Positions 1 through 64,000 of a stretch of 64,000 bases of DNA are shown here, one piece after another; positions within the stretch are counted from its first letter, which is position 1; the number at the start of each line of letters is the position of its first letter. The stretch is from positions 192,001 through 256,000 of the forward strand of contig JBHLNF010000003.1 in NCBI GenBank assembly GCA_048937405.1. The letters run 5' to 3'. The translations under genes and the position numbers were made by a program. Source of the DNA: Promethearchaeota archaeon. GTDB lineage: Archaea; Asgardarchaeota; Lokiarchaeia; Sigyniarchaeales; SOKP01. The notes beneath the pieces are model-generated. The model ran no database searches. It saw only the letters and a program-made list of their open reading frames with translations, and was not told where the DNA came from.

Positions 1-1087
1 GATAAGGATCACCAGGATCAACTTTTAAAGCTTCCATATATGATTCTAATGCTTTATCATATAACTTTTGCTGTTTATACATACCTCCTAAAGAAGCCCA
101 GGCATCAGAATTGAAAGGATTAATTTGAATTGATTGTTTTAAATAAGAACGTCCTTGGATAAATTCTTGACTCTCTGGCACTTTTTTATACTTTTTATGA
201 TAAGAAACTCCAATATCTCGTAGTATTTCCGCTATTTCTGGATCTGAAGCTTTTTTAACACTCTCACTTTCAATAATTTCATTTAATATCTCTATACTTT
301 TATCCATATCGTTTATAAACATTGCTAATTTTGCGATTCTATAACCCACTTGATAATTACTCTTGTCTGCTTCATAAACTAACATTAATCTGTCAATTTC
401 AGATTTTATTTTTTCGTTGGACATATAAGCGCCATACACAGATTCGTAATGCTGCATTTTGTCAACTAACTCATTTAAAGCATTATCCTCGATTGATAAA
501 AGTGATCTTACTCGAGTTAATTCTTGTTCATACAGCTTTGGAACTTCAAATTCATATTGGTTAAAAATTTTGTATTGATTTGCTGCCCAACCATGGCTAA
601 TATATGTACCAATTTGAACTTCTGACTTGAAATTAAAAAATTTATCTTGTATATCCAAATTTAATCTATCATAGAGCTTCAAATCAGGATCAAGCTGAAT
701 AGTATATATTTGGTAATGCTCTGGATATTGATTTTCTTTGATTTTTTTAAAACCATCACTAGTGCTACCAATACTAGTTAGAAAAATATCTCTTATAGCT
801 TGAATGACAACATCCATCTCATTAACATTTGGTAAAATTATTCGAACTCCACATAAATCATTTATCTCTGCAATAGGATCAGAGTATTTTACATCAGGAT
901 TCAATAATTTATTGGCAAAACTAGAAATTGTCTTTACTCTGTTTTGAATAATATATTCTGAAGAACACCCTTGTACTATATTCTCAAGAATTGTTTCTAT
1001 AACTTTAGAATACTCTTCATAAAGAGGACGTAATTCTTTATATCTATTAATTTGTTCTTCAAAAAACTTGCGTTGTTCTACTTCCAT
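1..1087 (-). CDS. RelA/SpoT synthetase-like domain plus TPR protein (3' end runs off the window; missed by the ORF track)
   Basis: Manual translation from ATG at 1087: MEVEQRKFFEEQINRYKELRPLYEEY...QNRVKTISSFANK...INDLCGVRII...SEVQIGTYISHGWA..., then TPR-like DAWASLGGMYKQQKLYDKALESYMEALKVDP. The frame is open to the window edge. Confidence 0.8.
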   Translation of the reverse strand, partial: MEVEQRKFFEEQINRYKELRPLYEEYSKVIETILENIVQGCSSEYIIQNRVKTISSFANKLLNPDVKYSDPIAEINDLCGVRIILPNVNEMDVVIQAIRDIFLTSIGSTSDGFKKIKENQYPEHYQIYTIQLDPDLKLYDRLNLDIQDKFFNFKSEVQIGTYISHGWAANQYKIFNQYEFEVPKLYEQELTRVRSLLSIEDNALNELVDKMQHYESVYGAYMSNEKIKSEIDRLMLVYEADKSNYQVGYRIAKLAMFINDMDKSIEILNEIIESESVKKASDPEIAEILRDIGVSYHKKYKKVPESQEFIQGRSYLKQSIQINPFNSDAWASLGGMYKQQKLYDKALESYMEALKVDPGDPY

Positions 1088-1455
1088 AGTTCTTTTTTCA
1101 CTTAAACTTTTTATTAGTCATTATTTTTCATGAATTTCTTCTCTTAGTATTATTGATAAATCCTATTATTTAAAATTAACTTAAGATTGTTAATTAAAAT
1201 TATTATAATAAATGAAAAAATAATTCTCATAAATTCTTTTTTTATTTTTTAATATTAAAATTTAAAGATATTTGAACGAGAAGTAATATTTAAAATTATT
1301 ATAGTCATTTAATTTCATAATTTCAAAGCTAATTTCTTGTTTTAATTAATTTTTTAAGTAAACATCTGGAAAAGACTTATAATATATTACAGAAGCTTTT
1401 TTGTTTTCTATTTTTCTTGGTTAAATTGAAATTATAAAGAAGTGGTGATAAAAAA

Positions 1456-1623
1456 ATTCCAGAATTAATTTGCGATAGCTGTGGTTCTAGAAAAGACGTG
1501 CCTACCTGCTGTGATAAATCAATGATTGTAAAAGATGGATTTTTGCTTTGTTGCTGTTCTAAGGAGTGTGGATATCAACCAATTCCAGAATGTTGTGGAA
1601 AGAAAATGACTTATAAAAATTAA
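1456..1623 (+). CDS. 55-aa Cys-rich metal-binding mini-protein with two desulforedoxin-like units; probable ATT start
   Basis: Translation IPELICDSCGSRKDVPTCCDKSMIVKDGFLLCCCSKECGYQPIPECCGKKMTYKN* has 10 Cys. A GGTGA SD lies at 1444-1448, and an in-frame TAA at 1435-1437 rules out an upstream ATG. Confidence 0.7.
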   Translation: MPELICDSCGSRKDVPTCCDKSMIVKDGFLLCCCSKECGYQPIPECCGKKMTYKN

Positions 1624-1753
1624 TTATTCTTAAATTTTCATCTTAAAATTTGTTTATATAATTGCCCAATAAATATATTAAAATTATCTTTTGCAAAAAT
1701 AATTAGCAATAAGAAAAAGTAAAGAAAAAATGGATAAAAAAACGAAAATTGTA

Positions 1754-3334
1754 TTACCATAAAAGATTGGCAATAATACTTTTAGCAAAATCCGCTTGTT
1801 TTTTATTCAATACCTTTTGAATTCTCAAATCATTAATTGAATCCTCAAGTCGTGTATCCAGATTTTTCATTTCCATAAGATTATTTTTATCCCCTTGAGA
1901 TTCAACTAATTCAATCATCGCATTGTCTTTATTCATCAAATCTCTTAATCTTTGTCTAAAGCTTATTTTAACCTTAGTACTTACAATTTTTCCTTTATCA
2001 ATCAGTACTGGTAGTACAGGAGCTCTTTCCGTGCTTCGATTTGTATTAGGATCAACGAAATAAAATATACATATTGGAATTCCTACTATAACATTATTAG
2101 TCTTTAACTCAAGAGTATAATTATTTAAAAAATTTTGAACATTAGTCATTTCAGTATCTACAATGGATACGATATTGTCTAGACAAGATTGTTTCTCATT
2201 TTTTATTCTCGCAATCACATCTTCGGTAGAACTTAAATCACTGGAAAGTTCACTATGTTTTGTTTCTATTTCTTTTTCTACTTCAGATTTTTTGCGTTCC
2301 AATTCTCTTATTCTTTGTTGTTTTGATTTTTCTAGATCGCTAAGTTCTTTTTGTACATTTCTCTTTAACTGATTAATTTCAGTTTGATATCGAGAGATTG
2401 AATTTCCAAGATCTTGATATTTTAAATTTATATCTTTTAAAGCTTCTTCTACCAAAAATAAATCTCGTTGATTAATCGCATTTTTCATACTATCAACACT
2501 CTGCTTAAGTCTACTGATATCATTGTTTAGTTCTCCAGTTTTGTCATTTATTTTGTATTTACCAATTTTTACTAGTTCATCTGGAGATCCCTCAATTTCA
2601 CGTTGCATTTCTTTCTGTATTTCTTTATTAAGTATTGTAAGTTGCTTTTCTTCATCACTAGTATCTACCTTTGTATCTTTTATTTTATCAACTTGCTTAC
2701 CTCCCCTTTCAATCCATTTATCACATAACTTTATAATGGCATCTTCATAAGTCTCAAGCATACTAGCATCTTTTTGAGTCACAAAATCTAAAATTTCTGG
2801 TGCTATTTTTGTTTGATTCACACTTTTGGCTATAGCAGCACCTTCCAGCAGAAAATATGGCGTTGTATGAGCCCCTAAATCATATTGGTTTAAGAAAAAG
2901 TTTTGAAAATAACCAACCTCATTAGCATTAAATAGTGCCTCTTGAATTACAGTCCCACGTTTAAAATTCTTTGTTCTTTTTAAATACGTATTGTTATAAG
3001 ATTGTAATGAATTTAAGAAAGATGTGGGATCTGCTCCTTTTATCACATTTTCTGGTCTTGGTGGCATTTGAGCAAATTTCCCAACACTAAGTTTTTCTTG
3101 TTTATTCATAAGATAACTACAAACACAAGCTCTCGTATCACTTAGAGGAATTAACCGAACTGGCCAAAAAGCCGTTGAAATTTTTGCTAATTTCCCTAAT
3201 TTTTGAAGTTTCTTACCATATATCCCAATTAATTCAATCATACCCATTGCTAATTCATTTAATAAAGCAGCTTGGCTTCTTGCGGGAATTATTTCACCCA
3301 TATTAATTAAATAAGGAATTACTTTATTAACCAT
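1754..3334 (-). CDS. Uncharacterised protein with a long central coiled coil between N- and C-terminal globular segments
   Basis: 526-aa ORF with a heptad-like E/K/L/I-rich stretch at about aa 215-400. No Walker A motif seen. Confidence 0.7.
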   Translation of the reverse strand: MVNKVIPYLINMGEIIPARSQAALLNELAMGMIELIGIYGKKLQKLGKLAKISTAFWPVRLIPLSDTRACVCSYLMNKQEKLSVGKFAQMPPRPENVIKGADPTSFLNSLQSYNNTYLKRTKNFKRGTVIQEALFNANEVGYFQNFFLNQYDLGAHTTPYFLLEGAAIAKSVNQTKIAPEILDFVTQKDASMLETYEDAIIKLCDKWIERGGKQVDKIKDTKVDTSDEEKQLTILNKEIQKEMQREIEGSPDELVKIGKYKINDKTGELNNDISRLKQSVDSMKNAINQRDLFLVEEALKDINLKYQDLGNSISRYQTEINQLKRNVQKELSDLEKSKQQRIRELERKKSEVEKEIETKHSELSSDLSSTEDVIARIKNEKQSCLDNIVSIVDTEMTNVQNFLNNYTLELKTNNVIVGIPICIFYFVDPNTNRSTERAPVLPVLIDKGKIVSTKVKISFRQRLRDLMNKDNAMIELVESQGDKNNLMEMKNLDTRLEDSINDLRIQKVLNKKQADFAKSIIANLLW

Positions 3335-3641
3335 AATATTTCACTTAAACTTTCTATATTATTTTTTAATATCGATAGAATAATTAAAGTTTTGGTTTTA
3401 ATTCTATTTAATTGCAAAATATTCAAAAAAAAAGAAGATTTTTAGAGTTTTTTATCTATTATTCTGGATTTTAAGAGATTTACTGATCCTGGTCATGAAA
3501 TTCTGAAAATTAATGAAAACTAAATTGAAAATATTCAATTCTTTTTGCATTGAAGTTGGTGATTCAAGAGCCTATCTTAATATACAATATTATTAAAAGC
3601 TTGAATGAAAATAAGAAAAAAGAGGATTAATATCAAAGAAA

Positions 3642-6600
3642 TTATCTAATAATTTCCTCATGTAGTTTTTCGATAAATCCATCAAAATCTTCTTTAGTGA
3701 ATTTCACATTCAACAGTGGTGTAAGTAAGAAAGGAATTAATTCTTCAGTCTCATATACTGGAACTATTTTCATCAATCCTTTTTTCCTCATCTGAAATGC
3801 TGCTTGCCATTCATCTTCTACTGCTCTAGATTTGACTGAATGTTGAGAGCAAAAAAATACAAAGACTTTTGTCATTTTTAAAGTTCTTTCCATATAAGAC
3901 ACAATGTTTTCTCCACTGTCTTCTTCCCAAAAGAAAACTTTATCGACTTTTGGATATGTTTCTAATCGTTTCGCGATTTCTTTAATATTAAAATGTTTTG
4001 AATCAAGTGTTGAATAACTTAAAAACACATTTAATTCTTGAGTAAAGTAGCTTCTAATATTGTTGATAAATAATGGATAAGAAGACAATTGTTCAGAGGT
4101 TATAATACCTTGATTAATTCCTTTTTTGAAAATACTAAGGTTCATTAAATTAGTTTCAACCATGTCCTTATTTGGGAAAATCGTGGAGAATATTTGGTTC
4201 CAATTTTCATTATTAGTAATTATTGAACTACTATCGGATAAATCTATTGCATCCATAGGTTCTATTTGTGCTTTTAACTTGCTTGGCTTTATAGTTTGCA
4301 TTTTAATATCTAATGTTGATCTTATATATTCCGGAATTCCAACACCCCACCATTCAGATTCATAGTTGCTTTGCAATTTTAATTTAATAAAACTTTTTAG
4401 GTTAGATTCGAAATTTTCAATATCCTTTATAGCTATTTCTAATTGTTTTTTATGAGTAGATCTTTTGTTAATTTTTGGTTTGAGAATTAAATATATACTA
4501 ATGATACTAATAAGAGCTACAACTCCAACAATAATCAATATTATTTCAAATGCCGTTAATCCATCACCTCCATCTCCAGATGATTCCCCACTTATTTCTA
4601 GTATAAAATAGTCATAATTATCTCCCTCACCATTTTCTTTTAATTCTCCATATCTGGAACCGTAAGTTTCATTAATTAAATTATTAGGATCTATAATTAA
4701 TTCGATTACTACATCTCCCCCTGTTGAATCAATACTACTACTTGTGAATATATGGGAAAATGTCTTATTCACTCCTAAATATTCTATTGGGGTATCTGAA
4801 TTATTATATAAAATATCCCCCGTATATTCAACCCTAATTATAATTTCAATATTATTTGCTTCCCAAATACCATTATTAATGATTGTAAAATTTAATACAA
4901 ATGACTTACCTATTTCTGCAGTGCTCGCATGAAAATTTACAACTGCTAAATTGGGCATTGGATACCAGAAGCGAATCAATGGTTCAGTCCCTAATTTTAC
5001 TTCAATTCCATCAAGAAAAGTGTCTCCATCACTATCGTTGTTTTTAGGATCTGTTTGATGTTTAAATTCATCTATATTTAAAAGTTGATCATTGTCCGAA
5101 TCTGTTAAATTATCATTACCATTGAGTGGTTCCAAACCATTGAGAACTTCCCATAGATCTTCCATATTATCAAAATCGGTGTCTTTATTCCATGGATTGG
5201 TTAAATTAAGCGCTTCCCAATAATCATTTAACCCATCACCATCAGAATCTGGATTGGTAACATTAGTTCGATATGTATCACTACCTGGTATATATTCTTC
5301 ATAATTATATAACCTGTCTCCGTCAGTATCCTCATAGGTTGGATAAATTAGAGGATTTGAATCAAAAACCCGAGTAGTTCCATCAATTAAAAATGGAATA
5401 TCTCCAATTCCATCCTCTGGATTTAGATCTTCCCCCTTATACTCATCCCAATAATTACCTGCATAACCATCATCCCAAGTATTATTAACGCCACTGTCTT
5501 CAGCATCCACCTCATTATTGATAAAATTATTATAACAAATTTTATTATCTTCTAGATATAAAGATTCTTCTATAAGAATACCAAATTCTTTATTATCGGT
5601 AATCCTATTATTTTGAATAGTATTATTCTTATTAGCATTTTTTTCTTCAAAATATATTCCAAATCTCTCATTGCCTTTTATTGTATTATTACTAATTATA
5701 TTATTGTCGGAATAATTTAAAATATAAAGTCCATATCCTCCACCTAATTCAAGAAACGATAAAGGTTTATTTGTAATTTTATTAAAATTAAATGAATTGT
5801 TAAAGAAGATATTATTAGAACTATCTTGCAAATATAATCCAGCATCATTGTTGTTAAGCTCGTTAAATGAAAAATGACTATTATTAGTTGATACTAAAAC
5901 CAAACCTAATTGATTATTATTTATAATACAGTTTGAAAAATTACACTCTTTAGATAAAAACGATACTATTCCAAAAAAATAATTATCTGTTAAATTAATC
6001 CTTTCAAAGAGAGTATTACTACAATTAAAAAGAAATAATCCTAATGATACATTAAAGAGATCTAAGTCTGATATATAGGAATTTTCTGAATTAACTAAAT
6101 AAACTTGACTTGCGTTTGTAAAATCAGAAGGACCTAAATTCGATTCATTATAATAATAATAAAATCTTTTATCATTTACCGTATTTGTATCATCTATATC
6201 AAACGTATCTTCCTGGATGGCATTAGATACTAAGGTAATTCCACCCCCTTTAAATTCATTACCACTAAGCTTTGTATGATCAACAACACCTTCCTCAGGA
6301 AAAACTAAAATAGAACTTCCTATATTATTGATACCTGAATTATTTGTTATAATAGTAGTGTCAACATTATTTGATAATAATAAACCAATAAGATTATTCT
6401 TAAAGAAACATTGTGAAATAGTACTATTATCGCTTTCACAAACGATTATACCACTTCTACAATTACTAAAATTATTTTTTAAAATAGAGTTATTATGACA
6501 ATAAAAATTTAGGAGTAATCCTTCCTCACTATTAAAAGAAGCACTATTGTTAGTAATTATATTATTAGAACAATTATATAATGTAATTCCGACTGTAGCA

Positions 6601-8558
6601 TGAGTAATATTTGTATTTGATATAATTGAATTATTACAATTTATTAAAATTATTTGTCCGGCATTTTTTATTAGATTAGTATCTTTTACTTGTTCATTCC
6701 AGCGGTAGATCAGTGGTTTTGCATTTACTTCATTATCAGTAATATTATATGAAATATTATTAAAAGAAAGAGAGGGTAAATAATCCTCTTCCTTAAAATT
6801 TATGTATAATCCACAATAAGTTAGTTGATTTTCCAAAATTGTAACATTAAAAACATTAAATAAATAAATACCACTTTTTCCATTATACTTCCCCTTATTC
6901 TTGGTAAGGTTATTATAATTACTCCATTCCAGAAAAATTCCATTACCATAGTCAGCCGAAGATTCCAAATCTTGATGAGCAGTATTATTATTCATTGTAT
7001 TATTTAAGATTAAATTATATTCACTACCACCACTCAAACGTATACCATTAGAATTGAATGTGGCAATATTTTCAGAAATATTATTATTATTGCTCTCAAC
7101 AAGATGTAATCCCTCTAAAGTATTATTAATTAATGTATTTTCTAAAATAGTATTATTCTCACAATTTTCCAATAAAATACCTGTCATAGCATGGTCATAC
7201 GAGCGTAAATCTTTATTGTTACATTTCACTCTATTTTTTGTAATATTATTGTTGAAACATTCTCTAAGATGAATTCCAACTTCATTATATGAGACATTAT
7301 TCTCTATAATTTTACTGAAAGTAGTTGATCTTATTTTAATCCCAAAGAAATTACTATTATTAATTTCATTAGAATCGATTGTTATATTATAACAATAAGT
7401 TAAATCAATCCCATATTCTCTATTATTATTTAACGTATTGTTTCTAATTGTGATATTTTCACAAAAATGTAAGCTAACTCCTATCGAAGAAGAAGAAATG
7501 TTAAAATCAGAGATTAATGAATCATTACATCCTGCTAATATAATTTGTCCTGGAGGTTCTGGAGGTCCAGTTTGTGTAAAATCTTGGTTATTAAGATTGC
7601 TTTCGTTAAAATAATAATACACAGATTTCCCATTTACTGTATTACTTGTATCAATATTATAATCAAAATAAAAAAGAGAATTACCATTGAAACTTAGACC
7701 ACAATCTACCATTTGATTAGCTGCTAAGGTATTATTTGTAGATTCAAAAAAATACATTCCTCTCGTATTGTTCACAAGACGATTCTGACTAATATTGTTA
7801 TGATTACAATTTGCTTGAAATGAGATTCCTAAATTCCCATTATAAGAAAGATTATTTTCTTTTATAATATTCATTGTACAGAAATCTTTAGCCCAAATCC
7901 CTGATTGACCATTATTTTCAATAGTATTATTAAATATAATATTATTTTCACATAAAGTTTCTAATTCAAATCCACGGTGAAAATTATGATGAATTTGATT
8001 ATCTGAAAAATTGTTATAAGAACTACTACCATTTATCCTTATTCCAACTTCATTACCGAATATTTTATTTTTTTGAATTATATTGTTTTCACTTTTATTT
8101 AGCCATATACCATATTTTTGATTACTAAAAAATGTACTATTAATTATTTTACCATTAGTAACATTATTAAACATCAATCCAAAATACATTTCGCTGGATC
8201 CAAATAAGGTACAATTATTAATCACAAAATAATCCTCTGAATTTTCTATAAGGATGCAAAAACCTGAAGCTCCGGCATTAATTGTAACATTTTCAATTAA
8301 ATGAGGATCTGCTAAATCTCCGGTTCTATTCTGGATCCAATCAAGATCCGCGTCAGACCAATTATCATTTGCGATATGAATTGGAGGGCAATTTGGCCAA
8401 AAATCTGCTGTTTTTAACTTAGAATCATTATTAGTGGATTCAAAATTCTTTTCTGCTGTAAAATAGTTCCAAAAATCCCCCCTAAGAAATGAATAACTGG
8501 AGAATATAAATACAAGTATTAATAAAACTTCAATTTTTTTTTTTTTTTCTTGAATCAT
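3642..8558 (-). CDS. Single-pass membrane receptor-like protein: NosD/parallel beta-helix ectodomain, Ca-binding DxDxDG repeats, CARDB-like domain, TM, Swt1-type HEPN-like domain, C-terminal TIR
   Basis: N-terminal hydrophobic signal; many GI.L..S.NN.I..N repeats; GNYWDEY..GIGD motif; DTDGD/DSDGDG repeats; PNLAV..IIDPNNLINET; TM FEIILIIVGVVALISIISIYLIL followed by KPKINKR; C-terminal VFLSYS...SRAVEDEW...IVPV. Confidence 0.85.
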   Translation of the reverse strand: MIQEKKKKIEVLLILVFIFSSYSFLRGDFWNYFTAEKNFESTNNDSKLKTADFWPNCPPIHIANDNWSDADLDWIQNRTGDLADPHLIENVTINAGASGFCILIENSEDYFVINNCTLFGSSEMYFGLMFNNVTNGKIINSTFFSNQKYGIWLNKSENNIIQKNKIFGNEVGIRINGSSSYNNFSDNQIHHNFHRGFELETLCENNIIFNNTIENNGQSGIWAKDFCTMNIIKENNLSYNGNLGISFQANCNHNNISQNRLVNNTRGMYFFESTNNTLAANQMVDCGLSFNGNSLFYFDYNIDTSNTVNGKSVYYYFNESNLNNQDFTQTGPPEPPGQIILAGCNDSLISDFNISSSSIGVSLHFCENITIRNNTLNNNREYGIDLTYCYNITIDSNEINNSNFFGIKIRSTTFSKIIENNVSYNEVGIHLRECFNNNITKNRVKCNNKDLRSYDHAMTGILLENCENNTILENTLINNTLEGLHLVESNNNNISENIATFNSNGIRLSGGSEYNLILNNTMNNNTAHQDLESSADYGNGIFLEWSNYNNLTKNKGKYNGKSGIYLFNVFNVTILENQLTYCGLYINFKEEDYLPSLSFNNISYNITDNEVNAKPLIYRWNEQVKDTNLIKNAGQIILINCNNSIISNTNITHATVGITLYNCSNNIITNNSASFNSEEGLLLNFYCHNNSILKNNFSNCRSGIIVCESDNSTISQCFFKNNLIGLLLSNNVDTTIITNNSGINNIGSSILVFPEEGVVDHTKLSGNEFKGGGITLVSNAIQEDTFDIDDTNTVNDKRFYYYYNESNLGPSDFTNASQVYLVNSENSYISDLDLFNVSLGLFLFNCSNTLFERINLTDNYFFGIVSFLSKECNFSNCIINNNQLGLVLVSTNNSHFSFNELNNNDAGLYLQDSSNNIFFNNSFNFNKITNKPLSFLELGGGYGLYILNYSDNNIISNNTIKGNERFGIYFEEKNANKNNTIQNNRITDNKEFGILIEESLYLEDNKICYNNFINNEVDAEDSGVNNTWDDGYAGNYWDEYKGEDLNPEDGIGDIPFLIDGTTRVFDSNPLIYPTYEDTDGDRLYNYEEYIPGSDTYRTNVTNPDSDGDGLNDYWEALNLTNPWNKDTDFDNMEDLWEVLNGLEPLNGNDNLTDSDNDQLLNIDEFKHQTDPKNNDSDGDTFLDGIEVKLGTEPLIRFWYPMPNLAVVNFHASTAEIGKSFVLNFTIINNGIWEANNIEIIIRVEYTGDILYNNSDTPIEYLGVNKTFSHIFTSSSIDSTGGDVVIELIIDPNNLINETYGSRYGELKENGEGDNYDYFILEISGESSGDGGDGLTAFEIILIIVGVVALISIISIYLILKPKINKRSTHKKQLEIAIKDIENFESNLKSFIKLKLQSNYESEWWGVGIPEYIRSTLDIKMQTIKPSKLKAQIEPMDAIDLSDSSSIITNNENWNQIFSTIFPNKDMVETNLMNLSIFKKGINQGIITSEQLSSYPLFINNIRSYFTQELNVFLSYSTLDSKHFNIKEIAKRLETYPKVDKVFFWEEDSGENIVSYMERTLKMTKVFVFFCSQHSVKSRAVEDEWQAAFQMRKKGLMKIVPVYETEELIPFLLTPLLNVKFTKEDFDGFIEKLHEEIIR

Positions 8559-8892
8559 AGTGATCTGGATTTACTAAATATATATAATATGGTAATATTA
8601 ACGATTCACCTTATTATATTTTTTTAATTTTTATAGGGTTTATATTTAAACAAGCTAGAGCTAAATTGAATTTTTTTAAACAAAAAAATATAATAGAAGC
8701 ATAAAAATTAATTTATAGAAGTGAGAAGAATTCTTACATGATGTTAAACTTCCACTATTGGAAGAAGTATTATGAATAGAGAAAAATCTCCAAAAATTTT
8801 TAGTATCAAATGTTAAAATAGGTTTTGAGTAAGAATTAATCAATTAATTTGATTGATAAAACATTCTTTAAACATAATTAGGTTTTTAGATT

Positions 8893-9519
8893 CTAAGTCT
8901 TTGCTACAAAAATATATCTTAATTTATGAACATGAGGTCCAAGGTCACCATGATCTTCTTTTTCTTCAATTATATCTGTTTCAATTACTGAAAATGCTTT
9001 AAAATGATTTAATAAATCTTTTTCTGTGAAATAATGTGTTGGTCGATAAGGTTTACTCTCAAAAGTATTCTTTTCAATCTTGGCACCTCTTCCAAAACTC
9101 TCTTCTGACTCCGAAAAAACTGAAAAAAATGCAAAACCATTATCTTGAAGCTGATTATAACATTTTTCGATGAAGATTTTTCGTTGATTTTCAAGTAATA
9201 AATGCAGTACGTTAAAACAAAATATTGCATCATATTTCTCATTGTTAAATGGCATATCCATTACAGAACCTAAGATCAATTTGGAATATGGATCAAATTT
9301 CTTAGCTATGTTTAATGCTACTTCAGAAATTTCAATACCAGTTACATCATAATTATTTATTGAAAAAAATTTTGTATGTCTTCCGTAACCCGCACCAGGA
9401 ATGAGAATTGTATTGATATTATACTTTTTAAATAATTTAAGGGAATATTTTGCTGTTGTACTTGGCTCAGTTCCCCAAATTTGTCCTTTATCCAAGAATC
9501 TGCTATTCCAATATTCCAT
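8893..9519 (-). CDS. Class I SAM-dependent methyltransferase
   Basis: ILIPGAGYGRH motif I, VTGIEIS, YDAIFCFNVLH. Confidence 0.9.
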   Translation of the reverse strand: MEYWNSRFLDKGQIWGTEPSTTAKYSLKLFKKYNINTILIPGAGYGRHTKFFSINNYDVTGIEISEVALNIAKKFDPYSKLILGSVMDMPFNNEKYDAIFCFNVLHLLLENQRKIFIEKCYNQLQDNGFAFFSVFSESEESFGRGAKIEKNTFESKPYRPTHYFTEKDLLNHFKAFSVIETDIIEEKEDHGDLGPHVHKLRYIFVAKT

Positions 9520-9638
9520 GAGAGTTTAAGAGAAATTCAACTAGAAGATAATATTATTCAGAAAAAAAATATATTAATAAATAATAAAATTTCTATTTTA
9601 TTGATTCAATGTTAGATTATTAGGAATGTAGCCTAAAA

Positions 9639-10763
9639 TTGCAAAATAAAGATAAACAAATAAAAAGAATAGGTTTAATTGTAAATCCCATCGCAGGAAT
9701 GGGAGGAAGCGTAGGACTTAAAGGAACAGATGGAAAAATATTCAGACAAGCTGAAAAAATGGGTGCTATGCCTGTAACTCCCATTAGAGCAAAGGAATTA
9801 TTAGTGAATTTGAAAAACAAGGAAAAAATGATACTATTAGTGGCACCAGGTAAAATGGGAGCTGAAATTGTTAGAAATCTTGGTATAAAATTTAAAATTA
9901 TTGGCGAAATTGGTACTGAAACAACAGCTGCAGATACTAAAAGAATTGCGAAGCGAATGCTAGAAGACAATATTGATCTTTTAATATTTTGTGGCGGAGA
10001 TGGAACAGCACGGGATATTTTCGATTCAATTGGATTAGAAAAGCCTGTTGTTGCTCTACCTGCTGGAGTAAAAATGTTTAGTTCTGTTTTTGCTATAAAT
10101 CCTAGAGCTGCGGCAGAGATAGTTGATAAATTTATCGAAGAAGCGATAGAAACCCAAGAAAAGGAGGTTCTTGATATTGATGAAGATTTAGTTCGTCAAG
10201 ATATCTTACAAGCAAAATTATACGGATATTTGAAAGTACCGAAAATCTTAGGGTTAATACAAGCAGGAAAAGTTAGTTCTGGGATGGGGAAAACAGTTGA
10301 AGAAAATAAACAAGAAATTTCTCAGTTCATAATCGAGAATATGGAAACTGATATTTTATATCTACTGGGACCAGGCACCACGATAAAGACAATAACGGAC
10401 AATCTTCAATTACCTAAAACTCTTCTTGGAATAGATGCTGTATATAATAATAAATCTGTTGGGTTAGATTTAAATGAGAAAAATATTCTGGAATTGTTAA
10501 ATCATTATAAAAAGGTTATAATCATCATTTCCCCTATTGGGGGTCAAGGTTTTATTTTCGGACGTGGAAATAAGCAAATTACACCCAAAATTCTAAAAAT
10601 AATAGGAAAAGAAAATATTAGAATCATATCTACTGTAGAGAAAATCAGACAATTAGATTGTCTAAGAGTTGATACGGGAGATATTGAGACAGATAAGAAG
10701 TTAATAGGTTTTACTAAAGTTATTACAGGTTATAAAGAAGAACTGATAATCAACGTTGAATAA
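9639..10763 (+). CDS. ATP-NAD kinase / AcoX-like family protein
   Basis: IVNPIAGMGGSVGLKGTDG, FCGGDGTARD, PAGVKMFS and SPIGGQGFIFGRGNKQI are typical of this family. Confidence 0.85.
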   Translation: MQNKDKQIKRIGLIVNPIAGMGGSVGLKGTDGKIFRQAEKMGAMPVTPIRAKELLVNLKNKEKMILLVAPGKMGAEIVRNLGIKFKIIGEIGTETTAADTKRIAKRMLEDNIDLLIFCGGDGTARDIFDSIGLEKPVVALPAGVKMFSSVFAINPRAAAEIVDKFIEEAIETQEKEVLDIDEDLVRQDILQAKLYGYLKVPKILGLIQAGKVSSGMGKTVEENKQEISQFIIENMETDILYLLGPGTTIKTITDNLQLPKTLLGIDAVYNNKSVGLDLNEKNILELLNHYKKVIIIISPIGGQGFIFGRGNKQITPKILKIIGKENIRIISTVEKIRQLDCLRVDTGDIETDKKLIGFTKVITGYKEELIINVE

Positions 10764-10829
10764 TTTATAAATAAAAAAATACAATTTGTTTAAGTTTTAA
10801 ATTTTTCAATATTTTATAGTGTCTGAATT

Positions 10830-11801
10830 ATGAAGATTCAATTAAATATGAATGAGATGTATAAAACTCCCCCTAAGGAAATTCTCGATCCTGTAAAAGA
10901 AAGTATTAATCAAATTAATCGCTATACTCCACAAAAAGAAGTGGATGCTTTAATTGAACAAATTTCTTATTATACAGAAGTTCCTAATGAATCGATAGTA
11001 TTAAGTTCAGGTTCAGATCTCTTAATCAAAGAATTTATATTCCTCTTTTCAAATAATAGACAAATAATAATAACGGAACCAACTTTCGTAGTAATCAATA
11101 ATTCAGCTCAAAAAGTAAACTCTCCTCTACTAAAAATTCGAATAAGTGAGCCAGATTTCAAAATTTCTTTAGATTCTTTTCTTAATGATTTAAAAAGACC
11201 ATCATTAATAGTATTTGATAATCCAAATAATCCAACTGGCAGTTTAACATTAAATCAAAAAGATGTTAAAACTATATTAGATAATGAAAATGTCATTATG
11301 TTAATTGATGAAGCATACTTTGAATTCTCAAAAGTCAGTTTTGTAAAATTAATAAATGACTATCCTAATCTTGCTATATTAAGGACATTAAGCAAGTCAT
11401 TTGGTTTAGCTGGATCTGGAATTGGTTATTTATTAACGGGTGATTTAATAAGGAAAAAATTCCAAGGATTAGAGATAATGCTTCCATATCCAAGTGTCAT
11501 CGCTGGAATCAAAGCCCTAACGTATCAAGAATATATGATAAATTATGTCAATGAACTTCAAAATGAAAAATTGAGAATTAGCAAGTATCTCACTGAGTTA
11601 GGTATAAGGATTTTCTCTAGTTATACCAATTTTTTGTTAGTGAAAACAAATATTCCAAATATTACTCAAATCCTAGCAAAATATGGGATTTTGGTTCACG
11701 ATGTTTCAAATCAATTGAGCTCCGAATTTTTTAGAGTTACTATAAGTTCTAAAAAAGAAAATAATTACTTTTTACAAATAATTGAAAAAATTATCGCTTA
11801 A
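10830..11801 (+). CDS. HisC/CobD-like PLP-dependent aminotransferase (class I/II)
   Basis: LNMNE, NRY, DNPNNPTG, IDEAYFEF and RTLSKSFGLAG (PLP lysine). Confidence 0.85.
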   Translation: MKIQLNMNEMYKTPPKEILDPVKESINQINRYTPQKEVDALIEQISYYTEVPNESIVLSSGSDLLIKEFIFLFSNNRQIIITEPTFVVINNSAQKVNSPLLKIRISEPDFKISLDSFLNDLKRPSLIVFDNPNNPTGSLTLNQKDVKTILDNENVIMLIDEAYFEFSKVSFVKLINDYPNLAILRTLSKSFGLAGSGIGYLLTGDLIRKKFQGLEIMLPYPSVIAGIKALTYQEYMINYVNELQNEKLRISKYLTELGIRIFSSYTNFLLVKTNIPNITQILAKYGILVHDVSNQLSSEFFRVTISSKKENNYFLQIIEKIIA

Positions 11802-11884
11802 GTATTAAATAAACAAAACTTTATATTAATAAGAATGAAGTAATTGTCCTTGATTTTTATTCACATAGAAAAAAAGTAAATTTT

Positions 11885-12610
11885 ATGTCTAAAAACAATA
11901 ATAGAGAAGTTAGTAGAATAAAAGAACTTGAAAGTATCAATTTGGCCAGAGAAGAAATTAGAGATTTTGTTATTGAAACTAAGAAAGAAGTTGAAAAGGA
12001 TAATGATTTATTAGCTAAACAAGTGAATGATGAACTTAAGAAAAGAGGGATCAAATCTATAGACGTTGTTGGAGCAATTGGAGCGGGTAAAACAGCAATA
12101 CTAGAAAAGATTGCTGCAGAATTATCAAAAAAATATAGAATCTTAGTAATTTGTGGTGATATTACTACTAGAGTTGATGCTGATAGAATTGAGAAGCATA
12201 ATGTTCACTCGATTCAAATAAATACAGGGAGAGAGTGTGCCTTAAATGCGTATCATATTTATCAGGTTTTAAAGAATCAAGATTTAAACAAGTTTGATCT
12301 AATTTTCATAGAAAATGTTGGAAATCTAATTTGTCCATCCGATTTCAAACTAGGTACAGATAAAAGAATGACGGTAGTTTCGATAACTGAAGGAGAATGG
12401 GTGATTGAAAAACATCCAATGCTCTTTAAAATGTCAGATGTTGCTGTTATTAATAAGATCGATCTTCTAGAGAGATTAGGAACAAATATTGATAAAATGG
12501 AAACTGATGCCAAAAATTTTAACCCGAAAATAAAGGTAATAAAAACTAGCGCAAAAACTAATAAAAATATTGATTTATTAATTAAAGCACTTGAACTATC
12601 ACTATTATGA
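11885..12610 (+). CDS. hypB: Hydrogenase nickel incorporation GTPase HypB
   Basis: GAIGAGKT, GDITTRVDADRI, INTGRECAL, ENVGNLICP, KHP and NKID motifs. Confidence 0.9.
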   Translation: MSKNNNREVSRIKELESINLAREEIRDFVIETKKEVEKDNDLLAKQVNDELKKRGIKSIDVVGAIGAGKTAILEKIAAELSKKYRILVICGDITTRVDADRIEKHNVHSIQINTGRECALNAYHIYQVLKNQDLNKFDLIFIENVGNLICPSDFKLGTDKRMTVVSITEGEWVIEKHPMLFKMSDVAVINKIDLLERLGTNIDKMETDAKNFNPKIKVIKTSAKTNKNIDLLIKALELSLL

Positions 12611-12621
12611 AGTGAGAATAA

Positions 12622-13056
12622 ATGAAAAAAGATTTAAAAGAAATTGAAATAATAGTGGGCGATTTAGAGTTAAATTCTCAAACTCAAATTAAAGATTTGC
12701 TGAGTAATTTCTTACAAACTCATCTTAATCGAAATAAAATTGATAACTTTATTGGGGATTATCCCACTTTCATAGAACCTGTACACCTTGAAGAAAATAT
12801 TAGAATTGGAGATGATGTACTATTAGGACCGAATGTATACATTGGTAAGGATTCTGAAATAAAAGATTATGTGGAAATATCGAATTCTATTATCTTTGAT
12901 AATGTTATTATCGGAGAAAATAATAAGTTAGATAATTGTATTATTGGAAAGAATACTTCATTGGTATGTGAAAATATTAATGTGAATAATTGCGTTATAG
13001 TTGGAAATGTAAAAAACAAAGAAGATCTTTATAAAATTATGTATAAATTTGAGTAA
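12622..13056 (+). CDS. Left-handed beta-helix (hexapeptide repeat) protein, like the C-terminus of NDP-sugar pyrophosphorylases
   Basis: IEPVHLEENIRIGDDVLLGPNVYIG...SNSIIFDNVIIG...NCIIG repeats. Confidence 0.8.
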   Translation: MKKDLKEIEIIVGDLELNSQTQIKDLLSNFLQTHLNRNKIDNFIGDYPTFIEPVHLEENIRIGDDVLLGPNVYIGKDSEIKDYVEISNSIIFDNVIIGENNKLDNCIIGKNTSLVCENINVNNCVIVGNVKNKEDLYKIMYKFE

Positions 13057-13921
13057 ATTAGTTTATCCAATAACTATTAATGACCTAAAGCCTTTTTGGG
13101 ATATTATTTTGAATAATGATAAATTTTTTAAAAAAAATCTAAAAAGATGGAATGAACTTGTAGAGATTAATGCTAAATCAAAATTTTATGATTTAGAGGG
13201 CTTTAAATCTGGTAAGATTTCTTTACTTTCAATAGAATTAAAAGAATTAGGAGATGTAAAGGGAAAATCTTTGTTGCACTTACAATGTCATTTTGGGATG
13301 GATACACTTTCATGGGCGAGATTAGGAGCTGAAGTTACTGGGATTGATTTTTCAGATAAAGCAATTAATTTAGCTAAAAACTTAAGTAAAGAGTTAAAAA
13401 TACCCGGAAGATTTATTTTATCTAACTTATATGATATACCAGAGGTTTTGAACGAAAAATTTGATATTATATTTACTTCATATGGATCAATCTGTTGGTT
13501 ACCTAATTTAATTACATGGGCTCAGATAATAAGTGATTTTTTAAAGGAGGAAGGGATTTTTTATATTATAGATAACCATCCTTTTGGACTTCTTATTGAC
13601 GAACACCAAAAGGCATTTAGGGTAGGTTATAATTATTTTTCTGAAGGAATACCAATTTGTTTCGATGAAAATGGAGCATATGCAGATCCTTTAGCAAAAC
13701 TAAAGAATCGAAAATCTTATGATTGGCTTCATAGCATGAGTTCAATAGTGAATGCTTTAATAGACGCCAATTTAGAAATTGAATTCTTGCATGAATTTCC
13801 ATTTACATTTCATAATATTCACCCTAATATGAAAAGAAGAGAAGATGGTTATTGGGAGTTTACAGATTTAGAATTCACTGTTCCTATGATGTTTTCAATT
13901 AAAGCTTATAAAAAAAGTTAA
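13049..13921 (+). CDS. Class I SAM-dependent methyltransferase
   Basis: LLHLQCHFGMDTLSWARLGAEVTGIDFS and FDIIFTSYG. The true start may be a little downstream. Confidence 0.85.
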   Translation: MSKLVYPITINDLKPFWDIILNNDKFFKKNLKRWNELVEINAKSKFYDLEGFKSGKISLLSIELKELGDVKGKSLLHLQCHFGMDTLSWARLGAEVTGIDFSDKAINLAKNLSKELKIPGRFILSNLYDIPEVLNEKFDIIFTSYGSICWLPNLITWAQIISDFLKEEGIFYIIDNHPFGLLIDEHQKAFRVGYNYFSEGIPICFDENGAYADPLAKLKNRKSYDWLHSMSSIVNALIDANLEIEFLHEFPFTFHNIHPNMKRREDGYWEFTDLEFTVPMMFSIKAYKKS

Positions 13922-13949
13922 AAAATTAAAAATTTATGTTTTGAATCAA

Positions 13950-15596
13950 TTATAAATTCTTTATTTTTTCTTCAAAATACTCTTTTAACAAGAAATATGG
14001 TAAATCCCCGCTTTTAAGAATAGTATCGTGAAAGAACTTCAAACTGAATTTGTCACCCATTTTTTCTTCTACTTCTCTTCGTAAGTCATCAATTAAAAGC
14101 TTTCCTAAAAGATATGATAACGGATAACTAGGGGTAGTGGTCCATCCCAATACTGCTGCTTTGGCTGCTTTTTCGTTCATTTGTAATACATTCATTAACA
14201 TTTTAACAGCATCTTCTATTGAACGTTGCTTACTTTGTAATTGTATTTCTAATATCATTTCCATAGCAATCTGCATTAGTGCTCCTGAATTCAATATCTG
14301 AGTTTTTGAGGGATCTTTAAAGAAACCTTGATGTAACATCATTTCCTGACAGTAGATTGCCCATCCTTCTACAGTTTCATAAGCGACCATTGGACTATCT
14401 GTTTGGTTTATAGACAACATTCGAGTGAGAGGAGCAAAAAGGTTATTACATATGAAATCTAAATGATGTCCAGGATAAGCCTCATGAATCATAGTATATG
14501 ACACCATAGTATAAGAATGTCGTTCCATTTGTGTAGGAGAGATCATATAAATACCTGTTTAGTCTTTCTGAAAATAGGGTGCTTCAATGTAGGCAGCAAG
14601 AGCAATAATTGGGATAAGATGAGGGGGTGTTTCAATAATAGTTAACTTTTTTTGAGGAATTGTAGCAAGATTATGTGTTTGAATAAATTTTTTTGCCCGA
14701 TTAGACTCATTTTGGGCATACAAAAGCACTTCCTCAAAATTAGGAATAAGATCTTCTTTAAAAAAAGTATCAATAGCTTCATCAAATGTTTTAGTAGGAT
14801 ATCTCTCCTTAGAAATTTGTCTTACTTTTTTTAATAGGGAGTTAAATATCTTGTTAGCCTTTTTTAGAAGTGTTCTTCTGTCCCAAGGGAGTTTCCGTAA
14901 GTTTAAAAGTTTATCAAGATTTTCAGATCCTAATGCCCAGACAAATTCATTATTATCTACTGGTAAACTCTTTATCCATTCAAGATGAGATTTAATTACT
15001 AATTCGACCTCATTGAATGCCTTTAGGAGTTTTTTTTTTAAAGATTCTGGAACATTAGGTGCCTCTATGAAGACTTTAGCAACACTTTCCATAAATTTTG
15101 GAGTGCTTTCGATCTGTTCTAAAGCCATATCTCTCCATATTATAGGAATTGGATTATCGTCAAAACGACTTTGAAATTCTTCTAAATACCTAGGTAGTTG
15201 CGTTAAATGTGCAATTAATGATTCAGCTACACAAATAGTAGGTCCTTTTCGTTGAAATAAAAGGAATGACATTTCTTGGAAATATGTTAATCCATTAGGG
15301 TATCTTTTCCATAAAGCAAAAGCATCATGCATAAATAAATTGACATTGTGATAATATTCCATTGCTTTAAGTGATATTTGGTTTTCGAAATTTAGTTTTT
15401 TCATATCTAATTGTTTAAGTTTGTCAATCCATTGACTGAACCATTTAAGAGTCTCTACGATATGTTCTGCTGTTCCTGATTCTACTTCTTTTTCATATTC
15501 TTCTTTTCCATGGAAAACGGCGATCCTTGGACTGTGCTTAAATAATTGCTGTATCCCTTTATTTACAATTTCCTCGAATTTTTGATTTTCGTCCAT
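13950..15596 (-). pseudogene. DUF885-family metallopeptidase-like gene interrupted by an in-frame TAA
   Basis: ORFs 14559-15617 and 13950-14546 are in the same frame and read ...APYFQKD*TGIYMISP (TAA at 14559-14561). HEAYPGHH, EGWAIY and PSYPLSYLLGK lie in the distal part. Confidence 0.8.
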
Positions 15597-15713
15597 TTTG
15601 AACACATCTATTAACAAATTTTGATTTAAAAAACTCTATTACTTATGTTAGATTTAGCCGTATTTAAATTTTAATGGGGAAACTTATTTAAATTTTTTAG
15701 AAAAAATTATTCT

Positions 15714-15844
15714 AAAAGAGAGGAATTCATAAATCTTCGTGAAACCCCTCTTTCACGAAAAAATCAATGTTATAGTAACAATACCCTTTGTTGATTTATT
15801 CCAATCTTTCAACGAAACTAGGAAAAAATACTTTCCTCTTTTTT
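15714..15844. promoter_or_regulatory. Nested inverted repeats between the divergent DUF885 and C25-peptidase genes (operator or structured RNA)
   Basis: Perfect 9-bp IR TTCGTGAAA-CCCCTC-TTTCACGAA (15736-15759), AAATCAA/TTGATTT (15761-15797) and an outer stem 15714-15725/15833-15844. Confidence 0.4.
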
Positions 15845-15953
15845 TAAAAAAGATAATAAGAAAAATTCAGCCTAGACACCCCCCTTAGATGAATAATAAT
15901 TAAATAATTTAATTTCTTTATTTTTAAATACAAAATTATTTTTTGACAAAAAA

Positions 15954-18900
15954 GTGAATCTAATGAAAATAGTAAAAAAAACTAAAAACACAATATTACT
16001 CATCATATTTATTCTTTCTATCGTATGGTGTAGCTATACATTCCCTATAAAAAGCTTTGTAGAGAAAAAAAATAAAAACAATATCCTAAATGAGAAAGAA
16101 CAAATTTCATATGATCAGAATTTTTTAGGAGATTCTGAAATAAAACTCTTAGATTGGAATGAAGACAGAATTGAATTAGAGTACATTGTACCTGAATTAA
16201 TTGTAGAAGAGATTATTGCTCCAACAAAAGATTTATATCATCAATTGAGCATATCTGGCGGTGGACATCTCGAACAGGCTGGTCACCCTAAGATTCCGTT
16301 TAGAACACTAAAAATTCTCCTTCCATATGGAAAAGAATTGGAAGATATAGAAATTGTTGGGGAGGGAAAACAGACCCTAGAAGGGACTTATAGAATAGAG
16401 CCTGGTCAAGCGCAAACGCCCCTTGGATTACAAACTGATTCTGTATTCACCTTGGATACCTCTATATATGATTCGGATAATCCATTCCCAGCAGAACTTT
16501 ATTCAGTAGTAGGAGTATACAAATTAAGAGGATATAAAATTCTTATTCTCAATCTCTATCCCGTGAGTTATATACCAAAAACAAGTAAGATCTCCTATTA
16601 TGAAGAGATGAAAGTGTTGGTAAATCTTAATGAATGTATCGAAGAAAATTCATTATTCAGAGGGAAAAAGAAGGATGAAGAACGTGTTATAGAAATAGTT
16701 GATAATCCTCAATTAATTGAAACCTATTTAGGAAGGACAGGCTCTTTAAATAGATTCGACTCTCTTTTGGCTCTTCCCCCAGGTTCATATAATTACACAA
16801 TAATTACAAATGAAGCTTTGAAAAACTCAGGTGGAACCTATACATTCCAAGATCTTGTTAATAGTAAAAATGCAAAGGGTATCCAAACGAATATTGTTAC
16901 AGTGGAATATATTTATAATAATTATCCTGGAGATGATAATCAGGAAAAAATACGAAATTTCATTATCGATGCATATTCTACATGGGGTATAGAATACGTC
17001 TTACTTGGGGGCGATGGTGACGGAGAAAATGTAGGTGGAGAAAGTGAGGATCCGATAATTCCTTCAAGAGGTTTCTATGTTTCCTGGTATAACGAGTACA
17101 ATATACCTTCAGATTTATACTATGCAGGATTAGACGGGACTTGGGATGATGACGGAGATGGCCTCTGGGGTGAACCTGGAGAAGATGATCTGTACGCAGA
17201 AGTCTACGTTGGAAGGGCTCCAGTTGATTCAGAAGCAGAACTCTCAAATTTTGTGATGAAAACACTCCTCCATGAAGCTGCTGGTGATTCATATTTATTT
17301 GAAACTCTGATGGTCGGAGAATTTCTAGGTTGGACAAGGACAGGTGGGGATTATAAAGATGAAATAAGATATGGCTCTGATATGCATGGCTATACCACGG
17401 TTGGAATTCCGGCGGAAATATACAATGTTGAGACATTATATGATCGTGATGTGCCGTGGGATAAATCTCAACTTATAGCATTAATGAATGATGGTGTACA
17501 TATAATAAATCATTTAGGGCATGCGAATGTTGAATATAACATGAGACTTATTAATGATGATGTTGATTCTCTTCTTACTAATGAAAAATATTTCTTTGCA
17601 TATAGCCAAGGATGCTATTCTGGGGCGTTTGACAACAGAAACACTGCTTTAGGATATGGAAAGAATGATTGTATTGTAGAGCATTTTGTTACTACTCAAC
17701 ATGGAGCTTTTGCTTTTATAGGTAACAGCAGGTACGGATGGGGTAATACACTCACTACCGATGGAGCATCACAGCATTATGACCGAGAGTTCTATGATGC
17801 TATTTATAGGGAGGATATAATTGAAATTGGAAGGGCAAATCAGGATTCTAAGGAGGATAACATAGCATTTCTTAATCCAGGCAACCCAATGAGATATTGT
17901 TATTATGAATTAAATTTATTTGGCGATCCGATGGCTACAATCACTATAACTCTCCCTCATGATTTACGTGTTTCTTTGGAAGTACCAGAAAATCCTGAAA
18001 TTGAAAGCACTTATGTCATTAATGCAACAGTCACCAACAAAGGTGAGAATGATGAAAATAGCGTAGATTTTGTCTTATATCTTGATGACATTGATGTTGC
18101 TTCCACCACAATTCCCACTCTTCAAGTGGATGAGAGTGTAACTCTTAATTTTGATTGGACACCTATTGGATATGATACTTATAACTTTACTGCTTATGCT
18201 ATGCCAGTTACCAATGAAACTTGCGTGAAAAACAATATTAAAACTCAATTAGTAAGTAATATAATTAATTATAAGACCTTATGGTTTGATGATTTTGAGA
18301 GTGGTTTATCAAAGTGGGAGTCAATTACAGGATTGTGGCATTTAACCAATGATTCTGTCTCATGGCCACCTCCATGGGACCCATATAATTCTCCTATACA
18401 TTCAATGTGGTTTGGAAATGCATCAACTGGAGATATCAGAAATTCTTCTTCATTATCTTTGCTAGCGTATAGTACAGGTCATTTTATCTCCATACCTATA
18501 GATTTATCAAGTGAGGAAAATGCATATTTAGAATTCTATCATTGGAGAAACCATCTCCAACCTCTACGTATACAGCATTTATCATATGTTTATATATCAA
18601 CTGATAACATTAATTGGAATCCCATATACGTCAATAATGATTGGATTCCAACATGGGAAAAGGTGAATCTTGATATCTCAAGTTATTGTGGAAGTAGCTC
18701 GGTACGAATAAAATTTGATTTTTTCGCTCGGTCACGTTTGGAAGGTATGAGAGGATGGTTTGTGGATGACATCAAAATAACTATACCATTACCGAATTAT
18801 AACAAACCAAGCTTATCAAGTGGTTCTGTTTCACCTTCTACTGGTAATCAAACAAAGCAATTCAATTTCAGTGTGAATTATGTAGATCAAGATAATCATG

Positions 18901-20270
18901 CTCCTCTCTATATCAACACAGTGATTAATGGAATTTCTTACCAAATGGAAAAACAAGATCTTTCTGACAATGATTATACCGATGGATGTATATATCAATC
19001 TTTAACCTATTTACAACCAGGTGATTATAATTATTTTTTTGAATGTTACGACGGATTTTCCTGTTTTACTGATGTACAATGGTTAAGCGTAGCTGAAAAA
19101 AATAATGAGAACTCCCCTATTTTGACCAATGGTCAAATTGATCCCATTAGTGGCTTTACAGCAACGCCATTCACATTTTCAGTTACCTATTCTGATAGTG
19201 ATAATAATGCACCAGAATATATGATGGTAACGATAAATACAATGAGCTATTCAATGATAAAGCAAGATCCAATGGATAATAACTACATGGATGGTTGTAT
19301 ATACATATATACCTGTAAATTAGAAGAGGGCATTTGTACATATTCTTTCACCTGTACTGATGGTGTTAATATTGTTGATCTTGGACCATATTTAGGACCA
19401 GTTGTAGAACGAGGCCAATTGTTTGATGGCATGTTTATAAAATATGATTCTGATATAGTGGGAAAGAAACCTGGTTATTCGAAGTTCTCATATTCTTATT
19501 ATTCAGCTCAAACTTTTAATGTATCGTGGGAGAGGATGCGTGGTGTTGGTTCATGGAATGTTAATACAACAACAAGGATTATGTCAAATCCTCGGGCACC
19601 TACTTTTGGTAATGGTTATCATACACCTGTTTGGATCTTCACGGATGTTTCACTTGGAGATAATATATCAATTGCTGTGACTTTTGATGGTGACCATGAT
19701 TTCACTATTTCAGGGGAATTGATTTATTATATTCCCGGTTTTGGAGCTGTAGAAGTATGGGTATTAGAAGATTTGACTACCCCTGGTGGTATTGCATGGT
19801 ATGAAAAAAGTACTGGAATTCTTCTAAATGGCACCTTTTTGAAATCAGATGGTAGTATTTATACATTTGAATTTGTAGATACAAATGTTATATTTACATA
19901 TCTGGAATTTCCACCATTGAATCCATCAATAACAATAAATAATGGAGATGTAATTACTAATAATACCCTCGTGACTCTCACACTTTCAGCTGAAGGAGCA
20001 ACAGAAATGTGTTTCAGAAATGGAAAAACTGGTGATTGGACAGAGTGGGAGCCTTACAGTACAACAAAGCAGTTTTATTTAGAAGGACATGAACATTACA
20101 CCGTTTATTCAATCTATGTGAAGTTTCGAAATGGAACAGGAGAGACGATCGCAATTGGTGATAATATTTTATATTTAGAGGACATGTCTGTGCTTCCTGA
20201 AAATCCTATTGAATTATATATGTTCCTTTTTATATGGCGTATTATACTATTATATCTATTGAACAATTAG
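15954..20270 (+). CDS. Secreted/surface gingipain-like cysteine peptidase (propeptide C25 + peptidase C25, CARDB and further beta domains)
   Basis: Signal peptide; GHPKIPF propeptide; YVLLGGD, PSDLYY, VYVGRAP; catalytic dyad region INHLGHA and YSQGCYSG; LNLFGDP; hydrophobic C-terminus. Start may be the ATG at 15963. Confidence 0.9.
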   Translation: MNLMKIVKKTKNTILLIIFILSIVWCSYTFPIKSFVEKKNKNNILNEKEQISYDQNFLGDSEIKLLDWNEDRIELEYIVPELIVEEIIAPTKDLYHQLSISGGGHLEQAGHPKIPFRTLKILLPYGKELEDIEIVGEGKQTLEGTYRIEPGQAQTPLGLQTDSVFTLDTSIYDSDNPFPAELYSVVGVYKLRGYKILILNLYPVSYIPKTSKISYYEEMKVLVNLNECIEENSLFRGKKKDEERVIEIVDNPQLIETYLGRTGSLNRFDSLLALPPGSYNYTIITNEALKNSGGTYTFQDLVNSKNAKGIQTNIVTVEYIYNNYPGDDNQEKIRNFIIDAYSTWGIEYVLLGGDGDGENVGGESEDPIIPSRGFYVSWYNEYNIPSDLYYAGLDGTWDDDGDGLWGEPGEDDLYAEVYVGRAPVDSEAELSNFVMKTLLHEAAGDSYLFETLMVGEFLGWTRTGGDYKDEIRYGSDMHGYTTVGIPAEIYNVETLYDRDVPWDKSQLIALMNDGVHIINHLGHANVEYNMRLINDDVDSLLTNEKYFFAYSQGCYSGAFDNRNTALGYGKNDCIVEHFVTTQHGAFAFIGNSRYGWGNTLTTDGASQHYDREFYDAIYREDIIEIGRANQDSKEDNIAFLNPGNPMRYCYYELNLFGDPMATITITLPHDLRVSLEVPENPEIESTYVINATVTNKGENDENSVDFVLYLDDIDVASTTIPTLQVDESVTLNFDWTPIGYDTYNFTAYAMPVTNETCVKNNIKTQLVSNIINYKTLWFDDFESGLSKWESITGLWHLTNDSVSWPPPWDPYNSPIHSMWFGNASTGDIRNSSSLSLLAYSTGHFISIPIDLSSEENAYLEFYHWRNHLQPLRIQHLSYVYISTDNINWNPIYVNNDWIPTWEKVNLDISSYCGSSSVRIKFDFFARSRLEGMRGWFVDDIKITIPLPNYNKPSLSSGSVSPSTGNQTKQFNFSVNYVDQDNHAPLYINTVINGISYQMEKQDLSDNDYTDGCIYQSLTYLQPGDYNYFFECYDGFSCFTDVQWLSVAEKNNENSPILTNGQIDPISGFTATPFTFSVTYSDSDNNAPEYMMVTINTMSYSMIKQDPMDNNYMDGCIYIYTCKLEEGICTYSFTCTDGVNIVDLGPYLGPVVERGQLFDGMFIKYDSDIVGKKPGYSKFSYSYYSAQTFNVSWERMRGVGSWNVNTTTRIMSNPRAPTFGNGYHTPVWIFTDVSLGDNISIAVTFDGDHDFTISGELIYYIPGFGAVEVWVLEDLTTPGGIAWYEKSTGILLNGTFLKSDGSIYTFEFVDTNVIFTYLEFPPLNPSITINNGDVITNNTLVTLTLSAEGATEMCFRNGKTGDWTEWEPYSTTKQFYLEGHEHYTVYSIYVKFRNGTGETIAIGDNILYLEDMSVLPENPIELYMFLFIWRIILLYLLNN

Positions 20271-20315
20271 GAAAGATTAGAATCTAATTAGTGATTTTTT
20301 TTTTATAAAATAATA

Positions 20316-20810
20316 TTACAAAATTTTTTGGTAAAATACTACATCAATTAATCTTCCAAACTTCATTCCAATTTCTTTTAAATGGGCACACTTTTCAAAA
20401 TTATTTTTTTCAAAAAATTTAATACTCCCTTTATTTTCTTCACTTATTACAGCTATTAAAACATGGAAGTTCTGTTTTTTTGCAAATTCTTCTGCGTATT
20501 TTAAGGATAACGTACCAATTCCTCTACCAATATAATTTTTATCTAAATATATTGAAATCTCTGCTGTACCATCATAAGCTCCACGATTTTTATATTGTCC
20601 AATTGAAACATATCCACAAATGTTATCATTATCTTGAATTATAAAAGATTTATAACACGGTTTTTTAAATAAAAAACTCTCTTTCATTTCATTTATTTTA
20701 AGAGGTTCTATTTGAAATGTTGCAGTAGTATTTAAAACATAGTGATTATAAATTTTTAAAACATAAGGCAAATCTTCTTCTTTAAGTTCTATAAAATTAT
20801 AATTATGCAT
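20316..20810 (-). CDS. GNAT N-acetyltransferase (phosphinothricin acetyltransferase/YncA-like)
   Basis: IYNHYVLNTTATF, GRGIGT, EIGMKFGRLIDV. Confidence 0.9.
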   Translation of the reverse strand: MHNYNFIELKEEDLPYVLKIYNHYVLNTTATFQIEPLKINEMKESFLFKKPCYKSFIIQDNDNICGYVSIGQYKNRGAYDGTAEISIYLDKNYIGRGIGTLSLKYAEEFAKKQNFHVLIAVISEENKGSIKFFEKNNFEKCAHLKEIGMKFGRLIDVVFYQKIL

Positions 20811-20855
20811 TGATCTAGAATTGGTCTAATGTATCAATTAAATTATCTTAAGGAT

Positions 20856-21719
20856 TTAAGAATATTTTTTTTCTATTTTTATTAATAACTTCCCCGCTGC
20901 TTTAAGACTTGTTAGTTGTAACCATCCTAACAACCACCACCATCTTGGAACAAAAATTTCTCTTTTGTATTTACGTGAAGCTTTCAAAACTGCTTTTGCT
21001 ACTTCTTTCACTTCTACATATTTATATAAAATTCCATGTTTTTGGTATTTTTCAATCCAATCTTTCATTTTTGAAGTAGATTCCCAAAATTTTGTCTTTG
21101 TTGGAGCTGGACAAATAGTAATCACTTGAATATTGTGGTTCAGCATTTTATATTCTAATCGAATAGAATTTGCTAAACCAACAATTGCATATTTACTCAT
21201 TGAGTAGGCTGCCATATTTGGAATACCTGTTTTCCCCGCAGAACTTGAAGAGAAGATAAGTTGTCCTTCTTTACAATCTGGATACTTTTTTGTAGGAGTA
21301 GGACGTCCTATATATGGTAACGCTGCTTGAAGTACTAACCACATCCCATCAACATTTATAGACATAACTTTTCGATATTCTTCAAAGGTTCCTCCATTAG
21401 TAATTGAACAAGTGGTTCCTATACCTGCATTGTTATACAAAATATCAATATAATGCTCTTTTTCTCCAATATCTTTTATTACAGTTTCAATTTGTTCTCG
21501 ATTTGTAAGATCAAATTCATAAGTTTCAACAAATTCTGCTCCTAAATTTAGTAATTCTTCTTTTAATTCATTCAAGGGAGAATTAGGAAGGTCCAACAAG
21601 AATATTCGCATTCCTAAAGGTGCAAACTGACGACAAACCTCTCTTCCGATATCACCAGTTGCTCCTGTTATTATAAATACTTTACTTTTATACCATTTCT
21701 TTTTCATTATAAAAACCAA
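20856..21719 (-). CDS. Short-chain dehydrogenase/reductase
   Basis: TGATGDIG, NNAG and catalytic YSMSK motifs. Confidence 0.9.
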   Translation of the reverse strand: MVFIMKKKWYKSKVFIITGATGDIGREVCRQFAPLGMRIFLLDLPNSPLNELKEELLNLGAEFVETYEFDLTNREQIETVIKDIGEKEHYIDILYNNAGIGTTCSITNGGTFEEYRKVMSINVDGMWLVLQAALPYIGRPTPTKKYPDCKEGQLIFSSSSAGKTGIPNMAAYSMSKYAIVGLANSIRLEYKMLNHNIQVITICPAPTKTKFWESTSKMKDWIEKYQKHGILYKYVEVKEVAKAVLKASRKYKREIFVPRWWWLLGWLQLTSLKAAGKLLIKIEKKYS

Positions 21720-21747
21720 ATAACTATTTTAGAGAATAAAATCCATT

Positions 21748-22467
21748 TTACGTAAAAATATTAGCTAAATAATTACCATTCTCTTCTTTATAGAGAATTT
21801 TGCATAATAATCCTACTTTTTGAGCACATTCTTTAAGAGTGTCAGGATCTATGTATAAAAGTTGAAATTTTTCTCCTAATTTACCTTTGTATTTTATTTG
21901 GCAACCTATTTCACCAATATATCGTCCAAATTTACGATTTCTTTCGTGATAATCAAGATGAATCTTTTCTTTAGTTGCACGAATATCAATAGAATCGAAT
22001 AATATAATCCCGCTAGGATTTAGGAGAGTTTTACAATAATTCAAAAATTTTTTCATTCCATTTAGGTTCTCGACGAATCCTATTGAACGCCCTAAAAGAA
22101 GTATTGTATCAAAAGAATCCAGGTCCAAATCATAAATGTTAGAACAATGCACATGTTTAACTCCTTGTTGTTTCATAATTTCACAAGCCTGAGGTGAAAT
22201 ATCTAGTGCATGAACCTCCAGACCTATTTTCTGAAGTTCAAGACTATGCGGTCCCACTCCAGCTCCAATATCTAATATTTTACCCTTACATAATTCTAAT
22301 GCTTGTTTTTCCAAATTTGAAAAATAATTAGATGTCCTAAAAAAAGTACGTATAAGAAGCTCACTTTTTAATCCATCATCTCGATAAAAAATTACTTTTG
22401 CTCTTTTTTTACCACTATAAAAATCTTTAAGTGCTAAACCAAGAGGTTCCATTGCTTTTAGCATCAT
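21748..22467 (-). CDS. Class I SAM-dependent methyltransferase
   Basis: ILDIGAGVGPHS, ALDIS, FDTILLLG. Confidence 0.9.
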   Translation of the reverse strand: MMLKAMEPLGLALKDFYSGKKRAKVIFYRDDGLKSELLIRTFFRTSNYFSNLEKQALELCKGKILDIGAGVGPHSLELQKIGLEVHALDISPQACEIMKQQGVKHVHCSNIYDLDLDSFDTILLLGRSIGFVENLNGMKKFLNYCKTLLNPSGIILFDSIDIRATKEKIHLDYHERNRKFGRYIGEIGCQIKYKGKLGEKFQLLYIDPDTLKECAQKVGLLCKILYKEENGNYLANIFT

Positions 22468-22487
22468 TTTTAGTTTTATCTAGAATT

Positions 22488-22871
22488 TTATACCCCCTTT
22501 TTTACTACACCATTAAAGGAAGAAAATTGATTGAAAAGTGCTTTCGTATTTCCTTCAATTTTAGCAAAAATATTGACGGGACTAGCAGCAACTGGCTTAT
22601 CACTTGAACTTGCAGGAGTAGGACCCCAAAAAATACAGAATCCTTTACCACTTATCCAATATCCAACATCTCCTACATCACACTCAATCTGAGAGTTTTC
22701 TTCAGGTATTTCTACAGGACAATTACCATATAGCTCTTCACCCCATCTGGATAAATTTACTTCAAATGGTAGAGCATCCCAAATCGCTTGGCAAGTCTTA
22801 GGATTTTTATGCAGCAGCAATTTTGCTTTAATTTTTCCTATTTTCTTATTTTCAATGAAGATAAATTCCAT
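22488..22871 (-). CDS. Cyclophilin-like fold protein (archaeal DUF369 type)
   Basis: PKTCQAIWDALP, RWGEELY, GDVGYW, FCIFWGPTP, ASPVNIF. Confidence 0.8.
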   Translation of the reverse strand: MEFIFIENKKIGKIKAKLLLHKNPKTCQAIWDALPFEVNLSRWGEELYGNCPVEIPEENSQIECDVGDVGYWISGKGFCIFWGPTPASSSDKPVAASPVNIFAKIEGNTKALFNQFSSFNGVVKKGV

Positions 22872-22984
22872 ATCTATTCAATCAAATTTGATATTAAAAA
22901 TGTTTAAGATTTCTTATTATTTAAAGAAATATCCTTAAATAATTTTAGAAAGTAATAATTTGGAAAAAAAAGGAGAAAAAAATC

Positions 22985-23384
22985 CTAATAAAGATGATTA
23001 ACTTCAATAGGCTTATACTTCCTGTTCAAATAAATAAAAAAGATTATCCAGAGGATTAGTATTAAAAAATAAGCATATCGAAAGCAAAAGAATATTCCCC
23101 ATGTTATTATCAATGGAATTATAAATCTAACTTTTAAATTGTTACTTTTATCATTTCTAAGCGAGAGATTTTTATAATCAAAGAATATTGACATAAAAGG
23201 AGCTAATAAGATCCAGTAAAATTCCATCATAAGTTTCTAATTCATCAATGGAAGAATTCCCGTTAACTACTGATGTTATCATTTCAGAAGGGTAGGAAAA
23301 ATGAATAATAAATCCTATAATTGCAGTGATAATTCCTGCTGTTAACAATATTTTATTTTTTTTCTCAATATTAATATGAAGCAT
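22985..23384 (-). pseudogene. Small membrane protein gene, apparently split by a frameshift
   Basis: Two overlapping hydrophobic ORFs (23178-23384 and 22985-23230) would join into one multi-TM protein with a single frame change near 23235. Confidence 0.35.
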
Positions 23385-23466
23385 ATATCAAAACAAATAT
23401 AAATCTCTTAAAAAATCCTCATGAAGGAAAGTGAAAAATAAAAATTTTGAGTTTTTTTGGATTAAT

Positions 23467-24501
23467 CTATTGAGTAGTAACTCTAACTAAAAACAATGAT
23501 GGATCTTTTAGAATATAAAGAGTCTTGTTGGACAGTTTTTTTCTTGATAAAATATCAAGATCTTCTAATTTTTGAATGTATTTTGTAACAGTATTTGGAT
23601 GCATCTTTAAATCTTTTGAGATTCTATACTTTGAAGAGCCATTAGGTTTTTTTTTTAGATAGTAAATTATCTTTAGGGTTCTCTCCCTACCCATAAAATG
23701 TAAGAATCTTGCTTTTTTTTCTGAATACCTTGAATCATAATAGAGCTCTCTATTCTCCATCTTTGTTTTTTTGATATAATCAAATTTCAAAAGCATATTT
23801 AAATGCCATTTTACTAAAAATATTGACATTCCTAATAGACTAATAATCTTCATAAAATGAATTCCAGGTTTATTTAAAATTAAATTGTATATCATAAACC
23901 GATTTGGATTTTTAAGAATTTCATCTCGAATAAACTTAGAACCATCCACTAACATATTTTTTTTTATTAAGTTAGCAATGGTTATTTCAATTCCATTCTT
24001 ATTTAAAGATAATTCACTTTTGGATAATCTGGCACTTAAATGTGGAATAATCTTGTCTATTTCAAAATATCGATTCTTGGCAAGATATTCTTGAACTAAG
24101 TTTAATATATGAATTTCTTGCTCTGAAAGGTTATTATTTAATCCATAATTGGATTCTTCTTCTCTAACATCAGACCTACTTGATTTGTTATATTTCTTGA
24201 TGACAATTGCAATATTTATAATTAAGAAGATACCAGTAAAAGTTATTCCTCTTCTAAGTGAATTATCAATTGATAATTCCGAAGTTGTGATACCTAAAAA
24301 TAGGTAAGACTTAAATCTATATTTAAAAAAGTCGTCTTGCTCATTAAAGAGTAAATTTTGATTCGAAGCTTCTTTTAAGATAATATCTTCATCAGAATTT
24401 GTATAATTCTGAGAGATCAAAAAGCTTGTACCTGAAATGAAGAAAATAATAACTAATAAGAATTTTAAACTAAAACCTTTCCTCAATTTAAAGTATTTCA
24501 T
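23467..24501 (-). CDS. Membrane-anchored winged-helix (ArsR/MarR-like) transcriptional regulator
   Basis: Two hydrophobic segments, then NPNRFMIYNLILNKPGIHF...WHLNMLLKF and ISKDLKMHPNTVTKYIQKLED wHTH units. Confidence 0.8.
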   Translation of the reverse strand: MKYFKLRKGFSLKFLLVIIFFISGTSFLISQNYTNSDEDIILKEASNQNLLFNEQDDFFKYRFKSYLFLGITTSELSIDNSLRRGITFTGIFLIINIAIVIKKYNKSSRSDVREEESNYGLNNNLSEQEIHILNLVQEYLAKNRYFEIDKIIPHLSARLSKSELSLNKNGIEITIANLIKKNMLVDGSKFIRDEILKNPNRFMIYNLILNKPGIHFMKIISLLGMSIFLVKWHLNMLLKFDYIKKTKMENRELYYDSRYSEKKARFLHFMGRERTLKIIYYLKKKPNGSSKYRISKDLKMHPNTVTKYIQKLEDLDILSRKKLSNKTLYILKDPSLFLVRVTTQ

Positions 24502-24987
24502 TTATAAAAACTATAAATTTTTTTACCAATTAAAACTAACTATTGAGAGAAAATAACAACCAATACTTAATAAAAAGAAGTATCCAAATTTCTTTAAATA
24601 ACCACCATGTAGTAAAGTGATCAGTTAAAGGTTTCATAATAAATTCTGATTCCATAAATATAATATAATAATAGATGAAATTTAGATGATAATACGAAAT
24701 AATCCGAAGATTATCCAAAAAATACCAGTAAATCTAATATATTTATTGATTTCTATAGATAATAAATTCTTTTTATTTAAAAAGATGATAGTTTTGCTAC
24801 TTTTACCTATATAACTAAAATAGTATCAATAGAGAATTAAATAACATTTTTAAGAGATTCAGTAAATATATAAACTGTATATTAATCAATGAATTTTTGC
24901 ATTAATTTTTTTATAAAATTTAGGTTATATATGTTATATCTCTTTTCCCATTCAAAAAATAGAAATTAAAAAAATTAGGTATAAATA

Positions 24988-27960
24988 ATGAAAATAATAA
25001 AAAAAAAGCAATTTGAGATCCTATTCTTAATAATATCTTTGAATGCATTATTTGTTTCAGCACTATTTACATATCAAGTAATACCTGGTTTTAAGCAATT
25101 CGCGCCAATAAATCCAGAGGTCAATAATTTTCCCAGTGATCTTGATAGAAGACAATTTTTTTCAAATGTTAAAAGTAATAACCTATTATCAAAGCAAAAA
25201 AATAATCAAGATTTATTGGAGAAAAGAGAATTAGAACCAGGTTGTGCAGAGATTAATTTATTAAAATCCACTAATGATGGAATTGAAATAGAATTTTTAT
25301 TAACTGACTTGATAATTGAAAATATAAGTTCGTCTGCTGGAGACCTTTATCAGAAATTAAATCTAGTTGGGGGTGGATATTTAGCTGATATTGGGAAACC
25401 GGAGTTACCTACAAAAGGGATCTATTTAGATATCCCAGAAGATGTTGAAATTGAGTTAAATGTGAAAAGTACTGAATTTCATGAAGAAGAAGGATATAAT
25501 ATTTATCCATGCCAACCTTCTAGTTTAGATTACGAAAATGAGATAAAATCATTGGAGAAGGATATGGAAACATATCAGATTGATTCCTTTTACCCAAATG
25601 AAATCACTGGAATTATAGATATAGGAATAATACGATCACATCATTCTATTCTTTTAATCATTTGTCCAGTTAGATATAATCCTGTTGAACAAAAAATTAG
25701 ATTATATACCAAGATTTTAATTGAAATAAATTATTCTCCATTAAATTCCGATTCTATGGACTCGACTTCAAATGTGAGAAGTAGATCAAAATATGTTTCA
25801 AAGGTTTTTGAATCTATGTTTGAAGATGTTTTTCTTAATTATCAATCTCCCTCTGACTTTGAGTATGTTCATCATTTATCAAATGGAGTTGGTGGAGATG
25901 ATTTTGATGGAGCAGATTATCTTATTGTTACTCCTGATCAATTTTATGAAAGTATTCTACCTCTCGCGCAAAATAAAGAATTAAAAGGACTTACAACTGC
26001 AATTGTTAATTTATCAACTATAGGTGTAAGTCCAAGTGCCGATAATATTAGTGATTATATTCAAAACGCATATGATACATGGGATCCTGTCCCTACATAT
26101 GTGCTTTTAGTTGGTGATACTGATTTTTTACCTGTACATTACAAAAATCAACATCCTTATTATACATCACAATTGGTAGCAAGTGATCTTTATTATTCAA
26201 CGGTAGATGGAAGTGATTATTTTCCAGATTTATTTGTTGGAAGATTACCAGTTCAAACTAACGATGAATTAGATATAATAGTTGATAAAATTGTAAATTA
26301 TGAAGAGAATATAGATCCTGCGGATACTTGGCGTAATAAGGTGTTATTGGCAGCTTATGAACAATCAGGAAGATTTTTTATTAACACTTCTGAACAAATT
26401 AGACAATATCTTGAAACAGAAGGATTTATTTGCGATACAGTCTATACAGGTGGATCATATACAGGAACAACAGCAGATATAATAAATTGTATTAATGAGG
26501 GCACATTTCTAGTAAATCATCGAAACCATGGCGATGTTGATGGTTGGTCTAACCCAAGATTCGATATTTCAGATATAAATTCACTCACTAATGGAGATAT
26601 GCTCCCTGTTATGTTTTCGATTAATTGTTTAAGTGGATGTTTTGATCAAATGCAAGACTGCTTTGGAGAGGCAATATTAAAAGCAGAAAATAAAGGAGTA
26701 GTTGGATATATCGGTTCGACAAGAGTGAGTTATAGTGGCTATAATGATGAACTAGACAAGGGATTAATAACATCTATTTGGCCTGAATTTACTTCAGGTT
26801 ATACTAATTATGTAGGAAATTCTGATAAATTAGGACCAATTTTAAATTTTGGGAAAATTTATATGTATGATAAATATGTACTTACAGGAGGTTCATACTA
26901 TGGCTGGACTCCAACTCCTGAAGTAACTCTATGCGAATTTGAAGAATTCAATCTTTTAGGTGATCCTGAATTTTCTTTATTTCCTTCTAGACCAATAAAT
27001 AATCCACCATATACACCAACTAATCCCTTCCCTCCTAATGGAACCGTTGGAATTCCCACCAATACAATTCTAAGTGTAGATGTATCAGATCCCGAAGGTG
27101 ATAGCATGAATATCTCATTTTACGACGCTTCTGATGATAGCTTGATAAACTCTACGTATGGAGTACTTAGTGGGGGAACAGCCGAAATTAATTGGTTTGG
27201 GCTTAACGGAAATACTAACTATCAATGGTATGTGATTATTAATGATGGCAAAAATATTACTCAATCAGGAACATGGTCGTTTACTACTGAAAATAATGCT
27301 CCTGATGCCCCATCTAATCCCACTCCTATAGATGGTGCTATTGGTGTGTCTGTTAATCCTACATTAAGTGTAGATATATCAGATCCAGATAATGATACCA
27401 TGAGTATCTCATTTTATGATGCTTCTGACGATAGCTTGATAAATTCTATGTATGGAGTAATTAGTGGGGGAACTGCTTCTACTGGTTGGTTTGGGCTTTC
27501 AGAAGGCAAAATTTATGGTTGGTATGTAATAGTTACAGATGGATCTTCTTCTACAACCTCATCTATATGGAAGTTTACTATTTTAAATAACGATCCTATC
27601 TGGGATCAACTCATCACAGACCAAATTATTGAATATGGAAATTCTCTTAATTATGATATAAATGCTTCCGATTTATCAGGTATTGCATCATATTGGGTTA
27701 ATGATACAACTAATTTTTATATCGATGGTAATGGTATCTTGATTAATACATCAATACTAACTCCTGGAACTTATTGGTTAGAAATAAGAGCTTATGATCC
27801 ATACGATAACTATTGTACCAAAATTTTTAGTATTATAGTAGAAGAACCTGAAGAACCGATAGATCTTGGAATTCCCGGATTTAATATAATTATTCTAATC
27901 AGTTCGATTTCTGTTATTTTTTTGATATTGATAAAAACTAAGAAGAAATACCTAAATTAA
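24988..27960 (+). CDS. Gingipain-like C25 cysteine peptidase with two tandem Ig-like repeats and a Loki-CTERM-like sorting tail
   Basis: Signal peptide; GKPELP; YVLLVGD, ASDLYY, FVGRLP; VNHRNHG and FSINCLSG dyad region; FNLLGDP; repeated ISFYDASDDSLINS.YGV.SGGTA; C-terminal GIPGF + TM + KTKKK. Confidence 0.9.
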   Translation: MKIIKKKQFEILFLIISLNALFVSALFTYQVIPGFKQFAPINPEVNNFPSDLDRRQFFSNVKSNNLLSKQKNNQDLLEKRELEPGCAEINLLKSTNDGIEIEFLLTDLIIENISSSAGDLYQKLNLVGGGYLADIGKPELPTKGIYLDIPEDVEIELNVKSTEFHEEEGYNIYPCQPSSLDYENEIKSLEKDMETYQIDSFYPNEITGIIDIGIIRSHHSILLIICPVRYNPVEQKIRLYTKILIEINYSPLNSDSMDSTSNVRSRSKYVSKVFESMFEDVFLNYQSPSDFEYVHHLSNGVGGDDFDGADYLIVTPDQFYESILPLAQNKELKGLTTAIVNLSTIGVSPSADNISDYIQNAYDTWDPVPTYVLLVGDTDFLPVHYKNQHPYYTSQLVASDLYYSTVDGSDYFPDLFVGRLPVQTNDELDIIVDKIVNYEENIDPADTWRNKVLLAAYEQSGRFFINTSEQIRQYLETEGFICDTVYTGGSYTGTTADIINCINEGTFLVNHRNHGDVDGWSNPRFDISDINSLTNGDMLPVMFSINCLSGCFDQMQDCFGEAILKAENKGVVGYIGSTRVSYSGYNDELDKGLITSIWPEFTSGYTNYVGNSDKLGPILNFGKIYMYDKYVLTGGSYYGWTPTPEVTLCEFEEFNLLGDPEFSLFPSRPINNPPYTPTNPFPPNGTVGIPTNTILSVDVSDPEGDSMNISFYDASDDSLINSTYGVLSGGTAEINWFGLNGNTNYQWYVIINDGKNITQSGTWSFTTENNAPDAPSNPTPIDGAIGVSVNPTLSVDISDPDNDTMSISFYDASDDSLINSMYGVISGGTASTGWFGLSEGKIYGWYVIVTDGSSSTTSSIWKFTILNNDPIWDQLITDQIIEYGNSLNYDINASDLSGIASYWVNDTTNFYIDGNGILINTSILTPGTYWLEIRAYDPYDNYCTKIFSIIVEEPEEPIDLGIPGFNIIILISSISVIFLILIKTKKKYLN

Positions 27961-28151
27961 TTAACTTCATTTTTTTCTCTTTAATTTTTATCTATATATC
28001 CTACATTATAAATTATTAAAATTAGAAAAGATAATTCTCTCCAAGAAAAATCAAATGATATAAAATTCCTATTGGATTTATTCAAATATTCATTTAAATT
28101 AATATTTGATAATATTTAATTTGGGTAAAATAATTTTTAAGAGTTAAACTG

Positions 28152-28964
28152 ATGATATTAGAAGAAACTGTTGACTTAATTAAGCAAATTTACAAGATTA
28201 ATCAAATTATATTTCCCAAAATAAATAATGTTGTAGTTGGCTTAGGATATACTTGTGTAGAAGTTTATGTTCATGCTCATAAATCTTTTCTAGGCTTAGC
28301 ATCAATTTTACCAAATGTAATTACCAATACAGATTGTAGTAAAATCAATTTTGCTGGTGAACTTACAAATTATTCGATAGAGGAGCTTTTAAATTGGTCC
28401 TTTGAAGCACCTAATCTGAAAAAAATTATAGGGATCGCAGCATTGAATGCTGTTTCTCAACATGTTTTAAAATTTATGAACACTTATAGAAAAGTTGAAA
28501 ATAACATACTGAAGCTACTTAATATCCATGAAACTACCAAGGTAACGTTCATCGGATTAATGAAACCGATAATAAGAAATATTGCTGAAACCTCAAAACA
28601 AATTACAATCATAGAAGATTCAATATCAATATCACCAGAATTTAAGAAATTTAAAAATACAAATAATCTTAACCAATTAGAGGAAAATGATCTACATACG
28701 GATATATTATTTTGCACAGGATCTGCATTAATAAATAATACCCTTGAATCAATCTTGGAAAAATTTAAAAGAAAAGCTCAGAAAATAATTTTAATTGGTC
28801 CAACTGCGAGTTTGATTCCCGATATTTTATTCGATTATGGAGTAGATATAGTTTGTGGAATGGAAATCTTTGATTCCAGAGCAACAATGAAAGTTGTGCA
28901 AGAAGGAGGAGGTACTAAATTATTTAAAAAATATGGAAAAAAATATAACTTAATTAAGGATTAA
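28152..28964 (+). CDS. DUF364 / Rossmann-like domain protein
   Basis: IGIAALNA, CTGSALINNTLE, LIGPTAS.IPD.LF..GVD..CG. Confidence 0.75.
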   Translation: MILEETVDLIKQIYKINQIIFPKINNVVVGLGYTCVEVYVHAHKSFLGLASILPNVITNTDCSKINFAGELTNYSIEELLNWSFEAPNLKKIIGIAALNAVSQHVLKFMNTYRKVENNILKLLNIHETTKVTFIGLMKPIIRNIAETSKQITIIEDSISISPEFKKFKNTNNLNQLEENDLHTDILFCTGSALINNTLESILEKFKRKAQKIILIGPTASLIPDILFDYGVDIVCGMEIFDSRATMKVVQEGGGTKLFKKYGKKYNLIKD

Positions 28965-29101
28965 GTTGTTTTATTTTATTGTAGTTTTTCAACTATTTTC
29001 ATATCGTTTCGAATAGGAATAGAATAATAATTATAATTACATTACTTTAATTTTAATAAATTTAAGGATTTTATTTAATTGGTTAGGATGGTACATAAAA
29101 A

Positions 29102-29632
29102 ATGTCTCAACTAATATACACTTTTAAAACAATAATAATTGGTCCAGCAGCAGTAGGAAAATCTAGTCTTATACGTAGATTTGTAGAAAATAAATTTTCT
29201 TTACATTATAAATTCACGATTGGGGTTGATTTTTTAACAAAAGAGGTTGAATTCGAAACAGGAAAGATTTCTAAACTTACATTGTGGGATATAGGTGGAC
29301 AAGACCGTTTTAAGGTATTGCGTAAAAGTTTTTATGAAGGAACCAATGGAGCGATTGCTGTATTTGATCTTTCAAGAGCTCAAACTTTTTCAAAAATGAA
29401 AGAATGGGTCTCAGATGCTCGTCAAACTATTGAAACTAATTTTCCGGTTGTTATAATTGGTAATAAATCTGATTTAATTCCGGATATTGGGTTAGTTATT
29501 GATCGAAATGAGGTTAAACAATTCGCTGAGAAAGAAAAAACTATATATATTGAAACTTCTGCTAAAACAGGAGATAATGTTGAAGAAGCTTTTCTTGAAC
29601 TTACAAAACGAATGATAAAAGAATGTTCCTAG
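29102..29632 (+). CDS. Rab-like small GTPase (Ras superfamily)
   Basis: GPAAVGKSS, TIGVDF, WDIGGQDRF, NKSD, ETSAKTG. Confidence 0.95.
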   Translation: MSQLIYTFKTIIIGPAAVGKSSLIRRFVENKFSLHYKFTIGVDFLTKEVEFETGKISKLTLWDIGGQDRFKVLRKSFYEGTNGAIAVFDLSRAQTFSKMKEWVSDARQTIETNFPVVIIGNKSDLIPDIGLVIDRNEVKQFAEKEKTIYIETSAKTGDNVEEAFLELTKRMIKECS

Positions 29633-29845
29633 TTCTTAAGTAAGATAAAATTTACTATTACCTTAGTTTAACCATATATTTTTTATTTTTTTTAATATCC
29701 ATAAATCTACTAATTTTGTTCTCTAAGCTATTTTATTTAATTTTTTGCAGATTTGGGATAGATTTCAATTTGAATATCTAATAACATGAATATAAATTGA
29801 TGAATTCTTATTCTTAGTCTATATAGAAAATTATATTGTTTTCTA

Positions 29846-30370
29846 ATGACGGAATATACCTTTAAGATACTAGTTATTGGACCTGCTGCAGTAGGAAAAT
29901 CTAGTTTAATACGACGATTTGTTGATAATGAGTTTTCATTACAATATAAATTCACTATTGGTGTGGATTTTATGACAAAGAATATTATTAATAGACAAAA
30001 TCAAAGTATTAGACTAACTATTTGGGATATAGGGGGCCAAGATCGATTCAAAGTATTACTCCGGAGTTTTTACGATGGTGCTCATGGGGCAATTGTAGTT
30101 TTTGATCTCTCAAGACCTTATACATATTTAAAGATGAAAGATTGGATTTCTGATATGTACAAAATAATGCAAAAAAGAATTCCTATTGTGATACTAGGAA
30201 ATAAACTTGATCTGATAAGTGAAATTGGTGAAACAATAGATCGAAATGAACTTTTTCAATATACTGAAAAAGAACGTTATTTTTATTTAGAAACATCTGC
30301 TAAAACAGGTGAAAATGTAGAAAATGCTTTTACAGAAATTACTCAAAGAATTTTAGATAAAAATTATTAA
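29846..30370 (+). CDS. Rab-like small GTPase
   Basis: GPAAVGKSS, TIGVDF, WDIGGQDRF, NKLD, ETSAKTG. Confidence 0.95.
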   Translation: MTEYTFKILVIGPAAVGKSSLIRRFVDNEFSLQYKFTIGVDFMTKNIINRQNQSIRLTIWDIGGQDRFKVLLRSFYDGAHGAIVVFDLSRPYTYLKMKDWISDMYKIMQKRIPIVILGNKLDLISEIGETIDRNELFQYTEKERYFYLETSAKTGENVENAFTEITQRILDKNY

Positions 30371-30507
30371 TTTTTAATCTTAAAAAGTTCGTTTTATAAT
30401 GATTAAAATGAATTAAAGGCATTTTTTTTTTCTATTTAAATTCAATGGTTTAGAAAATTTTAAAATATCAAACTAAGATAATTTAATAAAAGTAGCTTTG
30501 ATACAAA

Positions 30508-31044
30508 ATGACGCTTTATGTATTTAAAGTTTTAATAATAGGGCCAGGAGCAGTAGGGAAAACTTCACTTTTACACAGATTTGTGGAAAATAAGTTCTCT
30601 TTTCGGTATAAATTAACGATTGGAGCGGATTTTTTAGCTAAAGTTATTCAAGATCATCCAAAACCAGGATCAACAATAAAAATGCAAATTTGGGATATTG
30701 GAGGTCAAGAACGATATAAATTCCTAAGATCCAGCTTTTTTGATGGTGCCAATGGAGCCCTAATAGTATTCGATTTATCTCGATGGCATACATTTGAAGA
30801 AATTGATGAATGGTTATCAGATTTATATGAATATGCAGGTAAAGATGTTCCTTTTGCGTTAATTGGAAATAAGGCAGATCTAATTAACTCAAAAGACGAA
30901 CTTTATGAACGAGAAAGCGCACAAGTATTTGCTAAGAAAGAAAAAACATTTTATGTTGAAACTTCTGCAAAAACAGGCGAAAAAGTAGAGGATGCTTTCT
31001 TGAATTTGGCAGAATTAATGATTAAAAAGATTAATCCTGATTAA
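30508..31044 (+). CDS. Rab-like small GTPase
   Basis: GPGAVGKTS, TIGADF, WDIGGQERY, NKAD, ETSAKTG. Confidence 0.95.
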   Translation: MTLYVFKVLIIGPGAVGKTSLLHRFVENKFSFRYKLTIGADFLAKVIQDHPKPGSTIKMQIWDIGGQERYKFLRSSFFDGANGALIVFDLSRWHTFEEIDEWLSDLYEYAGKDVPFALIGNKADLINSKDELYERESAQVFAKKEKTFYVETSAKTGEKVEDAFLNLAELMIKKINPD

Positions 31045-31053
31045 ATTGTTTGT

Positions 31054-34000
31054 TTAATCTAATATTTTAAGCAATGCAAATGATATAATATTTGTATAAA
31101 ATTTGGATTTATTCTTTTTAATCATCTCATTTTTAAGATCTTCATATTCAAATGAAATATCATCCAATTTCCTTTTGGTTAAGATGATATCCTTGTTAAT
31201 AAAATTAATTTCTTCTTCTAATTTTTTGATATCATTTAATCGCTCTTGCTTTTTTACTGCATCTGTTATTTTTTCTATATTATGGAGTTGCCGAGCAGTT
31301 GGTTTTTTATTATTATTTCTTTCCAATCTTTGATTTAATGATTCAAGTTTAAGATTTAAAGATCTTTTTTTATAAGAATAAATTTTTTCTTTTTTTTTCA
31401 TTTCTTGAACAAAGATTTTATCGTTTAGATCTTTAATCTCTCTTTTCCAGTTTGATGTTTTAGATTTTATAATTTTTTTTGCTTTTTGTTGGAGTTCACT
31501 TATGACGTTATAATCTAATGATATCATCTCTGGAGGATCATTGAATAATAAAATCTCATTGAAATTTTCGATATTTAGAATTTTATCTGATAAATTTACA
31601 ATTTCATTACCAGTGTCACCGATAACTATTGCAAAAATTTGATTTTCGATTATATAACCCTGAAATTTTACTGAAAAAATAAATAGATATAACTCATCGG
31701 TATTGATTGGTTTTAAATCCAATAATTTTTCCAATTCTTTCTTTTTAAGATATAAAACACTAAAATTGCCATGAAATGATTTATTTTTAATAAAATCTAA
31801 AATGCTATTAATTAAAGGATGTCCTAAGGCAAAAAAATCAATTTCCTCTTTTTTCCTGGCAAGATCAAGATCAAATGTTCCAATATACTCATTTGAAACG
31901 TTAAAAATGAAATTTTTTAATAAACTATCTTTAACTTCTATTCTTGATTTAAATTCATTATTTTTTTTCCCATCTTCAGAACCATCATATATATCTTCAA
32001 AAGTTCCATAAAGGTGATTATCAAGTTCGAAGAAATGCTTAATTAATAAATAGAGTTCATTATGGGTTAATTTTACTTCTACACAAGACGCTAATGAACT
32101 AATAAGACCTTCCATTTGAAATGATTTTCTATCAATCATTAAATCATCTAATTGCATCTCAATTTCCTTTGCTCTCCTTATTTCTTCATCAAGAGTTCTA
32201 TAAAAATCGTTTAATTTCTTTCTTTTTTTCCCATCTTCTTCAGCAAAAATTACACCTTTGAAATCTTTTTCGATACTCCCTATAATTGGTTCCAAAATTC
32301 CAATTGATTCTTCAAAAAGATTAATACGTTTAATTATAGCATGTATTATGTCTGTTTCTACAGTTCCTTCCATGAATATATTATAAATATAGATTTCTTT
32401 TGATTCTTGACCAATTCTATCAAGTCTTCCTATTCTTTGTTCTAATTTCATTGGATTCCAGGGTAGATCATAATTTATCAACACACGACAGAATTGGAAA
32501 TTTCGACCTTCACCACCGATTTCTGTAGAAATCAAAATTGAAAATTTTTGGCTTGATCTGAATCTTTCAACTGCTTCATCTTTTTGTAGCTTATCTAATC
32601 CTCCATAAAACAATTCAACTGTATAGTCCTGATTAAGACTCTCAATTAATGATTTAATAAATTTTAATGTATCAACGAATTGGGTAAAGATAATAATCTT
32701 TTCTTTATGATTTTGTGAATATATTTGTTCTATTATTTCAATTAATTTATCTGATTTTGAATCATAGGGTAAAGTTTTTAATTTATCATAAAATTCTTTT
32801 AAAATTTTCTCTTGATTGAAAAGCTCTACTGCTTCTTCTTTTTTTTTCTTGAATTCTTTATTATCAAAAAAATCAATTCGTTCTATATCAAGATATTGAT
32901 CCTCTAATTCTGATTCGTAATATTCAGGATCCTCCTGTTTAATTATAGTAGGATCAAGAAAAATATCTTTGTACCTATCAATTTGTTCAAGTCTTCTTTC
33001 CAAGCTTTTCAAAAAAGCGAACTTGGAACTTGTTAATAATTTCTGTAGAGTGGTTATAATAAATCCTATTCCCACATTATCCTTACTTATAGAAGAATTA
33101 TAAATTTTAGCTAGATATAAACGGATTTCATTATAAATATCTAATTCTTGTTGATTGGGATTAACCATAATCGTATTTACTATTCTTTTATTTAATAACT
33201 CTTTAGAAAATACGTTTTTTTTCCGATTTCTAATTAAAAATTTAGATAATGTATGATCTTCTTCAATTTTTCTAATTAAGTTTAATTTAAAGGAATTATC
33301 TTGAATTTGGGTCAATACTTGGTTAATTTCCCTTTTTTTGTCAATATATCTGAGCTCTTTTAAAAGTTTTATTGTATTTTTTACTTCAAAATTATTCAAT
33401 CTATCAAGATTATTCAAATTTGAAACTAATAAATTAATAAAGGGCATATTTTTTCTAAAGTGCTCAAAATCACTGAAATTTTCAAAAACATCAGGATGAA
33501 TAAGTTCAATTAAAGAAAATAATTCAAATGAGTGAAGTTGTAAAGGAGTAGCAGTCAATAACAGCATACCTTCTGAATTAATACTTAATTTTTTCGCTAA
33601 TTCATAATTAAGAGTTTCTCGATAATTTCCAGTCATTGCATTAATAAGATATCTTCTTAAATGATGAGCTTCGTCAAAAATTACAATGTCCCAATTGATA
33701 TTGGATAATAGTTCGATATATTTTTTATTTCGCGCAAATTGAAGTGAACAAATAATTAAATTATCATAATAAAAAGGATTCTGGAGAATTTCAAGATGTT
33801 TATAACTTCCCCTTTTTTTTAGTTCTTTGACTTTCTTACCATCATATATAACAAAATTGATATTAAATTTATTTTGCATTTCAAATTGCCATTGTTTCAC
33901 TAAAGAGGCAGGAACTATAATTAAGATTCGTTCTGCTAAATCCCTTGCCATCATCTCCTTAATATATATGCCAGCTTCAATTGTTTTTCCAAGTCCAACT

Positions 34001-34662
34001 TCATCAGCTAAAATAATTCTTGGGAAATGTTCCTCAGACAAACGATGTGTAACATTTATCTGGTGTGGCATTAATGACAAGCGTGAATTTGTAATACACT
34101 TGATTTGATATGATTTATAATAAGAATAAAACAAATTTGCCCAATATTTAATCAAAAAATTTTTAGGAGGATCAGCTATCTGCTTTGAAATAAGACTTTT
34201 AATAGGTGTTTCATACTTAGAATAAATTTCATTTTCAAAAATCTGAGATTTTTTACCATTTTCCATTAAAAGTTCATAGGAAATTATTCCATCCTTAATC
34301 AGAAAATCTCTTTTATTTATATAACCATTTCCTTGTTTAGTAACAATTTGTTCATCTTTATCAAAAATATAATGAATGAGATCAATAGGATGGATTAATT
34401 TAATTATACTATTTCTGAAAGAAACTTTAAATTTAGCAACAATATAAGTATCATCCTCATCTAAAGATTTTGAAGTCGGGATTTCTAACTTTTTTATTAC
34501 TCGTCCAATCCCTAAATCTGGATTCAACCTATATATAACTAGGTTACCTACATTAAATTTCTGCCCTTGACAATAAACATTAAAACATTTAGAAAATCTT
34601 GATTCTAGTTCTTTTCCACAGAAAGGACAATTATAGTTAAGAGGATTTATATTGAAAGCCAT
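31054..34662 (-). CDS. SNF2-family helicase/ATPase (RapA/HepA-like) with an N-terminal zinc ribbon and C-terminal coiled coil
   Basis: CPFCG...CFNVYC; LGIGRV; LADEVGLGKT; DEAHH; LLTATP; STEIGGEGRNFQ; YDLPWNPMKLEQRIGRLDRIGQ. Confidence 0.9.
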   Translation of the reverse strand: MAFNINPLNYNCPFCGKELESRFSKCFNVYCQGQKFNVGNLVIYRLNPDLGIGRVIKKLEIPTSKSLDEDDTYIVAKFKVSFRNSIIKLIHPIDLIHYIFDKDEQIVTKQGNGYINKRDFLIKDGIISYELLMENGKKSQIFENEIYSKYETPIKSLISKQIADPPKNFLIKYWANLFYSYYKSYQIKCITNSRLSLMPHQINVTHRLSEEHFPRIILADEVGLGKTIEAGIYIKEMMARDLAERILIIVPASLVKQWQFEMQNKFNINFVIYDGKKVKELKKRGSYKHLEILQNPFYYDNLIICSLQFARNKKYIELLSNINWDIVIFDEAHHLRRYLINAMTGNYRETLNYELAKKLSINSEGMLLLTATPLQLHSFELFSLIELIHPDVFENFSDFEHFRKNMPFINLLVSNLNNLDRLNNFEVKNTIKLLKELRYIDKKREINQVLTQIQDNSFKLNLIRKIEEDHTLSKFLIRNRKKNVFSKELLNKRIVNTIMVNPNQQELDIYNEIRLYLAKIYNSSISKDNVGIGFIITTLQKLLTSSKFAFLKSLERRLEQIDRYKDIFLDPTIIKQEDPEYYESELEDQYLDIERIDFFDNKEFKKKKEEAVELFNQEKILKEFYDKLKTLPYDSKSDKLIEIIEQIYSQNHKEKIIIFTQFVDTLKFIKSLIESLNQDYTVELFYGGLDKLQKDEAVERFRSSQKFSILISTEIGGEGRNFQFCRVLINYDLPWNPMKLEQRIGRLDRIGQESKEIYIYNIFMEGTVETDIIHAIIKRINLFEESIGILEPIIGSIEKDFKGVIFAEEDGKKRKKLNDFYRTLDEEIRRAKEIEMQLDDLMIDRKSFQMEGLISSLASCVEVKLTHNELYLLIKHFFELDNHLYGTFEDIYDGSEDGKKNNEFKSRIEVKDSLLKNFIFNVSNEYIGTFDLDLARKKEEIDFFALGHPLINSILDFIKNKSFHGNFSVLYLKKKELEKLLDLKPINTDELYLFIFSVKFQGYIIENQIFAIVIGDTGNEIVNLSDKILNIENFNEILLFNDPPEMISLDYNVISELQQKAKKIIKSKTSNWKREIKDLNDKIFVQEMKKKEKIYSYKKRSLNLKLESLNQRLERNNNKKPTARQLHNIEKITDAVKKQERLNDIKKLEEEINFINKDIILTKRKLDDISFEYEDLKNEMIKKNKSKFYTNIISFALLKILD

Positions 34663-35122
34663 TATCTTTATATAGTATTTAGTAAACTGTGAAGTAAAAA
34701 TTTATTTATTTTAAATTAGAAGTGATTGAAAATCTCAATCGCTGGGATTATTAAAGCGTATCTTTTTTCCATTAGAAAATAAAATATTCTATATGGGGGC
34801 TTTAAAAATTGAAAAAGTATTGGATATATTTGAAATTATATTAAGAGATGAAAATATAGCTTTCAATGAATGATTATTCTATAAAAACTATCTTAATCTA
34901 ACGTAGAAGGGGAAAATTTTGTTTTTTCAATAATATTAGAATATTAATAGATATGATAGTTTTTTCTTTTGCCTGAGTTGATTTTATACAAAAATTAGAT
35001 TCCTTTGTATTATTATATTACAAAAAAAATATAATTATTTTATAAAGAAAACATAATAGTTATATTCAAATTAAAATAAGCTTTTTAATATACAATAATA
35101 TACTTAATGTTCACTACTGAAA

Positions 35123-37885
35123 ATGACTGAATCTAATAAAAAGGCAGCTGGAGATAAAATCAAGGGAACTTCTTCAATTGAATTACTTAAAAAAGTAAAT
35201 TCTGCAGCTAATTATTGTTATAATTGTAATCGATGTAATAATGTATGCCCCACTGCCTTTCTTGACATCTTTTACCCTCGTAGTTTAATTACTGATTTAA
35301 TTTATCTAACCCCCGAAGAAGCTCTGCAAAATAATGATATTTGGAAATGTCTTACTTGTGGCTTATGTTCAATTTATTGTCCAATGACTAAAGAAAACAC
35401 TGGAGTAAATTTTACGCAAATTATTAGGGATCTTCGGTCTCTTGTTTCAGATTATAAACCATTACAAGATGGATTGTTAAGTTGTAATCACGAGAGAGTA
35501 TACTCAAGTCTGCCAAAATTAATGGCTGAAGACAAAATTAAATTTACTAATAAGACTGGTTTCATTGATGGAACAGGATTAAAAATAACAGATAAAGGAG
35601 ATATTGGTTATTTCATGGGATGTATTCCCTTTTTGACAGGAGCAGCTCCGTGCGTTATTGGATGTCCTGCGGGAGTAGATGTCCAAGGATATGTATCACT
35701 TATTTCAGAAGGTAAGTTCCAAGAGGCTCTCGATCTTATTAGAGAAACTAATCCATTACCATATTTATGTGGGAGAATTTGTACTGCTCAATGTGCTTTA
35801 AATTGTAACCGTCAACATTTTGATGATCCTGTAGCTATACGCGAACTTAAAAGGTTTGTTTGTGATTGGGAAAGAGATCACCCTAACCAGAGTAGAATTA
35901 AACCAGTTCCACAAACTAAAGAGAGGGTTGCCATTATTGGAGCTGGACCGGGGGGATTATCAGCAGCATATTTCCTTGCAAGAATGGGATATAAACCTAC
36001 GATTTTCGAGAAAGGAGATAAAGTTGGAGGTGTAGTAAGATATGGTGTCCCACAGTATAGACTTTCTGATGAAGCACTTGACCAAGATGTTGAATTCATA
36101 AAAAGTATGGGTGTAGAAATTGTTTTAAATAAAGAATTTGGTCCCAATTTCACCCTAGAAGATATTTGGAAAGATGGATATAAAGCAGTCTTCATTGCTG
36201 TAGGTTTATACGTACCAAAGACTCTAAGACTCGAAGGGGAAGACTTACCTAATGTAGATGTTGCAATTGATTTTCTATTAGAACGAAAATATAAATGTTC
36301 TGAAAATCCAGAGGAATTTAAAGGTAAAACTTTTGGTATTATTGGAGGAGGTGCTGTTGCTGTAGATGTTGCTGAGACAGTAGTTCGACTCGGAGCTGTT
36401 AAAGCTAATTTGGTTGACATATTAAGTGAAGAAGCTCTTAAAAATGTACTTAAAGATTTACACGAAGCTGAAAGAGAAGTAATTGAATATCATTTTGAAA
36501 CATCAACAGCTAAAATTTCAAAAGAACCTAATGGTAAATTAGCTTTAAATTGTTATAAGATTAAATGGGGAGATCTCGACCGTAAAACTGGAAGACGATC
36601 CCTGAATAAAATTGATGGTTCAGAATATAAAATTATTGTTGACCATATTGTAATAGCAATCGGGCAAGGACTTAATTCAGAACCACTTCTAGTTGCTACT
36701 GATAATAAGTTAAAGATTGATAGAGGCAAACTTATCGTTGATAATCTAACATATGAAACAGGTATTCCTGGAGTCTTTGCGGGGGGAGATATTATAAATA
36801 ATTCATTAATGTGTGCAGTTGATGCTATAGGAGATGGAAGAGAAGCGGCTTTTTCGATAGATAGATATCTCCGCGGATTTGATTTAAAAGAAGGAAGAAT
36901 TAGAAAGAATGATCTAAAACGGTCTACTATACCTAAAAAATATATTCAAGTTCAATCTTGCCAAGATATGAATTTTATGCCTGGTTCTGAGAGATTGGTC
37001 TGTTTTGACGAAATTGAGTTAGGATTTACAGAAGAACAAGCGAAAAAGGAAGCTAATCGATGTTTGAATTGTAATTGTTGCTGTAATTCTGACCAAATAC
37101 CAGAGGATTTTGAAAAATCACTTAATTCTTCTGGAATAATGATATGTGATTATGGAAGTCAAACTAATTGGAGATCTTTAAATGCTCCTGATTATTTAGA
37201 AATTCCAAGAAGTATAATTGGAATATTAAATCAAAATGATATTGTTCCAGTTGTTTTATCTGAAGAAAAATGTTGTGGACATGATCTTCTTTGGAGGGGA
37301 GATACTGAGAGTTTTAGAAAATTAGCGGAATATAATGTTAAACTCTTTAAAGATGCAGGAGTAAAGACCCTAATTTTTAGTTGCGCTGAAGGATATTATA
37401 CCTGGAAATTTGAATATAAAAAATTATTTAAAAATAGCGATGATTTCGATTTTAAAATTTATCACATAACAGAATATATTTTAAAGGAGAATTTGCTTGA
37501 AAATATCACATTTCCTAACTATGATAATATTAAAATAACCTACCACGATCCTTGTAGACTAGGCAGAATGAGTAATGTATTTGATGCTCCACGTGAAGTA
37601 TTAAAACTTATACCCTATGTAGAGATAGTTGAAATGGAGGATTCAAAGCAAGATGCTGAATGTTGTGGTGTTTCAGCTTATATTTCATGTAATCAGGATT
37701 CGAAAAAATTACAGGAGAAAAAGATAAACCAAGCAATTGAGACTGGAGCAGAATACCTTATTTCCTCATGCCCAAAATGTATTGCCCATTTAAATTGTTA
37801 TTTAAATGAAAATAGAGAATTAAAAGATAAAATAAAGGTTATAGATCTAGTAAGTTTTCTTGGAAAACAACTTTTTTTGATTTAA
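35123..37885 (+). CDS. HdrD-like (4Fe-4S + two CCG domains) oxidoreductase with an inserted GltD/NfnB-like FAD/NAD(P) module
   Basis: CYNCNRCNNVCP and WKCLTCGLCSIYCP; GYFMGC; insert APCVIGCPAG...GRICTAQC...IIGAGPGG...FAGGD...EANRCLNC; then KCCG, YHDPCRLGR, ECCG, SSCPKC. Confidence 0.85.
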   Translation: MTESNKKAAGDKIKGTSSIELLKKVNSAANYCYNCNRCNNVCPTAFLDIFYPRSLITDLIYLTPEEALQNNDIWKCLTCGLCSIYCPMTKENTGVNFTQIIRDLRSLVSDYKPLQDGLLSCNHERVYSSLPKLMAEDKIKFTNKTGFIDGTGLKITDKGDIGYFMGCIPFLTGAAPCVIGCPAGVDVQGYVSLISEGKFQEALDLIRETNPLPYLCGRICTAQCALNCNRQHFDDPVAIRELKRFVCDWERDHPNQSRIKPVPQTKERVAIIGAGPGGLSAAYFLARMGYKPTIFEKGDKVGGVVRYGVPQYRLSDEALDQDVEFIKSMGVEIVLNKEFGPNFTLEDIWKDGYKAVFIAVGLYVPKTLRLEGEDLPNVDVAIDFLLERKYKCSENPEEFKGKTFGIIGGGAVAVDVAETVVRLGAVKANLVDILSEEALKNVLKDLHEAEREVIEYHFETSTAKISKEPNGKLALNCYKIKWGDLDRKTGRRSLNKIDGSEYKIIVDHIVIAIGQGLNSEPLLVATDNKLKIDRGKLIVDNLTYETGIPGVFAGGDIINNSLMCAVDAIGDGREAAFSIDRYLRGFDLKEGRIRKNDLKRSTIPKKYIQVQSCQDMNFMPGSERLVCFDEIELGFTEEQAKKEANRCLNCNCCCNSDQIPEDFEKSLNSSGIMICDYGSQTNWRSLNAPDYLEIPRSIIGILNQNDIVPVVLSEEKCCGHDLLWRGDTESFRKLAEYNVKLFKDAGVKTLIFSCAEGYYTWKFEYKKLFKNSDDFDFKIYHITEYILKENLLENITFPNYDNIKITYHDPCRLGRMSNVFDAPREVLKLIPYVEIVEMEDSKQDAECCGVSAYISCNQDSKKLQEKKINQAIETGAEYLISSCPKCIAHLNCYLNENRELKDKIKVIDLVSFLGKQLFLI

Positions 37886-37908
37886 AATTATTTAAAATCT
37901 TATTTATT

Positions 37909-37934
37909 AAACAGATTTGAATAGAAATCTGTTT
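37909..37934. promoter_or_regulatory. 10-bp perfect inverted repeat (terminator hairpin or operator upstream of aor)
   Basis: AAACAGATTT-GAATAG-AAATCTGTTT lies just downstream of the Hdr-like gene stop. Confidence 0.35.
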
Positions 37935-38122
37935 TATTTTAATAATTAACAAATATGTCAATATCTCTAGTTTATTCTTAATTCAAATAGATAAATCTAC
38001 AGATTGACAATTTTAAAAATAGAGATTTTTAAGATTAACAAGTAACCTTTAAAATTTTGCTAATTTATTTTAAATATCTACAATCTATTTAAAATATAAA
38101 TATACAACTAGTTGTGAAAAAC

Positions 38123-40048
38123 ATGAGTAAAACTAAGGATATACCTGTTCCGGATAAAGTTTCAGGTTTTACACAGGTCAGACTTGATGTAAATCTAACA
38201 GATGGAAAGATTAGTAAATCAACACTTTCTAATGAATTCTGTCGTGACTGGATTGGAGGTTATGGTTTTGGTGCTAAAGTACTTTGGGATGAATGTCCTG
38301 CTGGAGTTGATCCATTAAGCCCAGAAAATGTTTTTGTCTACGCTCATGGACCATTTCCAGGTACAATATTACCTACATCAAGTAAATATGGGGTATTTGC
38401 TAAATCTCCATTAACTGGTATGTTTGGAATGGCTATATCTTCAGGATCGGTTGGTGCTCAAGCCCGACGTGCTGGTATCAATATGATTGTTGTTAAAGGT
38501 AAGGCTCCAGAACCTGTGTATATGGTTGTTGATGATGATGATTATTATTTAGTAAAATGCAAAGATTCCGTGTGGGGAAAGGGTTGCTGGGAAACAGAAG
38601 AACTTTTGAGAGAGGAATTCCAAGATCATCGTCTTGGAATAATGACTATTGGTCCAGGAGGCGAACGTGGAAGTTATATGGGATGTATAACAAATGATCG
38701 AAATAGACAAGCAGGGAGGACAGGTATGGGTGCTGTTATGGGATCAAAAAATCTAAAAGCAATATGCTTCAGAGGTACCAAGGGAATTAGTGTTGCTAAT
38801 CCTGTCGAATTCTATAAATTAGCAAAGAAATTAATAAAAGTAGCAAATGGTCCTGCTACGGCTAAATATCGAGATTTAGGTACACCTGCAGGGATAACCA
38901 GTTATAATAAACTTGGAATGATGCCAACTTTCAACCATCGTGAGGGTACATGGGATAAGGTAGATGATGGAACTTTTACTGGTGATACATTAAACCAAGA
39001 TTGGGTTGTAAAGAAGGTTGCTTGCTCGCAATGTTCAATAGGATGTGATCATATTACAAAAATACCTAAAGATCATCCTCATTGGCCTAATCTCTATTCT
39101 AGTATTGATCAAGAATTATGCTATAGCTTTGGATCTGCTTGTGGAAATTATGATTGGCCATCTGTATTTAAATGTGTTTCATTAACAGATGATTTGGGTA
39201 TTGACGCTATAAGCGGAGGTGTTACAGCTGCTATGGCTTGTGAGTGTTATGAAGAAGGAATTATAACTAAAGAAGATTTAGGTTATGAATTACCTTTTGG
39301 ATCAACTGTTAATCTCGTAAGATTCACTGAAGAGATGATTCTTGGTAAAGGATTTGCAGGGAAGGTTTTTGGAGATGGTACAAGAGAAGCAGGAAAGCGA
39401 TTAGAAGAAATGGGCAGAAAAAATGCAAGTTATTATGGTATGCATATTAAGGGATTAGAAATACCTGCATTTGATGTACATGGTATGAATTCTTTTGCTG
39501 TTGGAATGAGTGTTTCTATTCGTGGTGCATGTCATTTACGGAATGGCTCATATGGTCTCGATGCTAAAGGAAATTTCGACAGATTTGGGTATGATAAACC
39601 ACTTGAGAGAGGAAAAGCAATAAAAGATCTAGAAGATATATACGCTATAATTGATTCATATATCGTATGTAAATTTACTCGAGGTATCTATGAAAATGAT
39701 GCTGAAATGGCAAAAGTGTTTGAATTAGTAACAGGAATTCCAGTAACAGATAAATTTATACAACATAGAGGAGATGCCATTTTAAATCTTTCAAAGTGTT
39801 TTAACATCCGAGAAGGATGGACGAGAGATGATGATAGACCTCCTGAACGATTCTTCAAGCAACCACACACAAAAGGTCCAGCCAAGGGTGTTACCTTAAA
39901 GGAAGATGGTTATCAGAAATTATTAAGTGGTTATTATGAAGCTCGAGGTTGGGATACTAAAACTGGAATTCCAACTGATGAAACATTGAAATCACTTGGA
40001 TTAGATTTTGTAATTGGTAAATTAAAGCCCGCTGGAGGTAAGAAGTAA
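38123..40048 (+). CDS. aor: Tungsten-dependent aldehyde:ferredoxin oxidoreductase (AOR family)
   Basis: WIGGYG, DPLSPEN, KSPLTG, AGRTGMGAVMGSKNLKAI, CSQCSIGC, DDLGIDAIS, RGACH, YYEARGWD. ATG at 38123 has a GTGA SD. Confidence 0.9.
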   Translation: MSKTKDIPVPDKVSGFTQVRLDVNLTDGKISKSTLSNEFCRDWIGGYGFGAKVLWDECPAGVDPLSPENVFVYAHGPFPGTILPTSSKYGVFAKSPLTGMFGMAISSGSVGAQARRAGINMIVVKGKAPEPVYMVVDDDDYYLVKCKDSVWGKGCWETEELLREEFQDHRLGIMTIGPGGERGSYMGCITNDRNRQAGRTGMGAVMGSKNLKAICFRGTKGISVANPVEFYKLAKKLIKVANGPATAKYRDLGTPAGITSYNKLGMMPTFNHREGTWDKVDDGTFTGDTLNQDWVVKKVACSQCSIGCDHITKIPKDHPHWPNLYSSIDQELCYSFGSACGNYDWPSVFKCVSLTDDLGIDAISGGVTAAMACECYEEGIITKEDLGYELPFGSTVNLVRFTEEMILGKGFAGKVFGDGTREAGKRLEEMGRKNASYYGMHIKGLEIPAFDVHGMNSFAVGMSVSIRGACHLRNGSYGLDAKGNFDRFGYDKPLERGKAIKDLEDIYAIIDSYIVCKFTRGIYENDAEMAKVFELVTGIPVTDKFIQHRGDAILNLSKCFNIREGWTRDDDRPPERFFKQPHTKGPAKGVTLKEDGYQKLLSGYYEARGWDTKTGIPTDETLKSLGLDFVIGKLKPAGGKK

Positions 40049-40603
40049 ATGTCAAAAGCCACAAAAAAGAGAGGCGGAGTAGTTCACCAATTCATTATAG
40101 TTGATCCAAACTTATGTACAGGATGCGAAACCTGTGAATCAGTTTGTTCATTTGTTCATGATGGAGAATTCAATCCAATAAACACTAGAATTCATAGAGT
40201 CAGAATCGAACCCATTTTAAACGTTGCCTTAGCCTGCCAGAAATGTGATGATGCTCCATGTGTTCGTAGTTGTCCCGAAAAAGCCTTAGAACAAGATAAA
40301 AAAACAGGTTCAATTATCGTCGATGATGATAAGTGCAATGGTTGCGCTTTTTGTATCCGCGCATGCGATTTTGGTGTTTTGAGTTTACATATTCAATCTC
40401 AAAAAGCTTTAATTTGCGATCTTTGTGAAACTATGAAGGAGGATTATATTGATCCCGAAAGGGGTGAAAAGTACCCAGCTTGCATTGATGTTTGTCCAAA
40501 GGAAGCAATCTCATTAAAAGATGTAGAACAAATAGGGGAAGAAAAGCGTATTGATGCTGTAAAGAGATTGTTCGGGGAGATATTAGAAGAAACTAAAGCG
40601 TAA
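40049..40603 (+). CDS. 4x[4Fe-4S] electron-transfer subunit coupled to AOR
   Basis: CTGCETCESVC, CQKCDDAPCVRSCP, CNGCAFCIRAC, CDLC...PACIDVCP. ATG directly follows the aor TAA. Confidence 0.9.
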   Translation: MSKATKKRGGVVHQFIIVDPNLCTGCETCESVCSFVHDGEFNPINTRIHRVRIEPILNVALACQKCDDAPCVRSCPEKALEQDKKTGSIIVDDDKCNGCAFCIRACDFGVLSLHIQSQKALICDLCETMKEDYIDPERGEKYPACIDVCPKEAISLKDVEQIGEEKRIDAVKRLFGEILEETKA

Positions 40604-40721
40604 AACAAACTTTTTTTAAATATCTTTTATTTTTTATTCTAATTTTTTGGATTTCAATTAAAAATTAATAATTATTACTTTTTTATGAAAGACTAAATAT
40701 TTTTCAACTAAGATTATAATT

Positions 40722-41189
40722 ATGTACTCCCTAAGAAAAGCTAATTTCAATGATATTGATAAACTAATAAAGTTTCGTATTGAATTCTTAAAAGAAACTC
40801 AAGAGGCACCTAATGATGAGGAAATGCAAATATTCAGAAAAACTCTCAAAGATTATTTTTTAGATAAAATGAAATCCAATGAGTTTATTGCTTGGTTGGC
40901 TGAATCTGATAAAAAAATCATCGCAACAAGTGGTTTATCTTTTTTACAGAGACCCCCTCATTTTGTCAATAAAATTGGAAAATTTGCTTATATTATGAAT
41001 ATGTATACCAGACCTAATTGGCGTAGAAAAGGAATTGGTTCAGCATTAATTGAGAAATTAATTGAAGAAATAAAGAAAAAAGGAATACAATCAGTAGTAT
41101 TACATGCAACTCCCTCTGGAAGACCATTATATGAAAAGTACGGTTTTAGAGAGAATGATGGTGATAAAGAAATGATATTAAAATTATAA
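40722..41189 (+). CDS. GNAT acetyltransferase
   Basis: AYIMNMYTRPNWRRKGIG, LHATPSGRPLYEKYGF. Confidence 0.9.
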   Translation: MYSLRKANFNDIDKLIKFRIEFLKETQEAPNDEEMQIFRKTLKDYFLDKMKSNEFIAWLAESDKKIIATSGLSFLQRPPHFVNKIGKFAYIMNMYTRPNWRRKGIGSALIEKLIEEIKKKGIQSVVLHATPSGRPLYEKYGFRENDGDKEMILKL

Positions 41190-41554
41190 ATAATAATTAG
41201 GTTTAATCTTATCAATCATAATCAAAAAAACATTAATTAGTAACTTATGCATTTTAAGAAGAAAATTGATCAAAATTGATGCAATTTCAGAACTAATTGC
41301 ACGGAAATGATAATATTATAACTCGTTTTTAACGATATTCGTCTATTCTAATTTTGTAAGTCTTTTAGGTATAATAATTACTATAAACTCATTAAACTTC
41401 AATGATAGGGAAATTACATGTCATAATAATTTAATTTTAATAATATAGACTATTTATTTTATCATTAGAATTTCTGGGATTAGTATTAAAGACTAATCTA
41501 AGAGATTATCGATCTTTAAAATTTAGGAGGTTAAACTAACTAAAGGTGAATTAT

Positions 41555-43531
41555 TTGTCTGATAAACAGACCAATGATAATAATAGCGAAGTTCAGCAAA
41601 GAATAGGTGTGTTTGTTTGCCATTGAGGCGTCAATATCGCAGGAATTCTAGATATTCCTAAGATCGTCGAGGAAATAAATAAATTAGATAATGTTTGGGC
41701 CTATCCGTATTTATCATTATGTACTGAAGGTGGATCTAGTGAAATTAAAGAAAAACATGAAGAAGTTAAATTTAATAGGGTCTTAGTTGCAGCTTGTACC
41801 CCAAAAACTCATCAACCAGTTTTTCATGCAATATTAAAAGAGATGGGATTACCTCCAAGATATTTAGAATTCGTAAACATTCGAGAACATTGTTCATTCG
41901 TACACCAAGCTCCAGAAGTGCGTGAAAAGGCTACTCTAAAAGCCATTGAATTAATCAAAGCTGGTATCGCTAGAGCAAAATTATTGGAAGATGTACCTAC
42001 TAAAACTGTCCCAGTAGAACCAACAGCTCTAGTGGTAGGAGGAGGAATTTCAGGTTTATCTGCTGCTATTGATCTAGGTGATGCTGGGTACAAAGTCTAC
42101 TTAATTGAAAAAAATACAACCATAGGTGGTCGCATGTCTCAGCTTGACAGAACATTCCCGACAGATGATTGTTCTATATGAATTTTGGGACCAAGAATGC
42201 TTGAAGCTAATCGTCATCCAAACATTGAAATCTTATCTTTTAGTGAAGTAGATAAAATAGATGGATATATCGGAAATTTCCAAGTAAATGTCAGAAGAAA
42301 AGCTCGATTTGTTCTTGAAGATAAATGCACAGGTTGTGGTACATGTACAGATGTATGCCCCGTTTATATAAGTAATTATTTTGATGAACATCTATCAGCA
42401 AGAAAAGTTATTGATATTGCATTTGCTCAAGCTGTACCTGCAATATCACAACTCGAAAGAGACGCATGCATTGAATGTTTTGCCTGTGTTGATGCCTGTG
42501 AACAATCAGCTATAGATTTTAGCCAGCAAGATGAGATCGTTGAACTTAAAGTTGGTACGATAGTAGTAGCGACTGGTTGGGATCTTTACAAAGGAGATGA
42601 CTATGGTTATGGTACTTATGACAATATAATTAATCAAATAGAATTAGAGAGGATTCTTGCTCCAAATGGACCAACATATGGCCATTTGAAACGACCTTCT
42701 GATGGTAAACGTCCTTCAAAAGTGCTCTTCATTAATTGTGTTGGATCAAGAGATATCAATAAAAATGCTCATTGTAGTGTTATTTGTTGTAATCTCTCAC
42801 TAAAAAATTCTAAACTTATCAAATCAGAGTATCCAGATTCACAAATCGTTTGTTGTTATATAGATATGAGATGTGCTGGAAAAGATTATGAAGAATACTA
42901 TAGGAGATCTCGGGATGCAGGAATAATTTTTGTTAAAGGATTGGTTGGAAAAATTGAAGAAGATCCATTAACTAAAAACCTTATAGTACAGTTTGAGCCA
43001 GTTGGAACAGATTCTGTAGTTACTATGGAATTCCATATGGTAGTGTTGTCATCTGCTTCACTTCCATCTCAAGGTACAGTTGAAATTGCTAAAGTACTAA
43101 ATATGGAAAAAAGTCCTGATGGATTTTTAAAAGAATATCACGCTCGACTTGATCCAATTAGTACAAAAGTACCTGGAATATATATCTGTGGTTCTGCTCA
43201 AGGTCAGAAGGAAATTGATAAGGCAGTAAGTCAAGCGAGAGGAGCTGCATCTGTGGCAGGCATTCCAATGGGAAAAGGAGAATATACTATGGAATTAATT
43301 CGAGCTACTCCTTCGGATGAAAGATGCGCAAAATGTTATAAATGCATAGAAGCATGCCCATATACAGCGATTTCTGTAAATGAAGAAGGTAATATCGTTG
43401 TTAACCTAATAAACTGTCGAGGCTGTGGAACTTGTGCATCTTTATGTCCATCGAAAGCAATTGAGTTAACTTACTATAGAGATGATCAATATATGGCATT
43501 AGTAGATGAATTACTGCCTATAGAGGAATAG
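41555..43531 (+). CDS. hdrA: Heterodisulfide reductase subunit A, selenoprotein with two Sec (658 aa)
   Basis: One frame from TTG 41555 (SD GGTGA at 41545-41549). RIGVFVCH-TGA(41624-41626)-GVNIAG and DRTFPTDDCSI-TGA(42179-42181)-ILGP place both TGAs at conserved HdrA Cys positions. Joins the track ORFs at 41843 and 42185. Confidence 0.93.
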
Positions 43532-43544
43532 AGAGGTAAAGAAA

Positions 43545-44009
43545 ATGACAAAAGAAAATGATAATGAAATCAAAATTATTGTGTTTGCTTGCTGGAAATG
43601 AGGATACGGTTCAGCTGATATGGCAGGTACTATTCGAGCCCAATATCCAGACTCGATTAGAAATGTTTTAGTACCTTGCTCAGGACGTGTAGGACCAGAT
43701 TTAATTATGAGAGCATTTGGAAGAGGTGCCGATGGTGTAGTAATTAACGCTTGATATCCTGGTGAATGCGATTATGAGACTGGTAATTATCACGCATATC
43801 GACAAGTTGAATATATTAAAGAAATACTAGAAGTAATTGGAATGAGTCCAGATAGATTAAAGATAATCTACTGTACCGCTGCTGAAGGTCAGAAATTTCA
43901 AAATGAAGCAATAGAAATTGATAAAACAATACGTAAATTAGGAATAAATCCTCTTCGTACGAAAAGCACACCTAAAAAAGAAAAAACTAAAGCTAAAGCA
44001 AAAGCTTGA
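43545..44009 (+). CDS. mvhD: MvhD/VhuD [2Fe-2S] hydrogenase delta subunit, selenoprotein with two Sec (154 aa; absent from the ORF track)
   Basis: MTKENDNEIKIIVFACWK-TGA(43599-43601)-GYGSADMAG...VPCSGRV...GADGVVINA-TGA(43752-43754)-YPGECDYETGN...CTAAEG; ends at TGA 44007-44009. Confidence 0.93.
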
Positions 44010-44023
44010 GTTATTAAATGTGT

Positions 44024-44069
44024 TTACTGATGAGATTGAGTTAAAAAAATGAGAACTCAGTTGAGGTAA
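44024..44069 (+). promoter_or_regulatory. Eukaryote-like SECIS element in the 3' UTR
   Basis: TTAC-TG-ATGA-G-ATTGAGTT-AAAAAAATGAG-AACTCAGT-T-GA-G-GTAA gives helix I TTAC/GTAA, an AUGA...GA core, an 8-bp helix II and an A-rich apical loop. A possible outer pairing is ATGTGTT(44018-44024)/AACACAT(44084-44090). Confidence 0.8.
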
Positions 44070-44194
44070 TGGATGCACCATATAACACATAAAAAAGTTT
44101 AATTATATTTAATAAAAATTTTAAAAATTGAATCAAAAATTTGGGAAATTTAAGAAAAAATAATTGGTTAATTAATAGTTAGAGTTGGAAATAC

Positions 44195-45334
44195 ATGGAA
44201 ACCATGGCAGAATACTTAATAAAGATTGAAGATTTTTCTAAAATCTTAACAACTTTATTAAAAGAAAAAGCAGTGGATAAAATAATAGGGGCTGAATTGA
44301 GAGTTGATAAAAAATCTGGAACTATTGATAGATTTACTGTTCAACCAAAATTAGTAGAAAAAGAGGAAGATCTAAAAGATTTTCCACTGACTCCTTTAAT
44401 CGCATTTGGATACGCAAGAACGGACTCTGCTTCTAAATTTTTGCATAAATCAGTAGCGGGTGCTATGAAAGAAAAAGTTGGACTTATAGCACGACCATGT
44501 GATACTAGAGCATTAATTGAACTCGCAAAGCTAAAACAAGTAAATCTTGATAATCTTTTTATAATTGGTATCGAAGATCGAGGTATGCTTCCAAAAGCAG
44601 GAAGAGAAATGAGAGCGATTAAAGATGTTGATCCTACTAAGATAATAAAAGAAAAAGTCGGAGATAACGGTCTAATCGTAAAATTTGAAGATGGAAAATC
44701 AAAAGAACTTAATCTTACGGTTGCGGAGAATTGTTTGAGATGTTATCGTAAAATCCCTATAATCGCAGATTTGACGGTTAGTGATCTCGGTATTCCAATT
44801 GATTCAGATGAGATTATCTTGAAAGTTTATTCTGAAAAAGGTAGTAATATTTTAGATAAATCTGGTATTAAAACAAAAAAACTTCCAGATAAAGAGAAGA
44901 AGACTCATTTAGATAAATATAATGAAATTATTGCAAAAGCTAAAGAAAAAAGAGTAAAGGATTTGGAAGAATGGAAGAACTTATCACAAAAGGAAAAGAT
45001 AACAGAATTACTTAAATGTACGATGTGTAATACTTGTATAAGAGGATGTCCAGTGTGTTACTGTGTTGATTGTATCCTTATGAAAAAGAGAAAAGATAAA
45101 AATATTGACAAAGCAACTTATCAGTTAACACGAATCGCTCATGATGCGGATAGGTGTGTAGAATGTGGAAATTGTGATAACAACTGTCCTCAAAATTTAC
45201 CGTTATCCCTCTATTTCCAGTCATTAAATGACTCTTTTAAAGAAAAATTCGGTTATGAAGCAGGAATGTCTGTTGATGATATTCCATTTCGATCTGGTAA
45301 AGCAATTTCCCAGATGGAATTAGAGAAAACTTAA
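44195..45334 (+). CDS. FdhB/FrhB-like (F420 hydrogenase/dehydrogenase beta-type) subunit with a C-terminal 2x[4Fe-4S] domain
   Basis: GLIARPCDTRALIELAKLKQVNLDNLFIIG, NCLRC, CTMCNTCIRGCPVCYCVDC, CVECGNCDNNCP. Confidence 0.8.
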   Translation: METMAEYLIKIEDFSKILTTLLKEKAVDKIIGAELRVDKKSGTIDRFTVQPKLVEKEEDLKDFPLTPLIAFGYARTDSASKFLHKSVAGAMKEKVGLIARPCDTRALIELAKLKQVNLDNLFIIGIEDRGMLPKAGREMRAIKDVDPTKIIKEKVGDNGLIVKFEDGKSKELNLTVAENCLRCYRKIPIIADLTVSDLGIPIDSDEIILKVYSEKGSNILDKSGIKTKKLPDKEKKTHLDKYNEIIAKAKEKRVKDLEEWKNLSQKEKITELLKCTMCNTCIRGCPVCYCVDCILMKKRKDKNIDKATYQLTRIAHDADRCVECGNCDNNCPQNLPLSLYFQSLNDSFKEKFGYEAGMSVDDIPFRSGKAISQMELEKT

Positions 45335-45467
45335 ACTATATTTTTTTAATTCTTTATTTTATTGTTTTATTAAAATAATAAAGATCTTTTTTAGAGAATT
45401 TTCTTCTTTTTTGTAAAAAAATAGGTATAAATATTGATATTTTTTTATCGTATTTAAAAAAATTTAT

Positions 45468-46361
45468 GTGAAATTTATGTTATTACAAAATATAGATGCC
45501 GAAATGGTATTTAATCTTCTAGTAGCTCCAGTACTCGCATGTAGTTTGCTTTTTGTTGCTTATTTGATACTACGAAAAAAAGGAAGAGGGATAAATTCCG
45601 CAGAGTTTAAGGTTATCTTCATGTTTCTTACAGCAATAGCGGTAATGGTAACCATTACAATATTAGTAAATGCAGTGTTTGAATATGGTGGTCTCCCTTT
45701 AATTTTTGGTTTTATCATAGGAATCGGTTATATGTTATTTGGTTTATTTTACATCGGTAGGACGATTTATAGAGCAAATAATAAGATAAATAATTTATTA
45801 GAGAATGTAATCAAATCAAGCTCAGAAGTAGCTATCAATGTGGCTAACATTGCAGCAGAATTAGCGGCAAATGCTAGTGAGATAAATGCGTCATCCGAAG
45901 AGATCGCATCCTCTACAGCTGAAACAACAAGCCTTACAGAAGGAATTATGAGAGCTTCAAGTGAAATAAATAATGTTAATGAACTAATTACAAACATAGC
46001 TGATCAAACAAATTTATTGGCGTTAAATGCCAGTATTGAAGCAGGTAGAGCTGGTGAACATGGGAGAGGGTTTGCGGTCGTAGCAGATGAAGTTCGAAAA
46101 CTTGCAGAAGAATCAAAAAGAGCGGTGAGTAATACTGGCAGTAAGATTACAGATATAATAAAAAATATACAGCTTTCTTTTAATAATATGGAAGGAATAA
46201 GTTCGGCATCGGAACAACAAAGTGCTTCTATGGAAGAGATCACAGCAACTGCAAACAAATTAGGTATATTGGCAGAAGATTTAAAGGATACTCTGAAAGT
46301 ATCAGATGAACCGACTAAGCAAAAAAAGAAAATCACCTTAAAAGCAATAAGGAAACATTAA
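45468..46361 (+). CDS. Methyl-accepting chemotaxis-like protein 1 (3 TM + short MCP signalling hairpin)
   Basis: [40 protein letters not shown] and three N-terminal hydrophobic helices. Start may be the ATG at 45477. Confidence 0.9.
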
Positions 46362-46672
46362 AATCAGTCAGGTAAAAAATCTGCCAAGAAGTTCAAATAG
46401 AATATTTTATTTTCTATATATTTATTTTTTTTATAGGTATGAACTAAGAAAACTAATTTTTTTAGGGAATAATATTTCAATTAAAGATTTTGATGATGAT
46501 TTGACTATAGCATCCTTCACGATGTAATTTGTTTCATTACATGTTCTATCTCCTAATATTAGTTTTAGAAAAAACGTACCGGGAATCATGAGATCAGTAA
46601 TATCAGGATTCGGATATTCTTTTTCACTTTTAATTTTCTCAATTTTTCCGTTGATAAATTCCAGTGCAATTG
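45804..46672 (+). repeat. Copy 1 of an ~870-bp direct repeat (MCP signalling half, 3' UTR and 3' end of the GNAT gene)
   Basis: Aligns with 47375-48243 at a constant offset of 1571 with only scattered substitutions. Confidence 0.9.
46431..46672 (-). pseudogene. 3'-terminal fragment of the Eis-like GNAT gene (copy of 48002-48243)
   Basis: Near-identical to the last ~80 codons of 48002-49273, with no start region. Confidence 0.85.
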
Positions 46673-46853
46673 GTGTATAGAATGCGGAAATTGCGATAAG
46701 AATTGTCCGTAAAATTTACCATTATCTCTTTATTTCCATTCATTAAATGACTCTTTTAAAGAAAATTTCAGTTATAAAGCAGGGATGTCTATTGATGATA
46801 TTCCATTTCGATTTGGAAAACCCATCGCAAAAATGGAATTAGAGAAAACTTAA
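46672..46853 (+). pseudogene. 3'-terminal fragment of the FdhB/FrhB-like gene (diverged copy of 45153-45334)
   Basis: 182 bp colinear with the intact gene end. Reads CIECGNCDKNCP*NLPLSLYF...MELEKT*, with a premature TAA at 46710-46712. Hand count gives 25 mismatches in 182. Confidence 0.85.
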
Positions 46854-47035
46854 TTTTTATTCTATTAAATTACATATTCTTATTATGATTATGTGAAAAA
46901 AGTGCAAAATTTATGTTCAATAGTACAAACAATGGTAGAAATATAAAGTTATTTATACAAAAATTTTCTTCAGTTAATAAAATATATTTATTATATTAAG
47001 ATCAAAAAAGAACTACAGAAAGTGATGGTAGGTTT

Positions 47036-47932
47036 ATGTTATTACAAGAAATACTTCTTTCCCGAGACCAAGAAATAATACTGTCCGAAATAATACAAAC
47101 CATAGTTATTTTATCGTTGATGATAGTTGCTTCACTTCTAATACTAAAAAGAATAAGAAAAGGAATAAAATCTCCTGAATTTAAGGTTGCTTTTATGTTT
47201 CTTTCATCGATTATGGTAATGATAGTGATGGTAAAACTTATAGACTTTTTTGAAAAGACTGCTATAGCTCAAGCTTTTGGTTATGTCTTTGGAATTAGTT
47301 ATATGATAGGGTGCCTATACTTAATTATTAAAAGTACTATTAAAGCAAATAGTAAAGTGGATGATTTATCAGATAATGTGATCAAATCAAGCTCAGAAGT
47401 AGCTATCAATGTGGCTAACATTGCAGCAGAATTAGCGGCAAATGCTAGTGAGGTAAATGCGGCATCCGAAGAGATCGCATCCTCTACAGCTGAAACAACA
47501 AGCCTTACAGAAGGAATTATGAGAGCTTCAAGTGAAATAAATAATGTTAATGAACTAATTACAAACATAGCTGATCAAACAAATTTATTGGCGTTAAATG
47601 CCAGTATTGAAGCAGGTAGAGCTGGTGAACATGGGAGAGGGTTTGCGGTCGTAGCAGATGAAGTTCGAAAACTTGCAGAAGAATCAAAAAGAGCGGTGAG
47701 TAATACGGGCAGTAAGATTACAGATATAATAAAAAATATACAACTCTCTTTTAATAATATGGAAGGAATAAGTTCTGCTGCCGAACAGCAAAGTGCTTCT
47801 ATGGAAGAGATTACAGCAACTGCAAACAAATTAGGTACACTGGCAGAAGATTTAAAGGATACTCTGAAAGTAGCAGATGAACCGACTAAGCAAAAAAAGA
47901 AAATCACCTTAAAAGCAATAAGGAAATATTAA
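47036..47932 (+). CDS. Methyl-accepting chemotaxis-like protein 2
   Basis: Same MCP signature as protein 1, with a divergent 3-TM N-terminus. Confidence 0.9.
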
Positions 47933-48243
47933 AATCAGTCAGATAAAAAATCTGCCAAGAAGTTCAAATAGAATATTTTATTTTCTATATATTTATTTTT
48001 TTTATAGGTATGAACTAAGAAAACTAATTTTTTTAGGGAATAATATTTCAATTAAAGATTTTGATGATGATTTGATTATAGCATCCTTCACGATGTAATT
48101 TGTTTCATTAAATGTTCTATCTCCTAATATTAGTTTTAGAAAAAATGTACCGGGAATCATGAGATCAGTAATATCAGGATTCGGATGTTCTTTTTCACTT
48201 TTAATTTTCTGGATTTTTCCATTGACAAAATCTAGTATGATTG
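47375..48243 (+). repeat. Copy 2 of the ~870-bp direct repeat
   Basis: Matches 45804-46672. Confidence 0.9.
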
Positions 48244-49273
48244 TTTTATGATAATTGGAAAATCTCATAGTTTTGGTTAAACCTTTAAATTCAGAATGTT
48301 GTACTCTCTTTTCAATTATTTCCTTAATTAGGTTAAAAAATGCTTCTAAATTGGGGATTTTTGCCTGCCATCCATAAGTCGAAATATGTATTCCTCCTAA
48401 ATTTTTAATGAAACGATACAACGACGAGTGTTCACTTATACTTAGAGTGATGATATCATCATTAGTATAGTTTCCCATAGTTTTAATAAATTGAAGTAAA
48501 CTTATCATTTCATCTTTAGTTAAATCTGGACAAATAATTTCATAACATTGATCATCATAACTCATTCCTAAGGAAAAGTAATTACTAGCTGCGTCAGATT
48601 CTTCAAAAATATATGTAGAACGTATTTCTGAGTTAAATATGTCTTTTAAATACATAAACTTAAAACATTCTGAATCAAATTTGTTAAATATATAAAAATT
48701 CTCATAAAATTGATTATATTTTCTTTTAATAAAAGGAATATCGCTTTTTTTTGCTTTTCTAAAGTTGATGTTTTTATAGTTTTTATTTGGAATTTTTGAA
48801 ACGGGAATAGCTATTCTCTCATCGAGAGATGAAACATATTCATATCCTAATTTACGATAAAAATATGGTATCCCTTTTATAACTGAAAGAATATAGTTAT
48901 TTTGAGCCATTATATTTTCATAGAGATTGTTTAATTTTTTTATAAAACCTTTTCCTCTATATTCTTGGAGGGTTCCAACAAATTCCATTTCACATACAGG
49001 TAATGTGGTTCCTCCAATTTGCCATTCTAAAGGAGAAAGACATAATGATGAAACTATTTTGTTTTCTCTATCATCTTTAATAAACAGCCATAAAATCTCA
49101 CTTTTTCTTGGATGCTCTAAAAATATGGAAGGAATATAGGTTCTTAATATCTCATTTTGATGAACTTTCATATTGAAATTAACTATAGCTTTTAATTCTT
49201 CTTCACTATCAGTAGCAATGTGAATGCTGAAGTGATCGTCAACTTTTACACTATAACCTTTTTGAAGTTGCAT
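48002..49273 (-). CDS. Eis-like multi-domain GNAT acetyltransferase
   Basis: EMEFVGTLQEYRGKG, IKGIPYFYRKLGYEY, and an SCP2-like C-terminal region. Confidence 0.8.
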   Translation of the reverse strand: MQLQKGYSVKVDDHFSIHIATDSEEELKAIVNFNMKVHQNEILRTYIPSIFLEHPRKSEILWLFIKDDRENKIVSSLCLSPLEWQIGGTTLPVCEMEFVGTLQEYRGKGFIKKLNNLYENIMAQNNYILSVIKGIPYFYRKLGYEYVSSLDERIAIPVSKIPNKNYKNINFRKAKKSDIPFIKRKYNQFYENFYIFNKFDSECFKFMYLKDIFNSEIRSTYIFEESDAASNYFSLGMSYDDQCYEIICPDLTKDEMISLLQFIKTMGNYTNDDIITLSISEHSSLYRFIKNLGGIHISTYGWQAKIPNLEAFFNLIKEIIEKRVQHSEFKGLTKTMRFSNYHKTIILDFVNGKIQKIKSEKEHPNPDITDLMIPGTFFLKLILGDRTFNETNYIVKDAIIKSSSKSLIEILFPKKISFLSSYL

Positions 49274-49361
49274 AAAATTAAAAGTATATAGCTCAATTTC
49301 AATTTTTTGAAAATATAGGATTGATTTATAGTGAAAAAGGAAAATTATCTATTATACTGGA

Positions 49362-50348
49362 TTATTTTTGGAATTCTTTTGGAATTTGAATAGAAAATTT
49401 ACAGAGTAATCCTCCTGTAAGAGCTGTTTCGATTGGTTCTACCTCTGTTGGTTGATCAAAAATTACATCCCAGTATTTCTTAGTGTATCCAGCACTACAA
49501 TAGCAGAAATCAGAGAAAAGCTCCTTATCTGTTCCATTTTTGATCGCACCTCGAATCCAAGGACAGTAACAACTATAAAAACCTTTCATTTTTTCATCTT
49601 TTGCTTGTAAATGTTTTTTTATTTGATAAGGCATTTTAGTTTCAATAATTTTATCTTCTTCTCTAATTCCTGGATTAATTGAGGGTGTATTTTTTACAAA
49701 TTCTACTACTTCATCATCGATATATTGTGCAAATTCTAGAGTTCCCTCCTGTTGATGTTTTAGTAGTTGTTCAATTAACTCTTGCTTCTTTATTTTTAAA
49801 AATTCATCGATATCATTTATTCTTAAGAAATCCTCTCTATCTTTTTTAGGATCCCCCGGTCGCCCATGCAAGCATGGTTTTAATAATTCTATAGTCTTTT
49901 TTTTGCCAATTTTTTCTTTCAATCTTTCTAAAACTATTTTAGTAAATTCTGGCTTTTTTTCAGGATGAGTTCCTAACGGAGGAATTTTAAGATCTTTAAA
50001 TACTTCATTTTTTATTTGTTCACCGTGTTCTTTAGCAACCCTTTGATAAAGATTATCCATGGCGTTATAAGATTCTGAAATATCGATAATTTCAGTTATA
50101 TAGTCATATTTTTTCGTAAAAGTAGCATAATTGATTAAAGACCTTAAAAAATCTAATATGATTTCACTCTTACGTTCTACTAAAAAATCAGCATATTTAA
50201 TAATTTCTCCCATAGGAAATGAATCAAGATCATTCTTATTATTTTTTAGGTAATCATTAAATTCATTTAATCTTTTAATGTAAATATCTGCTTGTTCCTG
50301 AGGAATATTTTTTGTTGATAGATATTCCAAAAATGCTTTTTCTTTCAA
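49362..50348 (-). CDS. Uncharacterised Cys-containing protein (DUF6144/V4R-like C-terminus)
   Basis: CYCPW...FCYCSAGY.K..WD.IF..P.EVE..ETAL.G...CKF.I pattern. Confidence 0.55.
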   Translation of the reverse strand: MKEKAFLEYLSTKNIPQEQADIYIKRLNEFNDYLKNNKNDLDSFPMGEIIKYADFLVERKSEIILDFLRSLINYATFTKKYDYITEIIDISESYNAMDNLYQRVAKEHGEQIKNEVFKDLKIPPLGTHPEKKPEFTKIVLERLKEKIGKKKTIELLKPCLHGRPGDPKKDREDFLRINDIDEFLKIKKQELIEQLLKHQQEGTLEFAQYIDDEVVEFVKNTPSINPGIREEDKIIETKMPYQIKKHLQAKDEKMKGFYSCYCPWIRGAIKNGTDKELFSDFCYCSAGYTKKYWDVIFDQPTEVEPIETALTGGLLCKFSIQIPKEFQK

Positions 50349-50599
50349 AACTGATCCCCATTTAATTTATATTCTCTTATATGTAATTCAAGATCTAAAA
50401 TTACTAAAATATATATGTATATTTATACATTTATTTAGCCTTGAACTATATTTAATTTAACATAAATATATAAATACATTTTTATTTGTATCATTTAGAA
50501 AATTTAGTACCATAACCTTTTTGATTTCAAGGACTTTCAAAATATAATTTTGAAAATTGATATATAATTAAAAATAAATCAATTAAAAAAAAATTTAAG

Positions 50600-51505
50600 A
50601 TGATTTTTATGTTTCTACAGGGATTTAGTGTTGAAGAAATTTCTTATCTTTTGTTTCCTGCGATAATTTTTTTTGTTTTGACGATTGGTTTTTATTTCTT
50701 CATCAAAAGAAGGGGAAAGGGGATAAAATCTAAAGAATTCAAAATTATCATCATGTTCTTTAGTTCGGTTATGATTATGGTCTATATGACAGTAATTGGA
50801 TTATTATGGTTTGCTGATAATGTGACAGTTCAATTAGTTGTCCAAATTATTGGAATTGGTTCTATAACAGCAGTTGCATTTATTATTATTAGAATTATTT
50901 ACAACACGGATACTAAATTGGACAATTTAGTGAATAATGTAATCAAATCAAGCTCAGAAGTAGCCATCAATGTAGCAAATATTGCAGCAGAATTAGCAGC
51001 AAATGCTAGTGAGGTAAATGCGGCATCCGAAGAGATTGCATCCTCTACAGCTGAAACAACAAGCCTTACAGAAGGAATTATGAGAGCTTCAAGTGAAATA
51101 AATAATGTTAATGAACTAATTACAAACATAGCTGATCAAACAAATTTATTGGCGTTAAATGCCAGTATTGAAGCAGGTAGAGCTGGTGAACATGGGAGAG
51201 GGTTTGCGGTCGTAGCAGATGAAGTTCGAAAACTTGCAGAAGAATCAAAAAGAGCGGTGAGTAATACGGGCAGTAAGATTACAGATATAATAAAAAATAT
51301 ACAACTCTCTTTTAATAATATGGAAGGAATTAGTTCTGCTGCCGAACAGCAAAGTGCTTCTATGGAAGAGATTACTGCAACTGCAAACAAATTAGGTACA
51401 CTGGCAGAAGGTTTGAAGGATTCTTTGAAAGCAGCAGAAGAATCACCAAAAAAAAAAAAGGCGACAAATATATTATCAAAAATTAAATCATCTAAAGAAT
51501 ATTAA
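50600..51505 (+). CDS. Methyl-accepting chemotaxis-like protein 3
   Basis: Same MCP signature, with a third distinct 3-TM N-terminus and a different C-terminal tail. Confidence 0.9.
50936..51420 (+). repeat. Third near-identical copy of the MCP signalling-domain DNA
   Basis: Matches the segments starting at 45804 and 47375 for about 485 bp; similarity ends at the domain boundary. Confidence 0.9.
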
Positions 51506-51587
51506 ATAAAAATAAAGAGAAATAAAAAATCAGAATTAATTCATAAAGGATGAGCGAAAAATAATAAAAGAAATCTTTATCCTTTTA

Positions 51588-52007
51588 TCATTTTTTATTT
51601 AGTCTTATTATAAAAGTATAACCTTTATTTCTTTCCTCAGATTCTACAATTTTTTGCCTACCGTATAAATCTACAATTTCTTTTGAGAGATATAACCCTA
51701 ATCCATATCTTTCAATATCTACCCCCAAATCCAATCTATATCTCTCAATTTTTCCAAACTTTTCAAATAATTTTTCTTTTTCTTTCTTAGTTATTCCCAC
51801 TCCAGTATCTTTTACCCAGATATCAATATTTTCAGGATTTTCGATAAGATTAACTAAAATTTCACCTCCTTTTGGAGTGTTCTTCATTGTATTTGAAATA
51901 ATATTTGAAATCATCTGTCTGAAACTAATTTTATCTATCTCTATATAGATTTCACTTGTCATATCAAATTTCAATTTTAACTTACAATTAGCTGCTAAGT
52001 AGTTCAT
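51588..52007 (-). pseudogene. Degenerate histidine-kinase HATPase_c fragment
   Basis: N box QMISNIISNTMKNTP, G1 VKDTGVGI, F box LFEKF, and an altered G2 RYGLGL. No HisKA or sensor domain. Confidence 0.7.
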
Positions 52008-52185
52008 ATCTTTAGCACAATTAAATAAAAGCTTAAGACAAAATTAATTATACCTATTTTTTGATTTCAAATTACTAAATATTAGATCCTTAACCAAAAA
52101 ATCAATTTCATTAGAGGATTAAATTTTAATAAAAAAAAGAATGTAAGAAAATTAGTTAAGTAGGAAAAAAAAAATTATAAAAATC

Positions 52186-52851
52186 ATGACAAATTTTAAA
52201 TCTGTTGTTAATAAACTTCAAAAACACTACTCTGATGCTGAAGATGTAGTAATCGTTAGTAATAAAGGAAAAATCCTTTACTCTACGAATAAATGGGATG
52301 TTAAGCATGATATTTTAAGTGTTTTAAATAGCTGGAAAACTGGTAATGCGCAATTTGTTAACTTATGTGGTATAAAATATTCTATTCTTCAAATGGAACC
52401 CGAACGCTTTATTGGTACTAATCGCCATAAAAAAGGACATCTAATTGGAGCTACTACTCCAGATGGAAAAATTTATATGATAGCTCATATTAAACCTAAA
52501 GCAAAAGGATGGTTTCATATGGCATATCCTGCTGTTGCCAGAGCTGCTGCAATGTTAAAAAAAGGTTCAGAATCAAAATTTATTGACACTGAAGTTGAAA
52601 AATCTAGTAGAAATAAAATTGAGCCAATTTATGAAAGTTCAACAAGTCAGATGGCAGTAAATCAAGTTTTTCCCGCGCGATCCATTTTAGATCCATATCT
52701 TAAAGCGGAAATTGAAGGTTTTTTACAATGGATTAACAATCCCCAAGGATTAGCAGGATATATTACCAATACATTGCTACAAAATGACCATTTTAGGATT
52801 TCTAAACTTGCTGAGATATATAATAGGTTATATTCAATATGTTATGAATAA
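52186..52851 (+). CDS. Loki-type profilin domain with a ~95-aa C-terminal extension
   Basis: VVIVSNKGKILYSTNKWD and GIKYSILQMEPERFIGTNRHKKGHLI resemble Lokiarchaeal profilin segments as I recall them (IIGKDGQII.QT.NW; GIKY.IV....ER.IGTN...KGH). Confidence 0.75.
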   Translation: MTNFKSVVNKLQKHYSDAEDVVIVSNKGKILYSTNKWDVKHDILSVLNSWKTGNAQFVNLCGIKYSILQMEPERFIGTNRHKKGHLIGATTPDGKIYMIAHIKPKAKGWFHMAYPAVARAAAMLKKGSESKFIDTEVEKSSRNKIEPIYESSTSQMAVNQVFPARSILDPYLKAEIEGFLQWINNPQGLAGYITNTLLQNDHFRISKLAEIYNRLYSICYE

Positions 52852-53156
52852 ATAAGAAGATCTTTGGAAATCTTTTCCAAAAACTAATAACTTTTTACAT
52901 TTAAGAGAAGAAATTAGGATCTATATATTTAACCTTTTTATATCAGTTATTAACTTGCAATGAATTGAAAAATGATAGATTGTATTTTTTTAAGATGAAT
53001 AGTTGTTAGATGCCTTATCGCATCTCAATTTTTTACCAAAGAATTTTCTTTATTTTAATTATCCTCATTTTTTGACAAAAATATAAGTAATTGATTATCA
53101 TAACTATCTTTGTCAGCTTAATGACAATATAATTCATTTATAAGGTAATTTTTTTA

Positions 53157-55340
53157 TTGTTTGAGGTAATTCTAATGAGTTATGTAATATTAGATGAAGA
53201 AAAATATGATATAAAAGGAGGAAAACTAGATCTAAATTCTAAAAACATTGAAAATATAACTGAAATTAGAGGTTTAAAGACTTTTTCTGATTTACAGGTA
53301 TTATATCTTAATAAAAACAAAATAAAAGAGATTAATGGCTTAAAGCATTTAAATAAGTTGAAAGTGTTGGCCCTAAGTGATAATTTGATTACTGAAATAA
53401 AAGGTTTAGAATCAAATATTGATCTAGAATGGTTGAATTTAAGAAGTAATCAAATTACTGAGCTTAGAAACCTAGCTTCATTAAGTAACTTAAAAATTTT
53501 AAACTTACGTGATAATAGAATTACAGAGATTAAAGGATTAGAATCTTTAACTAATCTACAAGAATTAATTTTAACAGATAATCAAATTGCTGAAATTAGA
53601 GAACTACGCTATTTGTCAGATTTACAAGAGATAGATTTAAAAAACAATTTAATTACTGAAATTAAAGGGTTGGAAAATCTTACTAAATTACAGCAGATTG
53701 ATATGACGAATAATCAAATTTTTGAAATAAAAGGATTGGAAAATCTTACAAACTTGCAAGAATTAGTTCTTGCAGATAATAAAATTTCAGAAATTAAAGG
53801 GTTAGAAAATCTTACACGATTACGAGTGCTAAACCTCAGCAATAATCAAATTACAGATGTTAGAGGGTTAGAATCTTTAACTAATTTAAAATTTTTGAAT
53901 CTTAAAGGTAATCCAATTTCATATAGATTGCTTAGAGAATTAGATGGTTTTGATCAAAAAGGAAATGCTAAAAAACCTCAAAAATTTGTAGAATATTGCC
54001 AATATAGATTGGAAGAGGAGAGGAAAAAAGTAGAAAGGATTTGGAACAATACCATTCAATACATTAAAAAGTCGAGTTCAATATATAGTGAAATAACATT
54101 AGATAAAATTAGTTCAAAAACAGGAATTCAATCAAAAAATTTAGAAAGTCTTATTGAGAATATGATTTATAATAAAGAGATAGATGCCCAAATCAGAGGA
54201 AATTTGCTAATTTTTAAAAAACAAGTAATAAAACCAAAACTAGAGCCTAAATTAGAAGAAATGCCGAAGTTATCTCAATTTTTAGATGAATCTATAAAAA
54301 AAAATGTTAAAGTTTTAAGGGGAGGAGATTGGAAAATTGAAGCAAACCAGAGTGTTTTTAATTATAAAGTAAAAATAAAAAACTTATCTAAGTATATTAT
54401 TTCAGACATTCAAGTAATCTTTGGAGATATACCTCCAGGATTAGAATTAAGAATGGATAAATTAATCGAATTTTCAAAATTAAATCCTAATAGTGAGGTT
54501 GCCCCAACATATAAATTATATGCTACTGACAATTGTGTGGGAAGTGAAATAAAAGGTATCGTAAATTACAATGATCATTTTGGCCAAATGCACACAGTTC
54601 AAATAGAGCCATTTGAAATTTGCTATGTATGTAATTTACTTGTACCAAGGAGAGTATCTAGAGAGGAGTTTGAGAATACAATACAAAACATGGAAGGAAG
54701 GATTATGCATATAGATAGTAATATGGATCCATATAAAATTGAGGCTCTTATTAAAAGAAAAATGGAAGAATGTAATTTTGCTTTGCTTAAAGAAATCACA
54801 GAAGCCCAACAAAATGGTTTTAGGAAAATCGAAGGATTAGCTCAAGGATTATATGATAAGCAAGATGTAGCTATATCAATTGCGATGAAAAAACTCGAGG
54901 AAGGTTCAGACATAGAAATAAAGACTTTAAGTGATAAGGTGGAAAAAACAACTGATCTTTTAAAAGATATTAGTATTAAAATTGAAGACATAAAAAGTGA
55001 TACTCAAAAAGTTCAAGATATTATTTATTATTTGGATGAATCTAAAATCAGAGAAACTTTAAGTATTGTAATTGAAAATCCTAAAGATTTAAATAGAGTT
55101 ATCTATAAAGTTATTAAAAATCCAAATTGGAGTGATGAAGAAAAAGATAAATGGGCTAAAATTGTTATGGAAACTCTCAATTATTACAAAATGTTTAAAA
55201 CTCCGTTGTGGTTAAAATTCCTCAAAGGAATTACTAAAATCACATTAGGCGAACCAGCATCAAGAGCCATTACGGCTGGAGTGGAAGAATTAGTAGATTG
55301 GTTAAATTTAAAAATTGCTAAACGGCATATTAATAAATAA
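53157..55340 (+). CDS. Cytoplasmic SDS22-like leucine-rich repeat protein with a PCI-like winged helix and a C-terminal beta-sandwich/platform-like region
   Basis: About 10 22-residue LRRs (L..L.L..N.ITEIKGLE.L), then IYSEITLDKISSKTGI...LIENMIYNKEIDAQI. No signal peptide or TM. Start is probably the ATG at 53175. Confidence 0.85.
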   Translation: MFEVILMSYVILDEEKYDIKGGKLDLNSKNIENITEIRGLKTFSDLQVLYLNKNKIKEINGLKHLNKLKVLALSDNLITEIKGLESNIDLEWLNLRSNQITELRNLASLSNLKILNLRDNRITEIKGLESLTNLQELILTDNQIAEIRELRYLSDLQEIDLKNNLITEIKGLENLTKLQQIDMTNNQIFEIKGLENLTNLQELVLADNKISEIKGLENLTRLRVLNLSNNQITDVRGLESLTNLKFLNLKGNPISYRLLRELDGFDQKGNAKKPQKFVEYCQYRLEEERKKVERIWNNTIQYIKKSSSIYSEITLDKISSKTGIQSKNLESLIENMIYNKEIDAQIRGNLLIFKKQVIKPKLEPKLEEMPKLSQFLDESIKKNVKVLRGGDWKIEANQSVFNYKVKIKNLSKYIISDIQVIFGDIPPGLELRMDKLIEFSKLNPNSEVAPTYKLYATDNCVGSEIKGIVNYNDHFGQMHTVQIEPFEICYVCNLLVPRRVSREEFENTIQNMEGRIMHIDSNMDPYKIEALIKRKMEECNFALLKEITEAQQNGFRKIEGLAQGLYDKQDVAISIAMKKLEEGSDIEIKTLSDKVEKTTDLLKDISIKIEDIKSDTQKVQDIIYYLDESKIRETLSIVIENPKDLNRVIYKVIKNPNWSDEEKDKWAKIVMETLNYYKMFKTPLWLKFLKGITKITLGEPASRAITAGVEELVDWLNLKIAKRHINK

Positions 55341-55456
55341 TTTCCTCAACTTTTTTCTTATGCAATATTTAAGAATTAAGGAAAAAAAATAAAAAATTTC
55401 TTAGAGAATTTTTCCAGATGATTATTTAATTCTCTAATTTTAAATCTAAAAAATTA

Positions 55457-58400
55457 TTATCTTAAGATTTCTTCATAGAGATTCTGGATAAATCCTTCGA
55501 AATCATCTTTAGTAAATTTAACATTTAACATTTGCCATAGTAATCGAGGTATATGGTCTTCATCTTCATAAACAGGGATAATTTTCATCAGCCCTTTTTT
55601 AACCATTTGATATGCTGATTGCCATTCACCTTTTACTGCATCAGATTTTATGGAATTTTCTGAGCAAAATAATACGAAAACATTAGTTTTTTTAAGAGTC
55701 TCTTCCATAAATTCTACGATATTTTGCTTGCTATCTACTTCCCAGAATAAGACCTGATCTATTTCAGGATATAATTCTAGTCGTCTAACAATTCTAGAAA
55801 CTTGAAAGTAATCTGTGTCTAATGTTGAATAACTTATGAAAACATTATGTTTTGCCATAATTTCTTCTTTAGGTATAAGTACTGCCGCTTCTAATGCCAG
55901 AGCTTTAGAGCTTGAAAAGTATTCACCTTGGATTTCTTTATTTTTAATCATATCTTGAATTACATTCTCAATTATAGTTTCATCTATTATACCGCTCTTT
56001 TCACTTATATCTACGAGTTGTAAACGAGTAAATTTCGCCCCTAAGGTTAAGATTGTCTGCTTAATTCGATTAATTGTTTCTACTTGTGACTTTTTACAAA
56101 TTAATATTTTTTCTTCAGCTGCATTCACTAAGTCTATTAATTCAAAAGTCTGAGCTTCGTTTTGAATTTCTGTTAAATTTTCTATAGCTTTATCTAATTC
56201 ATTCGCCTTAATTAGAGAATCTACAAAAGACATTCTTTCTTGAAGTTCTTCTTCAGTTTTAGTTTTCTTTTCTTTAACTTTTTGTTCATCTATTTTAATC
56301 TGATAATATGCGATTGTAGTTTTAATTTGAGTTTTATTTGATTTTATTTTTTCTTTATATTCAATGAGATTATAATTTTTAACAATTTCTTTAGCTTCTT
56401 TAATTTGTTTTTGAGCTTGGTTTAAGGTCTCTATGGCATCACTATATTCTTGTTTCTGAGCAAACTTATTAGCCGTATCAATGAGGGATGTAGCTTTATT
56501 ATAATATTTATCAACTTTTGCCTCTTGTTTAATCATTTCTTTAGTTTTTTTTTCAATGGGTGCTTCTGCGGATGGTTTCACTTTAGGAGGCTTCCTTTTC
56601 TTTGAAACAACAAGAAGACTTACTAATATTAATCCTAAAATACCCACACTAACTACAATGATAATTAATACGAGGTAATTTTTACCGTCTCCAGGAGTAC
56701 CTTTACTCAAGGTAAGAGGATCTACGGCTAATTCGAGTTCAAAATATTTATCTGAATATCCGTTAGCAGAAATGGTCATATTTAACAAAATGGGCTCTTC
56801 TCCTGGTTCTACGGTTATCGGCTCAAAAGTTGTAAAATAGGTTCCCCCTCCAAGGTTTTGAACATTACTAGACACATCACTGCCATTCCACCACATCTGA
56901 AATGTTGCATCAGAAATTCCATGATTAGTCTTATTATAGACAGAATAAGTAAGATTGAATTCGTCTAAAGAGAAATTAGAATCTGTCACTTCTATAAATA
57001 GATTCCTTTCTGGAGCCCATTGACATGTATAGAAGTATGGCCAATTCAAAACATTCGGCAGAAATCCAGTTAAGGCAACGTGATGTGCAAAAATCACTTT
57101 TAAACAATATGCCCATACATGTGCAGAATCATTAATTAAAAGTTCTTGAATTCTGTCGTACATTACTTCTCTTGCAGGCCCGTCAGGGGTAATGAGCGCT
57201 TGTTCCATTAATAGCTGTACGTTATCATTGATATTCTCAGGGTCTCTACCAGCATAACCTGCCTCTAAATATCCATCATATTGAGCAATATTAGAAGCTT
57301 CTGATCTATTGGTAAACAATGGATTGATAAAGTCGCTAGCATCATTATAGTCAGGTCCCCAGCCAACAAGTAATAGCTCTAGATGATTTCTTGTATACCC
57401 GTTCCACTCGAACATTTTAGAGGTAAGAGTAATTAAATCACTCCCTGCATCCGTTACTCGAATTCCGATTTTCTTTAGATCTCTGATTAACATTGTATAT
57501 ACATCTTCTCGAAGTTCGGAGCCGATGTTATAAGAATAGTTAAAGGTTCTAAATGGAGAAGTCTCTGTTGCTGCAACCCATTCAGCGTCGTCATCTAGAT
57601 TAAAGCCTTCCCCATATCCCATTGATTGCATTATTATTCTTGCCTTTGTTAAGTTATATATGGGAACAGGGAATGTCCAGTTGGAGTACTTAAAACCCAT
57701 TGGAATAGGAGATTTCATTCTGATGGCATAACCTAATTTGGTAGTATTAATCAGATAATCATAATTAAATGCATAAGAAATTGCTTCTCTCCATGTCCTA
57801 TTTATCAGCATATTGTTCATTACTAAGTATTGAAAAGTTCCACCAGTATCTCCAGTATTTATCACTGCTATGTCAGGATCATCTGTAAACATATCCACAA
57901 ATTCTGCTACCGGGTCTTTTAAAAAGTGGATGTCCCCTGTTAATAATGCCGCATTTCTAGCATCCGGATCTTCAATTTCTGAAAAAACTAAATTATCAAT
58001 GCCCCCCCAATATCCTCTCCAATAATTATCATAAGCATGCAAGGTTACTTCGACATCCTCCTCATATGAATCATACACAAAAGGACCAGTTCCCACAACA
58101 TCCCCATCAAGTTCAACAATACCGCCTGTTTCATTATAGTATGTGTCGGTCAATATGGATGAGGCCGTATAGCATAACAAGTCCTCGAAAGGCGCATAGA
58201 CACCATTTAACTCAAACCTTACAGTATCACTATCTACTTTAACAACATCTTTTATAATTTGAGTACCATTAGGGTATACATATAATGATCTTACCAGGGG
58301 AATGCCGCCTGTATTAAGACCTGTGAAATTATACAACCAAGCTTGTCTATCAAAACTAAATACAACATCATCTGCGTCAAATGTGGAACCATCGTGGAAA

Positions 58401-58756
58401 GTGACACCAGTTCGGAGATTAACAGTATAATTTGTGTGACTTACGTCCCAGGTACCCATTTCTGCGGCGAGTAGGGGCATGATCGGCAGAGTGGGATCGC
58501 TTAAAGTATAAGTAAATAATGTTTCCACAACCTGAAAGAGTACATCCATTGATGACTCATCCCAGCAATTTTGGGGATCAATTGTATTGAGTAAGTTCGG
58601 TACACCATAAACAAAGGGAATGCTCGCAGAATCTGCACTAAATAATAAACTTGAATCAATAGCATTTTTGCGATAATCTCTAAAATTAATGAAACCATTT
58701 GATAAAGAAAGTAATATTGTTATAATTAAAAAAATTGTTTTATACTTTTTTTTCAT
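55457..58756 (-). CDS. Single-pass membrane receptor-like protein: family-5 (peptide/nickel) solute-binding ectodomain, TM, helical/TPR-like region, PCI-like domain, C-terminal TIR
   Basis: Signal MKKKYKTIFLIITILL; LRTGVTFHDGSTFDADDVVFSF, VGTGPF, REAISYAFNY, GWGPDYND; TM YLVLIIIVVSVGILGLILVSLLVV followed by KKRK; FTRLQLVDISEKSG...IQDMIKNKEIQGEY; VFISYS...SDAVKGEW...IIPV. Confidence 0.85.
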   Translation of the reverse strand: MKKKYKTIFLIITILLSLSNGFINFRDYRKNAIDSSLLFSADSASIPFVYGVPNLLNTIDPQNCWDESSMDVLFQVVETLFTYTLSDPTLPIMPLLAAEMGTWDVSHTNYTVNLRTGVTFHDGSTFDADDVVFSFDRQAWLYNFTGLNTGGIPLVRSLYVYPNGTQIIKDVVKVDSDTVRFELNGVYAPFEDLLCYTASSILTDTYYNETGGIVELDGDVVGTGPFVYDSYEEDVEVTLHAYDNYWRGYWGGIDNLVFSEIEDPDARNAALLTGDIHFLKDPVAEFVDMFTDDPDIAVINTGDTGGTFQYLVMNNMLINRTWREAISYAFNYDYLINTTKLGYAIRMKSPIPMGFKYSNWTFPVPIYNLTKARIIMQSMGYGEGFNLDDDAEWVAATETSPFRTFNYSYNIGSELREDVYTMLIRDLKKIGIRVTDAGSDLITLTSKMFEWNGYTRNHLELLLVGWGPDYNDASDFINPLFTNRSEASNIAQYDGYLEAGYAGRDPENINDNVQLLMEQALITPDGPAREVMYDRIQELLINDSAHVWAYCLKVIFAHHVALTGFLPNVLNWPYFYTCQWAPERNLFIEVTDSNFSLDEFNLTYSVYNKTNHGISDATFQMWWNGSDVSSNVQNLGGGTYFTTFEPITVEPGEEPILLNMTISANGYSDKYFELELAVDPLTLSKGTPGDGKNYLVLIIIVVSVGILGLILVSLLVVSKKRKPPKVKPSAEAPIEKKTKEMIKQEAKVDKYYNKATSLIDTANKFAQKQEYSDAIETLNQAQKQIKEAKEIVKNYNLIEYKEKIKSNKTQIKTTIAYYQIKIDEQKVKEKKTKTEEELQERMSFVDSLIKANELDKAIENLTEIQNEAQTFELIDLVNAAEEKILICKKSQVETINRIKQTILTLGAKFTRLQLVDISEKSGIIDETIIENVIQDMIKNKEIQGEYFSSSKALALEAAVLIPKEEIMAKHNVFISYSTLDTDYFQVSRIVRRLELYPEIDQVLFWEVDSKQNIVEFMEETLKKTNVFVLFCSENSIKSDAVKGEWQSAYQMVKKGLMKIIPVYEDEDHIPRLLWQMLNVKFTKDDFEGFIQNLYEEILR

Positions 58757-58856
58757 AAATTTGACCCTATTTTTTGTTATGATTATTTTAGATAGAAATG
58801 TATAAAAACATTTTTGTCTAAATTTCAAAACTAGAAAGTTGACCTGAAAAAACCAA

Positions 58857-58888
58857 CGTTAAGAGATTGAATCGTTAAGAGATTAAAT
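58857..58888. repeat. 16-bp tandem direct repeat upstream of the SBP-TIR gene
   Basis: CGTTAAGAGATTGAAT CGTTAAGAGATTAAAT (one mismatch). Confidence 0.6.
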
Positions 58889-59338
58889 AAAGAGAGACAT
58901 AACTATTAATTTGTAGTTATTACTGTAGGAGTGCAAATAGTAATAACCAATATCTGTCATATTTTTAAAATATATGGAAATATTTTCGAATCATTTACTG
59001 GACATCATTATTTATACTTTGCTTGTATTTTATTTTAGATATTGCAATATCTTTAATGTTTTAATATAGTTCACTTAAACAACTTACTGTTTTTTAAATT
59101 ACTAAATCTACAATCTTAATAACATATTAAGAGAAGATTTTTAAAGAAATCTAAAGCAATTTAAAATGATAATTCAATATTGGTGGTGAAAAATGATGAT
59201 TCATTGTCATGAAATGAAAGATGGAGATATATATAAAAGTAAATAATCAAATATAGAATGTTATGAATGGTGAAACTTTTATTATCTTATTTGAATTATA
59301 AATAATTAATTTAATTTTCAAAACGAAAAAATAAGAAA

Positions 59339-60112
59339 ATGTCGCTTCCATCAAAAAAAGCTATTCAAGTTGATGAGAATACAGTTAATTATGAGTATAA
59401 AATGTTAAACCATGTAATGTCGCTGGTTTACCACGAAGATAAATGCATTGAATGTGGATTTTGTCATCGAGTTTGCCCTGTTACTGTTTCAATTTATGAT
59501 GAGCCTTTAAAAAAAACTGCAATAGGAACACCAAAAGAGATGAGCATTGAATCAGACAAAAAAATCGTAGTTGATACAGAGAAATGTGTATGGTGTGGCT
59601 GTTGTACCTGGATCTGTCCAGGTTATACGTTAGAACTTTTCATAAATGGAGAGAAAAAGTTAAATGTTGTCGAGAATGGTTCACTTCCAGAATTCGAAGA
59701 AGAAGTAAGGACATTAGAAGATGGAAAAAAAGTTCGAAAAGTAGTAGAAGGTTCTATAACAATTACGTGTAATGAGAAAGATAAAAAAATAATAGAGGCA
59801 TTTTGCGACGAATGTACCGTCAGTGCGATGGAAAGAAAGGATACTGAAATTGAAATAGATGGAGATAAATGCATTCTATGTTTTAAATGCTCTGAAGCAG
59901 CTAAGGAATATGATAATATTACTGTTGAAATTCATCGTGATAGATTTAAAAATGTAAAAGGAGAGCCTTCTTCTGTGTGGAATGGTATTATGTTAAGAGT
60001 TCTTGGAAAAGAAGGTAAAGTTAAGGGTATTTTGAGTCGAAGCCAAAATAAACTTGCTGATGCAGTTATGAGATTAATGGGAAAAGAATTTGAAGAAGAA
60101 GAGGAAGCTTAA
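59339..60112 (+). CDS. Polyferredoxin-type 4Fe-4S protein (FwdF N-terminal-like)
   Basis: CIECGFCHRVCP and CVWCGCCTWICP, plus a partly degenerate CILCFKC. Confidence 0.75.
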   Translation: MSLPSKKAIQVDENTVNYEYKMLNHVMSLVYHEDKCIECGFCHRVCPVTVSIYDEPLKKTAIGTPKEMSIESDKKIVVDTEKCVWCGCCTWICPGYTLELFINGEKKLNVVENGSLPEFEEEVRTLEDGKKVRKVVEGSITITCNEKDKKIIEAFCDECTVSAMERKDTEIEIDGDKCILCFKCSEAAKEYDNITVEIHRDRFKNVKGEPSSVWNGIMLRVLGKEGKVKGILSRSQNKLADAVMRLMGKEFEEEEEA

Positions 60113-60157
60113 ATTACCACTTTCTTTATCCTATTTTTGTTATTTTATCATAAGAAT

Positions 60158-61033
60158 TTATTGTTTGTATAATTTATTTTGTTGAAATGCCTGTAAAATA
60201 GCATTCATTCGTCTTTTAATATTTCTCTTATACATCAAGTCAGTATGGGTTAATATATAAAACACTTCATCCCTTATTGCTTGAAATACAATGTCACCTA
60301 CATTATTAGGTGAAAGTCCTGCCTTTAACATTTGACGAGTCATTTCTAATACTTGCTTAGATTCTGGATACTTCTCAATCAGTTTTTCTGCAACGGGTTT
60401 ATAATCTGGTCCGCGATACTTAGCAGGACGATTACGTTCACAATCCATAATTTTTGTATCAACAAATGATGGGCAAAGAACAGAAACCTTTATTTTTGAG
60501 TGTACTTGTTCAAGTTGCTGAGCTAAAGCTTCAGAGAGGACAATAATACCATGTTTTGTAGCACCATAAATCCCATTTCCCGCACCTGACATGAGTCCAG
60601 CAAGAGACGATGTATTTAATATATGACATTCATTTTGTTGTTTAAGCATGATTGGAACAAAATTACGTATACCATGGATTACACCCCAAAAGTTTACATT
60701 AATAATCCATTTCCAATCGGGTAGAGAATGTTCCCACATAAGGCCAGGCATCATCACACCAGCATTATTACATAATAAATGCACTTCTCCAAAAGTATCT
60801 ATTGATTTTTGGGCTAATGCCTTAACTTCTTTTGCTTTTGAAACATCTGTTAATACAGATATAACATTCGCTCTTACTGCTTTCAATTCCTTTTCGGCGT
60901 TAGATAATGCATCTATATCAATGTCGGCAAGGACGACGTTCATTCCTTCCTTAACAGCTCTATTTGCAATTCCACGTCCTATGCCATTTGCACCGCCCGT
61001 GATAACAGCAACTTTATCTTTAAAATCTTTCAT
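60158..61033 (-). CDS. Short-chain dehydrogenase/reductase
   Basis: TGGANGIG, NNAG, YGATK. Confidence 0.92.
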   Translation of the reverse strand: MKDFKDKVAVITGGANGIGRGIANRAVKEGMNVVLADIDIDALSNAEKELKAVRANVISVLTDVSKAKEVKALAQKSIDTFGEVHLLCNNAGVMMPGLMWEHSLPDWKWIINVNFWGVIHGIRNFVPIMLKQQNECHILNTSSLAGLMSGAGNGIYGATKHGIIVLSEALAQQLEQVHSKIKVSVLCPSFVDTKIMDCERNRPAKYRGPDYKPVAEKLIEKYPESKQVLEMTRQMLKAGLSPNNVGDIVFQAIRDEVFYILTHTDLMYKRNIKRRMNAILQAFQQNKLYKQ

Positions 61034-61299
61034 AAGGATCTCGTTATAATTACTTAATTATAAAATCTAAAATTAGATATTAATAAAAAAAAATAAGATA
61101 AAATATAACATTTTTCAAAAAAAATGACAATTATATAAAAAAATCAAAATTTAACTTTTATCCGCAAATACAATATTTCTAATAATTATAAGAGGTAGAA
61201 AATTATAAAACTAAAAAATTAAAAAACTATCTACCACATATTTAGATTGTTATTTCTAATAAAACAAAACCTATTAAAAAATTGATAAAGTGATATAAA

Positions 61300-62307
61300 A
61301 TGGCAAAAAGAGTTGCAATCAACGGTTTTGGGCGTATAGGACGTCTATTTTTCCGAGCTGTTTATGATAATTTCTGGAATGATATTGATATTGTGTCAAT
61401 CAACGATCTTTTTGAACCAAAATATTTGGCGTATGCGTTAAAATATGACTCTGTCTTTGGAAGATTTAAAGGAAAAGTAGAATCTACTGAAAACTCATTG
61501 ATAATTGATGGTAAGAACATACCAATAACTGCTGAGAGAGATCCTGCAGCTTTACCACATGCTAGCAATAATATTGATGTTGCTGTTGAATCTACTGGTC
61601 GATTCGTAAATAGAGAAGGAGCTAGTAAGCATTTAACTGCTGGGGCAAAAAGAGTTTTAATTAGTGCTCCCGCAACAGATCCAGATATTACTGTTGTTCT
61701 TGGATGTAATGATGATAAATTAACAAGTGATCATAAAATTATTTCAAATGCATCTTGTACGACTAATTGTTTAGCTCCCGTAGTAAAAGTTTTACAAGAA
61801 TCTGTAAAAATTAAGTACGGTATAATGACTACAATCCATTCGTATACTAATGATCAATCCACAGCAGATATAGCACGTGCTGGAACTCCAGAGAAAATGA
61901 TCCGAGGAAGAGCTGCCGCAGCCAACATGATCCCAACTTCAACGGGAGCAGCTAAAGCTATTGGATTGGTTTTTCCTGAATTGCAAGGAAAATTAGATGG
62001 AATAGCAATGAGAGTTCCAACTCCAGATGGTAGTGTTGTAGATCTTAAAGCAGTAGTCGAGAATCCAATCTCAGCAGTAGAGATTAATGCAAAGATGAGA
62101 GAAGCAGCTAACGGATCCTTAAAGGGTATCTTAGATTATACCGATGATCCAATAGTAAGTAGTGATATTGTTGGAAATCCTCATAGTTCTGTCTTTAGTA
62201 GCCTCTGGACGAAAGTAATCAATGATGAAGTCTCCGTTTTATCATGGTACGATAATGAATGGGGATTTTCTAACCGTATGGCTGAATTAATCATTAAAAA
62301 GCTATAA
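61300..62307 (+). CDS. gap: Type I (bacterial/eukaryotic-class) glyceraldehyde-3-phosphate dehydrogenase
   Basis: INGFGRIGR, ESTG, ISNASCTTNCLAP, TTIHSYT, STGAAKA, RVPT, SWYDNEWG. Confidence 0.95.
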   Translation: MAKRVAINGFGRIGRLFFRAVYDNFWNDIDIVSINDLFEPKYLAYALKYDSVFGRFKGKVESTENSLIIDGKNIPITAERDPAALPHASNNIDVAVESTGRFVNREGASKHLTAGAKRVLISAPATDPDITVVLGCNDDKLTSDHKIISNASCTTNCLAPVVKVLQESVKIKYGIMTTIHSYTNDQSTADIARAGTPEKMIRGRAAAANMIPTSTGAAKAIGLVFPELQGKLDGIAMRVPTPDGSVVDLKAVVENPISAVEINAKMREAANGSLKGILDYTDDPIVSSDIVGNPHSSVFSSLWTKVINDEVSVLSWYDNEWGFSNRMAELIIKKL

Positions 62308-62459
62308 ATATCTAACTTTTTTAATTCCTTTTTTTATTTTTCGCATTAAAATTAGATTAGAAATAGTTCAAGAAAATCTAAACTTTCTTAATCCAACCTA
62401 AGTTCTTAAAAAATTTTACAATTAAATTTTAAAGTGTTTATATTAAAAAAAAATTGAAT

Positions 62460-63170
62460 TTAAATTTTAATTCTTAACTCTTTTTGCTTTCTCATAAGAA
62501 TAATCAATGAGATAATAGTTATTATAGGAAAAACTAAGAAGATTTCGAAACTTGGAATTCCATTTCCTTCTCCAGATTGAGAGGTAAACATATTTGTGTC
62601 TGTTAATGTAAAAATGAGGGGATTACCTACAGGTCTTTGGAATGTACCATTAATAAGTAGTCCAGTACTCCGTTCATACCAAACTTGAGTTGAATAAATC
62701 ATATCTTCTAAAACCCATATATCTAAACTTCCGAATCCTGGATAATTCACTGTTAATTCGTCAGTAACGTTAAAAGTACGATCGGAGGAACCAACAATTA
62801 CAATTGGTATTAAATCCCCGATAGAAACATCTGTGAATATCCATATTACTGAATGATTCCCATCCCCAAATGCTAATGTGTTAGAATTTGAAATTAGTCG
62901 AGTTTGTATATTTTCAAACCAAGATACCATAGCATCATATTCAGGAACCCTCAGAGTAACATTATATAAATCACCTGAATAATGAGCGTAACTATAATCG
63001 TGACTATAGGTTAATCCAAAGTCATATGTATAATTAGCATACAATCCATCAAAAATTTTTCCTTGAGATGTTCTAAGATTACCTTGTTCTCCAAAACTAT
63101 ATGAAGAAAAAGTCATAAATAGTGAAAAACTTAAAAAAATTATTAAAAAAAATGTTTTTTTCGATTGCAT
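62460..63170 (-). CDS. Secreted surface protein with a Loki-CTERM-like tail; single uncharacterised domain
   Basis: Signal peptide and C-terminal GIPSF + TM + RKQK. The core is homologous to an internal domain of the 15954-20270 peptidase. Confidence 0.75.
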   Translation of the reverse strand: MQSKKTFFLIIFLSFSLFMTFSSYSFGEQGNLRTSQGKIFDGLYANYTYDFGLTYSHDYSYAHYSGDLYNVTLRVPEYDAMVSWFENIQTRLISNSNTLAFGDGNHSVIWIFTDVSIGDLIPIVIVGSSDRTFNVTDELTVNYPGFGSLDIWVLEDMIYSTQVWYERSTGLLINGTFQRPVGNPLIFTLTDTNMFTSQSGEGNGIPSFEIFLVFPIITIISLIILMRKQKELRIKI

Positions 63171-63455
63171 GATTTTTAGATTTCTAAAAAAATTTTATTA
63201 GTTTTATATAAGATTTTCACTTTTAAAAAGACTTCATTTTATTAAAAAGGATTTTACTAAAATTTATTTAGAATAAATTGAACGTGAGAAAATAAATTTC
63301 TGATATAAAGCATGTATTTTGATAAGAAATTTCTAACTCAATTCATAAATTAGATTGTATTTATACTTTGTAATTGATATTAAAATTTAATTAAAGCAAT
63401 AATAAAATCAATAAAAGAATAATACTTTTAAAGCTCTCTAAATAATAATTAAAAC

Positions 63456-64000
63456 ATGGACCTTAGCGCAGGAAAACCTATTGAAATATCAGATAAGAGT
63501 CTTTTCGATAAATATTTTCAAAAATTTCCACCAGACATCTCTGAATTTACTTTCACTAACCTTTTCATGTGGAGGAATTATTATAATTTCTCATTTATCG
63601 TATTTAAGGAACATTTAATCCTATTTTCTTATGATTATTTGAAGAATAGAAGAAAGCCTATTAATACAGACTCAAAAGATTATCTTTATTTTTTTCCTCC
63701 GATTGGTCCAAATCCTGATAAAATCATTCTTGAATTATTTGAAAATCTTGGGAATGTAGAGGTTCATAGGGTTCCAGAAGACATCTGTGAAAAACTAAAG
63801 GAAAGTAAGAAATTTGCCAAATTAAATTTAAAATATCTTGAAGATCGCAATAATTGGGATTATGTACATGATAAAGAAGAAATATTGAATTTAGCGGGAA
63901 ATAAGTATCGGCAAAATAGAAGATGGTTACAGAAATTCAAAAATACCTACAATTACGATTTCCAATTATTATCAGTAGATCTCATTGAAAAATGTAAAGA
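63456..64000 (+). CDS. DUF2156 / phosphatidylglycerol lysyltransferase C-terminal-like domain protein (partial; missed by the ORF track)
   Basis: MDLSAGKPIEISDKSLFDKYF...SEFTFTNLFMW...FFPPIG...DRNNWDYV...LAGNKY. The frame is open to the window edge. Confidence 0.8.
   Translation, partial: MDLSAGKPIEISDKSLFDKYFQKFPPDISEFTFTNLFMWRNYYNFSFIVFKEHLILFSYDYLKNRRKPINTDSKDYLYFFPPIGPNPDKIILELFENLGNVEVHRVPEDICEKLKESKKFAKLNLKYLEDRNNWDYVHDKEEILNLAGNKYRQNRRWLQKFKNTYNYDFQLLSVDLIEKCK

Follow-up and report, generated by a model that had tools for sequence, protein, structure and literature searches.

A lineage-specific family of predicted surface TIR proteins in Lokiarchaeia, with exchangeable ectodomains and a candidate SLOG partner

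Known TIR systems and a pair of Loki genes

Thoeris pairs a TIR sensor with a SLOG or Macro effector, and in its type III form several TIRs are served by one SLOG effector. The TIR domains of animal receptors have a chiefly scaffolding role. To our knowledge, all characterised prokaryotic TIR systems sense intracellular events, and outside-in TIR signalling is so far confined to animals. The products of Thoeris TIRs activate SLOG effectors (10.64898/2025.12.03.692087). Here, we analyse two genes, P0001 and P0002, in a 64,000-nt stretch of DNA, the window, from a Promethearchaeota archaeon (assembly GCA_048937405.1, contig JBHLNF010000003.1, positions 192,001-256,000 of the forward strand; GTDB lineage Archaea; Asgardarchaeota; Lokiarchaeia; Sigyniarchaeales; SOKP01). 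Like animal Toll-like and IL-1 receptors, their products are predicted to have a signal peptide, a large ligand-binding ectodomain, a single transmembrane segment and a C-terminal cytoplasmic TIR; the model of the P0001 TIR superposes on MyD88, IL-18Rbeta, IL-1RAcP and Hydra TRR-2 with Z about 14, and in both groups diversified ectodomains are set on a conserved TIR. Unlike the animal receptors, whose ectodomains are LRR or Ig, the Loki proteins present a NosD beta-helix or a solute-binding protein, carry an extra HEPN-like or PCI-like domain between the membrane and the TIR, and have TIRs of the prokaryotic TIR_2 type that are restricted to one Loki lineage. Because of this sequence type and this restriction, the likeness is best read as convergent, and a family confined to one Loki lineage lends no support to an ancestry of animal or eukaryotic Toll-like receptors.

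The comparison with Thoeris is closer for P0001 than for P0002. As in Thoeris, the gene for P0001 is linked to one for a SLOG nucleotide sensor (SLOG857) and the catalytic-position Glu is kept, P0002 having no such linkage; as in type III, some relatives have several TIR genes per SLOG gene. Unlike the cytoplasmic Thoeris sensor, P0001 would sit in the membrane as a receptor whose extracellular domain is large, and SLOG857 carries a RelA/SpoT-like domain where Thoeris effectors are of SIR2, Macro-TM or caspase type. The Loki arrangement further differs in having a third conserved gene, orf526, in being archaeal and chromosomally syntenic, and in scoring under the cut-off of ThsB models (ThsB_TIR, 18.6 bits against 21.2). 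The best structural matches of the TIR are Cat1, SPARTA TIR-APAZ and AbTir (Cat1, Z 14.9; SPARTA, Foldseek E = 3e-4), and its Glu aligns with that of Cat1; those proteins, unlike the Loki pair, are soluble and have cA4, guide/target nucleic acid or crowding as their trigger, and they carry Trp at position Glu-4, where the Loki receptor family has Ala. Natriuretic-peptide receptor guanylyl cyclases (ANF_receptor) and bacterial sensor kinases dependent on solute-binding proteins also place such a fold outside and a nucleotide-signalling domain inside a single-pass protein, with a cyclase or kinase as output rather than a TIR; this is a likeness of design only, compared no further than the Pfam matches, which give Peripla_BP_6/ANF_receptor heads in some members of the Loki family.

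Domain architecture, topology and the TIR

The preliminary description of this DNA had given both genes a signal peptide, an ectodomain, a single transmembrane segment with a basic flank, a linker and a terminal TIR, a layout that the open reading frames, Pfam and hydropathy bear out (Table 1). Both reading frames are uninterrupted, and P0001 orthologues on independent contigs measure 1200-2000 aa. For P0002, a TTG at 58828 is an alternative upstream start that would add 24 aa to the product of the ATG; we took the ATG as the start because the signal peptide is then normal and the translation is identical, in length and sequence, to a 1099-aa database protein (P0126).

Table 1. Features of the window (positions counted from its first nucleotide)
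Feature	Positions	Strand	Description	Basis
SLOG857, 5' part	1..1087	-	857 aa, continues beyond position 1 of the window: RelA/SpoT-like nucleotidyltransferase, TPR, TRPM-type SLOG, C-terminal domain	Pfam
orf526	1754..3334	-	526-aa coiled-coil protein of no known family, follows P0001 on the same strand	conserved neighbourhood
P0001	3642..8558	-	1638 aa: signal peptide, NosD/beta-helix ectodomain, transmembrane segment, HEPN_Swt1-like linker, TIR	ORF, Pfam, orthologues
P0001 TIR	3645..4028	-	aa 1511-1638, Glu E1583	TIR_2, model, structure matches
P0001 juxtamembrane helical domain	4044..4436	-	aa about 1375-1505, Swt1-like and HEPN-like, without Rx4-6H	sub-threshold PF18731, PADLOC, model
P0001 transmembrane helix	4479..4550	-	aa 1337-1360, then KPKINKRSTHKK	hydropathy, flank charges
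P0001 ectodomain	4551..8483	-	aa 26-1336: 7 NosD/right-handed beta-helix modules and a TSP3-like Asp-rich stretch	Pfam
LRR-PCI-X	53157..55340	+	727 aa, convergent neighbour of P0002	Pfam, orthologues
P0002	55457..58756	-	1099 aa: signal peptide, SBP_bac_5, beta-rich spacer, transmembrane segment, coiled coil, PCI-like winged helix, TIR	ORF, Pfam, database protein
P0002 TIR	55460..55843	-	aa 972-1099, Glu kept (AVKGEW)	TIR_2; 64% identical to P0001 TIR
P0002 cytoplasmic linker	55859..56608	-	Lys/Glu-rich coiled coil, then helical and PCI-like winged-helix module	paralogue alignment
P0002 transmembrane helix	56609..56677	-	then SKKRKPPKVK	hydropathy, flank charges
P0002 ectodomain	56678..58681	-	aa 26-693: complete family-5 (DppA/SapA/GsiB-like) solute-binding protein and beta-rich spacer	Pfam, NCBIfam

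The P0001 ectodomain matches NosD over seven stretches (Pfam, E = 1.5e-69), together with Beta_helix, and contains 24 Cys; that of P0002 gives a full-length fold match to SBP_bac_5 (E = 3.8e-63) and covers the DppA, SapA and GsiB models of NCBIfam nearly end to end. The binding domain is most likely a beta-helix of the carbohydrate-binding type in P0001 and a solute-binding protein of the peptide type in P0002. C-terminally anchored beta-helix proteins without a signalling role are common on archaeal cell surfaces, an observation that counts against the main explanation offered below. Each protein has one strong hydrophobic segment, with 6-7 Lys or Arg residues in the 20 aa after it and 0-2 before it, and N-glycosylation sequons exceed expectation in both ectodomains (61 N-x-S/T observed against 33 expected in P0001, 16 against 7 in P0002), with 1-2 in the tails. 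From the signal peptide, the single transmembrane segment, the positive-inside flank and the sequon bias, we predict a type-I topology for both proteins, with the TIR at the C-terminus in the cytoplasm. The constraint on the protein is graded: P0001 orthologues are 34-39% identical in the ectodomain, 43-53% in the linker and 76-79% in the TIR, P0002 orthologues follow the same trend, and the orthologues of both genes range over 26-44% for ectodomains and 68-89% for TIRs.

The adaptor domains between membrane and TIR had been called unrelated, which is true of one to the other, but both recur as modules in further proteins. The linker of P0001 is helical in the predicted structure, and it may be a HEPN_Swt1-like domain, a module present in at least 43 proteins, on the evidence of a sub-threshold PF18731 match in 33 of the 40 orthologous tails and a match to the PADLOC candidate model PDC-M34B (E = 8.7e-8). 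As to the Rx4-6H RNase motif, the 40 aligned tails have Arg at the candidate position in 25 cases (P0001 has Ser there) and lack a conserved His 4-6 residues on. The linker of P0002 is 51% identical over 134 aa to that of C28, a beta-helix paralogue with which P0002 has its whole tail in common; its PCI-like winged-helix module occurs in at least 80 database proteins, and soluble paralogues in the genome give PCI matches.

The TIR tails, said in the preliminary description to align without gaps at 81 of 128 positions, are aligned by BLASTP with 82 identities in 129 and no gaps (E = 7e-50). Outside the TIR the best alignment reaches only E = 0.077, over the transmembrane segment, and we therefore agree that the ectodomains and linkers of the pair are unrelated. 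TIR_2 (PF13676) matches aa 1511-1632 of P0001 with 56.2 bits and P0002 with 54.9 bits (cut-off 28) and is found in all 40 orthologous tails; its E value of 6e-15 compares with 0.003, short of the cut-off, for the eukaryotic-type PF01582. An AlphaFold model of the P0001 tail (aa 1358-1638), built with a 40-row alignment, has a pLDDT of 86.6, a single-sequence run having been unusable (pLDDT 41). Foldseek matches this model to SPARTA, MyD88, SARM1, MAL, Cat1 and AbTir. In VIA it superposes on Cat1 with an rmsd of 1.8 over 116 aa and on RPS4, MyD88, Hydra TRR-2, SARM1 and ThsB with Z 13-15, above the Z 10-12 of non-TIR folds, so that the modelled C-terminus appears to fold as a TIR, as had been proposed; for P0002 the same fold is probable from its identity to P0001. 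By sequence, the best PDB match of these TIRs is Cat1 (E = 7e-4), whose aligned Glu lies in SDWCWDEL, and a PDB search at E ≤ 1 reached no solved eukaryotic TIR. PADLOC defence TIR models did not match the domain at E ≤ 0.01.

The Glu at the catalytic position, noticed earlier in AVEDEW and AVKGEW, is indeed present in both tails and is invariant in the 13 TIR paralogues of the genome and in all 40 orthologous tails. At position Glu-4, all six aligned clade-A TIRs of the genome have Ala, the aromatic residue of WxxxE being absent. TIRs that produce cyclic ADPR have an aromatic residue here; that of AbTir, W204, packs against the substrate and cyclisation requires it, and the W204A substitution lowers NADase activity (10.1101/2022.05.07.491051). 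Because of this effect in AbTir and the Ala in the Loki proteins, the TIR may have little enzymatic activity or act purely as a scaffold.

Family range and gene neighbourhoods

The genome encodes 5 membrane and 8 soluble TIR_2 proteins, and more than 120 close relatives in databases carry NosD, SBP5, PBP6/ANF_receptor, propeller, PKD, Band_7 or LRR heads. On a TIR tree of 207 proteins there are at least 18 changes of head type and at least 18 of linker type; within the genome the TIR closest to that of P0002 belongs to C28 (77%), and the one closest to that of P0001 to a soluble LRR paralogue (65%). The proposed modular family, in which ectodomains are interchangeable, is thereby upheld, with five such proteins in this genome, over 100 in databases and the head changes on the tree. 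Its attribution to the archaeal relatives of eukaryotes at large is not: the at least 158 clusters at 50% identity (E ≤ 1e-30) all come from Asgard (Promethearchaeota) assemblies and almost all from one Loki family, and of the 201 genomes of the phylum that were sampled the family occurs in 24, with 22 belonging to one order and 20 to one family. We found no account of membrane-bound TIR receptors from Asgard archaea in the literature searched, whose coverage excludes most subscription journals, and the family is apparently undescribed. Overall, the earlier interpretation is partly supported.

P0001 and P0002 lie 46.9 kb apart, in keeping with the earlier estimate of about 47 kb. Because the genes between them are housekeeping or redox genes, we regard the pair as two dispersed family members and not as one locus, and a single 55-kb system spanning both was rejected on the same ground. 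Gene conversion was also considered for the likeness of their TIRs and rejected; the 64% identity between them is below the 77% between P0002 and C28, so that ordinary paralogy fits.

The surroundings of P0001 are conserved as NAD kinase - methyltransferase - TIR - orf526 across genomes. Of 54 loci, 8 have a homologue of orf526 adjoining a TIR gene; orf526 itself is single copy in this genome, and searches of the orf526 family in Pfam, PADLOC, NCBIfam and Atlas gave only noise of the coiled-coil type or unnamed archaeal clusters. SLOG857 is the only LSDAT_prok SLOG of the genome, and its gene is the second one downstream of P0001, with the same orientation. Among 61 genomes of the order, all six full-length homologues of SLOG857 have a clade-A TIR gene no more than 10 kb away, and in five cases the distance is at most 1 kb; the trio of orf526, TIR and SLOG genes recurs in rearranged order in loci L028 with L031, L053 and L065, and more loosely in L029 and L038. 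We consider SLOG857 a candidate receiver or effector for P0001. In several relatives a different TIR protein, either multi-pass and about 830 aa long or a second receptor, is directly beside SLOG857, and the adjacency of P0001 and SLOG857 may for this reason stem from the loss of that other TIR gene. Near P0002, whose neighbours are LRR-PCI-X and genes for ferredoxin, SDR and GAPDH, there is no SLOG or other known effector gene. Orthologues of LRR-PCI-X (65-67%) are convergent to SBP5-TIR genes in loci L042, L043 and L049, making it a possible partner of P0002; its C-terminal part bears a weak alpha-solenoid resemblance (Atlas, TM about 0.5).

Proposed mechanism, alternatives and meaning

We propose that P0001 and P0002 are type-I surface proteins of a lineage-specific modular family in which NAD+ cleavage by clustered TIRs would be read by SLOG857, and we put the probability of this reading at roughly 0.55. 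Such a receptor would consist of a variable, fast-evolving extracellular binding domain, a transmembrane segment, a juxtamembrane assembly module (HEPN-like in P0001, a PCI-like winged helix in P0002) and a strongly conserved cytoplasmic TIR. Extracellular binding or clustering would join the tails, allowing the TIRs to build a composite active site and cleave NAD+ to ADP-ribose or a linear derivative, a likelier product than a cyclic isomer. In the neighbouring RelA/SpoT-TPR-SLOG protein, the SLOG domain would then read the product and the nucleotidyltransferase would be turned on, and an alarmone- or toxSAS-like response would lead to growth arrest or a stress programme. The architecture, the topology prediction, the TIR fold, the conserved Glu, the size and range of the family, the shuffling of domains and the linkage to SLOG857 and orf526 are results of the analysis. 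In this scheme we infer the ligand, oligomerisation, enzymatic activity, messenger and effector output, as well as the role, which may be antiviral, in partner or cell recognition or in nutrient sensing. We speculate, with considerably less assurance, that Loki-type Asgards run a true transmembrane TIR pathway from swappable surface receptors through an ADP-ribose-type messenger to an alarmone-type SLOG-RelA/SpoT effector, with virions, partner cells, glycans and peptides as cues.

Two other explanations seem unlikely, and neither more so than the other. The first is that P0001 is a beta-helix adhesin or structural protein and P0002 a tethered family-5 solute-binding protein, each with its TIR as a non-enzymatic clustering or anchoring module and no second messenger. 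NosD or beta-helix proteins and C-terminally anchored solute-binding proteins are ordinary in archaeal envelopes, and such a role would accord with the Ala at Glu-4, with the scaffold function of animal receptor TIRs and with PCI and HEPN-like domains being assembly domains. However, the catalytic-position Glu is invariant in a family that otherwise varies freely, the TIR is the best-conserved part of the protein, linkage to a SLOG nucleotide-sensor gene is conserved, and the genes flanking P0002 include no ABC permease or ATPase genes. The second is that the proteins are self-contained switches for abortive infection or suicide: damage to the envelope or an attaching virion would cluster the receptors, whose TIRs would do no more than deplete NAD+, there being no reader and SLOG857 serving a separate, neighbouring TIR system. 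Many prokaryotic TIRs, SPARTA, Cat1 and TIR-SAVED among them, are depleters of NAD+, and the best structural matches are of this kind; the family is patchy, like defence genes, even within the genus of the window (4 of 10 genomes), SLOG857 directly follows other TIR genes in relatives, and P0002 has no effector gene nearby. Yet the P0001 locus shows synteny between genomes and does not look like an island, the trio with SLOG survives rearrangement, and no mobile-element genes surround either P0001 or P0002. That a chimeric assembly or a gene-call fusion joined a surface protein to a separate TIR gene could be suspected in an assembly of 29 contigs with an estimated contamination of 5.7%, but this is in practice refuted by the intact reading frames and by the same architecture on dozens of independent contigs (NCBI, JGI, ENA and Logan assemblies), a recurrence that excludes the chimeras raised as a concern in the preliminary description.

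By itself, the family has no bearing on the origin of eukaryotic Toll-like receptors. If the more speculative reading of a true transmembrane TIR pathway is correct, no earlier case of outside-in TIR signalling would be known from a prokaryote, and the design of Toll receptors would have been invented independently. A surface TIR family with linkage to SLOG would extend TIR/NAD+ signalling to the sensing of the cell surface, and its chimeric receptors would be a tractable set for learning how clustering activates TIRs. The cell biology of these organisms, which depend on obligate partners and are difficult to work with, would also gain a receptor-like layer.

Architecture and fold of the two TIR proteins

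The reading frames of P0001, with its NosD/beta-helix head, and P0002, with its SBP_bac_5 head, are genuine and uninterrupted. P0001 starts with a Lys-rich N-terminus and a hydrophobic signal segment; its ectodomain holds seven stretches of NosD/right-handed beta-helix (Pfam PF05048, E 1.5e-69; PF13229, E 5.8e-64), and the protein also carries a TSP3-like Asp-rich stretch. A single strong hydrophobic helix (aa 1339-1357 by hydropathy) is separated by a 150-aa linker from TIR_2 (aa 1511-1632; 56.2 bits against a Pfam cut-off of 28). P0002 opens with a signal peptide, and its family-5 solute-binding protein is complete (Pfam, E 3.8e-63), matching the DppA/SapA/GsiB models nearly full length. Next come a spacer rich in beta structure, a single TM helix, a coiled coil with a winged-helix module (~250 aa together) and TIR_2 (Pfam, 54.9 bits). 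BLASTP aligns the two C-termini at 82/129 identities without gaps (E 7e-50) and returns noise elsewhere; the hand count of TIR identities, the motifs and the intergene distance (46.9 kb) in the preliminary description were correct. The receptor-like topology proposed there is also what we predict, ectodomain out and TIR in, as three signs agree: the 20 residues on the C-terminal side of the TM helix contain 6-7 Lys/Arg, versus 0-2 on its other side; N-x-S/T sequons number 61 and 16 in the ectodomains, where composition would give 33 and 7, and 1-2 in the tails; and cysteines number 24 and 4 outside versus 1 and 2 inside.

The tail of P0001 (1358-1638), modelled with an alignment of 40 orthologous tails at a pLDDT of 86.6, has a helical domain formed by residues 1-145 and an alpha/beta one formed by residues 150-281. 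Foldseek matched this model to SPARTA TIR-APAZ, MyD88, SARM1, MAL, Cat1, AbTir and Hydra TRR-2. A VIA search against structure representatives placed it with Cat1 (Z 14.9, rmsd 1.8 over 116 aa) and with RPS4/RRS1, MyD88, TRR-2, TIR-1/SARM1, IL-18Rbeta and ThsB (Z 13-15), above the related non-TIR folds (such as deoxyribosyltransferases and CheY-like domains, Z 10-12), which supports the TIR fold first proposed for the C-terminus. Cat1 is also the closest solved relative by sequence (E 7e-4), its ..WCWDEL aligning with ..AV..EW of the family, Glu on Glu. This alphaC Glu (E1583 in P0001), already noted as kept in both proteins, is present in 13/13 TIR paralogues of the genome and invariant in 40/40 orthologues.

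Every TIR proven to make cyclic ADPR has a Trp or other aromatic residue at position Glu-4, where it stacks on the substrate (10.1101/2022.05.07.491051). Clade-A TIRs, the type found in P0001 and P0002, have an invariant Ala at Glu-4 and an invariant Trp directly after the Glu. Because Glu-4 is not aromatic, linear ADPR or a conjugate is the more likely product, relative to 2'/3'cADPR, if these TIRs are enzymes. That the TIR is instead purely structural, or a scaffold, we consider unlikely.

The linkers preceding the TIR had been described as unrelated adaptors. They are indeed unrelated, but each recurs beyond a single gene. The P0001-type linker, found in at least 43 retrieved proteins and always between TM helix and TIR, gives sub-threshold matches to Pfam HEPN_Swt1 in 33 of 40 members (best E 1e-5) and matches the PADLOC candidate PDC-M34B (E 8.7e-8). 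The Rx4-6H motif is absent: the candidate position is Arg in 25 of the 40 members and Ser in P0001, and no His is conserved. We take the linker to be a HEPN-like helical module without catalytic function that may act as a dimeriser. The P0002-type linker, present in at least 80 proteins, among them a class whose N-terminus has 3-4 TM helices, consists of helical repeats and a PCI-like winged helix, for which Pfam gives PCI matches in soluble paralogues.

Exchange of heads on a conserved TIR

The genome (4.47 Mb, 29 contigs) encodes 13 TIR_2 ORFs, all with the TIR C-terminal. Five have the order signal peptide, ectodomain, TM, TIR: P0001, P0002, a Peripla_BP_6 + NosD protein, a propeller + fn3 + NosD protein and a second, eight-module NosD protein. 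The other eight are soluble (two LRR-PCI-TIR, two PCI-TIR, one WD40-TIR, one LRR-TIR and two with unknown heads). The five membrane TIRs group with one soluble LRR-PCI-TIR in a tight subclade (51-77% identity), marked by a KKGLMKIIPVY insert and an EEILR ending, within which head type does not track the TIR. The nearest TIR to that of P0002 is in the beta-helix paralogue C28 (77%), which also has the whole helical and PCI-like linker in common with it (51% over 134 aa), and the nearest to that of P0001 is in a soluble LRR paralogue (65%).

In a word-indexed database search, the P0001 TIR retrieved more than 120 proteins at 53% identity or above, every named source being a Promethearchaeota/Lokiarchaeota assembly. 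Their heads include NosD, SBP_bac_5 + NosD, Peripla_BP_6/ANF_receptor + NosD, FG-GAP/PQQ propellers, PKD/Ig, Band_7, SBBP, LRR and PCI. When 1.84 billion cluster representatives were searched exhaustively with HMMER, the proteins matched numbered 158 at E<=1e-30, rising to 630 at E<=1e-10 and to 1576 at E<=1e-3, with the TIR nearly always at the extreme C-terminus. Four short database proteins found in this way (P0122-P0125, 359-604 aa) carry 2-4 tandem clade-A TIR copies. All 54 TIR loci on GTDB contigs (one genome per species) lie in Asgard MAGs, and ~33 encode the full signal peptide-ectodomain-TM-TIR layout.

A FastTree phylogeny of 207 TIR domains is weakly resolved, being built on 134 columns. 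Changes on it were compared with those under shuffled labels: at least 18 changes of head type (46 shuffled), 18 of linker type (91) and 27 between membrane and soluble forms (60). Identity between P0001 orthologues rises from 34-39% in the ectodomain to 43-53% in the linker and 76-79% in the TIR, and P0002 orthologues have a gradient of the same kind. Because of these head-type changes and this gradient, interchangeable, fast-evolving ectodomains on a conserved TIR, as originally suggested, are well supported by the sequences compared. Assembly chimerism as the origin of the fusions is excluded by the recurrence of the architecture across relatives, and an artefact of any kind is scarcely credible.

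Gene neighbourhoods of P0001 and P0002

Features at, between and beside the two TIR genes
Feature	Coordinates	Strand	Length	Description
SLOG857	1-1087	-	857 aa	RelA/SpoT-TPR-SLOG protein; runs off window start
orf526	1754-3334	-	526 aa	coiled-coil protein
P0001	3642-8558	-	1638 aa	ORF, Pfam and hydropathy
Methyltransferase	8893-9519	-		SAM-type; flanks P0001
NAD kinase	9639-10763	+		flanks P0001
Gingipain-like protein	15954-20270	+		Peptidase_C25 with propeptide; one of the two has a CARDB domain
Gingipain-like protein	24988-27960	+		as above
LRR-PCI-X	53157-55340	+	727 aa	convergent neighbour of P0002
P0002	55457-58756	-	1099 aa from ATG	ORF and Pfam

Downstream of P0001, and read in its direction, lies orf526, which matches no Pfam, PADLOC or NCBIfam family. 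SLOG857 comes next; its RelA/SpoT-like nucleotidyltransferase retains the RxKxxxS, DxxGxR and ExQ motifs, and it also has TPRs and a SLOG domain of the TRPM type that bears the GGxxG signature, the sole LSDAT_prok SLOG of the genome. Homologues of SLOG857 occur at 10 of the 54 TIR loci and of orf526 at 8. The trio recurs in altered gene orders (L053, L065 and, in a close relative with a second TIR receptor between orf526 and SLOG, L028+L031) and more loosely in L029/L038. In the reverse search, which started from SLOG and covered 61 genomes of the order, all six full-length SLOG857 homologues lay no more than 10 kb from a clade-A TIR gene, and five no more than 1 kb away; this set overlaps the 54 loci, so that the two linkage counts are not independent. 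A same-genus genome (G171:C38:3941-24884) packs four clade-A-like TIR genes and two SLOG857-like genes into ~21 kb, recalling type III Thoeris.

A further clade-A TIR class of ~830 aa combines 3-4 TM helices at the N-terminus with repeated helical modules and PCI-TIR (L035, L037, L038, L041, L046, L060). Its gene lies directly upstream of a SLOG857 homologue in 4/6 of these loci (L035, L037, L038, L041). Since this multi-pass TIR precedes SLOG in several relatives and is missing from the window's genome, the adjacency of P0001 and SLOG857 may be secondary. Clusters resembling orf526 in language-model features (0.94-0.95) occur in Bathyarchaeota and Thermoproteota, so that orf526 may be an archaeal protein of wide distribution that was recruited to the locus, and not a TIR-specific partner. 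The order NAD kinase, methyltransferase, TIR receptor, orf526 is also found in L027 and L040; the locus looks chromosomal, not mobile, and an NAD-metabolism gene adjoining an NAD-consuming domain may be coincidence.

The 47 kb between P0001 and P0002 encode C25 peptidases, an SNF2 helicase, oxidoreductases and ferredoxins; because of this content a single locus is rejected, and the two are dispersed proteins with paralogous tails. The two gingipain-like proteins, both large, are probably surface proteases. No SLOG857- or orf526-like gene was found among the genes flanking P0002. LRR-PCI-X has the LRR and PCI-like winged helix of the soluble LRR-PCI-TIR paralogues, with a highly conserved non-TIR C-terminal part of ~380 aa in place of the TIR (mean column identity 83% in its alignment), and is convergent with SBP5-TM-PCI-TIR genes in three further genomes (L042, L043, L049).

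A possible signalling route and its range

We propose, at a probability of roughly 0.55, that proteins of the P0001 and P0002 type act as sensors that signal from the outside in. Ectodomains that bind ligand or cluster would draw the tails together via their HEPN-like or PCI-like modules, and the gathered TIRs would form a two-subunit active site and cleave NAD+. At P0001-type loci at least, the RelA/SpoT-TPR-SLOG protein would sense the product through its SLOG domain. The homologous SLOG-type domain of TRPM2 binds ADP-ribose. In Thoeris, TIR products have been shown to activate SLOG effectors (10.64898/2025.12.03.692087). It is improbable that the proteins act as a self-contained suicide switch, depleting NAD+. 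A 2026 survey of Asgard viruses, whose bearing here is circumstantial, reported in a different Asgard lineage a Tad2-like sponge for TIR signals with no recognised host Thoeris (PMC13700489).

At E<=1e-20 the clade-A TIR family was matched in at least 24 of 201 genomes sampled across the phylum: at least 20/40 of the window's own family, 2/3 of a sister family and 1/10 of one other, with no match in 24 further families among the up to 20 candidates scored per genome. Within the genus, at least 4/10 genomes matched, at completeness of 92-100%. Given these counts, the family is a lineage-specific expansion, patchily distributed within a single Loki family, and not a general trait of the Asgards, the archaeal relatives of eukaryotes. 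A few clade-A loci lie in MAGs labelled Hod-, Thor-, Hermod- and Odinarchaeota (G136/L039, L049, L058, L026), mainly on short contigs from one study, and may reflect transfer, mis-binning or labelling. The sequence type is TIR_2 and the nearest solved relatives are bacterial defence TIRs; nothing we saw supports the view that animal TLRs descend from this family, and the common layout is most simply convergent.

In the literature covered, which left out most subscription journals, we found no account of Asgard membrane TIR receptors or of a TIR + RelA/SpoT-SLOG system. Virus, partner cell, glycan and peptide are candidate cues for the putative surface TIR sensors. TIR signalling, Thoeris-like logic and a Toll-like layout are known in kind; what would be distinct here is sensing at the surface, and in an archaeon.

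Follow-up and report, generated by a model that had tools for sequence, protein, structure and literature searches.

The window analysed here is a 64,000-nucleotide stretch of a Promethearchaeota archaeon genome. Two of its genes, called A and B below, lie on opposite strands and converge on each other across a gap of 116 bp, in which a terminator scan found none. Given that they are convergent, the two genes are not co-transcribed. Both open reading frames begin at a TTG, and both proteins have a 100% identical database form that starts further in: 721 aa from the ATG at 53175 for gene A (P0003), and 1099 aa from the ATG at 58756 for gene B (P0092).

Table 1 Genes A and B and their parts, in positions of the window.
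Feature	Position	Strand	Residues (aa)	Remarks
Gene A	53157..55340	+	727	ORF from TTG
A: LRR	53244..53936	+	about 30-260	internalin/SDS22-like 22-residue repeats
A: long helix and PCI-like wH	53976..54215	+	about 274-353	
A: Pfam PCI match	54030-54194	+	292-346	
A: first-pass segment	54081-54194	+	309-346	IYSEITL...DAQI
A: adaptin/COPI-appendage-like module	54297..54983	+	about 381-609	
A: C-terminal helical tail	54984..55337	+	about 610-727	family-specific
Gene B	55457..58828	-	1123	ORF from TTG; single-pass receptor
B: SBP_bac_5 solute-binding domain	57302..58483	-	116-509	extracellular
B: TM helix	56603..56680	-	about 717-742	
B: helical stalk/hairpins	56027..56596	-	about 745-934	cytoplasmic
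B: first-pass segment	55919-56035	-	932-970	KFTRLQL...QGEY
B: PCI-like wH	55892..56026	-	about 935-979	
B: TIR domain	55460..55849	-	about 994-1123	motif AVKGEW

Gene A consists of leucine-rich repeats (LRR), a PCI-like winged helix (wH), a module that resembles the appendages of adaptins and COPI, and a helical tail. It is predicted to be soluble, from a hydropathy scan without any hydrophobic transmembrane (TM) window. The repeats match Pfam LRR_4 (2.9e-48) and LRR_8 (3.9e-25), and the NCBIfam internalin models below their cut-offs. In the model they are followed by a single long helix that leads into the wH, without a helical-repeat solenoid. A first-pass annotation had described this gene as a soluble LRR-PCI adaptor. 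The LRRs and the wH are there and a TM window is not, but the protein is more than a bare adaptor of this kind: it also has a tail and an appendage-like output of its own, which together are more than half of it.

As modelled by AF2, the appendage-like module is a beta-sandwich followed by an alpha/beta platform, which is the bipartite fold of adaptin and COPI ears. Block-mean pLDDT is mostly 84-95, with one block at 77. The Foldseek hits are appendages of COPI, beta2-adaptin and alpha-adaptin, with E values from 8e-10 to 1e-7; among them are 9qpq_H, 1e42_A and 2vj0_A (E 8e-10 to 2e-8). VIA gives a Z of 14.6 over 210 aa for 1w80_A, an alpha-adaptin ear, and further 3h1z_A (Z 13.4), 1r4x_A (Z 11.8) and BBS9 (Z 11.2). 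None of the Pfam adaptin/COP appendage families is found in gene A at E ≤ 1-10. The modelled likeness is by fold only, without membership of these sequence families. The module is the best-conserved portion of the gene A family, with 26 invariant columns in an alignment of 74 sequences. The paralogue P0069, alone among these proteins, has a weak match to Pfam PTHB1_GAE.

The tail has a pLDDT of about 45-57, without a confidently modelled fold. A search of its profile against the PDB found nothing, and hhalign of this poorly modelled tail with the genome's own Vps28-C region gave a probability of 0.1%. Neither search shows similarity of the tail to Vps28-C or a steadiness box. The tail HMM also matches a small protein on contig C10.

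Gene B starts with a signal anchor. An SBP_bac_5 ectodomain comes next, then a single TM, a stalk of helices, a PCI-like wH and finally a TIR domain. It had been annotated as a receptor with PCI and TIR, and the domain matches and hydropathy make it an ectodomain-TM-wH-TIR receptor. Pfam SBP_bac_5 matches at 3.8e-63, and DppA/SapA/GsiB-like NCBIfam models match below their cut-offs. This domain sits between a hydrophobic N-terminal anchor and a beta-rich stretch that runs up to the TM. Hydropathy windows in the TM reach 3.16, and the KKRKPPK directly after it puts the positive side inside. The predicted topology is that of an ectodomain, a single TM and a cytoplasmic TIR.

The first 100 aa or so of the stalk form a juxtamembrane three-helix bundle (AF2 pLDDT >90), which is kept solely in the closest orthologues. 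An MIT-like identity for this bundle was rejected, as the Z of about 11 is within the background for helical bundles. Helical hairpins then precede the wH in the AF2 model. The first-pass annotation had TPR-like helices here; the hairpins are there, and the TPR Pfam models on the stalk give sub-threshold matches only.

The TIR domain scores 54.9 bits (1.6e-14) with Pfam TIR_2, where the cut-off is 28. VIA gives Z 14-14.7 to Cat1, TIR-1, RPS4, MyD88 and SARM1. The Glu at the catalytic position (AVKGEW; E324 in the alignment) is invariant in 65 sequences, and lines up with the Glu in the WDELEQ motif of Cat1. Judged by sequence, the gene B TIR keeps the NADase glutamate, and we infer an enzymatic output for it.

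The two segments that had been singled out as similar (Table 1) are homologous PCI-type winged helices. BLASTP of the two regions finds 33% identity over 79 aa, with an E of 0.002 for this single comparison. Aligning the two families with hhalign gives a probability of 95.3% and an E of 2.3e-8 over 54 columns. The gene A wH scores 31.9 bits against Pfam PCI (PF01399, cut-off 22), a model that also gives matches in 4 of the 14 prokaryote genomes used as controls. Compared to the sequences in the PDB, the gene A family profile matches almost exclusively PCI subunits: eIF3c is best at E 1.8e-5, and CSN3/4, Rpn3/5 and eIF3e come next. The modelled gene A wH fits UFL1/DDRGK1 (8b9x_B) with Z 10.5 and rmsd 1.6 over 65 aa, a proteasome lid subunit with Z 9.5, and CSN3 with Z 9.4 over 88 aa. 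As a single sequence, gene B reaches a sub-threshold 16.6 bits with Pfam PCI, and solely with the segment cut out. Its family profile does match CSN3, at E 0.002, over a span that includes two preceding helices as well as the wH.

This likeness is family-wide and not specific to the pair, because the gene A wH resembles that of fused LRR-PCI-TIR proteins (42% identity) more than that of gene B (33%). In addition, a search of this genome with the A-type wH HMM did not recover the gene B wH at E ≤ 1e-3, which means that there is no pair-specific similarity.

The family in question is modular. Its members have an input domain, then the PCI-like wH, and then an output domain that is either a TIR or an appendage. 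In this analysis it was found only in Asgard (Promethearchaeota) records. The inputs are LRR, TPR, WD40, a GTPase, or an ectodomain with a TM, and the wH is directly ahead of the output in about 70-80% of sampled members. A scan of 136 wH-bearing cluster representatives found Pfam PCI in 83, LRR in 21, TIR_2 in 20 and TPR in 8. By fusion, the appendage module is joined to LRR, TPR, WD40, small GTPase, NosD, LVIVD and SBP5-TM; the wH-TIR tail is joined to SBP5, NosD, Peripla_BP_6 and FG-GAP ectodomains, with a TM ahead of the TIR in 87 of 92 wH-TIR members. All four combinations of LRR or SBP5 with TIR or appendage occur: LRR-appendage is gene A, SBP5-TIR is gene B, LRR-PCI-TIR is L035/L033, and SBP5-TM-appendage is P0326. 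In P0069, a TIR and an appendage are even found within a single chain. Genes A and B both belong to this one mix-and-match signalling family, and are not the halves of a split LRR/TIR receptor. PADLOC models searched against gene A, gene B and the fused LRR-PCI-TIR paralogue gave none at E ≤ 0.01.

The idea of a split LRR/TIR complex came from the first-pass annotation, and it is misleading. The term is inapt because the same genome encodes fused LRR-PCI-TIR proteins, which are 38% identical to gene A over LRR plus wH, and 60% identical to gene B in the TIR. Read strictly, the proposal was that gene A, as a soluble LRR adaptor, does nothing but dock on gene B through PCI-PCI contacts, yielding a two-chain LRR+TIR receptor. 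The homologous winged helices speak for this, as does the conserved adjacency described below. PCI winged helices are also known to assemble side by side, in the proteasome lid, CSN and eIF3 complexes. However, gene A has its own conserved output, an LRR-TIR receptor in one chain already exists in this genome, and the wH similarity extends across the family. In this strict form the proposal is unlikely.

Synteny was looked at in eight orthologue contexts. The convergent arrangement of A and B is found in 7 of these, with different flanks each time. In G000, G081, G068 and G086, the gene A orthologue is followed immediately downstream by a convergent wH-TIR receptor, and the same pair is in GCA_030610905.1 and on metagenome contigs L038 and L039. 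The exception is L037, where UvrB is downstream instead. The conservation of the pair is shallow, given that orthologues are confined, patchily, to 4 of the 53 species of one GTDB genus. At about 16 paralogue loci (29-50% identity to gene A) there is no TIR gene within 1.5 kb. The adjacency that the first-pass annotation wanted checked across Lokiarchaeia is conserved within one genus, and does not extend to these paralogue loci.

The partner receptors all fall within one clade (support 100/98). They are not monophyletic within that clade, and so give no ground for claiming strict co-divergence of A and B. Some receptors of the clade lack an LRR partner: P0098, P0099 and the copy on C28 of this same genome.

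It could be that A and B are not functionally linked in any direct way. Each would then be on its own within a family of paralogues that expands, shuffles and clusters in variable regions, and in a few close species the pair has simply not been separated yet. The wH of each protein would serve that protein alone, by homo-oligomerisation or by acting as a hinge. The restriction to one genus fits this, as do the L037 exception, the paralogues without TIR linkage and the convergent orientation. TIR receptors are abundant too: the genome has 15 TIR-type ORFs, of which one besides gene B is in the window. The gene A orthologue of G081 has a second TIR receptor on its flank as well, a hint that genes of this family cluster. 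Against this, the pair is kept in nearly all contexts though both flanks change, and a rough hand estimate, with about 15 TIR genes in a 4.5-Mb genome, puts chance adjacency at less than about 1%. Fusions of the P0069 type furthermore make it clear that a TIR and an appendage are able to function within the same chain. On balance, the absence of a link is on the improbable side. Since the adjacency recurs with different flanks, a functional link between A and B is likely, as far as gene order can tell. Most likely they are a small accessory gene pair, inherited and moved together, and therefore acting in one pathway.

The explanation preferred here is that A and B are such a modular-family pair, in which the wH assembles a TIR receptor and an appendage protein. 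Taken as a whole, it has about an even chance of being right. In it, gene B is a type-I receptor, with SBP_bac_5 as its ligand-binding ectodomain, then TM, helical stalk, wH and TIR. Gene A is the cytosolic member, with LRR as input, the wH, and an adaptin-ear-like output plus helical tail. The wH may be the assembly domain, by analogy with PCI and UFL1/DDRGK1 complexes. A ligand would cluster the receptor and so align the wH-TIR units, after which the TIRs could form active assemblies. The LRR-wH-appendage protein would enter or regulate this assembly, most plausibly through heterotypic wH contacts, and its appendage would be a platform offered to further partners. Docking of A and B, wH to wH, is by analogy the leading idea; both oligomerisation through the wH and the A-B contact are what we infer. 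A complex prediction from alignments, with gene B stalk-wH-TIR and gene A wH-appendage, scored 0.09 versus a mark of 0.32, and counts neither way.

The two genes might also be linked without the wH. Gene A, through its LRR or appendage, would then bind the cytoplasmic stalk of the receptor, its TIR or a short peptide motif. Such binding might, for instance, sort the receptor, down-regulate it or inhibit it. The appendage fold is a known hub for peptide motifs, and in eukaryotes the AP2 ears bind linear motifs. The genome encodes a protein of the layout wH-Ig-Vps28-C, in which the appendage HMM matches the Ig part, and the juxtamembrane bundle of gene B is kept only in the closest orthologues. 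Asgard appendage proteins have moreover been tied to ESCRT-type sorting (PMC10936438). Still, no motif or interface was identified for such a link, the searches with the gene A tail showed no Vps28-C or steadiness-box similarity, and the MIT-like match of the gene B bundle does not rise above the helical background. A link of this kind is highly improbable.

Parts of this architecture resemble known systems. Makarova et al. 2024 (PMC10936438) described multidomain ESCRT-associated Asgard proteins with an adaptin appendage region, Vps28-C/steadiness box, TPR and HTH/PCI; the combination of appendage and HTH/PCI in Asgard proteins is described there. Gene A likewise has repeats as its input, joined to a wH of the HTH/PCI type and a region that resembles adaptin appendages, but the searches with its tail showed no similarity to Vps28-C or SB, and no ESCRT genes adjoin the A/B pair. 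TIR and LRR have 0 occurrences in the main text of that paper. It was the only result when a literature library was searched for PCI domains in Asgard; searches of that library for TIR domains in Asgard/Lokiarchaeota, and for PCI-TIR or appendage-TIR links in Asgard archaea, found nothing.

Gene B has the same layout as animal Toll-like/IL-1 receptors, with a ligand-binding ectodomain, single TM and cytoplasmic TIR, and the idea of a soluble partner recruited via a common domain is that of MyD88 and MAL. However, its ectodomain is a bacterial-type SBP_bac_5 and not LRR or Ig, the domain that A and B have in common is a PCI-like wH and not a TIR or death domain, and its TIR, which has the catalytic Glu, belongs to the prokaryotic TIR_2 type and is nearest to Cat1. 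Nothing indicates common descent of the two architectures. Prokaryotic TIR NADase effectors, such as CRISPR-associated Cat1, Thoeris ThsB and SPARTA TIR-APAZ, have the same TIR_2-type fold; Cat1 is the best match of the gene B TIR in both sequence and structure, with the Glu at the catalytic position kept. In contrast, a membrane-receptor architecture that has an extracellular sensor and a wH is not known from those systems.

Effector-associated (homotypic adaptor) domains, a concept from the Aravind lab, are common to adjacent genes of bacterial conflict systems. There too, one small domain occurs in two neighbouring genes and is proposed to couple them. Those domains have death-like or other folds and are in co-directional operons with NTPases, whereas here two convergent genes have a PCI-like wH in common.

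The signalling, trafficking and immunity of eukaryotes have LRR, PCI-type wH, adaptin ear and TIR among their hallmarks, and here these are combinatorially wired together in one Asgard archaeon. Should the wH indeed be an assembly joint, pre-eukaryotic use of PCI-type scaffolds and appendage hubs would become testable, as would signalling of archaeal TIR receptors from outside the cell and receptor-adaptor coupling by a common domain. The furthest-reaching version is that the PCI-like wH is dedicated to assembly, both homo- and heterotypic, and couples Toll-like (ectodomain-TM-TIR) receptors to adaptin-ear adaptors in an archaeal complex. This would be a prokaryotic forerunner of PCI scaffolds and receptor-adaptor sorting, at work in the archaea most closely related to eukaryotes. 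This must be considered distinctly unlikely.

The PCI subunits of eIF3, COP9 signalosome and proteasome lid (eIF3c, CSN3/CSN4, Rpn3/Rpn5) have a wH that is alike by profile and by modelled fold, and for gene B the alignment with CSN3 takes in the two helices ahead of the wH as well. Gene A differs in having LRR and one long helix instead of a solenoid before the wH. Neither MPN partners nor a multi-subunit complex are known here, and eukaryotic PCI proteins are not known to have the TIR or appendage output that follows the wH in A and B. The wH arrays of UFL1/DDRGK1, from the UFM1 E3 ligase, are the best structural match of the gene A wH; the likeness is limited to the wH, without a UFM1-system context here. 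The same genome also encodes a protein that joins DDRGK/UFL1-like wH repeats with Vps28-C.

With a GC content of about 0.26-0.34, the window is AT-rich; it is part of contig C13 in G000, the 4.47-Mb genome of a Loki-type Asgard archaeon (Promethearchaeota). The genes studied, A and B, are convergent, with a gap of 116 bp. An earlier first-pass annotation noticed similar winged-helix (wH) segments in both, and took these for PCI domains through which a split LRR/TIR complex would dock.

A pairwise alignment of the two segments has 33% identity across 79 aa (E 0.002), and comparing the gene A-family with the gene B-family alignment gives 95.3% probability (E 2.3e-8). Pfam PCI scores 31.9 bits on the gene A segment, above the threshold of 22, and a sub-threshold 16.6 bits on the gene B segment alone; in control prokaryotes, this model also matches a few wH domains of a generic kind. 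Against all PDB sequences, the gene A family profile matches essentially only PCI subunits, eIF3c being best at 1.8e-5, followed by CSN3/4, Rpn3/5, eIF3e and CSN2. The gene B family profile finds CSN3 (E 0.002), in an alignment spanning the wH and the two helices before it. In the AF2 model, the gene A helix plus wH aligns best with UFL1/DDRGK1, at Z 10.5 and rmsd 1.6; a lid subunit of the proteasome follows at Z 9.5, and CSN3 at Z 9.4 (88 residues). The models of both genes share one topology, in which a long helix is followed by a strand, two helices and a beta-hairpin. Given this homology and these PCI profile and fold matches, the observation of a common PCI-type segment is therefore confirmed.

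Gene B was also correctly read as a TIR receptor. An N-terminal anchor is followed by an SBP_bac_5 domain (3.8e-63, Pfam); next come a stretch rich in beta structure and a single TM at aa 717-742, with KKRK inside. For the cytoplasmic part, the model (pLDDT 91.7) shows helical hairpins, wH and TIR. The TIR matches Cat1, TIR-1, RPS4, MyD88 and SARM1 at Z 14-14.7; its catalytic-position glutamate does not vary across the family and aligns with that of the Cat1 motif. The juxtamembrane bundle is kept only in the closest receptor orthologues. Its MIT-like structural matches (Z about 11, archaeal Vps4 MIT included) stay within helical-bundle background. In the second large TIR receptor of the window, the TIR is recognised by the gene B-type TIR HMM (E about 1e-64); the wH HMM does not match this protein.

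Features of the gene pair, its surroundings and related loci
Feature	Position	Strand	Remarks
Gene A	53157-55340	+	727-aa ORF from TTG; identical P0003 begins at ATG 53175
Gene A, noted wH segment	54081-54194	+	aa 309-346
Gene B	55457-58828	-	1123-aa ORF; database form P0092 begins at 58756
Gene B, noted wH segment	55919-56035	-	aa 932-970
Gene B bundle	56300-56596	-	aa about 765-855; three helices
Upstream ORF	52186-52851	+	221 aa, adjoins gene A; no Pfam match
ORF	51588-52007	-	139 aa; HATPase_c domain only
Membrane protein	50600-51505	+	301 aa; MCP signalling domain
Second TIR receptor	3645-8570	-	1642 aa; repeated NosD/beta-helix modules, C-terminal TIR_2
LRR-PCI-TIR	L035:4891-6339 (G000 C7)	-	483 aa
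LRR - PCI-like wH - TIR	L033:6454-7539 (G000 C13:262454-263539)	+	362 aa
Two shorter PCI-TIR proteins, tandem	L034:4768-5766, 5788-6828 (G000 C19)	-	
ESCRT-I-like Asgard mosaic	L036:4840-7209 (G000 C16)	+	790 aa; wH repeats, Ig-like, VPS28-C
Coiled-coil protein	L032:4892-5443 (G000 C10)	-	small
GPP34 (GOLPH3-like)	L037:4441-5112	-	about 0.5 kb upstream of gene A orthologue

Gene A does have its LRR and wH, and is not the bare adaptor that the label LRR-PCI implies. Its most conserved part, with 26 columns invariant across 74 sequences, lies behind the wH at aa about 381-609; the model of this part, of high confidence, is a beta-sandwich with an alpha/beta platform. The best Foldseek matches are the COPI, beta2-adaptin and alpha-adaptin appendages (E 8e-10 to 1e-7). 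An independent structure aligner gives the alpha-adaptin ear (Z 14.6, 210 residues), the beta2 ear (13.4), gamma-COP (11.8) and BBS9 (11.2). Adaptin Pfam models do not match gene A; as modelled, the likeness to adaptin/COPI appendages is at fold level only. The helical tail that follows, likewise missed, is poorly modelled, with no Vps28-C or other relative detectable.

Both genes belong to a modular family. The appendage and tail occur in about 90 Promethearchaeota proteins, behind LRR, TPR, WD40, small-GTPase, Clp_N or NosD N-termini, and the wH precedes the appendage in 70 of 89 sampled. In longer forms, such as P0326, which are membrane receptors, the ectodomain is NosD or SBP_bac_5 and the appendage is the cytoplasmic output. 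The wH-TIR tail is found in more than 90 receptors (ectodomains SBP5, NosD beta-helix, Peripla_BP_6, FG-GAP or PKD), with a TM before the TIR in 87/92 and, among the 92 TIR-tail receptors sampled, a wH at the joint in 66. Another receptor, P0069, carries TIR, appendage and tail in a single chain; a wH search matched neither it nor P0326. A full-library profile search found only 174 clusters of this type of wH among 1.84 billion representatives; the 136 scanned included 83 with PCI, 21 with LRR, 20 with TIR_2 and 8 with TPR.

The same genome encodes fused LRR-PCI-TIR proteins, at L035 and L033, the latter about 13 kb past the gene pair and about 6.5 kb past the window end. The L035 protein matches gene A over LRR and wH (38% identity, 344 aa, E 2e-43) and the gene B TIR (60%, E 3e-55), a "Rosetta stone" linking the two by sequence. 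All four combinations of LRR or SBP5 with TIR or appendage therefore exist (gene A, gene B, L035/L033 and P0326), and a split LRR/TIR complex is thus the wrong frame. The gene A wH is closer to that of the LRR-PCI-TIR proteins (42% identity) than to that of gene B; gene A is their appendage-output sibling. The tandem L034 proteins (about 340 aa) have a PCI-like wH, then TIR_2, and no recognised N-terminal domain. A protein of 346 aa just upstream of the L033 protein has a weak GTPase domain of Arf/Ras type.

Several findings speak for a functional link of the pair. In G000, a single gene carries the appendage module of gene A type. Of 53 species in the genus, only 4 have a true gene A orthologue (73-76% identity), and in all four a convergent wH-TIR receptor lies directly downstream. 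The same arrangement is seen in GCA_030610905.1 and two metagenome contigs. Flanks differ each time (the 221-aa ORF and a ferredoxin gene in the window; His_Phos_1 and MFS, or PHO4, DapB or HIT, in relatives). Partner ectodomains vary (SBP5, SBP5+NosD, NosD), and all partner cytoplasmic modules fall in one clade (support 100/98). Genome G081 has a further TIR receptor on the other side of its orthologue. The exception is the L037 orthologue, with UvrB downstream; partner-clade receptors also occur without an LRR partner, and about 16 paralogue loci have no TIR neighbour. A functional link is probable; against it stand these last three findings, the convergent orientation and an evolutionary depth of one genus, and the two proteins may not make contact at all.

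The first-pass interpretation is supported in part. The best-supported account, by analogy with wH packing in PCI proteins and UFL1/DDRGK1 and because of the gene linkage, is that the wH would serve the whole family as an assembly or joint domain. When receptors cluster, their wH-TIR units would be brought together, and the appendage protein may join or regulate this assembly, heterotypic wH contacts being the leading candidate. Contact may instead run through the appendage or LRR. PADLOC models of known defence systems match neither protein.

The Asgard proteins described by Makarova et al. 2024 (PMC10936438) unite an adaptin appendage region, HTH/PCI, TPR, and Vps28-C or SB, and are placed in an ESCRT context; TIR and LRR are absent from the main text of that paper. 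Gene A fits these, except for its tail. Literature searches turned up no paper that treats Asgard families of PCI-TIR proteins or TIR receptors. The pair combines already known kinds of domain and system in a new variation, and offers a testable Asgard case in which a TIR receptor and an appendage adaptor would be coupled through a shared domain.

The L036 mosaic has wH repeats that are DDRGK/UFL1-like (x3) and PCI-like, then an Ig-like part recognised by the appendage HMM at 2e-8 and, at 26.3 bits (cut-off 24.5), a VPS28 C-terminal domain. The gene A-family tail HMM finds the C-terminus of the L032 coiled-coil protein (E 2e-18), whose gene is about 0.6 kb away from a TnpB gene of IS605 OrfB/Cas12f-like type. 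The 221-aa ORF is not kept beside gene A orthologues, and the HATPase_c ORF is possibly a histidine-kinase fragment. In L037, a 43-aa ORF separates the GPP34 gene from the gene A orthologue; that the appendage's best Foldseek match is the GOLPH3-bound COPI leaf is possibly a coincidence.
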